This document shows, one piece after another, positions 1-64,000 of a DNA stretch of 64,000 bases. Numbering within the stretch: the stretch's first letter is position 1; each line of letters opens with the position of its first letter. The stretch comes from Yuukianura sp. NJ FZ-2021 (taxonomy: Eukaryota), in the NCBI GenBank assembly GCA_046563655.1, contig CM102288.1, positions 4,340,001 through 4,404,000 on the forward strand, written 5' to 3'. The notes beneath the pieces are model-generated. The model was not told the origin of the DNA, did no database searches, and saw nothing but the letters and a program-made list of their open reading frames with translations. The position numbers were made by a program, and so were the translations under genes.

Positions 1-43
1 TCAGTTTTTAAAAATAATTTGGAAATAAAGTCTAAATCTTGAA

Positions 44-3000
44 ATGGGTGGGTCATTCTCGACTAAAAAATCGGCTGGAAGTGACGACCGGCAGAAGATT
101 CGGGCGCATGAGCAAGAAATGGCTAAAGACAATGAAGCTAACGAAGCGATTCTGGATGGTAAGCCTTTTTTAAACAACAATTTTCAAAATGTATGCAGCG
201 ATGACCAATTTTTAGCGACAATTGGCTTTCAGGTGACCCAAGAAGAGACGTCCATTGGTATCACTGGGTCATTTTTGACATGCGCTTCAGAATTGTTTAT
301 GCGACACTACTGGCAATGGCCATTGGAGTCGGAGTTACTCTACTGCTCTACCTTTACGTATTTAGTGGAAATGGAAATCAAAAATTTGGAAGTTGTCTGC
401 TCAATTCAGAATTCAGGTCAAAGTTCAATTTATAAACATGTAGAATTTTCACACAAAACTGGTTTGACCTTGAAAAAATTGAAAATGTTATAAAAAATTG
501 AATTTCAGGTTTGAGTGTATGATAAATTCAAATCGTCGCGACATCTCTGAAAAAGAGTGTTTCGAAGCCTTCGGTTGTTACACTGACGACGACACTTTAC
601 CATTCAAATGTCACCATTCATTTCCTCCAGGCTACCAGTACGAAGTTACACAAATCCAGGAATCCTCCGGCGACACTTCAGAAACAAACACAATTGATGT
701 CACACTTACCGTTGCACCACGACATCCCACCAACATGTTACAACTGTCAGTGAATTTTGATTGGACAGAAGACGGATACTTGGAAATGGAACTTTTCGAT
801 GCTGCTCGGCGGAAATCAGTTGAACCAACCACGAAAGCTCTAAACGACAACGACCATTTTGTAGTTTCTTTTCCTCCAGAATCCGAATTTTTCTATATTC
901 ACATTCAGCGTAAAGATACACTCGAGACAATCTTTGATACACGCATGGGCCCTGTCATCATTGACGAAACTTCGCTCAGTTTCTCAACAACTTTGGCCAC
1001 CGAATTCTTCTGGGGCCTGAAAGGTGGACAGCGGGAATTAACGACTCACGTTGTTCTAAACGGTCCAGGAAGTAGCGAACTTCCGTTCTACATGGCTCTG
1101 GAGCAAAGTGGACAATTTCATGGTGTCTTAATTGAAACTTTGGCGCCTTTTATTTTCCAGTACATCGAAGCTCCAGCGATGCTTTTTCACTTTCAGCATG
1201 AAGCGTCAGTCAAGCTACGCTTCTTTCCAGGCCCCACCCCGCAGGACGTTTTTACTCAAGTTCAAAAATACGTAAGAACAATTTTTCTGGAAAAGAATTT
1301 TCCTCAAGTTTAAAAATTTTCTAGCAACAGTTCATATTTTGGTGCGTCTTATACGTGACTGCGTATTATACGCCGTGAAATCGGGTAATTTGAATAAAAC
1401 TTCGTGTTTTAACTCAATGTCTTGTTTTGTTTGTTTAGAAAGAAAAAGTTGCTGGAATTCCAGCGCCAGTACCGAAAGTGCTGCCGCCGTATTGGGCTCT
1501 TGGACTCCACCTTTGCCGGAAAGGTTACGATGCTGGTCAAGCTCTCGCAGAACTAAAAGGACTTGCAGCAGAAGGAAACGACGAGAAGCGGAAACAGATT
1601 CCATATGACTCCGACTGTATTGAAGAAACGCTAAGGAAGCCTTTTGTAATTGACGATTCGACATTCCCTTCGACAGGATCCGGATTTTCTAGTATCTTGG
1701 ATCACATTGTAACCAATGGCCAAAAAATTTTACTGAGTCAGACGATGCCTTTGGACGCTGATCCTCAACCGCCAACGTCAGTTCCACTTATACTGGACGC
1801 AACCGGGGCAGCAGCATTCGTTGGACTTCAGGCTCCGCGGGATGGAAATCTGAGCGAAGGCATTGAAATCGTTTTCCCAGACTACTTAAACAGTCAAATC
1901 CAAGCTTGGGCTGATGCTGAGCTGAGTTCGGGTCTTTCCGGAGGATTTCGGCCGGATGTGAGACACTTGATGACAGGACTCGTGTTGGTTGACAATTTTC
2001 CATCAACCGAAAACAGTTCAAGGATTTGCGGCAGAGATTCAGGCATTTCTTCTCTGATCGGCTCGAGATTCACTGATGCTAATCTCATTTGCGCCAATAC
2101 AAAACACGCCAACACTTCGTTTACTACAGGATCAACATCACACTTGAGCGTTCATAACGTGTATGGTCAAGAAGCATTGCGCGTGCTTCGGACATCCTTT
2201 GAATCTTGGACGACTTCAACTAATCAACGGATTCCTGTGATTGGTGCTTCCGTGTGGAGTGGTTTGGGCAGTGAAGATGGATTTACCGGTGGCCTAATTC
2301 CGTTTACTTGGAGCGGTCTTCTTGAAAGTGTGTATCAAATCGTAGGCAACTTTGTACTGAATCCAACTTTGGTTGGAACTCCGATTTGTGGTTCGTATAT
2401 TCAGACTGACGACAGCATCCGAGCTTTGAACAAAGAAATTGACGATGATGAGTTGAGTCCAGAAGAATTGGCTAGACAAAATGGCGACACGCTTTGTCTC
2501 CGCTGGTTTCAGTTCGGACTTTTGCTGCCATTTGCCAGGAATACTCGGACGTAAGTTCAAATGGCGTCCTGAAACATTAAGAAACAGTTCTTAAGTAGCG
2601 AAAGTATGTTTTTTACCCTGTCTGTCTGTCCGTCTGCCTGTCTGTCCTTCGATCTTTCTAACTAAGACACGGCGGGTTACAAATTCTTAAAGTCAAATTC
2701 GCTGTTTGCTTACAACGATTTGTTGAAAAAATGCTTTCTATTACCTTTTTTCAGGATTAATGGAACCATAGGTCCGCTTGATTTGAGTTTAAAATCACGA
2801 AATTACCTTATTGAGAGCATACAGAATCGCTACCGGTTCAATCCATACTACTACACGCAGTTGTACTTAGGTCAACTCACTCCAACTCCACTAATTCGTC
2901 CATTAATCTACGATTTCCATTCCGAATCCGAAGTTAACTCAACCAGGGAAGTACTGACGCAGTTTATGATTGGAAATGCTTTGATGGCTGCTCCAATTGT

Positions 3001-3666
3001 ATCGGAAGCTTTAAGTCGTGATGTCTATTTCCCTGCTGGCACTTGGTATGACATTCATGGCAACATGGTTTCCGACTCATCGTTGATTGGCCAAACCTTC
3101 ACAGTTCCAAGTCTACTGGCTGAGATTCCACTCTACATTCGTAGTGGCTACATCGTTCCCGTCCTGGTACGAAGTCAAAATTAGGTTTAAGTATTTTCGA
3201 TCGATTTAAAACGTGTTTTTTTTTGTAATAGCATGAGCCTGTTGAACTCACCGCTGAAACATCGAGAGCAGGAAAGTACAGGATACTGGCAACATTTCCA
3301 ACTGGAACGACTACTGCCTCTTCTGGATCATTGTACATTGACGACGGAGTGTCCGCTGATTCCATTTCAACTGGAAACTTCAACTTCGCCACTTTTGAGT
3401 GTACTCCTGACCAATTTACTATTACTTCAGACATATGCAAAGTAAATAATCAAGGAATCAGTACAATCATAGATGAAATCAAGATAATCGGATTTCCGTA
3501 CCAATTGGAAGTGGAGAAAGTTGAAATTGTAGAACTAGCATTGTCCCCACTTCCGTTTAAACAAAGTGGCGACGCAGAAGAAACTGGAAGTCTCCGTATC
3601 ATCTTGACGCCTGGTTTTGACTGGTGTAACTTTCGACAGTTGACATTTCGCTGGAGCTACAAATAA
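44..3666 (+). CDS. GH31 alpha-glucosidase-like (lysosomal alpha-glucosidase/maltase-glucoamylase family) type II membrane protein with trefoil (P-type) domain; multi-exon; catalytic Asp residues appear lost
   Basis: Spliced exons give an N-terminal TM (IVYATLLAMAIGVGVTLLLYLYVF), a P-domain (CLLNSEFRFEC...ECFEAFGCY...KC) and GH31 motifs LPPYWALGLHLCR, HNVYG, CLRWFQFGLLLPFARN, LIRPL, QFMIGNALMAAP, VYFPAGTWYD, IPLYIRSGYIVP, GSLYIDDG; stop TAA 3664-3666. Confidence 0.85.
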
Positions 3667-3884
3667 GACGAAAAATTACCGACAATTTATTAGAAGTGAT
3701 TTACAAATTAATAAACTAAATTAAATAAATCATTAATAAACTAAATTAAAAAAAAAGGGGAGCCTCGTCTTCTTCCGAATTGCTGCCAAGCGTTGACATT
3801 TTGCATATTTTTTGTACTGAAATCGGTTCAAACGGAGGAACATTCTAAAATTCAAAAATTTTCGCCCAAAATGTTCGCGCTTCT

Positions 3885-3898
3885 GTTGTCATGGAAAC
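3885..3898 (+). promoter_or_regulatory. RFX X-box motif upstream of AK7
   Basis: GTTGTCATGGAAAC fits the X-box consensus GTTNYCATRGNAAC, about 160 bp upstream of a ciliary gene ATG. Confidence 0.6.
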
Positions 3899-4056
3899 CA
3901 AACTAGCCTGACGTATTTATTGACCATGAATTTTCAAAAACCGGCATCCCTTTCAAAGAAAATCAAAAACGATGAGCCCTGAAGAAACTTCTAGAAAGAG
4001 AGAAGGCACATTTTCAGTTTTTCGAAAAGTTTGACATTTTTGAATCTTTTTTGAAA

Positions 4057-7000
4057 ATGGAGTCGGACGCTGAGGAGCATTTTGAACCTCATGACAGTGA
4101 AGAGGAAGGAGGATTTTCAATTGGAACAGTCGTGTTTCCATTGGATCAAAAGCAAAAGGATTTTGTGGACGAGGGAGCTGTGCTCATCGTCGACGCTGAT
4201 ACATACTTAGGCTCGTTTCTTGGCAAGGTCAGAGGTCAACATTTTCTTAAACTTAAAAATTTTGGATTTCAAAAATGCTTTTTTTGATTTCAGTTTCTGA
4301 GTGAAGAGATCGTTGGAGCCACTACTGGAGCGGAAGCAGAGGAGGTGGAGGAAGAAGAGGGGGAAGATGGGGGTCCACCGACTACCCCAGGGGGACAATG
4401 GAAAGTCCTTGGGACACTGTGTGAGAAGAAAAAAGTAGTTCCTGACTTCTTGTGGGCCGTCATGCGCAATGATGACTACGATGCCTACATGAAAGAAGTC
4501 TTGAAGTGCGGAGTGATCATCTACGACGTCACGCATGACCAAAGTCTGCAGCGATTCGCTGAAATCAGAGCTATTTGTGACAGTAAGTAACCTATTGACC
4601 TTTGACCTTCCAGAAATTCCGGTGATTGGCCTTGGATTTTTTTAGGTTTGAGAAGCAACTGGCCTAAGTTTCGAACTCGCCGTGTTTTCATTCTTATTTC
4701 ATCGCTGCACTCTTGGTCCAACACGGGACCAAAGGGCGACGCTGCTGGTGATGCTGCCACGCTGAACGAATCAAATTACAGATTCCGCAGGACACATCCG
4801 CTCTACCGTGACCTTCAACTGCTAGAAAGATACGTCGTTGCCACAGGGAAAATGGTAATCAACTTGACCTTTGACCTCTTGAATTGACCTTTTGGATTGA
4901 CCTTTGAACTTTGGCTTATTCCAGACCAAGGGCATGGTGAAGGCGTACGTGATTGGTTCAGGAGTGATCTATGGTGGCGAAGAATACTGTTTGCATCATT
5001 GGTTCAAATCGGCTTGGCACAACAGCAAGTATCTGCAAGTTTACGGAGACGGCAGAAACCGAGTGCCAACAATCTACATCAAGGATTTAGCAAAGTATTA
5101 ATATAAATTAAACAATTAATTGATTTATTTATAATTATAATTAATTTATTTTTAGGATTGTCCAGAATGTGATGGAGTCCACTCCACCGAAACAGCGCTA
5201 CATCATCGCAGTGGATCCAGTGACGTCACAGCAATGTCAAATTTCAAAAGCGATTAGCAATGTCCTTGCAACTGGACGCTTGAAACGCTGCCCACTTGAA
5301 GACATCTATTTGAACAAGGAGCTAACTGTAATTCATATTTTGGAAAACAGTTTTTTGGAATTTTTTTTTACATGGATTTTGGAATTTCAACTTAATTTTG
5401 AACTTGGATTTGCAGACGTTTCAAGCGGATCAGCTTCTCCTTGATTTGAAAATTGAATCCACATTTTGTCGAGAGCATTTTGAAATTGAGCGGTCAGCGG
5501 CAGAGGGATTCCCGAGCATCGTGAAGAAATTGGCTGAAGAGTATCGACAGGAACGAAACCTACAGGTTAAAAGCAGAAATACTTTTTAGAAATTATGAAA
5601 ATATTTTCGAAACTTCTGGAACTAAAATTTTAGCCACTGAAAATCCTTATCCTTGGCCCCCCGGGAGTGGGCAAATCCACTTTAGCAAGACAGCTCTCCG
5701 ATCTTTACCATTTGCACCATTTTACGCTTGAAGAAATCGTAAAAAGTACTGTGGAGTTGTTAGTAAGCTAAAACGGACACATTTTAAACCAAATTTTTCA
5801 AATTTTTTAAGATTTGACTTTATGTTTTTGAAAAACACAGAAAGAAGTTGCTGGAGATCAAAGTGAGCCGGATTTCGTGGATTTAGAAACAGGCGTAGAA
5901 GAAAGTGCACGAACCACTGCCAGTGCTTTGTTGAGCGAAATCGATGCTACTGAAGGAGAGGTCACGCTGGGTCAGCTTGGTCCAGACCTGCTGGCAAAGT
6001 AAGGTCAAAGGTTAAAAACATCACTTAAGAAAAAGCATAACCTAAGAATTCTGTTGACAGGATCATTCGCTACCGACTTTTGTCTCATCCGTGTCAAAAT
6101 CAAGGATTCATTCTGGATGGGTTTCCAGAATCATTTGAACAAGCTCGTCTCATGTTCATTGCTGGCGAAGATGCTGGAGAGTATGCTGCCGAGGAAGAGG
6201 GAGAAGATGGCATGGGTGACCCCATTGACATTCGCTTGATCCCTGGTACAATCAAAATTCAAAACCAATTTTTTAAAATTCAAAATTTTTTAAATACGTT
6301 TTTGAATAGATCGAGTGTTCTTACTGGAGGCTCCAGACGGATTTCTGAAAGACAGACTAGCAAGTCTCCCCATAACAAAAGTTGAGGAACGGCATCTTGA
6401 AAATAACTTTGAACAACTTTTGGCCAAATACCGCGACGAAAATGAAGTTTATGAGAAATCTGTCATGGCTTATTTTGATCAACAAGAAACAGTGTACGTT
6501 CCGATCGATGTCGTTGCTGATGAGTCGCCATTTCTGAAGCAGTCTGTCTCCTTTGTCAGCATGATCTTGGGCAGACCTAGGAACTACGGTAAGAAAAGTT
6601 CATTAAATGACTGGATTGTTTCTTAGAAAAAATTTTCCGGTGTTTTAAGCTTACTTTTTCTAAAAACAGGAATCTCAAAAGAAGAAGAGGAAGCGCTCAT
6701 GAATGCCCAAAAGTACGAAATGGCTGAAAAAGAGCAAAAGGAATTAGAGGATTTGGCACTTTTAGAGTCACGTGAATTGGAGGAACGGCGTACCAATATC
6801 CAGAAATGGGTAAGTTTAAAACAAAATTTTGAATTTTGATATAAAGACTTGAATTTTTTTAAAAATTTTGACACTTGCCTACATTTCGGTTCTAGATGGC
6901 GAAATTAGCAAAAGTGAAAAAAGAAGAATTCGAGCGCGAGGAAGCAGCGCTGACTCCTCTGAGAAACTACTTGATGTCGCATATTGTTCCGACATTGACC

Positions 7001-7126
7001 CGAGGGCTAATTGATGTCAGTCGGGCAAGACCGGAGGATCCAATTGATTACTTGGCGGAATTCCTGTTCCAGAACAATCCTGGAGGAATCAGTCCTGTCA
7101 ATCCATCCAACATGAATCAAAAATAA
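4057..7126 (+). CDS. AK7: Adenylate kinase 7 (multi-exon)
   Basis: NAD-binding-like N-terminus (FILISSLHSW, GSGVIYGGEE, YGDGRNRVPTIYIKDLA), P-loop GPPGVGKS, CQNQGFILDGFP, coiled coil and C-terminal Dpy-30 motif PLRNYLMSHIVPTLTRGLIDVSRARPEDPIDYLAEFLFQNN. Confidence 0.93.
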
Positions 7127-7306
7127 GCAATTCAAATACTATTCTACAAATAACAAGAAATCCTTAAAAATGTTAACTTTAAACTTGTCTTAAGAAAATG
7201 TGATGCTGGAATCTTAAAATCAGAAATCAAGATCAGAGGAAGAGGAATCCTCTAAATAATAGTCAAATTTTATTAATTTTTATAGCACTTTTTGAATGAA
7301 ATGACG

Positions 7307-8609
7307 TTACTTTTTAAATGCAAAAATATTGGCATGTAATTCACCTAACTTTACTGGAAATTTTTCCAGCATCTTCCAGTGAACTGAAGTGTTGACAGTT
7401 TCTTCCAGGAATGAAGTCAGCGCAGCCGTGAACAGCAATACGATAATTCCTCCGACTCGGAGTGATTCGTCCATTCTTGACAAAATCGAAGGCATGGCTG
7501 TTTTGACCTCATCTTGACTGTTTCCATGTTGTTGTCCAAAGGGAAGGTCACAAACAATCCCGTCCAGAAAGTCTTTCCAAGGATATTTCTTTCGAGCATC
7601 ACCTTTGACCAAGCTGATGATGTCGCTTGATCTTCCTTGACCAATGTTCTCTTGAGCCTTAACTAGCTGTTCTGAACTTATATCCATTCCATACAGTTTC
7701 ATGAACTTGGAATTGTAGTTCCGAGAAAGTTCCACAAGGATTGTAGCTGTTCCGCACATTGGGTCAGCTATAATCAAGAGATCTTCAGTTCCTTTGGAAG
7801 TGTCTAAGTGACGAATCAGCAAGTGATTCATCGCTGAAGCAACGGTTGACCGAAGTGGAATGTGCTTGAGGTATGTACGTTCTGAAAGCGGCTTCTTAGT
7901 AAGTGGAAGGGCCAGTAGTATTCCACTGTCGGTCAAGTACAGGCTCAGCTCAACTTCCGGCTGCCGCAAATCAATGAACCACCGTCTCTGCTCCTGGACA
8001 AAGTTCTTAACGATGGCTGATCCAATACATTTTGCAATTGAATGAGGGTTGTTACACAGACGGCGAAATCTGCCAGTAACTTTCACGTTCACGCGAAATC
8101 CAACATCAAGGCGCGGCTTCTTGGCAGGGATTGCTTCTGGCTTGGCCTCTTTCTCGTTCAAAATACACAGCTAACCTTGTTTTAAACAAATTCATCAGTC
8201 AGAAAACAGAAGTTATGTCTGTTGGTAATTATGATTGTTTTCTTACACGTGTCCTCCACTGGTCCAATTTCTCCTTGACCTCTGAACTTGACACCAGTTT
8301 GTATAAGTAGTTGAGCAAATCGTGAATCGTTTTGACCTGAGGAACTTCATTTTCGTGTAGTATAACTCCAAACAGCCGCTCAACCACCTTCAGATTCCTA
8401 ATTAAGTTGGTTAATGTCATCTTATCATAATTATCCGTGTCAGATTCTGAAGGTAATGGGAAGAATACTTTGCCAGTTGCAAACTGAACATCAACCGCTT
8501 CTTGACCCGATGATGTCGGATTTTGTTGGAAGAAAGTATTCAAATGTCGTCGAAGTTCCAGCTGCACGAATGGTTCCAAACCGGCTCCACAAGTTGCAAA
8601 TAGCTCCAT
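7307..8609 (-). CDS. THUMPD2: THUMP domain-containing methyltransferase, THUMPD2-like (2 coding exons)
   Basis: N-terminal FATCGAGLEPFV, THUMP region, LRSTVA, SAM-binding DPMCGTATIL, DLPFG; intron about 8171-8246. Confidence 0.8.
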
Positions 8610-9197
8610 TAACCTTGATATGAAAATACTTCTTAGATGATTTAATTTACATTTAAAAACTAAATTGTAAATTTAGTAATTAAGCTTACCTTTTGCTTTC
8701 AAAACAATTGTTTGTGTTTTTGGTTAATCTAAATCCTACGTAATCATCACGTTTCCCTTTCCCTTCTGGGCATGAGTCTATTCAAGTTGAAAAAAAGTAA
8801 TTAAGCTTTTTCGATACTGATATACTTTTGCATTTTAAATTAAGGATTGAGGCTTACTACACTAATAAATATGATTATTATTTAGGCTGTAGTAATTAAA
8901 TTAGCAATGATCTACAAACTAACTAAGTATTGGTTCAATTCAAGTTTAAATTGAAAACCAAAAGGTGTCACCCGTCTTCGCCTGTGGGAGCTTTTGGGTG
9001 CAGTGGTGGAAGCTGGAAGACAAACCAAATTGTTTACATATTTCCAGCTGTGATAAGCTGATAAGCAAGATCAATTTTACGTTGACGTTCTACATTAGTA
9101 CGTCTAATTCGTCCTAGTACGTCCTACCTAATTACTTTAATTACTCGACCATTTTCTAGCATTCAGACTCCTGTAAATCAAACATTGAGATCGTGCC

Positions 9198-11070
9198 ATG
9201 GGTGACAGGTTGGAAGAGGAGACAAGTCAGTCAACTTCGGCTTCGGCTGATGTTATAATAGCAGGTCAAGGTGCAGTTGAAGAAATTAACGCTGAACCAA
9301 AAATGAAGAAACAGAAACTAGACACATTGCAGAAATTGCACAAGAGATCCTTGCCACCAACGAAAGATAAGAAAACTCATTTCATCGGAATTCATTTAGG
9401 TAAGAATTTCAACATTGGTTTTGGAATAATCAATTTATTGACACTTTTAGGAATGAATGATTGTTCCTGTATGATGAATTTGATTTGTGCCTTCTATTGA
9501 ATTTCAGGTGCCGGAACGCATTCGCTCAAATTGAAAGACGTCTACGAAAGATTGTGTAGATCTGCATGTGAAGCGGTAAGCTTTGCAACACTGCATTGTC
9601 ATATTGGCACAATGTTTTCTGCTGGTTTTTACCATGGAACTGGTTTCAGGGACTTCGGATTTTGAAGAAGGGAGGAACAGCCAACGATGCTGTGGCTGCT
9701 GCTACCGTGGTTTTAGAAAACTCTGGCATTGTCAACGCTGGAAGAGGTTCCAATCTCACTATGAATAAGACGGTTGAGTGTGATGCAGGATTTATGAGCG
9801 GAGACGGGTATTTCGGAGGTGTTGGAGCCGTTGGTAAATAAATCATTTGGACTTCAACAATTAAATTTCATACTATTCACATTCAATTATTTTTTAGAGG
9901 GTGTTCCAAACCCAATTTTGATTGCTCAAAAACTCTCTGAGCAGCAGGATCCAGACTTCAAATTATCCTGTGGCCGTATTCCTCCGATGTAAGTTTGGAT
10001 AACCAGCCTTGGAACTTCGAACGACAGTTAACTAATTGTGTTTGTATTTTATTTCAAATATCCAGGTTTCTTGTGGGCGACGGTGCCAAAAACTGGGGCA
10101 TTTCTCAAAATATTCCTACCTGTGATCCTTCTAACTTAATTTCCCGTAAGGTCCTGATCAATTTTGGATTTGCTGAAATTATGATTTGATGAAAGTGGAT
10201 TTCTGAATTCATTAGAAAAAGCTTTGAAACGTTATGCAAAGTATATGAAAAGGATTGAATCTGAAGCATCCAAGGCTGAAACTTCAAAGTTGTTGAACGG
10301 CAATGTGAACGATACTGTTGGAGTAGTGGCACTGGACCATGCCAATAACGTCGCTGCATCGGTGTCTAGTGGTGGAAACTGGTTGAAATTCCCAGGGAGA
10401 ATTGGTCATGTAAGTTCAAATTCCAAAAACCACTCATAACCGCTGATTGACTTTTTCGTTTTAAATTCTTTTCCGTCTCTTAGTCTCCGTTATTTGGTGC
10501 TGGATGCTGGGCTGTCAATCGTGGTCCATTGGCTGATGCTTCAATTGCAATTAGTACAACGGGAGTGGGTGAAATGCTTAGCAAAGTTCAATGGGCAGCA
10601 CATTGTGGAACTGTTCTTCAGGACGAAAAGTTCAACAATCCTGTTGAAGCTATTTCGACAGCCATCAAGAGCGATTTCCTCAGTAAATCAAATTCTATTT
10701 TTGCTTTATTCAACAATGGCGGGCTTTTTTAAATATATTTTTTGATTTTAGATTCGCCACTTCTGTCACAAAACGAAGCGAAACTGGTTGGAATGATTGG
10801 ATTAATTTGGGACGGTCACCGGGGAGAGTTTGTATGGGGACATTCTGCTCAGTCTCTCGTCGTTGCCTACGGTGGTACGGGATTCCTTCGGGTCAAGGTC
10901 AGCAGTTAGCAGTATCTACGAAGATTGCATTCAAATGTTTTTATTTTAGAGATTTCTTGTTCTTAACATTTTTTCAGCATTTTACTGAACTTTTTATGCA
11001 GGTTATTTTCTCCAATGCATCTTCAAAAACTGGAGCGGAAGCTGTCAAAGTGGAAGCCATAACCTTTTAA
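9198..11070 (+). CDS. TASP1: Threonine aspartase 1 (taspase 1), multi-exon
   Basis: FIGIHLGAG, NAGRGSNLT..VECDAG, autocleavage D|TVGVVALD, SSGG..LKFPGRIG, STTGVGE. Confidence 0.93.
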
Positions 11071-11755
11071 ATGAGGTTCGTTTAGAAGATGCATATCCAA
11101 TATGCAATGAAGAGACTGTGTAGTACTGCCAGTATTCTTCCATCCCATCTAATCTTCATAGTCTAGCGCACGTAAACTCTCACAATTCCTTTCGTGTTGC
11201 CGCCTTAAGTGCCTCGAGCTACTTTAGTATCTCACATTGAGATGATTAGGTGTCAAAGAGTCATCTCTTATTTTTCTAACGTCTAGCAATTAATCTTTCC
11301 TTGTAGAATCAATCTTAAATCTAGAATTTTCCAAACTTCAATTTTTTTTCAGAATTACACAAATCGCCGAAACTGCATTTTTTTCAAACTTTCTGCATTG
11401 AGTCGCAAATATCTTAAAACTCCAAAGTCGTAAAATTTTCCTGGAAGAAATCGTCTTCCTCATAAAAGTCAAATAAATAATGCAGATGCAAGTGAAGAGT
11501 GAAAGACAGTTGGATTGAGAATTGAGGTTGACCTTCCGTGACCTCGTTATGTTATAAGACGAGACACCGTTGTCTTTAATGTCATCGCCTTATTAGTCCT
11601 CAAAATTTAGTTGACATTGCGAAATCGCTGGGCGCCCGCTCTGTCAGCAACTTTTTTTTCGAAAGAACTTTTTTGAACCTAGAGACGAAACTTGGCTTTT
11701 GTCTTCTCCTGACCTTCAGAGTGACAAGAACCGGTAGGAACTAAGCTTGTTAAGT

Positions 11756-13817
11756 ATGAAGGGCCCCCTGTTTCTAGCTGTGTTGACATTGTATCATGTT
11801 CTTGGAACACTGGCACAAGGTCAAGGGACCCCTCTCGTCACTCCTGCACAGGCGACCATCGTCATTGACAAACTATTCAAGGGCTACGACAAGAGGATTC
11901 GACCTGTAGAAAGTAAGAACGAAACAGAAATTTCAATTCTAAAATGAGAAAATTTTGTATATTTTTAAAATTTTGACTTTTTACCAATTTTTGTGAATTT
12001 TGTGCTTAGATGGAACTCTTAACGTTGCAGTCAACATTTTTGTTCTGGACGTTTTCAACGTCGATGAAACAAAGCACGTAAGTTTCTATGATGTTGTGCA
12101 AACTTCGTCAATTTAGTTTCCACATCAATCACAATTTTGTTTTCAAAAAGCTTGCAATAAAAAATTGCTTTTGTAACGTTAATTTTGACAACTTTTGTGT
12201 ATTATCTGCAGGAATTCAGCGTTACGATGTACTTGCGACAGCATTGGTTGGATCCACGCCTCCAGTACACCCGCATCCCTGGCATGAACACTATTGTCGT
12301 AAGGAGCTCAATATCAAACTAAAATTTTCTTGATCGAGCAGAGGGCGTAGACCTTGAGGTCAAACTCTAATTACTGTGTTTGTCTTACAGCTCGATGCTG
12401 ATCACGTAGGTCAACTATGGACTCCAGACACGTTTATCCTCAACGAACGAAGTTCTATCCGACACAATTTTGGAACTGTTCAAGAATACATCAAAATTCG
12501 CCCGGATGGCAGCGTTTTACATTCCACGAGGTCAGGAGATTCTGAAAATTTTGAAACATGAACAGGAGTTGAAATTTTTGTTTATGTTGCTTGTAGGGTG
12601 ACGGTGGTCGCTTCATGTAAAATGACCTTGGGCTACTTTCCATTTGATCGTCAAGTTTGTGGACTGGAATTTGCAAGTTATGCGCAGATTGGTTCAGACT
12701 ATTCACTTGGTTGGTCATCTTTAGGCGGAGGAAGCGGAGCAACGATTTCAGAAGATTTGAGTGCTAGCTCACTCAACTTCAGATTTACTGGAATTAAAAC
12801 ACTAAAGAAAACACTCGTGTATCTATGTAAGAAATGGTTCCAGTTTTTAGAAAAAGTTGAAAAAAATTGAAATTCAATGCGACTTTTGTTTTTGTAGCGG
12901 GAAATCAAACGCGTCTTGGTCTGGAATTCTTTTTTGCAAGACACTCCATGCGATTTGTCCAAGATGTTTTCTTTCCTGTGTTCATTTTGACCGTCATCGC
13001 TTTCTGTACGCTCTACTGCTCATCACTTGTCCTCCGAATTCAACTCAGTGTGGCTTTGGTAAATCTTTTGAAATTTTGAAAAGTAAAATTTCAAATTGTT
13101 AAAAAATGTTGTAATTTTTGTGTAGATGATCTGTGTTGTGCTGTTTATGAGCTTCACTTCAAGTTGGATGCCGCGCGTCTCCTACCAAACGGCTTTGGAT
13201 CTCTACGTTTCATTTTCAGCGTTTATGATTTTTTTGACACTGCTTGGTACGCTCAAAAAATATTTCCAAAAAAAATTTGCGTAAAATAATGAAGGAAATT
13301 CTTTAATTTTGCTTATGTGTATCCGTTTTTGTAGCAAACTTTGTTCAATACAACTTCCAAACTCCATCGGCTTCTGACCAGCAGCGACAGGTTAGGATTA
13401 GCTAAATTTTTAAAATTCAAAATTTTTAAAACACACTTTTTAATTTTTACTTGAAATTTTAGGGTGTTCCACTACGGGACATCAACACCATCGAAAAAGG
13501 TGAACCACTGGTGGACTACGACAGAAGCAATGCGTTGACAGAACCACTCTGCGAAGTTGAGCAGCAACCAACTGGACTCCGGTTTGGATCAAAAGTGGAC
13601 GACATTTTGAAAAAGTACGAAATTTTAACTTTTATGCAAAATATTTTTGAATTTTTGAAATTACTGATTCCGTACTTTCTTTTCCAGAACCTGTACTCTA
13701 CTGAAACGATACTTGCCAGTTTCCTACTTCTGTTTCAACGTCATTTTCTGGATGGTGGTTCTCATTGGTTCCTGTTGGTATCCGCAGGGCATTTTGACAA
13801 CAGAGGAGGCAGAGTAA
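11756..13817 (+). CDS. Cys-loop ligand-gated ion channel subunit, GABA/glycine-receptor-like, divergent
   Basis: Signal peptide, YDKRIRP, W.DPRL, LWTPDTF, Cys loop CKMTLGYFPFDRQVC, four TM segments with PRVSYQTALDLY and M4 YLPVSYFCFNVIFW; spliced stop TAA 13815-13817. Confidence 0.85.
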
Positions 13818-14082
13818 ACCGAACGAGCAAAAAATAAAAGGAAAAGAAAAAGTTTCAAAAATTTAAAAATTTTATTGAATTGGAAAACGAGATTTAGAAT
13901 TCCAGTGAAAGCAAGAATGACGGGATCTGTCATACCTTTTGTCTGTTTTATCTAAAAAAAAATGGAAGGAAAGTTGACTTTGTTAAACGACATGGAGATT
14001 AGAACTTTTCAAAATTTTGAAAAACAAACGTTTTTGATTCAGAGGTCTTTTTTTAAATATCGTTTTACTTGAAAGTTACAAA

Positions 14083-16709
14083 ATGTCTAAATTCAGAGCA
14101 GAAAGGAATGTAGAGCCACGTCAAATTGCAAACAGACGTAGAGTTAGCGTGTCCCCAAACCAGGCAGGACTCAAAAGCGATGAGAAAAGACGCAAAAGTC
14201 GCTCACCCCGGACATCACTAAACCGGAAACCAGTAGGAATAACTCAATTCCAAAGAAATGCTGAACCGCATGCGCAAGGAGAACGACGACAACGGGCCAC
14301 CAGCCTTCCAAATGAAAAACTTCGTCGAAAATCGGTAAATGCTGGTGGCGGGCATCTAGTTAACCACAAAGTACAAAAACCTCCGGAGAGGACGGCGAAT
14401 GCTGGCCAAGCTCATCCCGTTGACCAGAAGTCACCAACAACGCCAGAGCGTGGGAAAGTTATGAATGTCGCCAGAGGACACAGTGTTGGACATATTAAAA
14501 ATGTCGCCCCGAGTCCTGCTCATACGCCTGCGTCGTCCAGAAAACGCAAAGGAAGCGCTGATGTGTTTTATGACAAAATTCAAAAAATTCCGGAATTGAG
14601 ATTCCGATTTAAGCAAACACCGTCCAAGGCCTACTTGGACGAATTGGCCAGGAAAAGAGGTTTTAAAAAAAATTCAAAAAATAATTGATTTTTCTTCAAA
14701 ATTTTGTGTTTTGTTTTTCTATTTCAGTTGCTCGACGAGAATATTATGGTCACTTGGTTTCAGAACGTTATAGAGAACATTTACGTCAACAGAAAGAACG
14801 TCAATTGAATCCAGCGGCTGGACGACGAAACAGTCCGAAGTTGGACCAGCGACGAGCAACCCACGATGACGTCGAACCAATTCTGCGACATGCTTCCGAT
14901 ACTTCGTTCAAATTTGATTTCAGTCCGAAACATCCAACCAGCCACGCTAAAGACAAAAATGTCCATGACGACAATCATCAGCGTCCTGGCAGAACTAAAT
15001 CAGATCCAGCGATTCAACGGCCCGAGAAACAAACTGCTCAAAAATCAAAACCCGCCGCCACTTTGAATTCGACTACAACCAATCAGAAACCAGTTCCAAC
15101 AAAACCAGCTACAACCCATGCTAAGAAACCAGTTCCCGCAAACATCGTTGAAACCCATGCTAAGAAACCAGTTCCCGCAAACATGGTTGAAACCCATGCT
15201 AAGAAACCAGTTCCTGTTAAGGACAAAGGTTATGCTCCAAAGGATGCTAAATCCGACAAATCCGGCCATTTGCCAACCCCCCACGACATAGAAAATTCTA
15301 AGAGGCGCATGTCACACTTTTCTCAAGTTTCTAATCCAGAGACAGTGGACAGCATAGCGACGTCTCATTCTGGAGGTTCCAAACATCATGCGCATGATGC
15401 CCGTAAAGGTGCAACTCAGCATCCACATAATCGCAAAGATCATTGGAAACATGCCAGCACTGTTATGCCGCTCATGCGCTTTAAAAAAAAGGAAGTCACT
15501 CCGGACGAATTGCTCAACCGACTGACTCCGCTGGCTTCACGTCAAGAGCAAAACGAATCTGAGCAAAAAGTAGTGAGCCTAAAGACTGATGACGGCAAAG
15601 ACTCGAACCAACGTCGTCATGCGCATATTACCGACGCCAGTCCTGATGTGACTCCCACCAGTTCCATGCATGTGAAAAATCTAGTCGGTCCTGGAGGGAT
15701 GAAGAGCGGCGCAGAAGATGCACTTTACTACAAAAAGATCTACTCACATCGAAGAAGTATGCGACTGGCCAAAATCAATGACAAATTGGAAGCTAAAAAA
15801 CTGAAGGCTCAGCAAGAAACGGATGAATCAGTGAGAAGTTCAGTGGCCCACCACAGTGAATCAGCCCATTCAGTACCAAGTTTGGCAGCTGAAAAAGCAG
15901 TGGACAGCGGGCATAAGCGAGCACATAGTGCAACTTCAATTGGAACAGCCAGTGTAGCAGCTACGGAGAAACACTTCTCTTTTTGGAAGAAACAAAGTGT
16001 CCAGACAAATAGTCAAGGTCAGGACAAGGTCAAAGGCCAGCACACTGAGAAGCAATCTGAACTTGAGGTTGAAGAAGGTCACTCAAACCCAAAAGTTCAA
16101 CTAAATGCAGAAGATTTACTTCAAGGTCTTAGTCATAAGGATCCAAGTCACTCCGCACCACCAACACGAAGTGAATTGAAAAATGTCGCTGAAAAGAAAA
16201 GTCTCACTCCATTTGCTCGTCTGTCTCAAAAAATTTCCAACTTGTTTAGCAAAAACGACGACAAAGAATTAGGAAATGTTGACGCCAAAGATTCCGGCAA
16301 AAACGACGTCAAAGAATCAGACAAAATTGACGTCAAAGAATCACAATCTGGCAAATTTGACGTCATAGAATCTGGAAAAGTCAATGTCATAGAGAAAGAA
16401 TCCGGCAAAGTTAATGTCAAAGAATCTGGCAAAATTGACGGCAAAGAATCTGGCAAAATTGACGTCAAAGAATCTGACAAAATTGACGGCAAAGAATCTG
16501 GCAAAATTGACGGCAAAGAATCTGGCAAAATTGACGTCAAAGAATCTAGTAACATTGACGGCAAAGAATCTGGCAAATTTGACGTTAAGGAATCTGGTAA
16601 AATTGACGGCAAAGGCGCCATTGCAAATGACGCCAAAAGTAGCGGGAAAAATAACCCCGATCTTAAGATTATATTTCGTCAGAAAAAGTTGAAGCCTGGT
16701 TTTAAATGA
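14083..16709 (+). CDS. Uncharacterised basic, low-complexity protein of about 850 aa with internal tandem repeats (2 exons, intron about 14660-14728)
   Basis: Two long open frames joined by a GT-AG intron; no recognisable domain. Confidence 0.7.
15113..15215 (+). repeat. 39-bp coding tandem repeat (THAKKPVPANxVE, about 2.6 copies)
   Basis: ACCCATGCTAAGAAACCAGTTCC recurs three times at 39-bp spacing. Confidence 0.9.
16275..16645 (+). repeat. 24-bp coding minisatellite (KIDG/VKESG, about 14-15 copies)
   Basis: Unit GGCAAAATTGACGGCAAAGAATCT with variants. Confidence 0.95.
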
Positions 16710-16899
16710 TTTTTTTTCTCAAATATCATCTTCTCTTAAAAATTTCAGTACTTTTAATAAAAATGACGCATCTCGTACTTAAACCTTCAGATTTGCTAAA
16801 ATGGCTGGGAAAACTGAACTTTCAGGCTTATGTTTTAATCATTGGAGAATTTAGTATTTTTAACTTGCAAATTGAAATACTACGAAAAATTGTTTAAAA

Positions 16900-19569
16900 T
16901 CATTGGTTTTGCTTTTGATCATCCTGTATGTTTATGACTTGTTTTGAAGTTTTCGTGACATCTACGGCGTCAGTTTTGCGTTTTCCTCCACTTCCACTTC
17001 CAGTTGTAGAATCAAGATCTGGACTGTCTGAACTCTGTGTCGAAAGACGTGACATTGCAGATTGCCTTGAGCTGAAACGACGAGATAGACCGTCTTTCCT
17101 CAGACGCATGCGCTCTGCTAGCATGAAACGCAAATCTGCTTCCGGAATCGGTCGCACCATCAACCGTTCGTCATCGTCATCTTCGTTACTAAAAGAAATG
17201 TTTTGCCATAATAAGTTTTAGCCACTAAAGTTAGCTTAGTGACACCAGAGGGGTGTAAATCCGTGACCACTTTCTTGAAATCCGGATTTCGGATTTTGAC
17301 AAACTTTGATTAGAAATCCGGATTTAACTCCGGATTTCAATATACATAGACTTTCCCGAAGAAGTTTTTCAAAATCAAGAACAATGTTGGTTGTAAACTG
17401 AAAGTGCAAGAACAATTTGATTCCGTTTTTTTTAAGTCCGGATTTGGCAGAACCCAAATCCGTCAAAAATCCGGAACGGGAATCCGGATTTACACCCCTG
17501 GACGTGACATAACCTTGGTAAGGCTAACTTACTCTTCCAGGAGACTTGACACAATGACATTGGGTAAGAAGGGCCCTCCAGAATGTTGACCCTTAAGTGC
17601 CCCTGGTTCCCCAACAGGTCGTTGTTCCTTTGCTCCAGGGATTTCGTAATTCCTTCTTGTTTCAAAATGATTCTTTTGATGAACCAATTCTTGAACGCGG
17701 GATTCAATCAACTTCATACAAAATATGGCGTTATGGGGTTTGATCCCGTCCAAGTTTCCTGAAATTGCAATTTTCAAAAACTCAAAACTTGAAATATTTC
17801 AAAATTGAAGCGAGTCTTGTAATCCATTTGTAAGTTGTGTTTACCTAGAAAAATTGTTAGCGATTTGTACGAACACCCAACGGTTGTGTACAAAGTTTCC
17901 AAATGCTGGATGATTTCTTTCATCGTTCCTTCCGTTTCGGTCAGAATTGATTTCAGTCCGTCCAAGTCCAACTGAGAAGCGGCTTTCTGTTTTTCACCGT
18001 CGGCCAACGCTGCTTTCTGATCACGGTCGCGCTGATTGGCCTCTTCATACTGACGCTCAATTTCCTTCGACAGCTCCACAGTCTCATCACGCAAGGCAAC
18101 AATCTTATGAAAGAAAAAATCAGAACGGAATTTAAGAAACGATTTTCTAAATGGACTTGACGATTTTTTGAAATCGATTTGACAATTTTTTTAAAATCGG
18201 TTTTGCGATTTTTTTTTGAAAACTCACCTCGTGATTCAAGTCACAGTTGGATCGAAAAATGGCAAAGTTTTGTTGCATTTTTTCGTCGTAGCTTTTGATG
18301 AGTCCTTCCATAGAAGAAAAGCTAGATTTAGCTAAAATCCTACGAAAACTGTTAGCGTAAACTGCCAATTGTCGATTCAGCATATTCAGTTTGTTTTGAT
18401 TTTTGCGACGTTGACGCTGCTTTTCAGTTTCGTCAATGTTTCTAGCACAGAGTTTCTTTTGTAGAAATCCACGAATGAGAGCATCATGGTGAATGATACG
18501 ATTGAATTCCTAGAAAGCAAAAACGGACCAATCAGAATTCAAGGAATAACGACGCGGCGGGAAAATAGACGTGAATGACAATTCACGTCGCGAGACGCCA
18601 AAAAGTTTCCAAACCTTCATTTCCAGAACGTGTTGTCGATTGTCCTTGTCATTTTTTTCACGAATTGCGCGAATTGATGTTACCAATTCATCACGATGAT
18701 CGTAGGCCTGTGTAGCCAAAAACACGACTTCGCCCATGCGAATACGAACGTCCTGCAATTGCCGCTTGAGACTTATGTGCCGCTTGTAAAACAAACCGCG
18801 CAGCTTCAAACTCAAGTTGATTTCGTCCCGTCGAATGAGCTTGTTTTCATGGATTTTGATGCAGTATCTTGTGGTGTACTACAGCAAAGGCATAAAAAAC
18901 AGTAAAGGTCAAAGGTCAACTTTTTTAAAATTGGTTTTTTACATAGTATAGTCGATTTTCGAGTATTCGACGCCTCTTGTCCATTTGTCCCGGTGTTTTG
19001 GCCTTGCCATAAATTGCTAGTACTTTGAGCTTGTGGTCGACCAAGTACTTGACAATTCGATCAACATTCATGGACAGTTCCCGGATATTTTTTAAACAAA
19101 ACTCTTGTTCTTCATGCGCTTTGTCATAGCCTTCCAGAATGTCCAAAATGGTTCGACGCGTCATACCGTCTGCGACTTTATTCCGAACACATTCAACATT
19201 CCACAGGTCTGTCTTGATGTCGACGACTTCGGCGTAGAGTAGGTCCAGCAGACGAGCTTGTTTGGACAATGCATTCCCTTTGGCCGCCACGGAATGCCTC
19301 TCTGTGACATAGAATAGTTAAGTTAAACACAATTAACCTAACTTTAGCCTGATTAACCTAACGAACATACCGTCTTCCATGACACGATACTGACGAAGAA
19401 GTCGTTGATACTCATTTTTGACCAGTTTGTCGAAGTCGATCATGTAAGTGTCTCCTTCTTCCAAGTTGTTGATGTTCGGCTGTGCCTTTTTGGCTGGAGC
19501 CTTCTTGTCAGCATCTTTTGGTTTCTTGGCAGCAGCCTTCTTGTCGCCATCTTTAGTTGTCTTGCCCAT
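16900..19569 (-). CDS. ODAD1: Outer dynein arm docking complex coiled-coil protein (ODAD1/CCDC114-CCDC63 family), multi-exon
   Basis: LLRQYRVME, RILENRL, ATQAYDHRDE...IREKNDKD, QNFAIFR..DLNHE match the family; the CCDC63 versus CCDC114 assignment is uncertain. Confidence 0.75.
17245..17501. mobile_element. MITE, hAT-like, inside the last ODAD1 intron
   Basis: Terminal inverted repeats CCAG(AG)GGGTGTAAATCCG / CGGATTTACACCCCTGG, repeated subterminal TCCGGA(TT) motifs, degenerate 8-bp flanks TAGTGACA / ACGTGACA. Confidence 0.75.
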
Positions 19570-20169
19570 GTATGCAAACTGGAAATGGTCACGTGAGTGG
19601 GAAATTCAAACTGAACTGCCCAAGCTTAAACTTATAAACGAACGCGGGAAATTATTCTAAAATTAAAAAATGGCACGATTTTTAATCGTTTGCCTACTTG
19701 CTAATGATGAAACTCGAAATTTTCAGGTAAAAACAATTTTTAGATGTAAACTCCATATAACAATGTTTTCGTTAAAAGTTTCTAACAACAACGAAAAGGT
19801 TTCGTTACGGTAAGAAAAAAATTACGACGGTAGTGTCCGAAGAAGTTCAACAACGCAGCGCTGCATCAAAAAACCAAATGCAAGAGCGGGAAAAAGTTTT
19901 TGAATTTCACAGCTGATTTTGCTGAGACCAAACAAACTGTCATTTTCATTTCCAATTCCATTTCATTTCTTCATTTGACTTTAAAATTAAAACAACCAAT
20001 TACTAAATTGTGTTGTACTGATTAATTAGAACATAATCAGTTCTACAAGTTTAGGTGACACCATTGAGACATGGTATTTGGATCAATCAATGTTTAGATA
20101 GGAGTTGAGTTGACGAGGTCAGCTGTCATTGTCAACTAAGATCTAAGGAACTTGATTTCTGAAACCAAC

Positions 20170-20967
20170 ATGGGTGACACCGACAATCCCATCGTTCTGG
20201 ATTACGGAGACTACCTAATTCGAGCCTCGGAGATGGACATCCTCAAAGGATCTCGATGGCTCAACGATGTCATCATTGGATTCTACATTGAGTATCTCAG
20301 TCGGGAGGTTCTTCCAGAAGAGACTACAAAAATCAAGCTCGTCGGTCCAGAAATGACTCAGCTACTCAAACTGTGTAGCATTGATGACCTTTCCAACATC
20401 TTGGGAGATTTGGCCCGCCATGACTTTGTTTTCTTTCCTGTCAACAACGCTGACGATCCTGAACAAGTCGGCATTGCCGGATCTCATTGGTAATTGCTAA
20501 CACTAATTTTAACTTGTCGAATTTTGTCATAATTCTGTTAATTGCATGTGCTAGGTCACTTCTGGTCTACTCACGAACTGAAAAAGTAATGGCTCACTAC
20601 GACTCTTCCTACGGCATCAACAACAGCTCAGCTGAAACGCTCGCTCGTCATGTCTCCAATGCAATTACACCAAGTAAGATTTATCAATTTAAATGATAAA
20701 ATGTCACTTAACCTTTCGTTTTATGGACGTAACACATTGTTTCCAGAACCACTTTACTCCAGTCGAGGTTGTACTGCTCAAACAAATGGCTACGACTGTG
20801 GACTGCATGTTCTCGCCAACATTGAGAAAATCGCTGAGTACGTTCTCAAATCCAAAGCTCTCAATGGTGTTCACACGGCGAAACCAGATGCGGCCAGTAA
20901 CCTTCGTCGTAAGATCATCGACCTCATCACTGAGAAAGCCAAGTCACCTAAATCTAAAGACTTCTAA
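20170..20967 (+). CDS. SENP8: Sentrin-specific protease 8 / NEDD8 protease DEN1 (3 exons)
   Basis: VLDYGDYLIR, WLNDVIIGFYIEYL, FFPVNN, GSHW|SLLVYSR, HYDS, QTNGYDCGLHV. Confidence 0.95.
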
Positions 20968-21356
20968 AACACATGACGAGAACCTATCCAAATTCCAAAG
21001 CCACCATGTTCTAAATCCTACCAAATTCTAAATTTTTCGCAAATAAAAAGTACAAACAACTAACTTCTAATTTCGCGGTAAGTTTAATAGTATTGCAAAC
21101 AACAAACGTCTAACGAACCGTGGAAAACAATTTTAACAAGTTTATACTTATTCAATTGACGTATCTTGTGTAGTTCATACTCAAATGTTTAGTAATATTT
21201 CCCCAACCTGTGCTAATCAACAGGAAGGAACCTCCATTCCAACTAAAACGACGTTTGAACACCACCGCTGCTGGTGTCGTGCTTGACGTTACGTGGAAGC
21301 GACATGATTTTTCATTTCCTTTGTTAGGAGCAGCTCTGGTCGAGTTAACAAAATTA

Positions 21357-23846
21357 TCAAATTAGTCTTGGTTTTGGTGACTCTCCGTATGTTTGATGTC
21401 GAACTTCGTTGATAGCTTTACACCATTCGAGCGCATAACCTTCTGGATCTTCCAAGTAGTAAGTTCGATTAGGCTAAAAAGAGAAAGTATGGTTTACTTC
21501 GCAGTTTCAACATGAAGAAAAATTTGACATTTCATAACTTACCGTATGCACAAAGAAGATTCTAAAATCCTTAGGCTCTGGATTTAGAGTAACTGACCAC
21601 GGAATTTGACCTTTGACCGTCATTCGATTCGGTTCACAGTAATACAAATGTGGACCTTCTGTCAAGAGTAGCATTCTCCTCCTAGAAAACAGGCCCTAGA
21701 ATACAGAAAACCCAGAAACTTAAATCAGAAATCCAGAATTTAAATCAGAAAACCCGGAATCTAAATGAGAAAACCTAGAAACTAAATCAGAAAACTAAAA
21801 TATGCTATTCTAACCTTTCGTTTACTGACGATCCCTTGCTTGAGTATCAAGTTTCCCTGGACAATTGTATGCCATGGATTGTTCTTGGCTTGATCATTCA
21901 GTCTCTCCTTCCTTTCGTTTTCATTCGACGGAAGTAAATTCTTAGTCTTGAATGGTGTAACCTTGGGCTGCTTCTTGTCTTTCGCTTCGGTTCCAGCGTT
22001 ACTACCAGCGTCTATAAGTAAACTAGAAAGGCAAACTGAGTCTTCTTCTTCGTCGTCTTCATCCGAGTCAACTTGGTTTTGAGATTTTTGGGTTCCTGTG
22101 TGACCATCGCTCCAAGACAAGTTGGGAAAGTCTTCGTCATCTCTCAAGGCTCGCTCAGCCATTATCCTCGCATTGAATCCAGGTTCCACGGAATCTGGCA
22201 CCTAAACAACATTAACGTTAATCATATATCAATTTACAACTAATCGAGTTAGTACTTGACATTACTTCACTTCTAAGCGCTTCTCCAGCACAGGTTGTAG
22301 AAGGGAGGTAAGGTTGAATGAGCGGAGCTTCTTGCAAATGCAAATTCTCCCAGTTAAAGTCTTTGAAAAATTGATGTGATCGGATTGAAGAGTACGGCTC
22401 GGCATCAAGTGCCCCTAATCTCTCCTTGTGTTCAGGTCGCTAAATCAAAATCAATTAATTTGGTATCAACTTTAATCAATTTAAAAACATAATTCGTTTC
22501 TTTCAAAGTCTTCCTCACCAAAAGTTGTTGTACGAGATCCTTCGCATCAGAATCAAATCCCGGAGGAAACTGGTAGTCCAATTTCATGATTTTTTGAAAA
22601 ATCAAGTACTCCGTCCTTTTCAGAAAAAAAACAGCGATGTAGAGAATTGTCGAGTAATGTTGTATATTTTTTTTTAAACTTACGCTCCATGAAATGGTGG
22701 TAGGCCAGAAACGAATTGGTACAGAATACAACCTAAGGCCCACAAATCCGCCGGTGGGCCTACAATGTCGTATTTCCCTTGCAGAACTTCCGGTGACACG
22801 TATGGAGCCGAGCCAACGAAGCTGTTGCTTCTCATTCCGCGTTTTGGCGGACCTTCGTCATTTGATTTGTTGTCGTTAGCTATGTCAGTACCTGTGAAAT
22901 AATGTCACTAAAATGGGAAAACCGAACTAATACAACTGCATTTAAAACGATCGAACTCACTAGGTTCTTTGGCTTCTCCTTTTTCTTCTGGTTTCATAAG
23001 TTTTGCAGATCCAAAGTCCGTTATCAAAATGTGACCACGATGATCTAACAGGATATTTTCTGGCTTCAGCTAAAGATAAACGGACACTGAATTATGAAGA
23101 GGAAGCAATTGGTTTCAATTTTTTTAAATAGAACTTACGTCGCGATGAACTATTCGCAGTTTGTGGAGATGAGCAAGGCCTAGGATTAATTCTCCAATGT
23201 AAAAACGACAACAAGGTATATCAAATGATCCAACTTTTGTGAGGTACTTGAGTAGCTCTCCACCACGTGCGTATGTCATAACAAAGTCTATAAAAATTAA
23301 AAACCATTGTAATTTAAGTATTTTGAAATGATTCTTATAAAAACATAACCTGAAGGTACTTACACAGTCTCTCAGCATCATGGAATGTGGCGTACAGTCT
23401 AACGAAAAACGGTGCCGTCGCTGATCGGTTTGCAGACAAAATGGCCATGACATCTTTCTCTCGCTTGATTAGTTCTGTTTTGCGTTCCTTGATGATGTGT
23501 TGTTTGTTACAAACTTTAACTAAAATGAAAGGAGAAAATGACCACCAGTGATTTGCTGATTTATTCACTGAATGAGTTTTTTTGGGTATGCATGCTTACT
23601 GGCAAATTCTTCGCCGGTCTTCACTTCTTTCGCCAAGTAAACCTGATGATGATAAACAAACAGAAGCCATTAAATGCCAAAATGACTATAACTTCCAGTG
23701 TTCCAACCAATCATGCATCCGAAGCTCACCGATGAAAAACTGCCTTCTCCGATTAATTTCCCGAAACGAAAGTCCTGCGGTGACTTTTTCGCTACCGGAG
23801 GAACTTGAATAGACGTCGGAGAAGAATTGTTTCCCGATGATGCCAT
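21357..23846 (-). CDS. PDPK1: 3-phosphoinositide-dependent protein kinase 1 (multi-exon; true start may lie further upstream)
   Basis: [55 protein letters not shown]-terminal PH domain (LILKQG...[14 protein letters not shown]...[11 protein letters not shown]...ALEWCKAI). Confidence 0.96.
21700..21800. repeat. Intronic minisatellite, about 21-bp unit, about 5 copies
   Basis: TAAATCAGAAAACCCAGAAAC-like unit repeated in a PDPK1 intron. Confidence 0.75.
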
Positions 23847-24901
23847 CTTTCTTGAATTACTCGGCAAAGTCCGACTGCTCAGCTCACGGTCACTCTGGCT
23901 GACTGTTACCACCGATGCCACCGAATCTTAGTCTTCTTCAATTAGTTTAGTTGATTAGTCACTCGAGACTTCAATTGTGGACGGATCACCGGACGCTGCG
24001 CCAAGACTAAACAAATTCCAATCAGCTGAGCGTGGCAGCGTGAGCACTAGCCATAAAAGATAAAGTCGGCCTTTCTGGAAAACAAAAATGACCAATTAAT
24101 GTGATGAATCACGGATGACGAGGACGAGACGAAATAAACAAGAAAATATCGTTATTAATCTCACCTTAAGAGGATGTGAACATGAGTCATAGTAAGTTCC
24201 ATTCACACGAACAACTTGATCCTGTAATCCGACGTCCAAAGTAGCCCAAGTCCAGTTTGGGCAGTTTGACCTTTGACCTTGACAGTGGACAATCACAACA
24301 ACGACTTCATTCAGAACCAAAACAGAATGAATGAACGAGTAAAATGAATCTTCTGCGAGAGTGAAGATGAAAGTGGCTTTAGGCTCCTCCCCCTCTTTCC
24401 GAATCTGGTCCTGTCTAGACACATTTCCACGAAAACAACAAAGGTCACTGACCTCCTCCGTAGTAAACGCAGCACATTCCAACCGGATCGATACATCCAT
24501 TGGCTCCGGAAGTGGCAACTTTCACAACACCACACGCAACCACTCATTCATTGATGAAAATAACGTTAGTAATGCCATCCTAACGTTATTTCCTCTAATC
24601 ATTTTACACTAGCATTTATTCGAAATCGAAAGCAATAAACACTATTGAAAATGAACTTTACAAAAGTAATGAAATACAATTTTGATTTTCATAAACTTTA
24701 CAATGCTGTTGATAAATTACTTAAATTGTGAGTTTTTAGAAAATAGTAGTAAAATAGGAACAGGACAAGAAAGATTTGATTTTGACAAGAAATTTTGCAG
24801 CATTTTCGAATTCACATTGATTCAGACTGGAGTAACTAAAAACTAATTAAGTTCCAACGTAAGTTTAATTAAGCTTTTTGTATTGGACGTTAAGACTGAT
24901 G

Positions 24902-27175
24902 TTATATGTGAAAATATTCCTGGACACGAGATTGCTGGGAGTTGATGTAAATTCCAAAGTAAAATCCCAACGAAATTATAAATCCACCGAGTAGAATCCA
25001 ATGCGATTGACAAACAAATCTGAACCAATAATAATGTTTTAACTAATTTTGTTTACCTGAAAATTATTATAATATAATAATTTTTTAACCTTTGAACGAT
25101 GACCTTGACCTTTTGGGCATAGATTTTGTATTCTGGCAGAGGAGGGCTGCTCTGTGAGGCTGCTGACCTTCGTCTGGGCGGTGGTTTACCCCACGGGGTC
25201 TTGGCGTCTCCCAGTTCCATTCCTTTTTCAACGTCTTCGCCATCTGAACTAACTCCGCCGTCCTATTAATTATAACAATTAATTATTTTATAATTAAAAT
25301 CTATTAAAAATTATCCCTGATGCAACAATAAGAAATATTGAGGTTGAGGACTTGCCTCATCTTCGTCGTGCTCTATTTTTGGAGCTGCCTGACCTTTTAA
25401 AGCCGCTGATTCGAAAAATAGTCTTAAGAATTGAGCTAAAGATTAAAAATTGAAGTTAAATTTTAGAAACAAATTTAAAAAAAAACATATTAAACATCTT
25501 GATATGTAAAAAATGTTTTCACCAAGGAGTGAAAGCGAAATGAAGGACAGTGAAATATTGAGATACTGTCCAGCAGCAGTTCCACACATGTTCACATTTT
25601 CCAAAACTGCCAAGTAAATGCTGAACGCACCCAACTGCAATAGTTGCGAAAATAAAATTAACTAATTTAATCATAATCTTAACTAACAAAAATTCTTCAA
25701 AAACTTACATTTACTAAATTCACCAAAATTGGAATTTTGGCTGTTTCGAAATTCACCCAAAGTGTGGCCAGCGAAATCAGAGTAAAAATTGTGAATGGTA
25801 AAAATACGGAAAAGTAGAGCTTGTTCCACATTCCTTCGAAATGGAGTTTCAGAATAAGCGAAACTGAATTTCCTGTTTCAAAAAATCACTTAAAATTAGT
25901 TTCAAAAAACATTTTTTCAACTTTTTTTTAAATTCCAGCTTGTAACCATTTTTGTGCTTAGTAGTTGCAGTTTGTGCATCAAAAGAAATGAATTTGAATC
26001 TTCCTGTTTGAAGAGGTCCATTACTTCCACTGCCAATTACTAATTCCTCGGTCATCCAAACATAAATAATGTCTCTACTGTCGTATGCATCTTTCCATAA
26101 AAATAATTTAATATGCTATAAAAATTAATTAGTAAAAATTATAATCAAATTATGAGCCAATGTCTTACTACTCTTGAAAATGATGGAACAAGTTTGTGTG
26201 TCAAACGGATAATAAGAGTAATTCAGTTCACAATCAAACGTCAACATAAACCTAAAATTCAGAAAAGTTATAAAAATATGTATAAACATAAAAGTTAGCA
26301 AGTTAAATTTTGACAAAAATTTCTCCAACAAATAGTTTGTTTTTATGTGTTTCTTACTTGACTGAAAGTGAAATTGAACCATCAAAATTTAGAAAAGTGG
26401 ATTCATGACCTTCGACCTTGTCAAGGTTGCGTTGATTTGAAATTACGGTGTCCGGGATCCACAAGTATTTAGTTTGTTCTGGTCCTAACTGTGTTAGTAT
26501 TTTAAATGTCACAATTATAAATAAAACTTAACTAATTTTTAGCTAAACTAATTCAAATATAATTTGACCTGAATTGTATCATTTGGAACCACGCCAGCAG
26601 GAAAGGTCAACCTTGGTTCGAGCCAAGTTTGTCTGAAGGTCATACGCACCGAGGCTCCCTTAGGACAGAATTTGTATAATATAGGCATATAAATTAATTA
26701 AATTGTATTGAAAACTAAAGTGTAATTAAAATATTTCAATTTACGGAATTGGTTTCATCAATACCCAGGAAGGAGTCCAACCTAAAACTGACTCTCACAA
26801 ACAGAGCGTTTTCTATTTAAAAGAAAAAACAGAATAAAATGTCACTAATAATAATTTTTAATAATTTATTTTAAAAACATATTTTGAAAACACATTTTAT
26901 TTAAATGATACATTTATAAAATGAATCAGAAAAAATTAGTCTACCTCCGAGCAATGGTCTTAGCCTCTTGTCATACGGTTTCTTCAAGAGGTCATTCAGA
27001 ACCCGTGTCACATTCTCAGACAAACTGAAATCATTGGATTCGTTTCAATGTAAATGTCTAACAATTACAATAATTCCAAAATACAAATTTTAACTTACGG
27101 ACTGCACAGACTTTCTGGAACACTAAAAACTAAAATTACAAATGCAAACAGTACAAACTTTCCTAAACCATTCAT
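24902..27175 (-). CDS. Second, highly divergent Cys-loop ligand-gated ion channel subunit (many small exons, one GC-AG intron)
   Basis: Signal peptide MNGLGKFVLFAFVILVF, YDKRLRP, FRQTWLEPRL, LWIPDT, Cys loop CELNYSYYPFDTQTC, M1-M3 and M4 HWILLGGFIISLGFYFGIY. Confidence 0.8.
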
Positions 27176-27925
27176 TTCAAAACGGATTTTTAACTAAAGA
27201 TCAACTATTTTAAGAAATTATTAGTTTTCAATCACTATTTTATTACTTTTTATTTTAAAACTTCTAACTTAAGAAAACCTCGCCCTTAGAAGTTGTTTTG
27301 AAATGAGCAAGTTCAATTGAAATGAAGAGCAAGGATTCAAATGTTGTTCAAATGGAACAAGCCTTGTTTGAACAACTTGTCTTTTCTATTTGAATTTTGT
27401 TAATCATCCACAATTAACTTCTTCCTGTTTATCCTCCCCCTTCGAATGCATTTAAAACAAACAACTACAAGTGCACTCCAACCAGGAAGTTCCATTTCCA
27501 ATTAGTATTTATGCATATAACGCATCAACAATGCGTATTTGAACTAAATTTTATTGAAAATGAAGATTTTGAGTAATTTTCAATTAAAAAAAACCGTTGG
27601 AAGCCTCTTTAGCCTGATTCAAACCATGTTCTAGCGGTAAACCGCACATGTAAAACTTATATGAACAGGAAGTGGCCAATTCTGGTCTTACAATCGTAAA
27701 ACAGGGCAGTACATTTTCTAGATTTAACAATTTCATTAACTAAAAACCTGGAACCACATTTCCTGATATGGATGTAAGGATAAAGGTGTTAGCTTAATTA
27801 GCAAACCTAAGTTAATTAACTAATCAACGTAGTCTCTATTATAAATCCCACTAAAACTTCCCGGTAAATCCATATCCTTGTTCATTCTGAATTCAAAATA
27901 TCTGGCCAAAATACTAGTCCGAAAA

Positions 27926-28506
27926 ATGCGGAATTTCATAGTATCGCTTGTGTTTTGCGTACTTGTGCAGTTGACCTCTGGAGAGAACACTGTTGGTCGT
28001 AACTGTGACTTCCGTGACCCCGGGAGTCGCACTGCTTGTCCAGGGGCATTTGCGGGGATGACGCGGGCGCAGTGTGAGGTCAATCCAAGTTGCTGTTGGG
28101 ATACCCAGACTGCCTGGTCACCATGGTGTTTCCTCAACCGAAAAATGGTAGGCAATGTACAAGTAAAAATATTTCGAAAGTCATGAAATTCATTTTGGAA
28201 ATTGTTTTTGAAGGATGATTCGGAGGATAGGTGTGGTGGTACGTGTGATTTTGGAAATCATAGAAACCGTATGGCTCAACCCGGAGCATTTAGCGGAATT
28301 ACGAGACAACAATGTGACAACATTTGTGGATGTTATGATGACCAAATTCCAAATGCTATATGGTGTTTCACTAGATCGCCTAAACAAACTGGAACTACGT
28401 AAGATTTCGATATTTTTTTTTAAATTTTTCAAAAAAAAAATGTTTGTAAAAATAGTTGTGCTGAAAACATGCTCATTTTTTTAGACCCCGTTCCACATGC
28501 TACTGA
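27926..28506 (+). CDS. Secreted peptide with two trefoil (P-type) domains (3 exons)
   Basis: Signal peptide, domain 1 CDF...RTACPG..GMTRAQC..SCCWD..PWCF, domain 2 CDF...GITRQQC..CGCYD..IWCF, C-terminal exon TPRSTCY*; TATAAAT at about 27840. Confidence 0.88.
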
Positions 28507-28858
28507 TTTTTCCAGCCTCGCAGGTCTCCGATTTTATAAAATCGTAAAAACATTTCAAGATCCAATAGGAAATCACAGTTTCTTTCAAAAATCAAACTGC
28601 TTCAAATTTGTACTTCTTTCAATTCAAAATTTTGAAAACTGAATAAATGATTGGTATAACCAAAATTAAGTTAACTCCGCTACAATTGCGAGGCGGTGAC
28701 TAAAATGGACAGGTACAATTTAATTTAATTAACTTAAACGCAAGATTCTGAATTTTAGCTATGAAACAACAAATTCTGCTATTAAAAATGCAACAGCAGA
28801 ATGCAGAAATACAATGTAAACGATATATTTTACTCTTATTTTTTATACTATTTAAAAC

Positions 28859-30925
28859 CTAGTGACATCCGCAGGATTCTGCGACCATGTCCACATACTG
28901 TCGCAGTACGACATTGTCGTGGTCGTCGTAGTAAAGAAGCGAAATCGGAAGGAGATTCGTGGGGACGCAGCATGGAGGTTTTACGGTACTGGACAACTTC
29001 AGCGCATGCACAATGCTTTGTACCGTAGCATGATTAGTTGGTTTGACCTTTCAAAAAATCAATTCAAAATTTAATTTTTCAATCAATTTTTTGTGAAATT
29101 GTCTTTTGACCTGTGACCTTGACTTAATCATGTCCTACCTGTTGCCCCAGGGGGAAGTCGCATGTTCCATCGCAGTAGAAGGCATTGTACCCCTTGGGGG
29201 AGATGATCCACGATGACCAACCGATGGCTTCAAAATTCACCAAAAGGTCACGCCGTCCACACGAGGGTGAAGACGAGGTCAAGGTCACCGTTTCTGTGAT
29301 ATTCCTTGATCTTCTGTTCCTAAACCGGGTTACAGAGTTCGGATGTCGGATTGAATCTTTGTAGAGCAGAGCATGATGAAACCGAGGATTCTCGAGACCT
29401 AAATTGTCCAACCGATTTCAAACAAAAAAAAAGTTCAAACTGAAAAAAAAACAACAACAAAATTTTGATTTACTGGACGTTGGTACTGGATTTTCCTCGA
29501 TGTCATTGCTGACATGCTCCGTCGTAGTTTCGTTGTGACCGTGATTTGAATCGTCGGTGGTATCGTTCTTGACTTTTTTCGAATGACCTTGACCTTTTCC
29601 ATTTGAAAATGGCAGAATGGGGTCCAAGGTCAAATCCTGCGTGAATAAAACCAAATTCGGTTGTTTGCTGTCGATCGTTTCACCGCGACGTGAAAATCGA
29701 ACTGGGACGCGGTCTCCTCCCAAACTGGTTGCGACCAATAAAAATCCGAGGTTCGGACGTTCACCATTAATCCAGCGTGTCACAGACTGTCAAAAATAAA
29801 ACATATCTAATATATCTATATCTAATAAAATTTATACTATAATAAAAATATTTCTAAAAAAAAAAAACAGAACGAAAAAAAAGGAAAAAAGTTCCACAAA
29901 AAAAGAATAAATAAAAAAAAACTCAATTTCCAAACTTAACGCTACAGGCAACATTTGATCTGAATTTACGAGATTCCTAAGTAAAATATTATTAAAATTT
30001 GGAAAATAATAGGTGACGTACCTGTTTGACATTGAAAATTTCCCAGCCTGACCCAAGAGCGTGACCGTAGTTGACCCCCAGTAGTTTGTGGAGGTCAGGA
30101 ACTCTAAGGTGGTTCATATCCAGTACTTCATAGAGACTCAGGATGTAGAATGGGGTCATGTACAGTGATGGATGCAATGCTTCATGCGCAGTAGGTGACC
30201 TGTAGACATGCAGTTCTGCTTCCAGAACTTTTTCAGTCACTCCCAGACTATTATTGGAGACGTTGAAGTAGAAGTAGTCGTTGAGAGAGTTATTTCTCTC
30301 CATAAAACTCCTCACGATATGAGCATTATATGGGTTTCTGGCACGAGTCACTCCGAATGAGTCTGTAATTGTGTTGTAAAGGTCAATCATAAATTCTGGG
30401 GGAGAACCAACAAGGTCAAGGTCACTCGGCATCGAATTCAGACCAAAAATCTGCAAACATCAAAAAATTAAAACAAAAAAAAAGTCATCAAAATGTGGGG
30501 AAAAACTCAATCAAAGCTTTTCACGAACTACTAAATTTGAGATCTTCACAGGAAATAGAGGATTCTCGGTTTTTGATGATTGGAGTTTTTTTAAATTAAA
30601 GTTTTAAATTTATGGTTTTTCATAATTTTTTTTAACTTTTCATTTTTTTTTATTTTACCTTTGAAAGTGTATCCAATGCATTTTGTTTGCTGTTTTCCAT
30701 TTCTTGGCGAACGATTTGTTCCACTTCTTCAGAAAATTGGACAATCGGTTCATCATCCGTCTTGTTCAAGTTTTCAATTGATGACAATTTCTCATTTTGG
30801 AAACTTTCACTTGAATTGTAAAAATTTCTCTCCAGAAAATTTTGATCCACAAACCCAAAAATAGTTGGTACAAAAAGCACACCAATGATCAGAATGCACA
30901 TCGTATGTCCGCTTTGGACGGTCAT
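28859..30925 (-). CDS. ADMP: Anti-dorsalizing morphogenetic protein (TGF-beta/BMP family), multi-exon
   Basis: Prodomain PPEFMIDLYNTITD..GVTRARNPYNAHIVRSF, furin site RNRRSR, mature domain IGWSSWIISPKGYNAFYC..C.FPLGQ, TNHATVQSIV, PCCVP, ISLLYYDDHDNVVLRQYVDMVAESCGCH; the FPLGQ and IISPKGYN signature and the Pinhead neighbour point to ADMP. Confidence 0.88.
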
Positions 30926-31534
30926 TTTTTCAAAATTGTACAAAGTGCAATTTTCAAATTTAAAAACCAAAACAGAACTTCGTAATTTCTTTGTAATTCT
31001 AAAAAGTACTCCTAATCCCCTCCTGCTCTTGAATCAACTGCTTCGAATCACATAGCAATGCACCTAAAAAATCGTGTTCTAAAAGCGATTTGTCTTTTCG
31101 AGTGACATCGACGAGATTTTTTTTCCGTTCTTCCAAGAGATCCTTGGCGCCGAGAAATATTTGGCAAAATCCTCATAAAATTTGCACAGCAGAGCAAACA
31201 GTTTTGTGCTACACATTTTGCAAATCCCGAGATTACGTCATAGAATTAGAGCAAATTACTTAATTATTGTAAATAATTAAAGATTAACATATAAATAGGA
31301 AAATAATATATGAATAAAATAAGTTACTGGGAAAGAGAAGGTGAAGGGCGGCACGAGTATTTAAAAAGTTTTTTTTTTATTTTGTTGTGTCTTGGAACAC
31401 AAAACATGAATATTTAGAAAAATTAGCATCTCTTTGGCTTTGTTTGGAATGTTGCCTGTGTGAAGGCCACAGTTCGTAAGAACAAGGTCAAAAGGTCACG
31501 AGGTCACCATGTTCGATCACACACAATCAAAACA

Positions 31535-32904
31535 CTACCGACATGCACAAGACGTCACCGAAACCAGCGTATGCTGTCGACCGCTCCGATCTGTATAAAA
31601 ATGTGACACGAGTTTCGTTGGAGCGCAATGGCCGTGACCTCCGTACAGAGAGGAAATACACGTTCCATTTGTGCCTGACCTAAAAAATAATATAATATAT
31701 TAATATTATATGAAATATAAATATTTTTACATTATTTTAGTACCTGATGAGACATTTGGAAGACCCGTCATGTGCTCGACACGTTCCCTGGCATTGCCCA
31801 AGGTCAATGACCTTCACGAGCGGTTCCTCTGAAGACTCTGACTCTCCGAGACTCAAATTCAGAGAATCATTTGAATTTCTTTGTTCAAACAGAAGTGAGT
31901 AATCGTAAACTTTTTGAAATTGGCGCGTTCTAAAGCAGCTGCCAACACACTGACACTCCTCTATGACCGAAACACATTCAAATCCATTCGGTCCCTCTAC
32001 CGTTACAGTTCTGTTGCGAATTGGCCTACAGTGTGAGTGTTCAGGGTCACTGCAGGATCCAGCACATTGACCCAGGTCAACTGTCTGTTCGTAGGGACTG
32101 GACTCGTGGAATTTGACAAGTCGGGGTATGCGGGAACATGCGTCGGGAGGAGACACGCAGTCGCAGGAGTCAATGACCTCAAAGTCCTGCGCATGGCCTG
32201 TAATGCTAAAGTGCCTGTGACGACGTGTAGAAGTGGGTTCACAAGTGGCAAAGCGACACGAGGCCCTTGAGACGTCTGAAGTGGCGTCTTCCAGGTCTCC
32301 CACTTCATCACTCACTTGACGGTTCTGCAAACTCAGAAAAATCTACAAACAAAATCATAAAAGTTCAAAAGTCATAAAATGTGTCCTCAAGAGAAGTTAA
32401 AGTTTTTTTCAAACCTGGATTGGATCCATTTTGGGATACTTTTTCAAAAACTTGTCAAATTCTTCTCGTTTCAAAGGCTTACTTGGATTCAGTCGATTTG
32501 AACATCTTTTCTTACATGATCCAATGTCAAATCGAACTTCCTCTCCATCTAGATCTATAATACAAATAAGAAAGTTCCAAAAATTTTTAATTTGAATGTA
32601 CGCATTTCGGGAGAAAAAATGATTTTGAAAAACGATTACCTTGGCCCAACACAATGAACTTTTCTTCTCTAATGCAACATTCGTTCACAATTTCTCCCGA
32701 ATTTTCACCAGATTCCAGTCTACGAAAACTCAAGTCTACAGAAAGTCAAAAAGGAAAAACTTTTTCATTTTTCCCCAAAAATTTCAAATGACAAATTTGT
32801 TGAGAGGCTTTACCAATTTTTGAACTACTCGAATCCGACCCATTGACTGACCTCCATGTTTCAGTCAACACTACAAAGACGAAACATGTTGAAATAAATT
32901 TCAT
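31535..32904 (-). CDS. pnhd: Pinhead, secreted protein with three cystine-knot-like repeats (4 exons)
   Basis: Signal peptide plus three repeats D[IL]GxCxxxC...C.P...V...C.C (FDIGSCKKRC, VDLGQCAGSC, IDLGQCQGTC); lies directly upstream of ADMP on the same strand. Confidence 0.85.
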
Positions 32905-33426
32905 TTTAAAAGTATTTAAAAATTCTCTTCTAAAAAGTGGTTCAAAAATCCTACAGACGGAAATATATTTGAAGTATTTTCCCCCAAAACTCAAAATTTT
33001 TTGTGAAGTTTAAAGTGTGAAGATGCAAGATGCTTGGTTCGAATGTGCTTATTTCGTATTAATTTTTACGTTTTAATTTAAATAAGTGTCCACACCCAGA
33101 AGCCTCGTACAAGTTGACATTTTGTTTATGATGTGGACCCAGGTGGAGGTGGACACTAGTCCACTGCAGAGCCAATGACTCCGTGTCCTCTGCCTCCTTT
33201 GTCAACAGGCTAATTACTCATTGTCACCCTTATATTAACTTATAGTTAATTCACAATTAACCCAACTTGATTTAGCTTGATTTCTAAACGACTCAATTGT
33301 CACATAAACCACACCACCCACACGATTTCCCACAGAACACAGTAGGTTTTGCAGGTGTAAAACGAGTTTACAAATTACAAGGTGTGACAAGAGTCACAAT
33401 CGGCGGACACACCTTACCGTTTCAAA

Positions 33427-33441
33427 GGCGTCGCTCTGTCT
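33427..33441 (+). promoter_or_regulatory. BMP-responsive Smad1/Mad-Smad4/Medea composite element
   Basis: GGCGTC-GCTCT-GTCT is an exact GRCGNC(N5)GTCT, about 520 bp upstream of the Pinhead ATG. Confidence 0.55.
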
Positions 33442-33510
33442 CCCACCTCAATTAAAAAAAAATGGAATTCTTCAAAATTTTATCAAAAATTTTACTTGAA
33501 TACGCCTTAA

Positions 33511-33866
33511 GGGCGGTTCACACCGGAGCTCTGAATGAATTTTCCATCCGCTCAACGACAATCCAGCCGTTCATACAAGATTAGTTTTCTCTGGATGGAT
33601 TGTTTGAGTGGATTTTGTTCCGTGGTTCACACCGAACAAATCTCTCCGTGGACAAATTTTCTTGTTAAACTAAATGTTGAAAGATGAAAAAGCCCATCCA
33701 TACCAAACATTCACTCCTGATCTGCTTAAACTTTTGGTATGGATCGAAATCCACCCGAACGGAGACTTCCTTTTCCTAAAACCTGATGTGAACGAGACAA
33801 AATTTTGTTCATGGACTGAACGTCGGCGGATAAAAAATCCTTCCGGAGCTTTGATGTGAACATGCC
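33511..33866. mobile_element. MITE, PIF/Harbinger-like (or Kolobok-like)
   Basis: TTAA on both flanks; imperfect TIRs GGGCGGTTCACACCGGAGCTC / GAGCTTTGATGTGAACATGCC; internal GTTCACA/TGTGAAC copies. Confidence 0.75.
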
Positions 33867-34039
33867 TTAAGTTATAGATCATCACAAATTTCTCTGTCGG
33901 AATTAGAATTCAACGTCGCTCATTTTTATTTCCGTAAAAACAAAGTCTGAAATCAACTTGAGATTATTTCGGTGGTTTTAACTAATTAGAATAAGTTAAA
34001 TTATAATTAAACTAACTAATTTAATTTAGGTTAGCTACT

Positions 34040-35221
34040 TTAACATGACTTGGCAGAAGCCCTATGTCTATTCGTCTGAAGCCAACGATCCACTCTGTCT
34101 GAGATCATCGCCTTTTCATTTTGAGCTTCTCCAAGAATTTCTAAACTCCCTCCACTCGGTTTTCTACTTTCCAGAATCAGTGACTTCTGTCTCGAATTTC
34201 GACTGCTTCTGGTTGTCGACGACTCTTTGCGTTCTGGACCGCTGGGCGTTATGGTACCCGAAGAGCATGCGCGTTTGAGCCAGTCGTCTCCCAAGTATTT
34301 GCTTACTTCACGCACTTCGTAGCGTTGGGCCGGCTTCGGTTCCAGGATTCGCTTGAACAGCCTGATGAGTCTAGGAGTGAAGCTCTTAAATGATTCTGGA
34401 AGGCGAAATGACCTCTTGCGCAGCCAATCTGCGTAGTGACAGAAACTGGGGTCAGTGATGTCAGCGACCTGCCAGGGTGTTGACCCCGTCAGAGCAAGAT
34501 GTAGTAGAATTCCCATTTGCCAGACGTCAGTGGCCTTGGAGCATCTATACGTTTCTTGTTCCACAACTCGGCAGATTTCTGGAGGTGACAGTGTCACCCA
34601 TGATGGACTGGATTTGCGTACAATCGTCCCCTCGGGGCAAGTTGAGCCAAAGTCACACAGTTTGATGAGAGACAGATTTGACTTGAAGACGAGAATGTTT
34701 TCTAGTTTGAGGTCACAGTGTACCAGGTTGAAACTGTGTAGAAATTGGAGCGCACTGGAGAGTTGGTGGGCCACGGATTTGACCTGTGACACCGGGAGAC
34801 CTTGACCTCTCTTAACAAATCTCGAGAGGTCACGAAATGGCGCAAATTCTTGAACGAAAACGTAAGAGTTTTCCCAGAGGAATGAGACGTTGAAGGATGT
34901 GATGATGTTTGGATGTGGACTGAGGAAGTAGTTGGTGTGAACTTCACGCAAAAAGTCTTCTTCTGAGGTCAAGTCTGTCTGAATTGCTTTCAAAACCATT
35001 TTTTCGTGGCCTTTTTTTGCAAGTAGAATTTTTGCAAATCGACCCTCCGCTAGTGTTTTGACGATTGCGAATTCTGATTCGAGAGAAAGTTGCGGAGAAA
35101 GTGTGAAAGAGGAGGAGGAGGCTGAAGCTCCAGCAGACGCTGAGGAAGAAGTGGAGGAACGCGATTCCTCGCTGGCTGTCAGTGAATCCTTGTGTTTGCG
35201 AAACATTTTGCAAAATTTCAT
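34040..35221 (-). CDS. Ser/Thr kinase, SBK1/meng-po-like (single coding exon)
   Basis: LAEGRFAKILLA, VLKA, NYFLSPHPNII, HCDLKLENILVF, KLCDFG, PPE, PWQVADITDP, FTPRLIRLFKRILEPKP; TATATAAA on the minus strand at about 35573-35580. Confidence 0.88.
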   Translation of the reverse strand: MKFCKMFRKHKDSLTASEESRSSTSSSASAGASASSSSFTLSPQLSLESEFAIVKTLAEGRFAKILLAKKGHEKMVLKAIQTDLTSEEDFLREVHTNYFLSPHPNIITSFNVSFLWENSYVFVQEFAPFRDLSRFVKRGQGLPVSQVKSVAHQLSSALQFLHSFNLVHCDLKLENILVFKSNLSLIKLCDFGSTCPEGTIVRKSSPSWVTLSPPEICRVVEQETYRCSKATDVWQMGILLHLALTGSTPWQVADITDPSFCHYADWLRKRSFRLPESFKSFTPRLIRLFKRILEPKPAQRYEVREVSKYLGDDWLKRACSSGTITPSGPERKESSTTRSSRNSRQKSLILESRKPSGGSLEILGEAQNEKAMISDRVDRWLQTNRHRASAKSC

Positions 35222-38200
35222 TCGGAAATCTGTAATTTGAAAAAAATATAAAATTTCAAAATTTCAAAATTTTTGAAATCTCCTTCAGTTTTCAGCAGTT
35301 TACTCACATTTAGATTTTTCCGAATTTTCCAAGCTTATGTGGAAAATTATTCGCAGATTCAAATGCCACTTGATACTGGATTGTCACGATTTTCTTTATA
35401 ACGTTGATTTGTGCAAACTCGCAAATTTTTGAAACTTTGCGATTTTTTTTTATGTTGAACTCACTTTGCAGAAAGGATTTTCAAAAGCTGAAGACGCTTT
35501 GGTTTTGTTTCTGTTAGAACTGTTTAGTCAGAGAGTTTTGAAGTGAATTGAGAAGTGAAAGGCGTCCGTTGCTTTATATACTTTTTCGCGAACTCTTTTT
35601 TGCAAAACTTTTTTTGCGAACGTGCTAAACTGTTCGGAGGAAGTAACTCCCGGGTAAAGTCCAACCCGCTCCGAACTTCTTTTTCTGAGAAAGACAGAGA
35701 ATCGTTAGCCTGAATTTTTTCAAAAGAAGAACTTCTGACAGCAGAAGCGTTGGATTCTCCTTGGAATCTCTTGCCAAATCCAGGGAATCAAAACAGGAAT
35801 TGCAGGTAAACACTTGTTGCCAAAAGTCCAACTTTGTGCGAATTTCTTAAGAATTTGCCGTTTTTGTGGTATTTTGTAAAAAACAAAAAATTCTCACCTC
35901 CAATTTTGGAAGTGGATCAATGGATGTTGGGTATTTTGATGTTTTAACGTTCACTTCAATTCACCACAACCGTTTATTCTCAAAACCCAATTTTTTTTAG
36001 AATTCTTTTTACTTTTCAGGAATTTATTCGAATCTTAGAAAAGTCAAAAGGCAAGAAATTCGAAATTTCCATTTTTCAAGACCATGCGTCCTTCAATAAG
36101 AAGGAAAAGAACTTAAATGCATTTGACCTTGTCAATTTTTCACACATCAAAATCATAAAAGCATTTTCAAAATCAAGGTTCAACGTCAAAATTATTTGGA
36201 TTTAAAAAAAATCAATCCAATTAAATTTCAAAACTCAACATACAACAAACTTTTTTTGAACGCAAAAAATACATTTCAACTTGACATTATTTTCCTTTAT
36301 GATGAGCCATTTGCTTTCACCTTCACTAAAATTTGACTCAAGAAAGCTTTCACGTGGAGAAAGCACAATCTATTTCTGAAATGCAAAATAAAATGTCACG
36401 TTTTGTATCATGTCACGTTGAAATTGTGCGTGCCTAAATGTCAACGTGACCGTGGGCGCGTTACGTAAACACGTTTCATGTCACGTACTTTTCAATCTGC
36501 TTTCTCCAGAAAAGAGTTCGTATTTTTAACAAGTTGTTGGCCATTCTGACGATTAAGCACGTTTTTCTTTTCGTGACGTTCTCGGGATTAGTCACTTCCC
36601 TTCTCCACGCTTTCTCTCATCGACGGAGATTAGCAGTTTGGAAAAAATGTTTTGCAAACAAAGCTCCTTTTCCAGTGAAAAAGAAGTTACGCTTGGTTTA
36701 TTTTAGAAAATATAGAAACCAGACGGCTCGAAAAATGGCTGACGTCAACGTTCCCTTAGGATCGCTTAGAAGAAACTCATTTCTTGAAAGTTTAATGATT
36801 TCTTGAAAAGGCACAAATTAAAAAGTACATTTGAGCAAGGACTCAACTTTTCGAAAAACGAAAGTTTAAAAAAGTTGTTCCGACAATGTCAAGAGAGGTC
36901 AAAATCTTTCATAGAAAGTGCAGAAAGGCATCTGGTTTTTCCTGCCTAACGCTCAAATTAAGTCAACATGAACTTTTTTCTATTTTTTCAAGGCTTCTAC
37001 TTACGTCTCTTACTTTTTCTCATGAAATTTAAAATGACAAAAACAAAACTTAAGAAAAACGAGTTCTAAAATTTGAAAAGTTGAAACATAGGAAATTGGC
37101 GATGCCACTTCACAAACTGAAAAGAGAATCTGAAGAAGTGCAGTACATAACTGCAAACGAAGAATTCGTAAAAAAATATACCCAAAATTCTAAAAATTCA
37201 AAAGGTAGTTAGTAGCTAAACTTCATTTTCAATTTTTTTTTTTTGAAAAACCTGAAATGCTTTACTTTCCGGTTAAGTGAATATCCAAAATAAGAATATG
37301 TCTGAGACTGACCTAGTTTTTTTATGTTCTGTCAGAAGTCTGTCATGTTCCACCTCAGTAAGAAGAGACTGAAAGTGAGAAAGATGATGAATGTGATTTA
37401 GAACACGAAAATGAGCAAGGAGTGTCATTTGCAAGATGTACAATCCTGTGCTTACACAACCTAGTTAGGTTAGTTAGGATTTGGTTAGGTTGAGGTATTA
37501 CGGTTGAGTTAGGTTTTAGGTTTTGGGTTTGTTTATGAGTGGTTTACAATGCGGGCTCACTGTTCAAATCCATTGTTTATTTACAAACGGGTATTTCGAG
37601 CGTTACTGTATTTTTATAAATACTTTTTACTTATTTCTTTTAGAACAGAATTTAAAACAGAACAGTCCAGATGCAATTTTGCTTCAAAAACGTGCCCGAA
37701 TGGAACGAACCAGAATTTCACGTCAGTCAAAAACCTGTCACAGGAGCTGACCCAAATTTTTACATTTTTTCATTTTCTGGTTCCAAGCGTCCAGAAAAAT
37801 CAAAAGTGGAGCAATTAGTAAAACGCGATTTAAAAAATACAACATCTTTGTTTGTTGGAAAATTAGCAAAGTTCTGAATTCTGAAAAACGGAGTTTTGGA
37901 AAAACTGAAACTGGCAACTCACTCAACTGTTTAATTTTAAACAATTTTTTAAAATTCGACACAGTTTGACCTAATTTTCAGAACAATACAATTCCTTTCA
38001 CAGCATTTCAGTCTATCAAGGAGTTTCAGTTTTTTTTTTCATCCGTAGCTTCTATCCCGCAAATAAGCTTCAACCCAATTGCAGTTTGAAAAAATTCGAA
38101 AATTGAATCTAAAATGTTTTTTAGAAAAGTTCGAAATTTTCAAAATGTTGAAGCTTCCATGAATGTGCGATTTTTATAATGAGAATTGTGGTGCAACTAA

Positions 38201-39926
38201 ATTCCGATTCAAAAAATTCTGTGTTTGAGTTGAACAGTTTTTGGAAACTTCAGGTCCTGAACACGTACGCATGCAAGAGAAAATTTCGAATGTTAAGAAG
38301 GTAGGGAATTTCTTTTTTTTTTTTTTGTATTAAAAATCGTTTTTGAATTATTTATAGTTTTTGAAAATTTGGACAGCAGAGGTGAACGACTTGTGTTGTT
38401 GAGGAAGTGACGATTGACACGGTAGCTGTCAATACTGTTGTATGTGCGGATGACGCATGTCATTTCCAAAAGCCTTTCTCCATAACCTCCCAATATTTCA
38501 AAATTCATCGACTTTTAAGCATCATGGGAGTCGTAAGTAGAACGAGAACTTTTTTCTTACTAGTTTTTTCCGCCTGTATGTGTTCAAACTTGCCAAATTT
38601 TGACACGACCGAATTCATCATCATCAACGGAAGCCTTTGCTGAGCTGCTTTGTTTTTGCATCCAACCGAAAAAGTCGCCCGGAAGCGCCTTTTTTTCGAA
38701 ATTGAAATTCTGGAGCTATTTTTTGCAAAATAAATTCTGAGAAGTGGAAGTAGAGCTCGACGCTTTAGTATGTGATGACAGAGGCAGTGACAATAGAAAA
38801 AGTACTTTTTTTTTGCAAGAAGAAAGAAGCAATTTGCAAAAAGTACTTTGAACTTCTCGCAAATAATTTTTCCTAAACTTCAAAAATATAATTTAGGGTC
38901 CTCATTTAAAGTAAAAATTGCAACCATATTTTTCCCACTGCAGTACTCGTCCGGGTCGTTTGAATTTTAAAAATAGCCGAAACTTTGACAAAGAAAAAAA
39001 AATCTGACTTTTTTTTTGCAAAAAAAAAATCCAATTTGCAAAAATCTCCGTTTTCTGCTCCAATTCTACCGAATAAATTTACTTTTAATCTAAGTCCTTC
39101 CATCATTAGTTTTTATTCCAAATTCAACCTGGATTCATCTGATTAACTTTTAACTCATTTTTTTTTTGCAAAACGCGCAATTTTTTTTTGCACAAGCTAA
39201 AAGAAAGCAGGCCAAAGGAACTTTGACGTCACTTGACACTTGCCTGTCCCTGTTTCAGTAGATTTGAATCTCCAATTGTCTGCTGTTTTCTACTTGTCAT
39301 CTTCATGTTTCTATTTTTAATGCGTAAAGTGCGTCTGTCTCCCACTGTGAAAGAAGAAGTGCGTTTGCCAATATTATTCGCACAAACGTCCAAAAGTGTT
39401 TTATGGGTGACAGTTTTAGGCAGATTGGAAAAAATAAGATAGAAATAATACAAAACTATAATTACTTACAGAGGGGGAAGAGCAGGCAAATCAGTATGTT
39501 TAGATATTTTTTAAAAGCTTTTTTGAAATCTAGTTCTTAAAAATGTAGATCTTTCTTAACTTTAGACGCATCTCATCAGATTTATTTATTTTTAATTTGA
39601 CATCATTTCTTTCTTAAACTAGTTTTTCGAAAAAGAAAAACTAAAAAACTGAGTCATCCACGTGCGACACCTTTGCAAAACTGTTAATCCACGCGTCCGT
39701 CATACTTTTTAGTTTTTCAAATGTTCTATCGGTTATATATTCGTTAGGTTTGCTAGATCGCATTGGTAGATTAAATCTAATTTCAATAATAATTTGTATT
39801 TTATTTCATTTTTGTTTTAAGTTTTTTCGAAATAACTTTTTATAAAGTTTTTGCATCATTTGCGGTTGGTTTGATCTTGGTTTTCTTTCTGTTTCAATTT
39901 TTCTCTTGAAAGTTTGACCTTTGACC

Positions 39927-41105
39927 TCATCCGATGAATGACTTGAGTAGAAGGCTCATTGCTTTTGACCTAGAAAACAAAAACGAGGATATTGACCTTT
40001 GACCTTTAAAGTAGTTTCGAAAAAGTAAAAGTTTTGTAATGTTTTTACGTTTCTTCAAAGAAGACGTCCTCGGTAATCATGCCTTCGCTGTGTCCAATTG
40101 GTGTCGGATTGTATCTTGCAATGCCCAGCATTTCCATTGCTAAAACCAGAAAAGTTCTAGTGTTATTTTAGTTTGACCTTTGACCTTCAGCGGAATTTTT
40201 ATGATTACATACCTGCTTTATACTGTTCAAGTGAAATAAACTTCTGTTGCTGCTTGTCAAACAGAGAGAACATGGCCAGGAGATGGTTTGGCTCAAACAC
40301 GACATCCAACTTTTCCATTTCGTTTTTGTCTCCACGACATTTGATCATTTGCTCACAAGTATCCTGGATGTACTCAAACGGGTCGTCTAGCAAAGGTCAA
40401 AGGTCAAATTTAAAGGTCACATGATGTCATTTTGTTGAAAATCATACCTGGAAGATGGATGCAAAGCAGCGTCAGCAAGTATTCCATGAGTTCCTCGATG
40501 TTGTGACCTTCAAAGTAGTCGTAAACTGCTTCTTCCGTTGTTTCTACTTCAGGAGGACAAAATGGCGGCCGTTGTTGTGACTCCGGTGGACCAAAGAACA
40601 GGAACATCCTATTGGACGCATCGTACATGATGTTAGGCTCTCCAGCTCCTTCTCCTGGACACTCCGGTGACCAATCAACACACGGATTCCATTTGTGGGC
40701 CGTCGGTGGTGGATTTCCTGGAATTTTCTTCTGGGCATTGGCAGGAAGCGGCGGTGAAAAAGTTGCAGTCATCTGAGGGCCCTTGGGACGTCCATGGCCC
40801 TTGCGCACTAGAATTGGTGCGCAGGTTGAGGTCATCCGAAGGTCATCGGGGTAGGCTGGACCAAGATTCGTTCCAGGCTTGAACAGGAGACTGCCGTAGG
40901 TGGATTCATCTGGAATGTCTTCAGTATTGGGACCACCTGAGAACCCGAGAGCCAATCCTCCAAAGGTATTGTTAATGGCTTGACCTGCTTTAGAATGATG
41001 CCGATTCCCGTGTTCGTCTTCGGTGGGCCCTTGACCTTTGACCTTCTTGTCACCAGCATTGAGGTCATCACGGTATAGAGATCGACGCAATCCTCCTGGT
41101 TCCAT
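39927..41105 (-). CDS. EFCAB10: EFCAB10-like protein (RIIa/DD-like domain plus EF-hand) with long Pro/Gly-rich N-terminus, 4 exons
   Basis: YFEGHNIEELMEYLLTLLCIHLPDDPFEYI...AMFSLFD..QQKFISLEQYKAAMEMLG. Confidence 0.72.
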
Positions 41106-41653
41106 TTTCAGTTTGAATGGAAAAACGTTTTGCTCAAATCGGTCAAGCACTGGATGATCCCGATTCTCAAAAAAACTCAAGTTTGAAATAACTTTCAAAA
41201 AAGCGAAAAACAAACTATCCTCTCGGAAGACAAGCAAAAAAAAAACAGCAAAAGGCCAAAGGTCACGGTTTGTTTGTTTTCAGGATAAAAAGTAAGTTTG
41301 TTGTTGTTAGAGGCTACGTTCAAGAAATTCTTAGTTGCTCAAAATGAAAAAGTCAAGAATTTGGAAAAGATTTTTAAAGATTGCGGAAAGAAAGACGAGC
41401 AGTTTTGTTTTTGAGGAAAAGTCAGTTTTTAGATTTTTATTTTTGAGTTTTTATTGGTGTATTGTAGAAATTAGGTATTAATAATAATTTATTGTAAATA
41501 AATAACGTTACCCTACGTCAGACTACGTGTTTGCATAACTCGAGTCTCGCATGGCAAAACGATACAAGTCCAACTCGTGTCACACATGCCGGTTGTGTTT
41601 GGCGTACGTGATATTTACATTGTAGTTTTCTGTGATGAGGTCATGGCTGCTGT

Positions 41654-42297
41654 TTACTTTTGAATGCTGACTGGGATCTCCTTTGCCTTGGCTGCTTCTG
41701 GTTCCGGCGGAAGCGGGGCCTCAACTTGAAGAATTCCTTCCGCTGACAGCTGAGACTTGACCTGAAGTGGGTCAATGTGGTCAGGAAGAGTAAACTTCTG
41801 AGTCAGTTCTTGGTAAACCTGCATAAAAGAAGTATTTCAAAAATTGAATTTTCAAATTCTGGCTTATGTATGTTAGTTTTATGGAAATGATCGTATACCC
41901 TTGAGTGTCCATCTTCAGAAGTGTGGTCATACTTGGCTTCGACAGTGAGGACACGATCTTTGAGTGACACTTTGATATTTTCTGGAGCAAATCCATGTCC
42001 CATGTAAACGTTCATCTGATACTTCCCGTCCAGTTCCGATTCGTACATCGTCATGGGTCTCGTTCGATCTGAAAATACTGTCGGGAGGATGGAGCGACGT
42101 TGTGCCCAGGCAGAGTTGACCTCACGTTCCAATTGCTCAAACTGACGAGCCATGTCACGGAAGTGTAGATCCAGATCTGTTACATTGCTGGTCCAAGGAA
42201 CTGGAAATCGTGGACGACGAAAGAAGAACGTCCGCTGTGGCTGGAGAGTCAGAACATGGCGCCTCAACGGCACACAAACTGCACGACACGCCTGCAT
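41654..42297 (-). CDS. Small heat shock protein (HSP20/alpha-crystallin), probable mitochondrial presequence
   Basis: GFAPENIKVSLKDRVLTVEAKYD, FTLPD..D...VKSQLSAEGILQVEAP, C-terminal IPV; Arg-rich, acid-free N-terminus. Confidence 0.92.
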
Positions 42298-42711
42298 TAT
42301 GGTTTGTCAAGGTCCGCAAAACCTGCAAATTCAATCAGATCAAAAGGATCAGTGCAAAAGATCGATCAGTTGATACGTTATAGACATTTTGCTTGTTAAT
42401 TTGCAATTTTATTTTCAAGGTGACCCAAAGTAACTAGTATTAGCTTTTTACACTTACAACTAATGTTGTGCTTTTCTGTGGTTTCAGCAACTCTATGTCA
42501 ACAGTTTTACGTTGACAGCTAAATAATAGTACAATTCAACCTCCTATTCAGTAGACACTGCTTGTTGATTTCTTTCAACAATGAGTGAATGACAATTAAT
42601 TGGAAAATGCGAGGTCAAAGGCGAAATCACTATTTCCTTCAAGCACGTTGTTCGGTGTTCAATTCTCTTTTGTCAGCTTTTTGTTTGTTGAATTGCGATC
42701 CAAATGGGTCT

Positions 42712-42768
42712 GATTATATACTTCTTGCAAGGCAACCTAGAACTTTCGTCATCCTTCCAGAAGATTCT
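42712..42768 (-). promoter_or_regulatory. Heat-shock element and TATA box of the sHSP gene
   Basis: In-phase nGAAn/nTTCn pentamers at 42740, 42745, 42755, 42760, 42765; TATATAA on the minus strand at about 42714-42720. Confidence 0.8.
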
Positions 42769-43390
42769 CGTGGTTCTATGGAAGTAACTAAAAGTAAAAG
42801 TCGAGATGAATCTGGAAAATGCAGAGAAGAAAACAAATGACACATGACAGAGAGAGGAAAAACGATTTTGTTAACCGCTCTGATGGAATGCAACTTTAAA
42901 AAAATGACGGTAAATCGGTGTCGGTGAAAGGAAAATTATTTTTTAAATTTGAATTTTTTTTCCAATTTCACTGCATTTCTTTCTTTCGGAAGAAATCTTT
43001 CGGAATTTGTCGATTTGCCCGTATCGGTTCATTTGAAAAACAGGGAAAGCTGGGCAAACTGAACGGAATATGAAAGTTCTAAAAAATTCAGTCCGATTGA
43101 CCTTGAGTGACCTCGAGAATGCTTCTGCTGATTGGAACAAATATCAAGAACGTGAACAGTTTTAGATGCGATGGAAGTGGAAAGAAGCAAAGTGCAAAAA
43201 AGATGCAGTTGCACTCTTGCACTTGGGGATCACAATCAGCTGATTCTTTTCGAATCTTGAAGTTTTGAAATTAGAGTGGTCGGCTTGTGATACAAAGTTT
43301 AATTATAATACATTTTAATTAATAATTCAGTAATTGGTTGATGAAGTTGAATTTGGAGGACCGCTGCATTCCTGTTTCCAGTTGTAACTT

Positions 43391-44318
43391 ATGGATGACT
43401 CGGGTCGTGACCCGGGTCGTTCCAATGTCACACCACAACAGGGTATCATCGGTTCCAGGAAAAGTGCATTCCAGCCTTACAAGGTACTAATTGACACTCA
43501 ATATTTGCTTTCTTCAACATCTTACCTAAATGATGCAGCAATATTTTTAATGTACAGGATTTGTTTTTTTTTATCCGCAGCCGATAACCATTTTGACTAA
43601 TTTACAAAGAGGAAATGTGAAAACAACGAATCGGGAGGTCACTGCTCAACCTTTGACCTTCCACGAAAAGGCAGCTCGCGGAGAACTGGCAAACGAGGAA
43701 GTTAACAGTAAGTTACACTTTTTTCAGAATAATCAGCGATTTTAACTGAACTTGTTACTTTCCTTTCCAGGTTCCAATGTCAACTTGGCCGACGACACTG
43801 GGAAGACAGCGTTGACTTGGGCAGCATATCATGCTCGCCTACCTACGGTACAAATGCTTATCGAAAAAGGAGCCAACGTTAACATCCTCGGCAAGCGATT
43901 GGACAGTCCGCTTATGTACGCTGCTGCTAACGGGTAGCCTTGGAACAAAGCTAAAAATTAATGATTGATAATCGTCAAAGTCACAAGTTCCTTAATTTGT
44001 AGTCACCTGGCTGTGATTAATTACCTCCTGCTAAAAGGAGCTAACGTGGATGAAACCGACATTGATGGAAACACACCCCTGATGTTTGCTACGTTAGGAA
44101 ATCATGCACAAAGTATTACACGTCTACTACAATCAGGAGCGTCGTTGACCCATGTAAATTGCAACGGCGACAACTGCTTCTCAATTGCCGTTGCTCGACG
44201 TCTCCTAGCGGCACAACATGCGATGGAGAATTTCATTCGTGAATTCATTGAGTCCAACTGTATCCAAGTCAAAACTGAGCAGGAGGAAGTCAATGATGGT
44301 CTCACCATGGAAAGTTAA
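43391..44318 (+). CDS. ANKRA2: Ankyrin repeat protein ANKRA2/RFXANK family (4 exons)
   Basis: SAFQPYK, ILTNLQRGN, LTFHEKAARGE, ankyrin repeats GKTALTWAA, SPLMYAA, GNTPLMFA. Confidence 0.8.
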
Positions 44319-44395
44319 GATCAGTACAATTTTAAACCTGGAATTTTTATTTGGAATTTGAACTTGTACAAAAATCTTTGTCTTCTCACCTTGTA

Positions 44396-45416
44396 TTAAA
44401 TGTCGCTTGAATCTTTAGAAGAACAATTCTCAGTATTTTCAATTCGATTACTAGCTGGTCTTCTACTTTCCGGATAGCACTTCAGTTTAGGTGTGAATCC
44501 AGTTCTACTTGGTAAACCAGCTTGGATCGCTTCAGTCCAGTTTCTCGTTTCGTACCATTTGAGGATTATGTCCACTACTTGATTCACAGCTAAGACTAAT
44601 TTGGACGTTCCTTGCTGACTAAATTCAAAGTGTTCCAGGATGGGCAATCGAGCCGAAACGATTGACTGAGACTGACTAAATGACTGCGTAACGTTCTTCT
44701 GTATAGTTTCGTCAACGAGACCACCAATGACATAGATTTTGCTTGGATCGAAGCCTTCTAAGGCTTCTGGAGCATCCGGACTTAGGTAGACGAGTTGGTC
44801 GTAGAACTGAGGCAATGGAAACAGTTCCAGGAAAGATTTGTCGCTGCGGTCGACCGTGTAATTGGCAAATCCAGGATTCATTTGGCAGCAAGTTTCGAAA
44901 AAGGCTGAAGATTCGTCCAGTGAAGTGAAATGGAGATGCAGGGGTGCAGCAGCGGCTTTATTTGAAGCGTAGACACGACACAACTGCTGACACAAACGAC
45001 GTTGTTCCTTATTACTCATCTTCGTGGTAAATTGACAATCGATTACTACTTGTGGACCACTTTCTTGGGCTTTCAGCAACTTTTCGGCTATCTTGACCTA
45101 CAAAAATCAAAAGAAACGCTAAACTGTCTATGACCTATGACCGGATGTGAAACTGCTTATTCCAGTAAGTTAAGGTGTTTACCTTTTCGTCAATATGACG
45201 TCTTTGCCTGCCACCTTGTTTCCGGACACTACGTTCATGTTGTTTCTTAATCCGTCGGTTATGGAGGATTCGTTCATAATTTCTAAGTTTTCTCAACTTG
45301 TTTTTTGACAGTTTTTCTGACGTGACCTCAGGTGTTGGTGACCCGGATTCCATTTCGGTCTCTTCGGAATGTGCTACCCCGTGGGGAACAAGTACTGTCG
45401 CTTCTTCAGCGTCCAT
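44396..45416 (-). CDS. TRMT10B: tRNA m1R9 methyltransferase TRM10 homolog B-like (2 exons)
   Basis: LVYLSPDA, IYVIGGLVDETIQK, ARLPI, LAVNQVVDII, RVYASNK. Confidence 0.85.
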
Positions 45417-45725
45417 CTTCCAGCGCAGTCGCTGTGTCAACCTGTTTTCAAAATAGACGCTGAGAATCTTCGACTTGAAACGAAAGGTCAAATTTTTTCA
45501 CCAACTTTGCAAAAGTTTTTCTACTTTTTACTAATTTGGAGAAATTCCCGCACAGAAAATTTAATTTTGCAAGCACAGATCCTGAAAACTCATGCGAACT
45601 TTTGGTAGCAAGGTACTCTGAAAAATTGCCGGTCTGAAAATTTCAGACTGAAATTCACGTATTCATTGACTATGATTAATTTATTTTATTTACTCATTTC
45701 GAAGTTCAATTCTAAAAAAGTGGAT

Positions 45726-47766
45726 TCATACTGAAATTGTTACTGAATTCGGCTCCTGCAAATTCGCAACGCCGACTTCCCTCTGTTCAATTCTTTTGGC
45801 AATTTTGCGAGAACGCTGACTCCGAACAGTGGCACGCGCATAAGGTAAAATGGCTGGAATGACAACGAACAGCAGCACAAAAATTCCAGTGTAGCAGACG
45901 TTGACTAGACTTGATAGACAAGGGGACTCTGTACCGGCAGAGGTCAAGGTCACTCCAAGCCCAATTGACATCAACGCAACCGTTTCAATCCAGATGAACC
46001 AAAATACCTAATCAAGATTTCAAAATTTTGAAATCAATTCTCTATTTAAATATTTGAGTTAATTGTTCTACCCAAAGCGGATGACTCATTGGAAAGAAAA
46101 TGGTGGCCATGTAACCAGAAAGTGTTCCGCACAATGACAGTCTTCCGAATTGACCCGGAGATTCCCGACCTCTTCTGACCCGGCTCAAATGATAAAAGTA
46201 GTCCACCAATGTAAATCCAAATCTCGGAAGCGTTATTACCAAAAGACCAACGACGACAGACATCGATGACCCCAAAGTACATCGAAGTGAAGTCAAAAAG
46301 TAGGTCAGTGCCATCGTCCTTGACCCTAAAATATTCAAACATCAATTTTCGGAATCACAATTTTTTTGTGTTTTTAATTTTTTCCAAAATTACCAAAACT
46401 GGAAATCATTCGAATTCCAAGGAAGACACGCGAAACTGGAGAGTAGATTCCTTTTCTGACAGAAGTGGCTACCATGTCACTCCTTCCAGGAAGATTTGCA
46501 ATTGTCATGACCATAAGCGAAAGAATGACACTGGCCAAGGTCAATGACCCTTTGCCAAACGTTATGTCACCCGAAGTCTCCATTAAAATTGCAAGTTGCA
46601 GCGTAGCTTGTGGAGCAGACTGGAAGAATCCCTGAACTCTTGACAAACTTTGTGCGAATTCCTCAATTGCAAAAAAGTGGACGCTGTAAACTTGTTCTCT
46701 GTTGGCTTTGAAAGCAGAGCGAACAGCATAGTACGAACTGCAAATAACATCAAAGGTCAAAGGTCAATTCTAAAAAAATTGAAATTTCATAAGAATTACC
46801 TCAGAATTGTCCCCAGAGGCGGAAAGCAATTGACCAAAATTTGAATTCGTCTGCCATGTCTGAACAGACGATCCAATCGATCTTTCCTGTTTGCAAAACA
46901 TGAAACCAAAATTTTCTAAAACTGTTTGGAAATTTTGAAATTTTGAAAAACTTACTCTGCCTGGTTGAACTGACCCAGCACACCGAAACTTCCAAGAACT
47001 AAAATGAAGAAAGTAAGAGCAGAACACCATTTGAAATTGTATTCGCCACCTCCGTCGTCCCAGTAGTACCAACATGCCAGCGTTGCGTCGACGCAGAAGC
47101 TCAGAAGGTGTGACACGAAGATGGCTGCAGTAAATATGACATCCTCAGTTCTTACTCCAGTGGAGTTCTGGGTTGAAACGTTCACGAAGTCTCCGGATGG
47201 TCGCCGTGGCTCCGGCGTAGAACGGTCGCCTCTCCACGACTTCCTTGTCTGTTCCTCCTGCAGTGATTTTGCCAATTTCCCAATGTCCAGTCGATCCTCA
47301 TCAGAATCAAATCCAAACGATAAGTTACTGATTGACCTCCTCTTTTTCTGCAAGTCTTCTGGTGACCTTTGACCTTTGGGGGGCAGTTTCACCTCTTGCT
47401 CAGTGCTTAAACTAGGAGGTCTATTCCTCTTGGCTTGTGCAAATCTCTGGTCAAATTCGATTTCACTTTCGTCATTATCCGAAAACGGAGTGAAGGGGTT
47501 GTGAATTCGGTTCGTACCGTTACTGGAAATGGCCAAATCGAATCTCGCTTCTGCAAAAAATAAAATATAAATCGAAAATAATTTCGCATTAAAAGTTGTT
47601 TTTAAATTCTAAATTGCAACTTTTTTGAAGAAATTTTGGTACCGGGATTTGCAAAAGGATTCGAAGGTATTCGATTTTGTGGCCTAGAAAACAGTATGTC
47701 TTCTGCTTCTTCCGGATTCTCTGAAGGCACGACTGCTTCCATATGCTTCGCTTGAAGCGGGTCCAT
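45726..47766 (-). CDS. XK-related membrane protein (putative scramblase), multi-exon
   Basis: D..LA..YY, SAPQATLQL, multiple TM segments, YFGVIDV, IWIET; long cytoplasmic N-terminus. Confidence 0.75.
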
Positions 47767-48762
47767 CTTCACGATTGCAAATTTTGCAAAAATTCAGAAA
47801 AAGAAAGACAAGCCTCAACAACTTCTATTTCTTTTTGGAAACCGAATGTGCAGACGAAGAGCCAAGCGAATTAAATGCCTGGATGTGAAGGGTTTAATTT
47901 TGTACTTTTTTGCAATGCTGTTTTTGCAAAAATCCAAGAATATCAATGCTGTTGTCGTTTTTTTAAATAGACCGACACGGTTCAAGACAAAAGAACTGAC
48001 AGACTTTGGACAATCGATTCGCAAAAAAACTGAAAATGTGCAAAAACGATGCTGAGATGGAGATGGCCCAGCCAGACACCAGTATATCACTTTGCAAAAT
48101 TCAATGCGAAATTCCAGAGATGCTAATTAGATTAGCCACTCGCCTAAAAAATTGCAACTTCTATTAGATGCGTCTCCTCTCTCGTTACTGCGAATTCTAG
48201 CAGATGAGACTTCCAGATTGAGTAGAAGTGAGTAGTTTAGAGTTAGTAACGGTGTGTTAGTAAACTTTAAATGATTGTTAAAAGTCCGTAACTCTTTAGG
48301 TGATGAATTAGTTATGAACAGGAGGTTAGAATGATAATAGAGAAGATTAGATGATGAATAGCCACTATGCAGAGTCACACGCTAAAAACATCACTCTAAA
48401 GCTCACCTCAGCTTCATGAAACTCTCCTCTTACGTTTTATTCTGCAAATTGCCAATTTTTGTAAGCAGTATTTGCCAAGGTAGGAGGAGATCACAATACA
48501 ACTACCCATTGTTCGTTTTTTTGCAAAATAATTTCTACTTATCTCCCACGCAGGGGAGGAAAAAGTGAATTTGCAGAAGCACTTTTTAGTATTACTTTTA
48601 TAAAAAGCATTTTTAGTCTGTCTATATCTCTTGTGATGTGATTCACTAATTACTATTTGGTAATTATCAGTTGCAAAACGATTAACTAATCCACTGCCAC
48701 AGGAAAGCGGAAATTAGAGTCATAAACATTTCCAGGGTCAAAGCATTAGCTTTTGTCTCTTA

Positions 48763-49020
48763 TTTTTGCTTGAAGCCAAAAATTCAAAAGGTGTTTTCCT
48801 GTTTCTGCTTGAAGGCAAAAAAGTCAAAAGCAAACGTTTTGCCCTTTTTCTGGAAGGGAAGAAGTCAAAAGGTTTTGTAGTTTTTTGCTTGAAGGCAAAA
48901 ATGAAAAAGGTTTTGTCCTTTTTGCTTGAAGGCAAGAAATTAAAAGGTTTTGTAGTGTTTTGCTTGAAGGCAAAAATTCGAAAGGTTTTGTCGTTTTTCT
49001 GATTGAAGGCAAAAATACAA
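48763..49020. repeat. Tandem repeat, about 38-bp unit, 7 copies, with palindromic core TTTTGC-TTGAAG-GCAAAA
   Basis: Units start near 48763, 48802, 48845, 48881, 48919, 48958, 48994. Confidence 0.9.
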
Positions 49021-49091
49021 AAATCTTAAACTTTGTAATTCTTTGTTGTTTTGACCTCTTTTTAATAACTTTTTTTTTCTTGAATTGCAAA

Positions 49092-49955
49092 TTATGAAGT
49101 GTCAAATCGAAAATACAGAAAATGGTTTCCTCTTCTACAAGTTGCTGCCGTAGTGTTTCCATCGAAGCTCAAAGCTTTAAAATCGTATACCATGTATTCC
49201 TTTGCCTCTTTTCCGCTCCAGTTTGACCCTTCATCGGTCACTTCTGTATCGCGTTCCTCCATTTCGTCTTCCGTACCGGTTCCGGAACTTTTGCCGAACA
49301 GTTCCGACATTGCTTTGTAAAAGAAGATTCGTTCAAGTCGGTCAAGTTCCGGTTTTTGGTTGAATGGATGCCACTCCAGTCGCTCCTGAATTTTTGTTCT
49401 CAGTTCCTCTGGGCCCTCTTCAGCCAAATACTTGAGGTCAACTTTCAAGGTCACTCCGACGGCAGCAAAGGCTTCACGAATTGAACATGAGGGGAGTGGG
49501 GTACTTGCAGGGGGGTCAGCCGCCCAGGGGTCACTTCCCTCTTTTTGTGGATAAGCTCTGCAAAACAGTTTCCAGAAGGTCTGCAACTGATGGGAATTCC
49601 AGGGAGTTCGCCAGTAGGAAGGATAGAAGGCTTCGTCAAATTGTTCCCGCGAAGAAAATGTTTTTTGGTGAAGGGCTCCCACTTGAAGGGCCCAGTCTCC
49701 GTGACTAGTGGCCTTGAACTTTTTGGAAGAAATGGAAGTGGGGGGTCGGGGGGAAGTCAAGGTCAAAAGGTCACGGTGCTCATCCGGCTCTATTTTTCCG
49801 CCAAGGATCGTGTCAGGGAAAATTTGAACTCGGCCGTTTTCGATTTCCAAAATACGCGGGAAGTAGCGAGCAGCACTGCGACTGCCACAGTTTGTCAGTT
49901 CTTTCATTTGGGCCAGGTATGGATTCGTAATAAACAAATTTTCAATTGTGCACAT
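49092..49955 (-). CDS. Uncharacterised protein, long uninterrupted ORF (about 287 aa from first ATG)
   Basis: About 900-bp open frame with coding-like GC content in an AT-rich background; no recognised domain; 5' end uncertain. Confidence 0.65.
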   Translation of the reverse strand: MCTIENLFITNPYLAQMKELTNCGSRSAARYFPRILEIENGRVQIFPDTILGGKIEPDEHRDLLTLTSPRPPTSISSKKFKATSHGDWALQVGALHQKTFSSREQFDEAFYPSYWRTPWNSHQLQTFWKLFCRAYPQKEGSDPWAADPPASTPLPSCSIREAFAAVGVTLKVDLKYLAEEGPEELRTKIQERLEWHPFNQKPELDRLERIFFYKAMSELFGKSSGTGTEDEMEERDTEVTDEGSNWSGKEAKEYMVYDFKALSFDGNTTAATCRRGNHFLYFRFDTS

Positions 49956-50264
49956 GTTGAGGTCAAAGGTCAATGATTCTAAATCGAATCGGTGTGACAA
50001 AAAAAAAAGGATGGAGAAACTTATTACGAACCAAAGCTCACGACGACGTTTCTAAGAACTAGACTTTCGCCTGACGCTAAATTCCAACAATTTTGTATTT
50101 AGTTCTAGCAATTTGATTAACAAAATTTCGTCAAGATAGTGTTTTGTGTACTATAACTTTTGGGAAAAGTTGGTTTGAAATGTCCTTTTCGCAGCAGAGT
50201 TTTTGCAACTTTTCTGAAATTGCGAAAGCAAGTGAAATTTGGCCAAACAATAGGAATTCGCATT

Positions 50265-51522
50265 TCAGCGTTGAGGGCACTTGGCTAAAATCCTTGTCGG
50301 CGAACCTAAGAAAAAATTAACTTCTGGGTTATAATGCATGTTTGGATTTACGTACATCAAGAATTTGAAGGTCATTTGATTATTTTGACCTCTGACCTTA
50401 CCTGTTCCACCAACAATTTTCATTGGAAGAATAAAAAAGACGCAACTTTTTCTCAGAATCAAATGTAAATTGGCCACGTTTTCTAAGTTGTACACTTGAT
50501 TTTTTGCGAGGAAGACATGAACCGGAGCAGTCTGAAAATTAAAAATAATTAAAATATGGAAATAATATTAAATACAAAACATATTATTAGATTTATAAAT
50601 ATTAATTACATACCACCGCTCTTCCCTGATCTACTGAAGCAGTGTCGATTCCGAGTCCTACGATTTGGCGCTCGTTGAACAGCCACTTGGAGGCTTCTTC
50701 CGACACACCTTGATTTAATACAAATTTAATGTAAGTAAATATATTCACAATTAATTGAATTAGTTAAATTAATCACTTTGTAACCTGGAAAGTTCAATTT
50801 CGGCTTTTCATTTTCCTCCAAAGTGGAATTGTCCCATCCAAGGTACTTTTCCTTGTCTGACCAAAACTTGGACCAACCAGTGTACACAAACACAACTCCA
50901 CGAGATGGGATTTTTCCTGCAAGAAGAGGTCAGAGGTCAAATTCAAAAAAAAAATTTCAAAATTTGAAAAAAAAGCAACAAAATTTTGAATTTTGATTCT
51001 GAGTAGCTTACCGTACTTGATTTCATGATTTACAATGTCCTCCACAGTAAGAACATAGTCTGCACGGGTTATTGACCCTGTGACCTTTTCTTGAACGTTA
51101 ATCACATGACCCGGGACATCCACCAAGTGACCCATCGGTATCTGCTCCACTCTCCATCCCTCTTTGTAGAAATGATACGGTGAGTCCAAGTGGGTTCCAC
51201 CATGTTCTCCCATGCAAAAGGAGAATGCAGAGTACCTATACAGGTCAAAGGTCAACTCATCAAAAATTTTACAAAATCTTCAATTCAAAATTTTGTTAAA
51301 CCATCGGTCATATTTTGTGTCCCATCCGAAATAGTCTTTGAACAATTGAAATTCCCTTTGACCCGGGTAGAAAATTGTGTCTTCGTTTACAGAGTAACTC
51401 AAATCAAAATATTCAACACGCTCACGTTCACTGCAACTTTCTTCATCTGACGAATGTCGGCTGGATGCTAAACAAATTGCTACACATGTCAACAAAACCA
51501 AAATTATTTGACCTTTGACCAT
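50265..51522 (-). CDS. Cyclase-family metal-dependent amidohydrolase (KynB-type kynurenine formamidase / isatin hydrolase-like) with signal peptide, multi-exon
   Basis: FDLSY, EHGGTHLDSPYHF (HxGTHxDxPxH), YTGWSKFW, FPG, GLGIDTASVD, VH..FL...VYNLENV, PMKIVGGTGSPTRI. Confidence 0.9.
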
Positions 51523-52474
51523 TTTCAATTTTCGAAAAACCAAAAATTGCAAATCAAAATTCAGTATGAAGTAGAAGCCCCGACGCTACACAGTGTACTG
51601 CTAAAACTTATAAAACCTAAGTTGTAGCATCAAAAATTAATCTAATGTTTTCTTTTCTTGTCAGTGGATATGCAGAGGTCAACTAAGGTCAAACAGCAAT
51701 TTCAACACTTAAGTGACAACAACAACCACTTTGATGTAAAAACAACTTTACCAAAAATTGTTGCAAGAAAAGAATTAGTTTAATTTTAAGTTTTAGCAAT
51801 TGAAAATCCGATTAGTCCGAATTTTGTAACATTCGTGTAAGCACAATAATTCAAAATTATATCCCAGCAAAATTAGTTTTTCATCATCATTTCATATCTT
51901 AAGGAGCATCAATCTTAAAGGACCTTAAACCTAGTTTAATTACAGTTAACATTAAATTATTTAGCTAAATCTTAAACATTATTAAGATTCGAACCAATCC
52001 AAGCCACCTATCATAAGTTGCGCCCATCATCAGCATTATTTGCGAACCAAAAGAAAATTAAGTTGAACAATTCTTGATTTTTTAAGACAAGTCAGACAAA
52101 AACGTAGTCTTAACTTGACACTTTCTCATAAACAAGGAACTTTTGACATCTTTCCAGTTTCCAAAAACTTTACAATGTGGTTGACCCCAGTCATCGCAAT
52201 TTCAAAACTTAACTTGAGTAATTTAAGAATCAGCAGCTATTAGACAACAATGGAGCTTTAAGTGTATCAAGTTGTTGCCAAAATGCCATGCGAAACATAA
52301 TCAGTTTAAATGTGGCAACAATCTTCGTAACTTACACTCTAAAGCTGAGTAAAACAAAATATTAAAAATTCTTCTGTATTTGAACAGTTCCATTGCTCAG
52401 CCTCGTGCATCACCTTCGACTAAGATGTTTGTAGGTCACTGGGGTCATACAAATCGTCTAGCACTCCACTTTTG

Positions 52475-55400
52475 TCACACGAATTCCGTAAAGTCCACGA
52501 CATTGAACGGAAGTTTTTGTTTAGGCGGAGCATTTGGAAAATCACTAGAATCTGATCCACTTCCTAACACTTCTGGCTCCAGCCGACTTCTCAGTTGCTT
52601 AATTTTACGAAGTCGTTCCAACCAGTTGGAAGCGTATGGACTTTGTTGAGCGGATTGAAAAATTAGAGAAGCCAACTGAAACAAAAAATTCAGATTTTTT
52701 TTTTCTCAAAGAAATCAACTGATTTGTAAACTGCCAAGGTCAAAGCCGAAATGTTTTTCTTACGTTCGAATGCAGAGCCAACTGACGTGCCAAAATTGGC
52801 AAGTTCCGATCAGATACAATTTTTGCTTCTGTGTGACCAATTTGCTCTTCAAGGACTGGCTTGGCTTTGACTATGATTCGATTCGTTCCATGATCCAGTG
52901 GTTGAATAATGACACAAGCATAGAGAAATTGACCCTGAAAAAAAAGTTCATTGTACAATTTCGTCCGAACTGTAACAAAAATTGACACAAAAGTTGAATT
53001 ACCTTGATCGTTCCAATGTCGTACTCCTCATTCGCATTATTATAAACGATTGCCACATAGTCATTCCCAATATGGCGCTTCTTGGAGTTGCAATTGGGGT
53101 CATTGCTCTTGTTAGGCATCAAGGTCGCCACATGGAACATCACCTAAGATAGTCAATTACTTTCAGTAAAAACTTTCAAACAACTTTAGTTTTCAAAATT
53201 TTGAAAATTACCTGCATGACATCATCTTGCCAAATGTAAGCAAATTCTCCATCATCTCCGTCACGTGACAGTCCACCCAAAAACGTTTTCTGTGGATCCA
53301 CTTCCCGCAGTTTCACAAGTCTTCCAAGTCCTTGCAAAAAATCTCGATATCGCATGGATCCATACGGATTTTGAAGAATCGAAGTTTCATTGGTAGATTG
53401 CCCTTGACCCACATACAAAACTCCAATTTTGTGTGTTTCATACGGAGGGATATAATCGATAACCTGAAAGTCAAAAGTTTTCAAAAATTGTTAAATTTTC
53501 AAAACATGAGTTGCAATTTTTGTTCTTACTTACCTTGATACTGTTTTCCATTTTTGTTGGAACTAAAAGTGGTTTGACCTCTCTTCCAAACAGTTGAAGG
53601 AAAACAAATCCAGGACTCATTCCAGATCGAATGCTACTCGAATCCTGAGAACCTCCACCTCCACCAAAATCATAGTCACGACGATTCATCTTATGTCCAG
53701 TGTCACCACTGCCTGCTGACAAAATACGACGAAGTCCTTTGCTAGATCGCGCATGCGGTCCACTCATCACGGACACCGTATTGGTTCTATCACGCTTCAG
53801 TGGTGTCAAGTCCACTTCTCTTGTCCTAGCCGACCGTACTTCCTCTACTGAATGCTGAGTCTGGAACGGAACTCTGTCTTGAACAGTTTTGATAAAATCG
53901 GCTGGTGACGATGACAAAGCAGAAGCTCCATCTTTCTGAATCACTTCTTCTGGAATAGCTTCGTAGCTTCCACGATAAGGTGAAGTTGTTCCACCTTTGG
54001 TGAGATGACTGCCTTTGAATGTCGAAGATACTTCTGCAGCAGAATTCAACATTTTTTCTGGACTGAAGACATCATCAGTCTTTGCAGAATCTTCTTCGTC
54101 CTGTTCTTGGATTTGATGTTGTTGGTTGATATAAGAATGCTTCCATGATTCCATTTCTGGAGAAGAATTTGATCGATGGACAGGTTGCTTTGAATTGTCA
54201 AGTGGAATACGCATGCGTCTCTCTTCTGGAGGTGACATAGCACTTGGACTCTTCGGGGACGACGGGGAGGACTTGCTTTTCTGTAGAGGAGGATGTGCTG
54301 CTGCTGCTGAACTCTCTGAATGACAACAAAATCAATCGAATTTGAAAATACTTAACAAAGTTTGCAGTTTGTGACCAAATTTCAACTGACCTTGTGATGA
54401 AGTCAACTCGCAGCTTCCTTCCTCAATGGAAGCATGGCGCGTAGGGGACTTGTGCGGCGAAACGGGGCATGGTCCAGGAGGTGTTCGAGAAGGAGAAAAG
54501 CCTGAACTGCTGCTCGAGTAAGGTTGAGGAGCTGGATTTTGAGTGCGTGAAGATGGTGAATTTTGTAAATCTACTGGATCCTTTAGAAATATTGCTGACA
54601 GCTCCCGCATTGGAAAGTCCTGCCCACTATTATTTCCTAGCTGATTTTGAATTCGCATCATCCAGGAAGTATTTCCGGTTGGACATCGAATATGAATTTC
54701 AGCCCATCCTTGACACCAGCAAGTGCACAGCATGTGATCACTCTGAAAAAAAAACGTTAAGTTTTACTGATTTGAATTTTTTTAAATTCTAATAAAAAAA
54801 ACCTTTTGCTTTGGGGCCCAATCTCCAAATTGTCCTTCTTCCAGCATTTCCCCAGTCAAACTCAGTTTCCTATTTGGTGGTTGGAGCTTGTGTTCCAGGC
54901 CTAAATGCGAGTCGTCCCTCGTCTTTGTTCCACCTCCATCGAGTCTCTCGCTTTCATCAGTTTTGCTACTGCTCGTCACAAGTTCAGAGTGATGCCTACG
55001 CCTATTACCAGCATCGGCTCCACCAGAGGCTGTTAACTGATCAAGATTAGTAGATTTTGTGTGATCTTCATCTGCGGAGTCTCCAGAAGTAGGATTGGTC
55101 AGCGCTGGACTTGGCTTCCGACTGTTCTCAATAATCAAAATATTAGTAAAGTTTGTTTAAGTCTATTCTTCAAATTCCTTACCATAACAGGAAGCATCTA
55201 TCGCACATGCTGTCACGCAATTCCTTCTGTGTACATCCACTTGTCGTGATTGTTACAATTTGATTATCAACGAGCCAAGTCTGTGAGTTGCCCCCCGAGA
55301 GCAAGAACGTCGTCGACGGGAAGCGGGTAGGAAGAGCTGATGAATCTGAGAAAGCATATCGTGCCATCAGATCCACACAAGTTTCAGTCAGTTCTTGATG

Positions 55401-58400
55401 AAAAGCCAACTTTGCTCCGGTTTTAGTATCGTTCCGCAGTGCTGGTCCAAGAACACTTCCAGATATCGGTCGTTCTCTTCTCTTGCTCGACTGTTCGTTG
55501 AGACTCGAACTTCGTTTCCGAGTTGATGAGTCTTCGTTTAGTAAATCCATGGCACTGCGTCGCTTTTCTTCTTCACACGGATTTAAAACGTTGTTCTGGA
55601 GTCCCTTCATTATGTAGCTCACAAATCCTTTTCTAGAACACAAAGCAGGGAACTCAAAATTTCGAAAAAAAGAAGAATTTTTTTAGGTTTCAAGTTGAAA
55701 TCTTTGAAGGAAGTACTTACCTGTATGAAAGTCGACATTTGAGGAACCACATAGCAATGACGTGATGGGCTAATGATACTGTGTACTGGTTGAATTTGAA
55801 AGGATTCGTGTAGGGCAATGCAATTGCAAAAATTGACATGTACCTGAAAAGTAAACCATAACTTAGCAAAAAATTACTTGATTTTTTAAACAGTTTGACA
55901 TAACTTACTGATCCTGGACAAATGAAGCGAAAACACGAGGAAGATGGATGAGTGTTGACAAAAACTCGAGAACCGGAATGGCAATGAGCGCCTTTGGAGT
56001 AATTCTGGACAGCGATAGAAGAACTTCCGGAAGGAGTCTGTGCATAGTGTCCTTCATTTCCAGAATGCAAGTGCTGAGAGACACGATACACATTTGAGCA
56101 CTTCGGGAGACAAGGCCTCTCTCCAGGCACTTCACAATTTTGAGTTGCTGAGCATTGTCTAGATGACTGTGGTACGACACTAGCGCAGTCAGTATTGGGT
56201 ACAAGTAGCCTTGGAAATCCGTTCGCTGAAACTTCAGAGGACGACGACGCAGAGAATCTGGATAGTCTGAAGTTTTATCCAACATCTAAAATAATATAAC
56301 ATATAAATAAAAAATTACTAAAAAATGTAAACTACTTAATATGAAATGTCGGGAGTTAAATTCAACTCACCATTCCACACAGGGCAGTTGCAAGGTAGTC
56401 AATGTCGTTTCCATGTTTCGAAAGGATAAGGGCTTTGTTCTCCATCACATGCGGAATTTGTTTTAAAACGAGTTCCAGAACTTCCCAATCTAAAACAAAA
56501 ATCCAAAAACAAAATTAAAATAAAAACAAAACAACAAACCATAAATTGTTCTACAATCTACGTTCTACTTTTTTCCAGAAGATGATTTCATACTTCCAGA
56601 ACTCAGAATGAGCGAAAGTGAATTGTGAACGATGTTACCTTTTTCTTTTCGGAGGCTAGAAACGACCAGTTTGCAGGCAACAGTGAGTGAAATGAAAGTT
56701 ACCACAGGTTGTGGAACAATCGTTGACTGAGGTTGTGGTGATGCACCGCCACTAGTACTCACTGTTCCAGAATTTGAACTTCCTTGACTAAAAACTGGAG
56801 ACTCCATTCCAGTCACTGTACTTTCGTCACTTTCACGATGATCCACAGCCAAGTATGAACTGTACTTGCTCACAATTCCAGTCACCGGATTCGGACAACC
56901 AAGATGGAACATCGAATTGGCGCGAAGTTTGAAGAAACATTCGAAAATCTATTTTCAAAAAGCACAAAATCAAATCACAAATTGTTTTGAAGTCAATATC
57001 CTCAATCCTCGTGGATTTCTTACCAAACGTCTAATTGAAGGACAATCTTCCAGCGTTGCTGGTTTTTTGTAATGGGTTGAAAGGTGCTTGACCACAATCT
57101 TGTAGGCCGTTACTGGAATTGAAGAAGGTAAATTGTACATTCGGATTTGAAATATTTGAATTAGGCCTTCGACGGCATCTCGAACATCTCCCACTTCATT
57201 CTCTGAGAAAATATGAACCGTGTCTCCTCCACTCGTGAGTTCGTAAGGACGATTCACAATCTGTTCAAAAAGAAAAATGAAGACATGATGTTAACATTTG
57301 CAATTTTTAACAAACTTTCAAAATCAATTTGCCATTTTGAAACTTACCTTTTCTAAAATATGTAGCAAATCGTGTCCTTTCTTTGAGTTGGCGTCCATCA
57401 TGAAGGCGACAATGAACTTGACCCCTTGTTGCCTCACGGAGAGATCAGTCTCAGTCTCAAGTGTTTTCAAATTGGGGAGAATGATCTTGTCAATCAAGTC
57501 TTCTTCATGTGTGTGTCGATTTGCAAGGGCAATTGAAGTGATGTAATTTAAAGCCAAAACTTTAAGGGCTCCGCGACTCTCGTTCCTGAAGTGCCTCTCT
57601 GTGAAATTGACTAAATATCCAAACCATCCTGGGCGAGTTCGCTGTAGAAGGTTGGTGACTTTGTACTGCAGTAATCTCTCGACAGAATGTTCCTAAAATG
57701 AAAAAAGTTAGCATTTTGGTTTTCAAACTTTAAAAAATATTTTTAAAATCTAATGATTACCGGTCTGAACTTGATGGTGGTATCAACAACAGCATAAAAT
57801 CGTTCCAGAGAGCCAGAAAATCCGCCACTGTCGACCGTTCGTTGAATCATATCCAGACATTCGTTTACAGCCTTTGAAAGCTTAAAGCTTTGGAATTCAT
57901 CGGTAGCAGTAACAGTGCCAGGTTTGGAAACAACAACTACTTTTTCCATGATATCCAGGATTAAGTCCCATGAAACAGACTGAAGTGTTTCTCCTTGTGT
58001 TCGAACGAGGTCTTGGATTCTCATCATAACTTCAAAAGAGATGTAAGGATGTTTACGATCCAGTGCCTAAGTACAGGAATCGAATTACACATTCAACATT
58101 CAAATGAGAAGTATTTCCAACTCAGTTCAGATAAATAATCTATGCAAATAGTACGTACCTGTCCAAATGATGAAAGAACGGTGCTGGGTGAGTATTTTAG
58201 TGATCGAATCATTTTGTTTCCCCAAAGAACTGCTCCAACAAAAAACACAGCTCCACGAATCACAAAAATTTCTTGTGAATGATCCCCAGTTTCCATAAAT
58301 CGACACATTGTCAGCAGGCCGGAGTGTCCGAAGTGCGTTCCCAACAGGTCTCGCATTATTTTCCAACTTGTACTGCATAACTGTTCGTGATTTACCATAC

Positions 58401-59683
58401 GACAAAGTGTGGCCAAAAGTGTTGAAAGACTTGCAGGGGGTAAGCTTGGATAGCAAATGACTGCTGACAGAACGTTAAGACACTCGTTCATGTCGTCTGT
58501 CACAGATGACTCACAGCAGATGAAACACACTTTTCTATAAAAGCAAAAAGACAATAATGAATTGATTGCATTTAGTAATCAGAACCTCGTTGTTCAGTCT
58601 AAGAATCTGTTGTTCGAAGTACCACTTACTCAATAATTCCTTCCAGCACATCCGAGTCCAAAAAACTCTGAGTAAACTTGATAACGTTGACCAGAAACGA
58701 CATAAACTCTTTGGTGCCAACGTGATTTCTGAAGGATGAAGTTGGCATCATGCAAGTCAAAATAAATGGTCCAATTTTTTCGTCAAAGTAAGAAACGTCA
58801 CGGCCATTTTCAGTTAGAGCTCGTAGAAATTCGAATCTTGGTCCAGCATCTTCGAGTATTTCATGTGACTGAATGAAAGTAAAGAAGTTTGACCGCACGG
58901 CACCATTCTTTTCGATTTGATTCCGACATATGGCAGTAAAGAGGCTGAAGACGAGATGGCGAACGTCCTGAGAAGTATAATAAATAATATTCAGTGAATG
59001 AATATATAATAAATAATAGTAATGTGGAATGACTTTCAAATAAATAAACTATAGTACAGATAAACTACAGTTGGAATTTGCTCCAACTTGGGTCTCACCG
59101 TTGGGACATCGCCACGTATCATCAGCAAATCTTTGAGCAGAATCCATAACTTCTCAATTGTGTACTGCAGATTCAAGAATTAGTAATTATTAATCACAAG
59201 AACGGAATATTAACAATTAGTAAACTGTATGCTCTAAATCCGATAGGCTTGTACCGTTTCTAAGCGACTACTCTTGGCCCAATCGAGTAATTCTTTGACA
59301 GCCTTGACCCTGGTTCCCAATGGACTCGTCTGCTTCAGCTCCGCTTCCAGTTCATCTGTCACCGTTACATATTCATCCGATCTCGACCGTGATATTCCTG
59401 TAATAAATACAGTATCAGTAAATATTTCTAAGTATAAGCATAAAACGATCAGTAGCTGTCATGAAGTCCCTGTCATATGCCCTTAAGAGATCCGGAACAG
59501 CTGATTTCCGCTATCAGCTGATCTGCCACCGGAAATCACAGCAAGTACCATTATGTCCCATTAACTTTGACATAATCAATCGTAATACTCATGAAATCAA
59601 CTATTGACCTTACCTTGTGTCTTCGTGATCCTAAATAATCGTTTTAATTTTTCTTGAAATCCTTTGTCTTCGTTACGAGCCAT
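52475..59683 (-). CDS. TSC2: Tuberin, multi-exon
   Basis: [76 protein letters not shown], Rap-GAP domain THKIGVLYV...FHVATLMP...KKRHIGND, end DFTEFV*. Confidence 0.97.
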
Positions 59684-61703
59684 GATCGGACTCTGGTCAT
59701 TCCCAAATCCGAATCCCTTCCCTACGTCTTTGTTTCCTTCTGAAGAGTTTATATGTAAAGGGGAGTAACGTGTCAAGTCAACTCTGTCCTCATGGCTTAA
59801 TTGTTGCTAAAATCCAATTATTTTAGCAACTCAATTAATTAAATGTATTTATGAAAAGTCAAGGAAGTTCAAACAGAAAGAAAACGATTAAAAGCAGATC
59901 CAAAAACCGAAAATGGAAGGAGAGTGATTTTTTGAAGGTCGTTTGATTCCCGAATCAAAAAGAGAAACAAACATTTTAAATTTTTTGCCACTCGCTCTTC
60001 CAGAAGACGCTGCTGGGATATGACCTTACAACGACGAAATTTCATACGCTGAAAAGGTCATAAAAAGTATATGCAGGTCAAAGGTCAACGTTTTGATGAA
60101 GTAAAGTTGTCATTTTATGGTAGAAAATAAAGAAGATGATCCTTAGAAGAAAAAAAAATCCGCTGTACTTTTTATTGTTTGTTTCTCTTTTTTTGTGCCT
60201 GTCGGTATCATCTTCTGGCTTCTCGAAATTGGCAAAACGAAACCGCAAATTGATTTTTATGTAGGTGAAACACTTTTTTATGGTAAGAGGAAGTGTTTGT
60301 ACACGCTAGACCAAGTTGACTAATTAGTTTAAAGACTAATTGAACATGACATGACTAATTCAGTAAACTAATCTAAACTTAACCCTGATTTTTCTTTTCT
60401 TGGTCATAAACAAACATTAAGTGGAAACCTACAAAAAACTTTTACGACTTTTTTTTTCAATTTGCAATTTCAATGAACTAACACAATTTGCAAAAAAAAA
60501 TTCAATAGAGTGTCAAAGAACACTTCAAAATGTAAAAGAAAAACCAAAGCTAATTAACCCTAAAATTATTGCGGATGATCGATGCTTTTCGCTCCAGTTT
60601 CCAACTTTCTAAATTTTAAGTGAAACGGAAACCTTGAGAATTTGACTTTTTCTTTTTTAAATAAGTTTTGAAATGGTTTGAAATTTTAATTTTGAACTCA
60701 AAACTACATTTAATTTTAATTTAAAACAAGACTTGGTCTATAAATAGACCAAGAGAGCCTCTTCCATTTCCTTAGTTCAAGTTTTTACTTATTATCTTCA
60801 ACTTTGTTCTGTTTTAGTCCATCTTCTCAGGAAGATCATCTTACAAAGGCAGACCTAAACACACACAAAATTTTTTTCCCTAAAAATTCATTTTTGAAAA
60901 CATTTTTTTCTGAAATTTTGAAACCAAACCCTGCCCATGTGGGCTGTCGGCGTCTTTGAAAGCATCACCGGAACATTTACAAAAACTGAAATTTGGTGAC
61001 GAAAAAACTAAAACTTTTGAGTCACGATTTTCATGGGGGTGGAATTGTGGAATTTAGTTTTGGATTCTTGTATAGTGCTCACTTGTTAACTTGTTGAGTT
61101 AACTAGTTTAAACGAAACAAAAAAAAGTTAACTGACTTGATTTTTTTGAGTAAAGTAGTGCGTCAGTAGCCCCAATTTGTGTTTTCTTACTCACAACTTT
61201 TTATGAAACTAAAAACCAAAAATCTTTGTTTCTTCAGCTCATCATCATCCCCCTTCTTCTTTTTGTTCATTTAGTTCTTAGGAAGAGTTGCAGAACGACT
61301 TAAATTCAAGATCAATACCAACACTCACTTCCTAACCTCAATATCAATCACTACTTCAAACAGCACACTTCAACTTCTCAAGTTCTCCTGTTATTGTGAA
61401 AAACATCATCATCAAAACATGTTTTTAGTTTTTAATTAATTTAATTAACACTTGAACTAATTAAAACCTTGGATATTTCTCCATCTGGAAAGACAATCCG
61501 TCAGGAGGCAAATTCTGCTAAAAAATCAAACGGTTTTGGAATTCTGAAAATATTTAGAAATATTTGTGTTTTTTTTGACGTTCAAGTGCCATAAGTGAAG
61601 TGAAGTTTTAAAAAAGTTAAGTTTAATTGCGTTTTAAGTGGAATTTGAGAACGTGAGAAGAAGTGTGAAAAGTGACACTTGACATAGAAAAGACAATTCA
61701 AAA

Positions 61704-63661
61704 ATGTCACTTCCGCCAACGAGACGGAAGTGCACTGACTTCCTTCTGCTGCTTTTTCTACATGTGTGTGTCACATCGATAACTGCGTTATCAATTAACG
61801 CTGACAGCAACACGCGCATGCCCGTCGCTGATTTGACGCAAGCGCAAGCGTCTAGTCCTGTTCCTAGTTTAACACCGATTGACCTTGACCCCACGACCCC
61901 TCCAGGTCAAACTGTGTTAAATTCTACTTTTGCAGCAAACAAATCACGAAATCAAGTGGAACAAATTTTAGAGGAAATTTTCGAAGGTAAAAAGACTCCA
62001 GAAAATTTCTACGAAACTAAACCTATCGTATCAATTCAACTGAAAACCAAAAATATTCTTTTCGAACGATGTTTTGAATTTTGAAATTTTCAATTTCTTT
62101 TCATTAATTTTTTTTTTCAAAGCTGAATTTGAAGATGAACCGAATTTTGTGCAGAACGATGACCACAACATTTCAATCCTAGAAAATTCAACAGAAAATC
62201 CAGAATTGACGCAAGACAAAAATTCTACTGAAGAAACTATCGCAGCACGAGAAGGACGTGCCAAATTTCATCAAAACCGAAGAGGACGCAGACCAGACGT
62301 GCAGAAACGGAAACAACAAGAAAACAATCGCAAACGACAGGCTCTTGCGCAGCAAAAGCAAAACGGCCAGAAACAAACTAATCGTCAAAACAATCGACCT
62401 GCTACACAAAATAAAAATGGTTTTCAGCGGCCGAATGCCAATCGGAAGGCCGTTGACATCACAAAGTACAACGCCTACATGGACGCAGTGCTCGGACGTA
62501 TGAATGCCCTTATTCGTAAGAAACGTATGGATCCCCTTAGGGTCAACTTGTACGCAGGACCAGGTCCAGGTCAAGGTCAAAAGAATAATAAGGCGCCAAA
62601 GAACAAAAACCGCGGGAATCAAGGAGCAGGGGGCAACAGGATTAAGAAAAAGGGCGGAGCAAGGTGGGAAGAAGACGACAGTCAAGTGATGTCGGACGAA
62701 GATGACAGCGGCGACCGTGACGACAGCGGTGACGAAGAGGGCAGATCAGTTCGGGACTTTACCGTTATCAAACCAAACGTTTTTCAACGGCGCATGAGGT
62801 AAGTACAGTTTTCACGGCGCGAAACGCGAAGTTTTCGGCAAGCAATCCATACAATTTTGTGTAAATTCCACAGAGCACTGGAAAATTCTACCGAATCATC
62901 AACTGTTGAGAAAAAAAGAGAAACTGTTGACTCGGGAGACGTCGTGAGTCCGAATGTTGCCGAAGATGCTGCTGAAACTGAAGGTCGCGGAAAAGTCAAA
63001 CCAGAAACGACTCGAAAAGGTGTCAAAGGTCAACAAACTTCGGAAAAGAAGTCGCAAACTCAAAACTCGCGCGTGAAAACGCGAAATTCGCCAAGACCGA
63101 CACGCGGAATTCTTCACGGACTGTCCAGTCTTCGACGAGACGGAAACGTACAGATTATTAAAGATGGTGAAAAGGCGCGAATCATTCGAAGTCGGTTTCT
63201 CCTTGGTCCAGTTGCACTTGAAATTCATCCAAAGGTTAGCAAACCATAGAAAAAATACGTTTCAAAATTTCTAGAAAACTAAAATTAAACGTGTTAAAAC
63301 TTAGAAAACGAAAAAGAAAAACAGTCGTGAAGATTTTGATGACGACGACGTGAAACCGTCTCCACCATCTCCAACTCCAGCAGCTACAGCAACTGCACCG
63401 CAACTTAAAGGAATTTTAGAAATTCGTTTAAGTCCGGGCAAACCCACGCGAATTCGAAAACTCCGCGTCTTCCCGCCCGGAAACATTCAAGTCGATGGAG
63501 ATAAAAAGAGTGGGGCGTCACCAGGGGTCAAACGAGCTGGTTACCGAAAAGTTACACCAATGGCTACAGCTCGACTGCGTCAAACGGCCATTCAAGTTCT
63601 ACGTCAAGTTGATAGTAAGATGAAAACAAAAAATACACGACAACAGGATAAACTTTTATAA
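61704..63661 (+). CDS. Secreted protein with group-7 mite allergen (TULIP lipid-binding)-like motifs interrupted by charged low-complexity inserts (about 4 exons)
   Basis: Signal peptide; NAYMDAVL..IRKKRMDPL and GILHGLSSLRRDG motifs resemble Der p 7-type proteins (recognised from memory, not searched). Confidence 0.55.
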
Positions 63662-64000
63662 TTTTTATAAAGCTTTAAATTATGAAGAATCGGTGGGGCT
63701 GGACTGTTTCAAAATTTTTTAAGTTTTTCAAAATCAAATTAATTTGTTCTTAAATTAAACTTTTTTCAGCAAAATAGTTAAGTTTTTGTAATAAAGTAGC
63801 CTGTAGAAGAGTTCAGATTATCCAATACAGTTAAAAAAATCACAATCCAATTTTTTTTTCAAACTGAACTGTGAATGAAAAAAAGAGCGATGATTTGCAC
63901 ATAAATTATCGTTTTAAAAATTTGGAATTTGAGAGAAAAATTCAAAAATCACGTAAACTTGTTTCGTTTCAACTTTACGAAGGGAGTTTGAATTCCATTA

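Follow-up and report, generated by a model that had tools for sequence, protein, structure and literature searches.

A gene-dense 64-kb stretch of springtail DNA, referred to here as the window, contains 14 exact copies of AGGTCAAAGGTCA and four other-spacer DR1, where none is expected. The copies suggest a DNA-level signal that is retained in a subset of genes, and not a jumping-gene leftover or a splicing signal. They may be selected, high-affinity candidate DR1 receptor sites that form homotypic clusters in a subset of genes, a reading drawn from sequence and given slightly less than an even chance. The DR1 sequence is favoured by dimers of NR2-class receptors (HNF4, USP/RXR, Svp/COUP-TF and HR78/TR2-TR4). 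The initial annotation of the window had described the motif as spread across unrelated genes, far above chance and without shared flanks. This description was borne out, the motif being a feature at the DNA level. All 14 exact 13-mers and all four other-spacer DR1 that it listed are present, as are its four one-mismatch copies (6002, 21607, 51509 and 415), the last of which starts at 415 and not at 416. Further one-mismatch copies were found at 4898, 16027, 26406 and 41253. The sites are as follows.

4226..4238, plus strand: DR1 with G spacer, sense to an AK7-like gene; its GT serves as donor for a 66-nt intron (AG/GTCAGAGGTCA).
4596..4608, minus strand: exact DR1, antisense, in the second intron (63 nt) of the AK7-like gene, 13 nt past the donor.
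4865..4910, minus strand: exact DR1 (4865-4877), lone half-site and one-mismatch DR1 (4898-4910), all antisense, occupying most of the third intron (68-70 nt) of the AK7-like gene.
18906..18918, plus strand: exact DR1, antisense, midway through a 64-nt intron of an ODAD1-like gene.
24267..24279, minus strand: exact DR1 in an AT-rich, poorly annotated stretch, outside assigned genes.
29107..29119, minus strand: DR1 with C spacer, sense, in a TGF-beta-like gene, 19 nt past the donor ending the exon that codes ...CDGTCDFPLGQQ.
39915..40005, minus strand: two exact DR1 (39915-39927 and 39993-40005) in the 3' part of, or downstream of, an EFCAB10-like gene.
40174..40186, minus strand: exact DR1, sense, in a 73-nt intron of the EFCAB10-like gene, 26 nt past the donor.
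40394..40406, plus strand: exact DR1, antisense; 7 nt separate its end from the acceptor of a 61-nt intron in the EFCAB10-like gene.
41032..41044, minus strand: exact DR1 in coding exon 1 (AAG GTC AAA GGT CAA, KVKGQ), about 20 codons past the ATG at 41105.
46754..46766, plus strand: exact DR1, antisense, in a 218-nt intron of an unnamed gene, 16 nt short of the acceptor.
47363..47375, minus strand: exact DR1, sense, within an open frame of 218 aa (PPKGQRSPE) and placed in an exon by that frame only.
49960..49972, plus strand: exact DR1, antisense, in a leader or an intron, shortly before the first in-frame ATG of a 319-aa frame (49095-50051).
50386..50398, minus strand: DR1 with G spacer, sense, beginning 3 nt into a donor-like GTAAGG; seen by eye, missed by the intron predictor.
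50927..50939, plus strand: DR1 with G spacer, antisense, in a 95-nt intron of a cyclase-domain gene, 10 nt short of the acceptor.
51242..51254, plus strand: exact DR1, antisense, upstream of a cyclase-domain exon and 6 nt short of an acceptor-like TATAG; seen by eye.
60075..60087, plus strand: exact DR1 between a TSC2-like gene and the next gene, outside assigned genes.
415, 6002, 16027, 21607, 26406, 41253 and 51509 (range 415..51521): one-mismatch core copies, that at 16027 being exonic (DKVKGQH).

In addition, 104 lone RAGGTCA(A) half-sites are unevenly spread across the window. Perfect DR1 occur about once per 3.5 kb and half-sites at 2.5 per kb. None of 100 dinucleotide shuffles of the window yielded an exact 13-mer, and the counts at 0, 1, 2 and 3 mismatches were 14, 12, 11 and 31, compared with means of 0.05, 0.25, 3.2 and 25.5 over 20 order-3 Markov simulations. 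The consensus is (A)AGGTCA-A-AGGTCA-A, or (A)RGGTCA-A-RGGTCA-A with degeneracy. The spacer base is A in 14 of the 18 DR1, G in three and C in one, and it is the sole difference in 4 of the 12 one-mismatch copies. Base bias around the 18 DR1 was seen only at ±1, with A before in 12 and A after in 17, and 13 copies are exact (AGGTCAA)x2.

Same-strand half-site pairs numbered 18 at DR1, 6 at DR0 and 3 at DR2, with at most four at any other spacing (two at DR5), against about 0.19 expected per spacing from 157 half-sites over 128,000 strand positions. Inverted or everted pairs numbered two or fewer at any spacing, palindromes being near absent. AGGTCA ranks first among 3062 hexamers in the window, with a 5.0-fold excess. 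Of the 18 hexamers one letter away from it, GGGTCA alone shows a clear excess (3.05-fold; the rest 0.49-1.54), giving RGGTCA. The 18 copies are DR1 elements, each of two same-orientation RGGTCA half-sites with a one-base spacer, and the preference for DR1 over other spacings and over palindromes is the spacing and orientation selectivity of nuclear-receptor DR1 sites. For the TR4 DNA-binding domain, a published study describes a PuGGTCA optimum, a vital GGTC and an A-A-A spacer groove (PMC9943680). The degeneracy of the window motif agrees with this contact profile, as would be predicted for nuclear-receptor sites. The same study also reports that TR4 prefers DR5 with an AAAAA spacer in vitro (PMC9943680), which is not mirrored by the two DR5 in the window and counts against the receptor-site reading. 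A microsatellite or minisatellite was considered and rejected: arrays of three or more units were not found, and trimers are absent, with no same-strand half-site pair at spacer 8 in the window.

No carrier repeat accompanies the motif. When the ±120 nt flanking 37 copies were compared, 60 weak pairs emerged, versus 52 in random controls, and base counts by position were flat beyond ±1, which upholds the absence of shared flanks reported in the initial annotation. A repeat search of the window revealed no dispersed family surrounding the motif. It is very unlikely that the copies are relics of a DR1-carrying transposable element of the kind seen in metagenome contigs and primate Alu. Precedents for such an origin exist, as 91 of 134 instances of the 15-mer (120 loci) in public metagenome contigs lie in one dispersed repeat of about 300-400 bp, the core of which is four AGGTCA units, and HNF4 sites in about 1.2 million Alu-borne locations are documented by Bolotin et al. 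2011 (PMC3252374). However, the profile of the metagenome repeat matches the window over 16-22 nt at the motif only (best E = 0.018), and sharing between the flanks of the window copies is not above control level. The mismatch spectrum corresponds to about 7% divergence, at which a co-inserted flank would be expected to stay about 93% identical. Transposable-element fragments were rejected, no sequence being shared beyond the motif. The decayed repeat proposed in the initial annotation is likewise unsupported, since the flanks are unrelated, the metagenome repeat profile fits the motif only and there are no flanking-element candidates in the window.

The excess acts at the DNA level, with no strand bias relative to genes and independently of coding status. 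In a comparison with synonymous shuffles over the trimmed inner parts of 13 long exons (9,747 nt), GGTCAA, AGGTCA and TGACCT ranked first to third of 3202 hexamers, with observed counts of 21, 18 and 12 against 4.4, 4.6 and 2.4 in the shuffles. The exon counts of AGGTCA or TGACCT were equalled in none of 300 synonymous shuffles. Inside exons the half-site excess is 4-5 fold, occurs in all three frames and is equal on both strands. Half-site density is 2.5 per kb in coding-like ORFs and 2.4 per kb in the remainder. Classical enhancers would not be expected to show such equality between exons and the rest, and this counts against the receptor-site reading. Two exact copies had been placed in exons by the initial annotation. 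The copy at 41032 is coding by orthologue alignment, and its second half-site encodes a conserved G-Q; the copy at 47363 (KGQRS) lies in an open frame without a homologue and is exonic by that frame only.

Several copies touch splice sites as had been described: that at 4226 lies at a donor, those at 40394, 50927 and 46754 lie 7, 10 and 16 nt before acceptors, and contacts at 50386 (GTA/AGGTCAG) and 51242 (6 nt before TATAG) were seen by eye. It could be supposed that the motif is an RNA-level splicing signal, mimicking a branch point and polypyrimidine tract in one orientation and a donor in the other. The copy at 4226 does function as a donor, and those at 40394, 50927, 51242 and 46754 are found as TTGACCTTTGACCT 6-16 nt upstream of acceptors, consistent with a YTRAY-like branch sequence plus a pyrimidine tract. 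DR1 are present in 7 of 43 confident short introns. However, two different RNA sequences would have to act, and other copies are mid-intron (4596, 18906, 40174), exonic (41032, 47363) or outside assigned genes (24267, 60075). The remaining 36 confident introns, including all 8 of TSC2, splice without a DR1, and within exons half-sites are equally enriched on both strands. Orientation in the seven introns is sense in two and antisense in five, intronic half-sites are 25 sense and 29 antisense, and distances from DR1 to the acceptor range from 7 to 47 nt in confident introns. A splicing signal was rejected, as neither orientation nor splice-site distance is fixed, and the branch-point proposal of the initial annotation is unsupported on the same grounds and in view of the copies in exons and outside assigned genes. 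An RNA-level role is considered extremely improbable.

The distribution is locus-specific. Half-sites per 2 kb are over-dispersed by locus (variance/mean 2.8), with 10-15 per 2 kb at 4-6, 28-32, 40-42 and 50-52 kb and background levels at GH31, 14-16 kb and TSC2. Confident introns carry DR1 in 3 of 8 cases in the AK7-like gene, 2 of 2 in the EFCAB10-like gene and 0 of 8 in TSC2. Clustering of DR1 alone is not significant (variance/mean 1.53 per 4 kb, reached in 509 of 5000 simulations). Three of the nameable DR1-bearing genes are axoneme-related (AK7-like, ODAD1-like and EFCAB10-like), one of the three being a sub-threshold Pfam match (24.7 bits, cut-off 32.5). The earlier view that the copies are something other than ordinary enhancers was not established, gene-by-gene clustering being the expectation of locus-specific regulatory targeting.

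The motif might instead be a chromosome-, domain- or battery-wide recognition mark, with the gene bodies of a defined chromosome or gene set coated by a sequence-specific protein, either a receptor or some other factor able to read the motif, and the motif perhaps spread by binding-dependent bias in repair or gene conversion; this is thought quite unlikely. It would accommodate the density of perfect sites and half-sites, the equal density in exons and non-coding DNA, and the presence of a perfect consensus with no carrier. At the copies, contigs from other parts of the same assemblies match for about 20 nt before diverging (agreement about 0.5), with loose ends at 40393, 46750/46767, 49956 and 51242, and the three axoneme-related genes hint at a germline or sperm set. 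Against this, several neighbouring genes in the 64 kb are at background, so the domain is not continuous, and the axoneme link consists of three genes including the sub-threshold match. We know of no recognition-mark system that uses DR1. In a more specific form, also assigned a low probability, DR1 would be a self-standing, carrier-free mark of a gene set or chromosome in springtails, read along gene bodies by a receptor-like protein. It would have been favoured by selection, or by repair or gene-conversion bias, into synonymous positions and almost every intron of marked genes, with germline- or sperm-expressed genes as the candidate set. Some members of the springtail lineage eliminate chromosomes.

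A non-adaptive origin, in which a mutational process keeps generating exact dimers that subsequently decay neutrally, is unlikely but carries appreciable weight. Candidate processes are a 7-bp tandem duplication of AGGTCAA and a target-site duplication left by transposon excision. The frequency of exact (AGGTCAA)x2 (13 of 18) and of A after the second half-site (17 of 18) would be accounted for, the AGGTCAA rotation class makes up 37 of 58 tandem 7-mer positions, and DR0 (6) and DR2 (3) could be imprecise products. Half-site partners are almost perfect or absent (18 perfect, few degenerate), and in this respect they look more like copies born as exact dimers. The excess by mismatch class is nearly flat (14, 12, about 8, about 6), as predicted by steady birth of exact copies with neutral decay. 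Real receptor regulons consist mostly of imperfect sites, and the perfect share in the window, 14 of the 37 copies with two or fewer mismatches, counts against a receptor regulon.

Other observations oppose a mutational origin. No inverted-end elements were found among direct AGGTCA(A) pairs 30-8000 nt apart in the window, and introns with DR1 are not longer than those without (median 66 vs 72.5 nt; 7 vs 36 introns; p = 0.28). At 41032 the motif shares its frame with the conserved G-Q codons, and the orthologue has no clean 5-residue gap at that point. The 4-5 fold enrichment of lone half-sites at synonymous sites would be left unexplained by duplication, and decay should lift all six transition neighbours of AGGTCA, whereas only GGGTCA is raised. 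Density is strongly locus-dependent, and neither general 7-mer slippage nor trimers were seen. An excision footprint or target-site duplication was rejected, neither flanked elements in the window nor a net gain of 7-14 nt being seen, and so was recent insertion, DR1-carrying introns being no longer than others. The uniform mutational or insertional process suggested in the initial annotation is not supported, given the over-dispersion by locus, the single raised neighbour, the intron lengths and the in-frame synonymous exonic copies.

Under the preferred reading of selected receptor sites, NR2-class-type DR1 sites would be maintained as homotypic clusters of optimal or near-optimal sequence, within or close to a subset of the genes in a compact springtail genome. 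We infer a nuclear receptor as reader, selection as the force holding the sites, and an effect on transcription. Since non-coding space is scarce (introns of 60-75 nt), sites would be placed in introns in whichever orientation suits the splice signals, with an AG/GT end at donors and the pyrimidine-rich strand near acceptors, and exonic sites would be written through synonymous codons. A gene battery with axonemal or sperm genes among its members might, for example, be repressed or activated in this way. Should the sites prove to be under selection, they would represent an extreme packing of regulatory code into a compact animal genome, with splice donors, polypyrimidine tracts and codons overlapping receptor sites of optimal sequence. 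To our knowledge, such density has not been described for any nuclear-receptor regulon. The window would then offer a clean system for studying how overlapping codes are reconciled and how binding sites multiply when no mobile element carries them. Should mutation instead give rise to the copies, a process that deposits a specific 14-mer would itself be new.

Several known systems resemble the window in part. Bacterial DNA uptake sequences and Chi are over-represented oligonucleotides with known uptake or recombination machinery, and they too are short words found in coding and non-coding DNA alike, through codon choice; we know of no such process in animals. Chromosome-wide words such as the C. 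elegans rex/MEX and pairing-centre motifs and the Drosophila MSL recognition elements mark one chromosome and are read by a known complex. They share with the window a short enriched word in introns and gene bodies without shared flanks, whereas neighbouring genes in the window differ sharply in density. The RE1/NRSE silencers of REST in vertebrate neuronal genes are long near-perfect motifs in introns and exons with one DNA-binding reader. The likeness lies in a near-perfect motif inside the introns and exons of a gene battery; the protein family and motif are different, and RE1 is usually present once or a few times per gene and not in nearly every intron. The dispersed repeat of the unrelated metagenome contigs carries the identical 15-mer. 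The Alu-borne HNF4 sites (PMC3252374) are likewise DR1-type sites scattered through genes in great numbers, but are mostly low-affinity variants, in contrast to the optimal, carrier-free sequence of the window. The NR2-class DR1 element (HNF4, RXR/USP, COUP-TF/Svp, TR2/TR4/HR78) agrees with the window in its direct repeat of AGGTCA with a one-base A spacer, in the preference for DR1 over DR0 and DR2 with palindromes absent, and in tolerating a purine at position 1 with GGTC invariant, as described for TR4 (PMC9943680). It differs in that the window sites lie in 60-70-nt introns and in codons, with a half-site excess at synonymous sites. Compared with described nuclear-receptor regulons, the density (one per 3.5 kb) and perfection (14 exact copies in 64 kb) of the window sites are far higher.

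All 14 exact copies of the DR1 13-mer AGGTCAAAGGTCA (two same-strand AGGTCA half-sites with a 1-base spacer) listed in the initial annotation were recovered, as were its four copies with another spacer base when any spacer was allowed (a G spacer at 4226, 50386, and 50927; a C spacer at 29107) and its four one-mismatch copies (415, 6002, 21607, and 51509). Further one-mismatch copies were found at 4898, 16027, 26406, and 41253. The window has a G+C of 33-42% and contains no N, and none of 100 dinucleotide-preserving shuffles of it held even one match to the exact 13-mer. Copies with 0, 1, 2, and 3 mismatches numbered 14, 12, 11, and 31 in the window vs 0.05, 0.25, 3.2, and 25.5 in 20 order-3 Markov simulations. 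With 157 half-sites over 128,000 strand positions, simple arithmetic gives about 0.19 expected same-strand pairs at any one spacing; 18 AGGTCA pairs were counted at a spacer of 1, six at 0, three at 2, and no more than four at every other spacing, and inverted and everted pairs were nearly absent. The DR1 observation holds, and chance comes nowhere near explaining it.

No trimers occurred in the window (no same-strand pair at a spacer of 8), so the element is a defined dimer, and reading it as a microsatellite failed this direct test. Among the 18 DR1 copies of any spacer, the spacer was A in 14, G in 3, and C in 1, the base 3' of the 13-mer was A in 17, and the base 5' of it was A in 12; flank positions farther out carried no information. 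Spacer changes were in excess among the one-mismatch copies (4/12). Among 3062 hexamers in the window, AGGTCA showed the strongest over-representation, exceeding an order-2 model 5.0-fold. GGGTCA (3.05-fold) was the only one of the 18 one-letter neighbors of AGGTCA to be clearly raised, with the five other transition neighbors at 0.70-1.51-fold. Neutral decay of abundant copies would lift every transition neighbor; the observed profile is instead RGGTCA.

The genes in the window are animal genes with introns of ~60-75 nt and include a GH31 glucosidase, a methyltransferase, an asparaginase, an ODAD1-like coiled-coil protein, an Ulp1-type protease, kinases, a TGF-beta-like ligand, a small heat-shock protein, TRMT10, a cyclase-domain protein, and tuberin. 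The best named relatives of an intronless SBK/meng-po-like kinase are from springtails (Allacma fusca, 55% identity; Orchesella, 49%; Folsomia, 46%), so a collembolan source of the window is most likely. Counts of half-sites per 2 kb were over-dispersed: the variance/mean was 2.8 and dropped to 1.9 once adjacent sites were merged. Density was near background at GH31 (1-4 kb), 14-16 kb, 22-24 kb, and tuberin (52-60 kb), and reached 10-15 half-sites per 2 kb at 4-6, 28-32, 40-42, and 50-52 kb. Exonic counts tracked the same loci, with seven half-sites in the exon at 40413 and six in a kinase exon, compared with none in two GH31 exons, none in TRMT10, and one in a tuberin exon. Clustering of the DR1 copies was by itself not significant (509/5000 simulations). 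The AT-rich stretches at 35300-39900 and 24000-28000 (G+C 0.31-0.35) had few coding-like frames and few perfect DR1 copies, and half-sites were common in them (4-8 per 2 kb).

In the AK7-like gene, DR1 copies lie in three consecutive introns of 66, 63, and 68-70 nt. One exon of this gene matched residues 35-122 of adenylate kinase 7 (E = 4e-4), and a later exon gave an adenylate-kinase hit. The EFCAB10-like assignment of another gene is weak (24.7 bits, under the cut-off). The axoneme annotation shared by three DR1-bearing genes (AK7-like, ODAD1-like, and, weakly, EFCAB10-like) is a lead, not a result. The other DR1-rich genes had no usable match in solved structures, NCBIfam, homology search, or the atlas. 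A literature search returned no report of the motif (AGGTCAAAGGTCA, TGACCTTTGACCT) in springtails, nor of its carrier-free spread. Contigs from elsewhere in the same assemblies matched ~20 nt at several DR1 copies and then diverged, a pattern that is not countable and fits wide dispersal.

The contacts with splice sites described in the initial annotation were confirmed: a 66-nt intron takes its donor GT from copy 4226, and copies 40394, 50927, and 46754, present as their pyrimidine-rich strand, end 7, 10, and 16 nt before acceptors. The G spacer of 4226 provides the +5 G of the donor consensus. A splicing signal, as proposed there, was not borne out. The intron predictor over-calls (146 candidates), and the intron tests were restricted to 43 that were not readable-through and scored well. 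Only 7 of these 43 carried DR1, in both orientations (two sense, five antisense), and 36 had none; half-sites across all 146 candidates were 25 sense and 29 antisense, and further DR1 copies lay mid-intron, in exons, or in unassigned DNA. The splicing reading thus fails direct tests, and we consider it the least credible of those weighed. The dependence of orientation on position is read here as accommodation, because a 13-mer in a 60-70-nt intron would have to overlap a splice signal, and a copy in the compatible orientation alone would survive.

The copies reported in coding exons include the following.

41032, DR1 copy in a coding exon, ~20 codons downstream of the ATG at 41105

The single homologue found for this exon (52% identity) aligns straight through the DR1 (window ...DKKVKGQGPTEDEHGNR vs homologue ...TSNRGQGPTEDEHGNR), with no clean five-residue insertion relative to it; conserved G-Q codons thus spell out the second half-site. 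Across 33 coding-like frames (18.6 kb), AGGTCA occurred 25 times vs 6.4 expected from synonymous-codon shuffles and TGACCT 22 times vs 6.2, and neither count was matched in any of 500 shuffles. Coding-like frames may hold intron ends, so the test was redone on 13 long exons after 90 nt had been cut from each end, which left 9,747 nt of interior sequence. GGTCAA, AGGTCA, and TGACCT then ranked 1, 2, and 3 of 3202 hexamers against synonymous shuffles (21 vs 4.4, 18 vs 4.6, and 12 vs 2.4), and 0/300 shuffles attained the AGGTCA or TGACCT count. The remaining high-ranking hexamers trace back to a tandem repeat within coding sequence (16.2-16.7 kb). Half-sites in the 13 exons occupied all three frames. 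Over the whole window, half-sites numbered 2.5 per kb inside coding-like frames and 2.4 per kb outside them. A DNA-level force acting on the half-site extends into codons.

The initial annotation also raised a decayed repeat as the source of the copies. Flanks of 120 nt on each side of 37 copies (≤2 mismatches) gave 60 weak matches vs 52 at random control positions, with strong matches solely between physically overlapping neighbors, and a repeat search of the window found no dispersed family around DR1. The 15-mer AAGGTCAAAGGTCAA was searched across metagenome contigs, giving at least 120 loci. The 120 loci listed (218 kb; median G+C 0.445) held ~26 further DR1 copies, and among the matches listed, 91/134 motif instances fell within one dispersed repeat of ~300-400 bp, with a core made up of four AGGTCA units at spacings of 2, 1, and 0 and a weaker second cluster ~150 nt downstream. 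The word is therefore transposon-borne in other organisms, and this repeat is a transposon spreading receptor-type sites there, resembling Alu, which carries HNF4 sites (PMC3252374). The 41 listed loci outside the family were not recognizably springtail DNA. The profile of the metagenome repeat matched the window over 16-22 nt at the motif alone (best E 0.018), so the window escapes the transposon objection raised in the initial annotation. The transposon reading did not pass these direct tests, and a relic of this kind is very improbable.

Other recurrent words were noted. The AT-rich palindrome TTCAAAATTTTGAA had four exact matches, and six with ≤1 mismatch vs 0.39 expected, as follows.

14008-14021, exact TTCAAAATTTTGAA
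28623-28636, exact TTCAAAATTTTGAA
46019-46032, exact TTCAAAATTTTGAA
53192-53205, exact TTCAAAATTTTGAA
13416, TTCAAAATTTTGAA with one mismatch
38139, TTCAAAATTTTGAA with one mismatch
~46929-46953, related direct form

Its relative (AAAATTTC)x2 was the top tandem 8-mer (14/18 positions), and contigs from elsewhere in the assemblies likewise matched at TTCAAAATTTTGAA-type sites and then diverged; the word could represent a further short dispersed signal or simple intron low complexity. The palindrome CGCATGCG (14267, 17105, 53750, and 54210) had eight strand counts vs 0.37 expected, GCGCATG 18 vs 2.2, and the palindrome TAACGTTA (12174, 22213, 24561, 24581, and 41503) ten strand counts vs 0.85. 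CGCATGCG and GCGCATG resemble an NRF1/Ewg-type word. Several of their sites are within exons, and because CGCATGCG and TAACGTTA also occur there, they were uninformative as promoter markers. At 16215-16662, a 24-nt coding tandem repeat (~13 in-register copies) specifies a SGKIDGKE-like repeat C-terminally in a disordered open frame of 674 aa. A non-coding tandem array with a period of ~38 nt (TTTTGCTTGAAGGCAAAAAT...AAAAGGTTTTGT, 4-5 copies) lies at 48764-49024, directly downstream of an unnamed gene at 49-50 kb.

What remains is a window with unusually dense, carrier-free, optimal DR1-type sites, in which the half-site is favored even at synonymous positions and in a locus-specific manner. Selection for binding by a putative receptor is ranked first, as a tentative choice at slightly under even confidence. 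A mutational origin, with steady birth of exact dimers and then neutral decay, is ranked second and judged unlikely; it would account for the observed mismatch classes above background (14, 12, ~8, and ~6), the near-exact (AGGTCAA)x2 form, and partners that are perfect or absent. Selection is placed above it because a target-site-duplication search of the window turned up nothing transposon-like between AGGTCA(A) borders, there was no general 7-mer duplication excess, introns with DR1 were not longer (median 66 vs 72.5 nt without, p = 0.28), and the synonymous-site enrichment and the neighbor profile, with GGGTCA alone raised, count against it. A broader marking function of DR1 is more doubtful again.

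For TR4, PMC9943680 gives DR5 as the preferred element in vitro; the window has just two DR5, which disfavors a literal TR4 reading. The same paper describes GGTC as vital to the TR4 DNA-binding domain and PuGGTCA as the optimal half-site, with A6, an adenine spacer, and A1 forming an A-A-A that makes the minor groove narrower, so that its shape can be read. Both the spacer usage in the window and the surplus of copies whose one mismatch is in the spacer agree with these half-site and groove statements.

Follow-up and report, generated by a model that had tools for sequence, protein, structure and literature searches.

A probable intact and compact tandem of Pinhead and ADMP orthologues in Yuukianura sp. 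NJ FZ-2021

The Pinhead-Admp tandem of Ciona intestinalis reportedly goes back to Imai et al. (2012, Science 337:964). According to two later papers, cis interference in Ciona was shown by Imai 2012 and proposed there to be widely conserved (PMC6989304, PMC8188501). Yan 2019, with reference to Imai 2012, states that the place of pinhead directly 5' of admp extends 'from arthropods to vertebrates' (PMC6989304), and the adjacency is also given by Itoh 2021 (PMC8188501). The roles assigned to Pinhead are in conflict, the protein being an antagonist in Ciona and Xenopus but, in zebrafish, an agonist that resembles BMPs and is redundant with Admp (PMC6989304, PMC8188501); moreover, Pnhd plus Chordin induce admp (Itoh 2021, PMC8188501), which is at odds with a simple cis repression.

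According to the literature, ADMPs are known in Apis, Gryllus, Zootermopsis, Daphnia, ticks, mites and spiders (PMC8051952, PMC4600745), the gene has been lost in Drosophila and Tribolium (PMC4218986), and mammals have lost both ADMP and Pinhead (PMC8188501). Our literature search returned no paper pairing ADMP with Collembola, and Pinhead is unmentioned in the arthropod ADMP literature examined, with 0 occurrences in PMC4600745. An earlier sequence-only reading of the DNA described here had drawn on the Ciona work, on the binding of ADMP by Pinhead and on the absence of ADMP from Drosophila, and this background agrees with PMC6989304, PMC8188501 and PMC4218986. The novelty of the pair in arthropods that it implied was overstated, the tandem being already in print (PMC6989304) and arthropod ADMPs being present in published phylogenies. 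Since Yan 2019 already states the arrangement from arthropods to vertebrates, the pair reported here is an addition to a known one.

The locus lies in a window of 64,000 nucleotides (the whole stretch of DNA that was analysed) of contig CM102288.1 of Yuukianura sp. NJ FZ-2021, where members of two families of secreted body-axis signals, Pinhead and the BMP-type ligand ADMP, occupy 28859-32904 on the minus strand, head-to-tail, with Pinhead 5' of ADMP and a total length of 4.05 kb. In our judgement, this region very probably consists of two intact, separately spliced genes on the same strand, a Pinhead orthologue followed by an ADMP orthologue. Families, order and strand are those given for the Ciona intestinalis tandem, with Pinhead immediately upstream of Admp; however, Ciona is a chordate and the window host a non-insect hexapod, most likely a springtail or a near relative. 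As in the window, pnhd and admp of Xenopus (Kenwrick 2004; PMC8188501) are adjacent, and Pinhead is a secreted protein with several cystine knots, but the Xenopus locus is described as far larger and under a super-enhancer (PMC6610736). The three vertebrate Pinheads compared are also without three Cys of the middle module that are kept by the window protein and by five other invertebrate Pinheads. The zebrafish 'seesaw' pair (Yan et al. 2019, PMC6989304) consists of the same two genes, whereas the model proposed for it differs in having an agonist Pinhead and trans cross-repression. The same order is found within single fused predictions, with Pinhead at the N-terminal and ADMP at the C-terminal side, in P0091, P0080 (horseshoe-crab-like) and P0436 (king cobra).

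The gene models (Table 1) were derived from the sequence and from collinearity with the annotated proteins Orchesella P0006 and Folsomia P0017. All introns are of the GT...AG type (8/8), the Pinhead and ADMP frames are uninterrupted in the splice models, and the ATG of either gene is the first in its stop-to-stop frame. The introns measure 78, 85, 72 and 64 nt in Pinhead and 208, 235, 75 and 91 nt in ADMP, and GC content is 0.36-0.52 in exons vs 0.08-0.29 in introns. For Pinhead exon 4, an acceptor at 32324 was considered and rejected in favour of 32342 on the rows of Folsomia, Daphnia and Artemia. The probable signal peptide of Pinhead is a hydrophobic N-terminus recognised by hydropathy only (top 12-aa window from residue 3, mean KD 2.47); in ADMP the corresponding window is at residue 8 (mean KD 2.97). 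The coordinates and the tandem same-strand order that had been proposed for the two genes all match on the minus strand, with the spacer at 609 bp.

Table 1. Positions of the two genes, their exons and the candidate signals in the spacer, numbered along the window.
Feature	Position	Strand	Description
Pinhead gene	32904-31535	-	5 exons, 356 aa, 24 Cys; ATG 32904-32902; stop TAG 31537-31535
Pinhead exon 1	32814..32904	-	hydrophobic N-terminus, probable signal peptide; donor GTAAAG
Pinhead exon 2	32640..32735	-	first part of cystine-knot module 1, with CC pair; phase-compatible splice, collinear with Folsomia P0017
Pinhead exon 3	32415..32554	-	module 1 GxCxxxC and helical linker; 50% identity to Folsomia P0017
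Pinhead exon 4	31744..32342	-	end of module 1, whole module 2, start of module 3
Pinhead exon 5	31535..31679	-	last part of module 3 with terminal CxC and stop codon; identity to Folsomia P0017 53%
Spacer	30926..31534	-	609 bp, GC 0.337; Pinhead 3' UTR and ADMP promoter / 5' UTR
AATAAA	31376..31381	-	sole minus-strand copy in spacer; probable Pinhead poly(A) signal, consensus match
GGCGCC	31146..31151		221 nt upstream of ADMP ATG; weak lead
ADMP gene	30925-28859	-	5 exons, 485 aa; ATG 30925-30923; stop TAG 28861-28859
ADMP exon 1	30659..30925	-	ATG, signal peptide, start of prodomain
ADMP exon 2	30022..30450	-	prodomain core; Pfam TGFb_propeptide 6.8e-11
ADMP exon 3	29474..29786	-	end of prodomain and low-complexity linker; collinear with Orchesella P0006
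ADMP exon 4	29139..29398	-	furin-type sites RNRR/RRSR and first half of mature domain; Pfam TGF_beta 9.5e-13
ADMP exon 5	28859..29047	-	second half of mature domain, stop; Pfam TGF_beta 1.6e-17

The product of the downstream gene combines a hydrophobic N-terminus, a TGF-beta propeptide (PF00688) and a C-terminal TGF_beta domain (PF00019), with Pfam matches in three of the five exons (2, 4 and 5), and its furin-type sites, at residues 363-368, precede a mature domain with 7 Cys (383, 412 and 416 in exon 4; 449, 450, 482 and 484 in exon 5). The closest full-length relative, the springtail protein Orchesella P0006 (55% identity over 440 aa), was used as a proxy for the ligand and gave 751 matches at E<=1e-10 out of 4847 candidates. 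Of the 120 best-ranked matches, 26 were named anti-dorsalizing morphogenetic protein, and 0 carried the names dpp, gbb, screw, maverick, nodal or GDF; the ADMP-named matches include Nasonia, Saccoglossus, Xenopus, Danio and Latimeria. The spliced ligand itself scored 310.0 bits against Nasonia ADMP, 274.6 against Xenopus ADMP.S and 273.8 against Saccoglossus ADMP. On exons 4 and 5 together, Xenopus ADMP reached 146.9 bits vs 116.6 for BMP6, 116.5 for BMP7, 114.6 for GDF5, 114.2 for BMP3 and 109.7 for BMP2, the non-ADMP set consisting of solved human PDB chains only; Xenopus ADMP, in turn, scored at most 131.9 bits against the PDB BMPs. The prodomain exon 2 gave 203.8 bits with Orchesella, 136.8 with Nasonia ADMP and 76.9 with Xenopus ADMP, and 60-85 bits with 11 of the 13 labelled ADMP-group rows outside Hexapoda (Rhinatrema 52.2, Chiloscyllium 41.2), and exon 5 gave 80.6-97.1 bits with 14 of 15 labelled ADMP-group rows vs at most 67.5 with any PDB chain. 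The high total score of Nasonia ADMP stems from the prodomain; on the mature domain this protein, the one curated arthropod ADMP, falls below human BMPs, with 63.0 vs 67.5 (GDF5) on exon 5 and 38.0 vs 54.1 on exon 4. The mature domain of the window ligand is far more conservative than that of Nasonia vitripennis ADMP (Ozuak et al. 2014, PMC4218986), being 67% identical to Xenopus ADMP and 69% to Saccoglossus ADMP (67-72% with Lingula ADMP included), vs 56% to Nasonia.

In the ligand tree, the window protein and Orchesella are joined at 100/100, within clades of hexapods (98/88) and of pancrustaceans (100/99), both of which hold Nasonia ADMP and the Zootermopsis homologue. The topology agrees with the species tree, and curated ADMPs are represented by those of Nasonia, Saccoglossus, Xenopus and Danio; the trees are unrooted because their rows are limited to ADMP-like sequences, without Dpp, Gbb, BMP9/10, BMP3 or Maverick. 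Rooted trees in print place the Nasonia, Apis, Zootermopsis and Daphnia proteins in the ADMP clade (PMC4218986, PMC4600745). On these sequence comparisons we identify the downstream gene as an ADMP orthologue, other subfamilies being excluded by the ranking of matches, the bit scores of human PDB chains and the published trees. The assignment to ADMP rather than to Dpp, Gbb or Maverick, made in the sequence-only reading, was thus borne out, both by the names among the best 120 matches (26 vs 0) and by the mature-domain scores (146.9 vs <=116.6 bits).

Against the spliced Pinhead protein, Folsomia gave 302.9 bits, amphioxus 161.1, Saccoglossus pinhead-like 134.2, Xenopus pinhead.L 113.5, Oncorhynchus 107.3 and Latimeria 106.2, and the alignments to homologues run end to end with the three modules in register. 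Searched by itself against 1.84 billion representatives, the exon 4 product gave 144 relatives at E<=1e-3, including 5 at E<=1e-30, and therefore the homology lies far above chance; the match of this exon to the Saccoglossus 'pinhead-like protein precursor' is at 7.1e-25. A profile search recovered 115 proteins, 29 of which bear the name Pinhead or pnhd, Xenopus laevis pinhead L homeolog being one of them. The 24 Cys are distributed over three modules, each with GxCxxxC and a terminal CxC; 20 of the 23 non-signal Cys are conserved across all 8 comparators, and those of exon 5 (316, 327, 353 and 355) in 8/8. In the Pinhead tree, which tracks the species tree, Folsomia is sister to the window protein at 100/100, and the pairing of both window proteins with springtail sequences at this support upholds the suggestion of an arthropod host. 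By homology, the upstream gene is thus classed as a Pinhead orthologue with three cystine-knot modules, in agreement with the direct matches to Xenopus, coelacanth, fish and Saccoglossus Pinhead and with what had been proposed for it; the expectation that automatic annotation would leave it uncharacterised was also correct, the name Pinhead appearing on just 1 of the 30 homologue clusters looked up.

An AF2 model of Pinhead exon 4 (mean pLDDT 83.9) was compared with known folds by VIA-align, and Norrin (Z 6.3), NBL1 (6.1) and Gremlin-1 (5.9) were retrieved; nearly all of the 37 fold matches listed are cystine-knot proteins, with Z of 5-6.3, which is middling, and with the top matches tied within 1 Z of TGF-beta2. 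A Foldseek search returned nothing at E<=1e-3. The predicted structure indicates that the middle module has a cystine-knot fold. Its resemblance to DAN, CTCK and Norrin proteins (NBL1 4x1j, Gremlin-1 5aej, Norrin 5bpu, VWF CTCK 4nt5) extends over 68-80 residues at Z 4.8-6.3, scores tied with those of TGF-beta, PDGF and glycoprotein-hormone folds; by contrast, these proteins have no sequence-family match to Pinhead, which carries three knots per chain. Since the likeness is at the level of the fold only, we do not class Pinhead as DAN or CTCK. NBL1 and Gremlin-1 are extracellular BMP binders, and a ligand-trapping mode would therefore fit their fold-alike Pinhead.

Several alternative identities were weighed against this reading. 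It is very unlikely that the ligand belongs to another BMP subfamily (Dpp/BMP2-4, Gbb/BMP5-8, BMP9/10 or BMP3) or is a lineage-specific paralogue resembling ADMP: the nearest relatives are indeed auto-named 'BMP7', 'BMP2-like' and 'BMP4-like' in their sources, our trees are without an outgroup root, and the mature-domain scores of Nasonia ADMP are lower than those of human GDF5 or BMP7, but Dpp, Gbb, Maverick and Nodal names are absent from the best 120 proxy matches, which hold the 26 ADMP names, on the mature domain Xenopus ADMP leads all solved BMP/GDF chains by at least some 29 bits, the prodomain exon matches most non-hexapod ADMP-group rows, the tree tracks the species tree with curated ADMPs inside, and a Pinhead gene lies directly 5' of the ligand gene. 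For the upstream gene, end-to-end alignment with named Pinheads, the Cys kept in 20 of 23 positions, the tree with Folsomia as fully supported sister, and the same gene order in three fused models from other animals and in print make it scarcely credible that a generic multi-cystine-knot (CTCK/DAN-like) protein, non-orthologous to Pinhead, came to lie there by coincidence, although no Pfam family, DAN and CTCK (PF03045, PF00007) included, was matched at E<=1 by any of the five exon products (0/5), the top Atlas cluster, 'Pinhead' at 0.88, is a lead only, being under the 0.9 mark, and the fold matches fail to separate DAN, CTCK, Norrin and TGF-beta types. The losses of ADMP in Drosophila and Tribolium and of both genes in mammals could suggest that one or both window genes are decaying or silent relics; this is extremely unlikely, as neither frame is broken in any of the 10 exons, the splice sites are canonical, all knot Cys, furin sites and conserved family motifs are retained, and branch lengths in both trees are ordinary. 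Two intact orthologues remain the preferred reading of the locus.

The spacer between these orthologues holds no Rfam family and no tandem repeat. Its AATAAA is 154 nt past the Pinhead stop and just 450 nt ahead of the ADMP ATG, so that the zone of Pinhead termination would contain the ADMP promoter or end just ahead of it; this spacing is compatible with transcriptional interference and does not demonstrate it. The GGCGCC site, which has the form of a Smad1/5/Mad-type GC box, is a weak lead only: there are 6 such sites in the 64-kb window vs 2.69 expected, which gives a ~6% chance that one falls in 609 bp. Neither a Schnurri-type silencer nor an activating BMP-response element was found at the locus. 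The length of the spacer is perhaps ordinary in this gene-dense window, where the adjacent ORF-based gaps are ~1135 bp and 456 bp.

By analogy with the studied systems, ADMP would be cleaved, secreted as a dimer and signal via BMP receptors to Smad1/5, and Pinhead would be secreted and bind ADMP, as the antagonist described in Ciona and Xenopus; we consider it reasonably likely that this binding holds at the window locus. In addition, transcription of Pinhead may disturb in cis the activation of Admp, with complementary dorsoventral expression as the outcome, and the linkage would be kept thereby; read-through or polymerase occlusion could make Pinhead and ADMP mutually exclusive without distant enhancers. 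That the linkage was retained at the window locus through such cis interference, a switch that the sequence-only reading had suggested may persist in miniature, is a tentative proposal, and rather unlikely; more doubtful still is the idea that the window unit may be a near-minimal natural Pinhead-Admp cis switch.

We lean slightly towards true linked orthologues without interference, each with its own promoter, which would be held together by shared enhancers or a regulatory block, or by the inertia of a compact genome. This fits what the vertebrate studies report, namely a common super-enhancer for Xenopus pnhd-admp with the same maternal factors bound (PMC6610736), trans cross-repression of the two zebrafish genes, both of which are also repressed in a BMP-dependent manner (PMC6989304), and the induction of admp by Pnhd plus Chordin (PMC8188501), as well as the generally short spacers of the window; the Ciona result of Imai 2012, as cited in PMC6989304 and PMC8188501, and the closeness of the ADMP ATG to the probable Pinhead poly(A) signal argue in the other direction. 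A further question is whether Pinhead, instead of an antagonist binding ADMP, is a BMP-like agonist redundant with it, as in the zebrafish 'seesaw'. Yan 2019 (PMC6989304) and two reviews describe Pinhead as a ligand of BMP type, which activates pSmad1/5/8 and favours the degradation of Chordin, the fish Pinhead P0407 bears a precomputed TGF_beta Pfam mark, and the tied top fold matches include a miniature TGF-beta2 monomer. Nevertheless, the window Pinhead has three knots and no Pfam TGF_beta match, and its own module comes closest in fold to Norrin, NBL1 and Gremlin-1, with TGF-beta2 tied to them within 1 Z; we regard the agonist role as possible but unlikely here, and prefer a Pinhead that would bind ADMP.

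The pair by itself opens no new question; what it contributes to the known microsynteny is a clean, intact and very compact example, with Pinhead ahead of ADMP, in a hexapod that is not an insect. It also allows a correction of annotation, the closest public relatives being labelled 'BMP7' or 'BMP2-like' and 'uncharacterized protein'. The middle cystine knot, complete in the invertebrate Pinheads compared and lost in the vertebrate ones, bears on the dispute over antagonist and ligand roles, and the 4-kb unit would be usable for testing the published model of transcriptional interference outside chordates. If the cis switch were true, a basal hexapod would carry a chordate-type 'dual negative' Pinhead/ADMP dorsoventral circuit that was lost in Drosophila and Tribolium, and this circuit would be small enough for one reporter construct.

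Both gene models were built by eye from the minus strand at 28700–33200 and from the stop-to-stop frames, and were then checked by script. The start and stop coordinates obtained for the two genes were identical to those proposed in the sequence-only reading, and the spacer between the Pinhead stop and the ADMP ATG (30926–31534) measured 609 bp. All eight introns of the two models (78, 85, 72 and 64 nt in Pinhead; 208, 235, 75 and 91 nt in ADMP) have GT...AG borders, both frames are uninterrupted, and the GC content is 0.36–0.52 in the exons vs 0.08–0.29 in the introns. The predicted proteins have 356 aa with 24 Cys (Pinhead) and 485 aa (ADMP), and the predicted splice sites are backed by collinearity with two annotated springtail proteins, an Orchesella cincta ADMP-like 'BMP7' (P0006) and the Folsomia Pinhead orthologue (P0017). 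An alternative acceptor for Pinhead exon 4 at 32324, which gives a 350-aa form, was ruled out because the annotated homologues are collinear with the longer form, the six extra residues being present in the Folsomia, Daphnia and Artemia proteins. Five DNA runs from two studies were available; the short contigs of runs X1 and X3 showed three skips near introns, none exactly at one and therefore given no weight, and no listed contig spans the region.

Predicted exons of the Pinhead and ADMP candidate genes (positions in the window)
Feature	Coordinates	Strand	Basis	Remark
Pinhead exon 1	32904-32814	minus	splice model	
Pinhead exon 2	32735-32640	minus	splice model	
Pinhead exon 3	32554-32415	minus	splice model	
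Pinhead exon 4	32342-31744	minus	splice model	199-aa product
Pinhead exon 5	31679-31535	minus	splice model	
ADMP exon 1	30925-30659	minus	splice model	
ADMP exon 2	30450-30022	minus	splice model	
ADMP exon 3	29786-29474	minus	splice model	
ADMP exon 4	29398-29139	minus	splice model	
ADMP exon 5	29047-28859	minus	splice model	

Homology supports the assignment of the upstream gene as a Pinhead orthologue. None of its five exon products matched a Pfam family at E ≤ 1. A search of 1.84 billion representatives with the exon 4 product gave 144 relatives at E ≤ 1e-3, of which 52 reached E ≤ 1e-10 and 5 reached E ≤ 1e-30; those checked by name come from sources including arthropods (Folsomia, cricket, termite, fig wasp, Timema, Daphnia, Artemia, barnacle, shrimps, horseshoe crab, millipede) as well as amphioxus, brittle star, snakes, corals, anemone and sponge. 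It had been anticipated that Pinhead would be auto-annotated as uncharacterised, and this was borne out in the 30 of the 144 relatives whose names were checked: a single one carried a pinhead-type name (the Saccoglossus 'pinhead-like protein precursor', E 7.1e-25 to exon 4), two clusters were labelled 'CTCK domain-containing protein', and the rest were 'uncharacterized', 'hypothetical', 'unnamed' or nameless. A profile of 17 of these relatives retrieved 115 proteins from 6315 candidates; 29 of them bear the name Pinhead or pnhd, among them 'pinhead L homeolog precursor [Xenopus laevis]'. Since this profile contained snake rows, the direct test is given by the pairwise scores of the spliced window protein, which reached 113.5 bits with Xenopus pinhead.L, 106.2 with Latimeria Pinhead and 107.3 with Oncorhynchus Pinhead among vertebrates, and 134.2 with Saccoglossus, 161.1 with amphioxus and 302.9 with Folsomia among invertebrates. 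By BLAST with amphioxus proteins, it was aligned end to end (residues 7–356). The branching of the Pinhead tree matches that of the species, the Folsomia protein being sister to the window protein (100/100), and in the ESM Atlas the cluster 'Pinhead' ranked first at 0.88, which we take as a lead only.

Outside the signal peptide, 20 of the 23 Cys are common to all eight comparators. The other three, Cys 206, 232 and 241, belong to the middle module encoded by exon 4; Cys 206 occurs in four of the five invertebrate comparators (Artemia is without it) and Cys 232 and 241 in all five, and all three are absent from the three vertebrate Pinheads compared. Because Xenopus, Latimeria and Oncorhynchus are without these residues, the second knot of vertebrate Pinhead seems to be degenerate. 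The structural models had mean pLDDT of 78.8 (Folsomia Pinhead orthologue) and 83.9 (window exon 4 product). By Foldseek, the Folsomia model gave no match in the PDB at E ≤ 1e-3, and every one of the weaker matches was to a cystine-knot growth factor. By VIA-align, only 38 of 48,161 chains matched the exon 4 model at Z ≥ 2, and among the 37 matches listed nearly all were proteins of the cystine-knot growth-factor fold, judged by their titles; the top Z values were those of Norrin (6.3), NBL1 (6.1), nematode GPA2/GPB5 (6.0) and Gremlin-1 (5.9), with TGF-beta2, PDGF, GDNF and VWF-CTCK tied within about 1 Z, and the results with the Folsomia model were similar. The models show a predicted cystine-knot fold for the exon 4 product with middling Z values, which do not allow a fold match to separate an antagonist-like (DAN) from a ligand-like relationship.

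Pinhead-like proteins with long branches were also found in anemone, corals and the sponge Oscarella (P0055, P0176, P0184 and P0051); therefore, the family may be older than the printed range 'arthropods to vertebrates'. Many bird Pinhead entries were present among the profile matches, in contrast to a 2021 review stating that no expressed pinhead homologue was found in birds (PMC8753366). Several bird homologues (P0363, P0417, P0110 and P0429) are labelled 'DNA polymerase epsilon subunit 4', probably from fusion with a neighbouring gene.

The downstream gene is, in turn, supported by sequence comparison as an ADMP orthologue. Pfam identified a TGF-beta propeptide in exon 2 and a TGF_beta domain in exons 4 and 5, and the predicted protein begins with a hydrophobic stretch, carries furin-type sites (RNRR/RRSR) at residues 363–368 and has a mature domain with seven cysteines. 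With exon 5 as query, 14 proteins were obtained from 17 candidates, the top named one being P0006. This protein shares 55% identity with the spliced ligand over 440 residues and was used as its full-length stand-in query. With P0006, 751 proteins were found at E ≤ 1e-10 among 4847 candidates; in the best 120 of these 751, 26 were named anti-dorsalizing morphogenetic protein, including curated entries of Nasonia, Saccoglossus, Xenopus laevis and Danio, none was named dpp, gbb, screw, maverick, nodal or GDF, and the remaining names were automatic ('BMP2/4/7-like'). The output of the homology searches (exon 5, P0006 and the Pinhead profile) consisted of ADMP-like or Pinhead-like proteins only, and the non-ADMP ligands compared were solved structures only. 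The spliced ligand scored 274.6 bits with Xenopus ADMP.S, 273.8 with the Saccoglossus and 310.0 with the Nasonia ADMP. When the bits of exons 4 and 5 were summed, Xenopus ADMP reached 146.9, vs 116.6 for BMP6, 116.5 for BMP7, 114.6 for GDF5, 114.2 for BMP3 and 109.7 for BMP2. As a calibration, Xenopus ADMP tops out at 131.9 bits against any PDB BMP; therefore, the match of the window ligand to the frog protein within ADMP is stronger than that of frog ADMP to any human BMP. The mature domain of Nasonia ADMP goes against this trend: it is divergent, and its scores of 63.0 bits (exon 5) and 38.0 bits (exon 4) are lower than those of the human BMPs. The high total of the Nasonia protein is owed to the prodomain (136.8 bits on exon 2).

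In an unrooted ligand tree of 32 rows, all ADMP-like, the window protein and that of Orchesella form a pair (100/100). This pair is nested in clades of hexapods (98/88) and of pancrustaceans (100/99), to which Nasonia ADMP and the homologue from Zootermopsis also belong, and the branching as a whole agrees with the species tree. Since this tree is unrooted, its rooting leans on the published ADMP trees, in which, in the text available, the Nasonia, Apis, Zootermopsis and Daphnia proteins fall in the ADMP clade (PMC4218986; PMC4600745). Both window proteins pair with springtail sequences with full support, at only 49–56% identity; the window therefore stems from a springtail remote from Orchesella and Folsomia, or from a different non-insect hexapod. 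For both genes, homology upholds the proposal of a Pinhead-ADMP tandem in an arthropod. Two vertebrate proteins, P0010 (Chiloscyllium, 'BMP7-like') and P0011 (Rhinatrema, 'BMP2-like'), form a starred clade separate from the named vertebrate ADMPs and are possibly the second vertebrate ADMP, ADMP2.

The same linkage can be seen in other animals. In three public gene predictions a Pinhead N-terminus is fused to an ADMP C-terminus: P0091 (85% identity to Tachypleus Pinhead, then 90% to Limulus ADMP), P0080 (horseshoe-crab-like and paralogous) and P0436 (king cobra). P0091 and P0080 look like a duplicated horseshoe-crab-like pair. A gene-caller faced with same-strand neighbours in the Pinhead-ADMP order yields such fusions; the three are annotation artefacts that reveal adjacency on one strand in the genomes concerned. 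The entries for Pinhead and ADMP lie on contigs of equal size in 12 species; these contigs are whole chromosomes or long scaffolds in 11 and a 413-kb scaffold in the twelfth, Saccoglossus. Itoh et al. 2021 describe, in the excerpt available, pnhd and admp as adjacent in lower vertebrates and birds and both lost from mammals (PMC8188501), and ADMP is reported as missing in Drosophila and Tribolium (PMC4218986), and as occurring in Nasonia, honeybee and Gryllus. Our literature search found no paper combining admp with Collembola, and none combining pinhead, cystine knot and insect.

Of the 203 stop-to-stop ORFs of at least 75 aa in the window, 130 were compared with Pfam; the 73 left out were overlapping or the shortest, and those of the Pinhead and ADMP genes, already tested separately, were outside this set. 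The rest of the gene content is ordinary for an animal (GH31, asparaginase, Cys-loop channel, ODAD1, kinases, tuberin). A 407-aa ORF with a complete protein kinase domain (3.9e-34) is found upstream of Pinhead at 34043–35263 (minus strand), with about 1135 bp between its stop and the Pinhead ATG. At 27845–28402 (plus strand), two neighbouring ORFs, of which the first matches a trefoil (P-type) domain (5.6e-06), are convergent with the 3' end of ADMP and terminate about 456 bp from its stop codon. These ORF-based gaps are those neighbouring the Pinhead-ADMP pair, and genes in this dense window are generally separated by short distances. Further away are a multi-exon tuberin (TSC2) gene at 52743–59048 (minus strand), with DUF3384, Tuberin and Rap_GAP matches over at least eight ORFs, and, at 14685–16706 (plus strand), a 674-aa open frame without Pfam match, rich in Lys, Ser and His, which has at its end some 20 copies of an 8-residue KESGKIDG-like repeat and coincides with an AT-skew peak of 0.244 at 14–16 kb.

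On the minus strand, the spacer contains a single AATAAA, a probable Pinhead poly(A) signal, 154 nt past the Pinhead stop and 450 nt ahead of the ADMP ATG; the ADMP promoter would therefore be within the zone of Pinhead termination or directly after it. A GGCGCC box is located 221 nt upstream of the ADMP ATG, and the window contains six such sites vs 2.69 expected. Among consensus BMP-response motifs, the Schnurri-type silencer GRCGNC(N5)GTCTG had no match (0.07 expected), nor had the activating BMP-response element GGCGCCA(N4)GNCV (0.03 expected), and the CRE-like TGACGTAA at 31233–31240 was not enriched (two matches vs 1.82 expected). No Rfam family was found at 26–36 kb of the window, and a tandem-repeat search revealed only a 33-nt A-rich stretch in ADMP intron 3. 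In run X3, labelled organism B, contigs differed at 1 of 405 letters over the ADMP-proximal spacer (31011–31415), at 0 of 277 over ADMP exon 1/intron 1 (30586–30862) and at 8–11 of about 212–216 in coding exons; because this run mixes near-identical and divergent lineages, the low difference over the spacer may be due to sampling rather than to constraint.

Yan et al. (PMC6989304) place pinhead directly upstream of admp in animals from arthropods to vertebrates and state, in the available text, that in Ciona this configuration matters for mutually exclusive expression. Transcriptional interference in cis from Pinhead to ADMP seems rather unlikely at the present locus, to which the sequence contributes the geometry only. 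The linkage may instead have been kept by shared enhancers or by mere inertia, an explanation to which we give slightly better than even chances and which is favoured by the Xenopus pnhd-admp locus being under a common super-enhancer, according to the part of PMC6610736 available.

The pair in the window is a further instance of a known, published microsynteny, and its novelty is low. At the protein level, Xenopus Pnhd binds Admp and lowers pSmad1, in the excerpt of Itoh et al. 2021 (PMC8188501); on whether Pinhead is an antagonist or a co-agonist, the Ciona and Xenopus accounts disagree with that of zebrafish in the text available (PMC6989304; PMC8188501). By homology, ADMP would be cleaved at its furin site and signal as a BMP through Smad1/5, and Pinhead would be secreted and then bind ADMP, a binding that would probably hold in this species.
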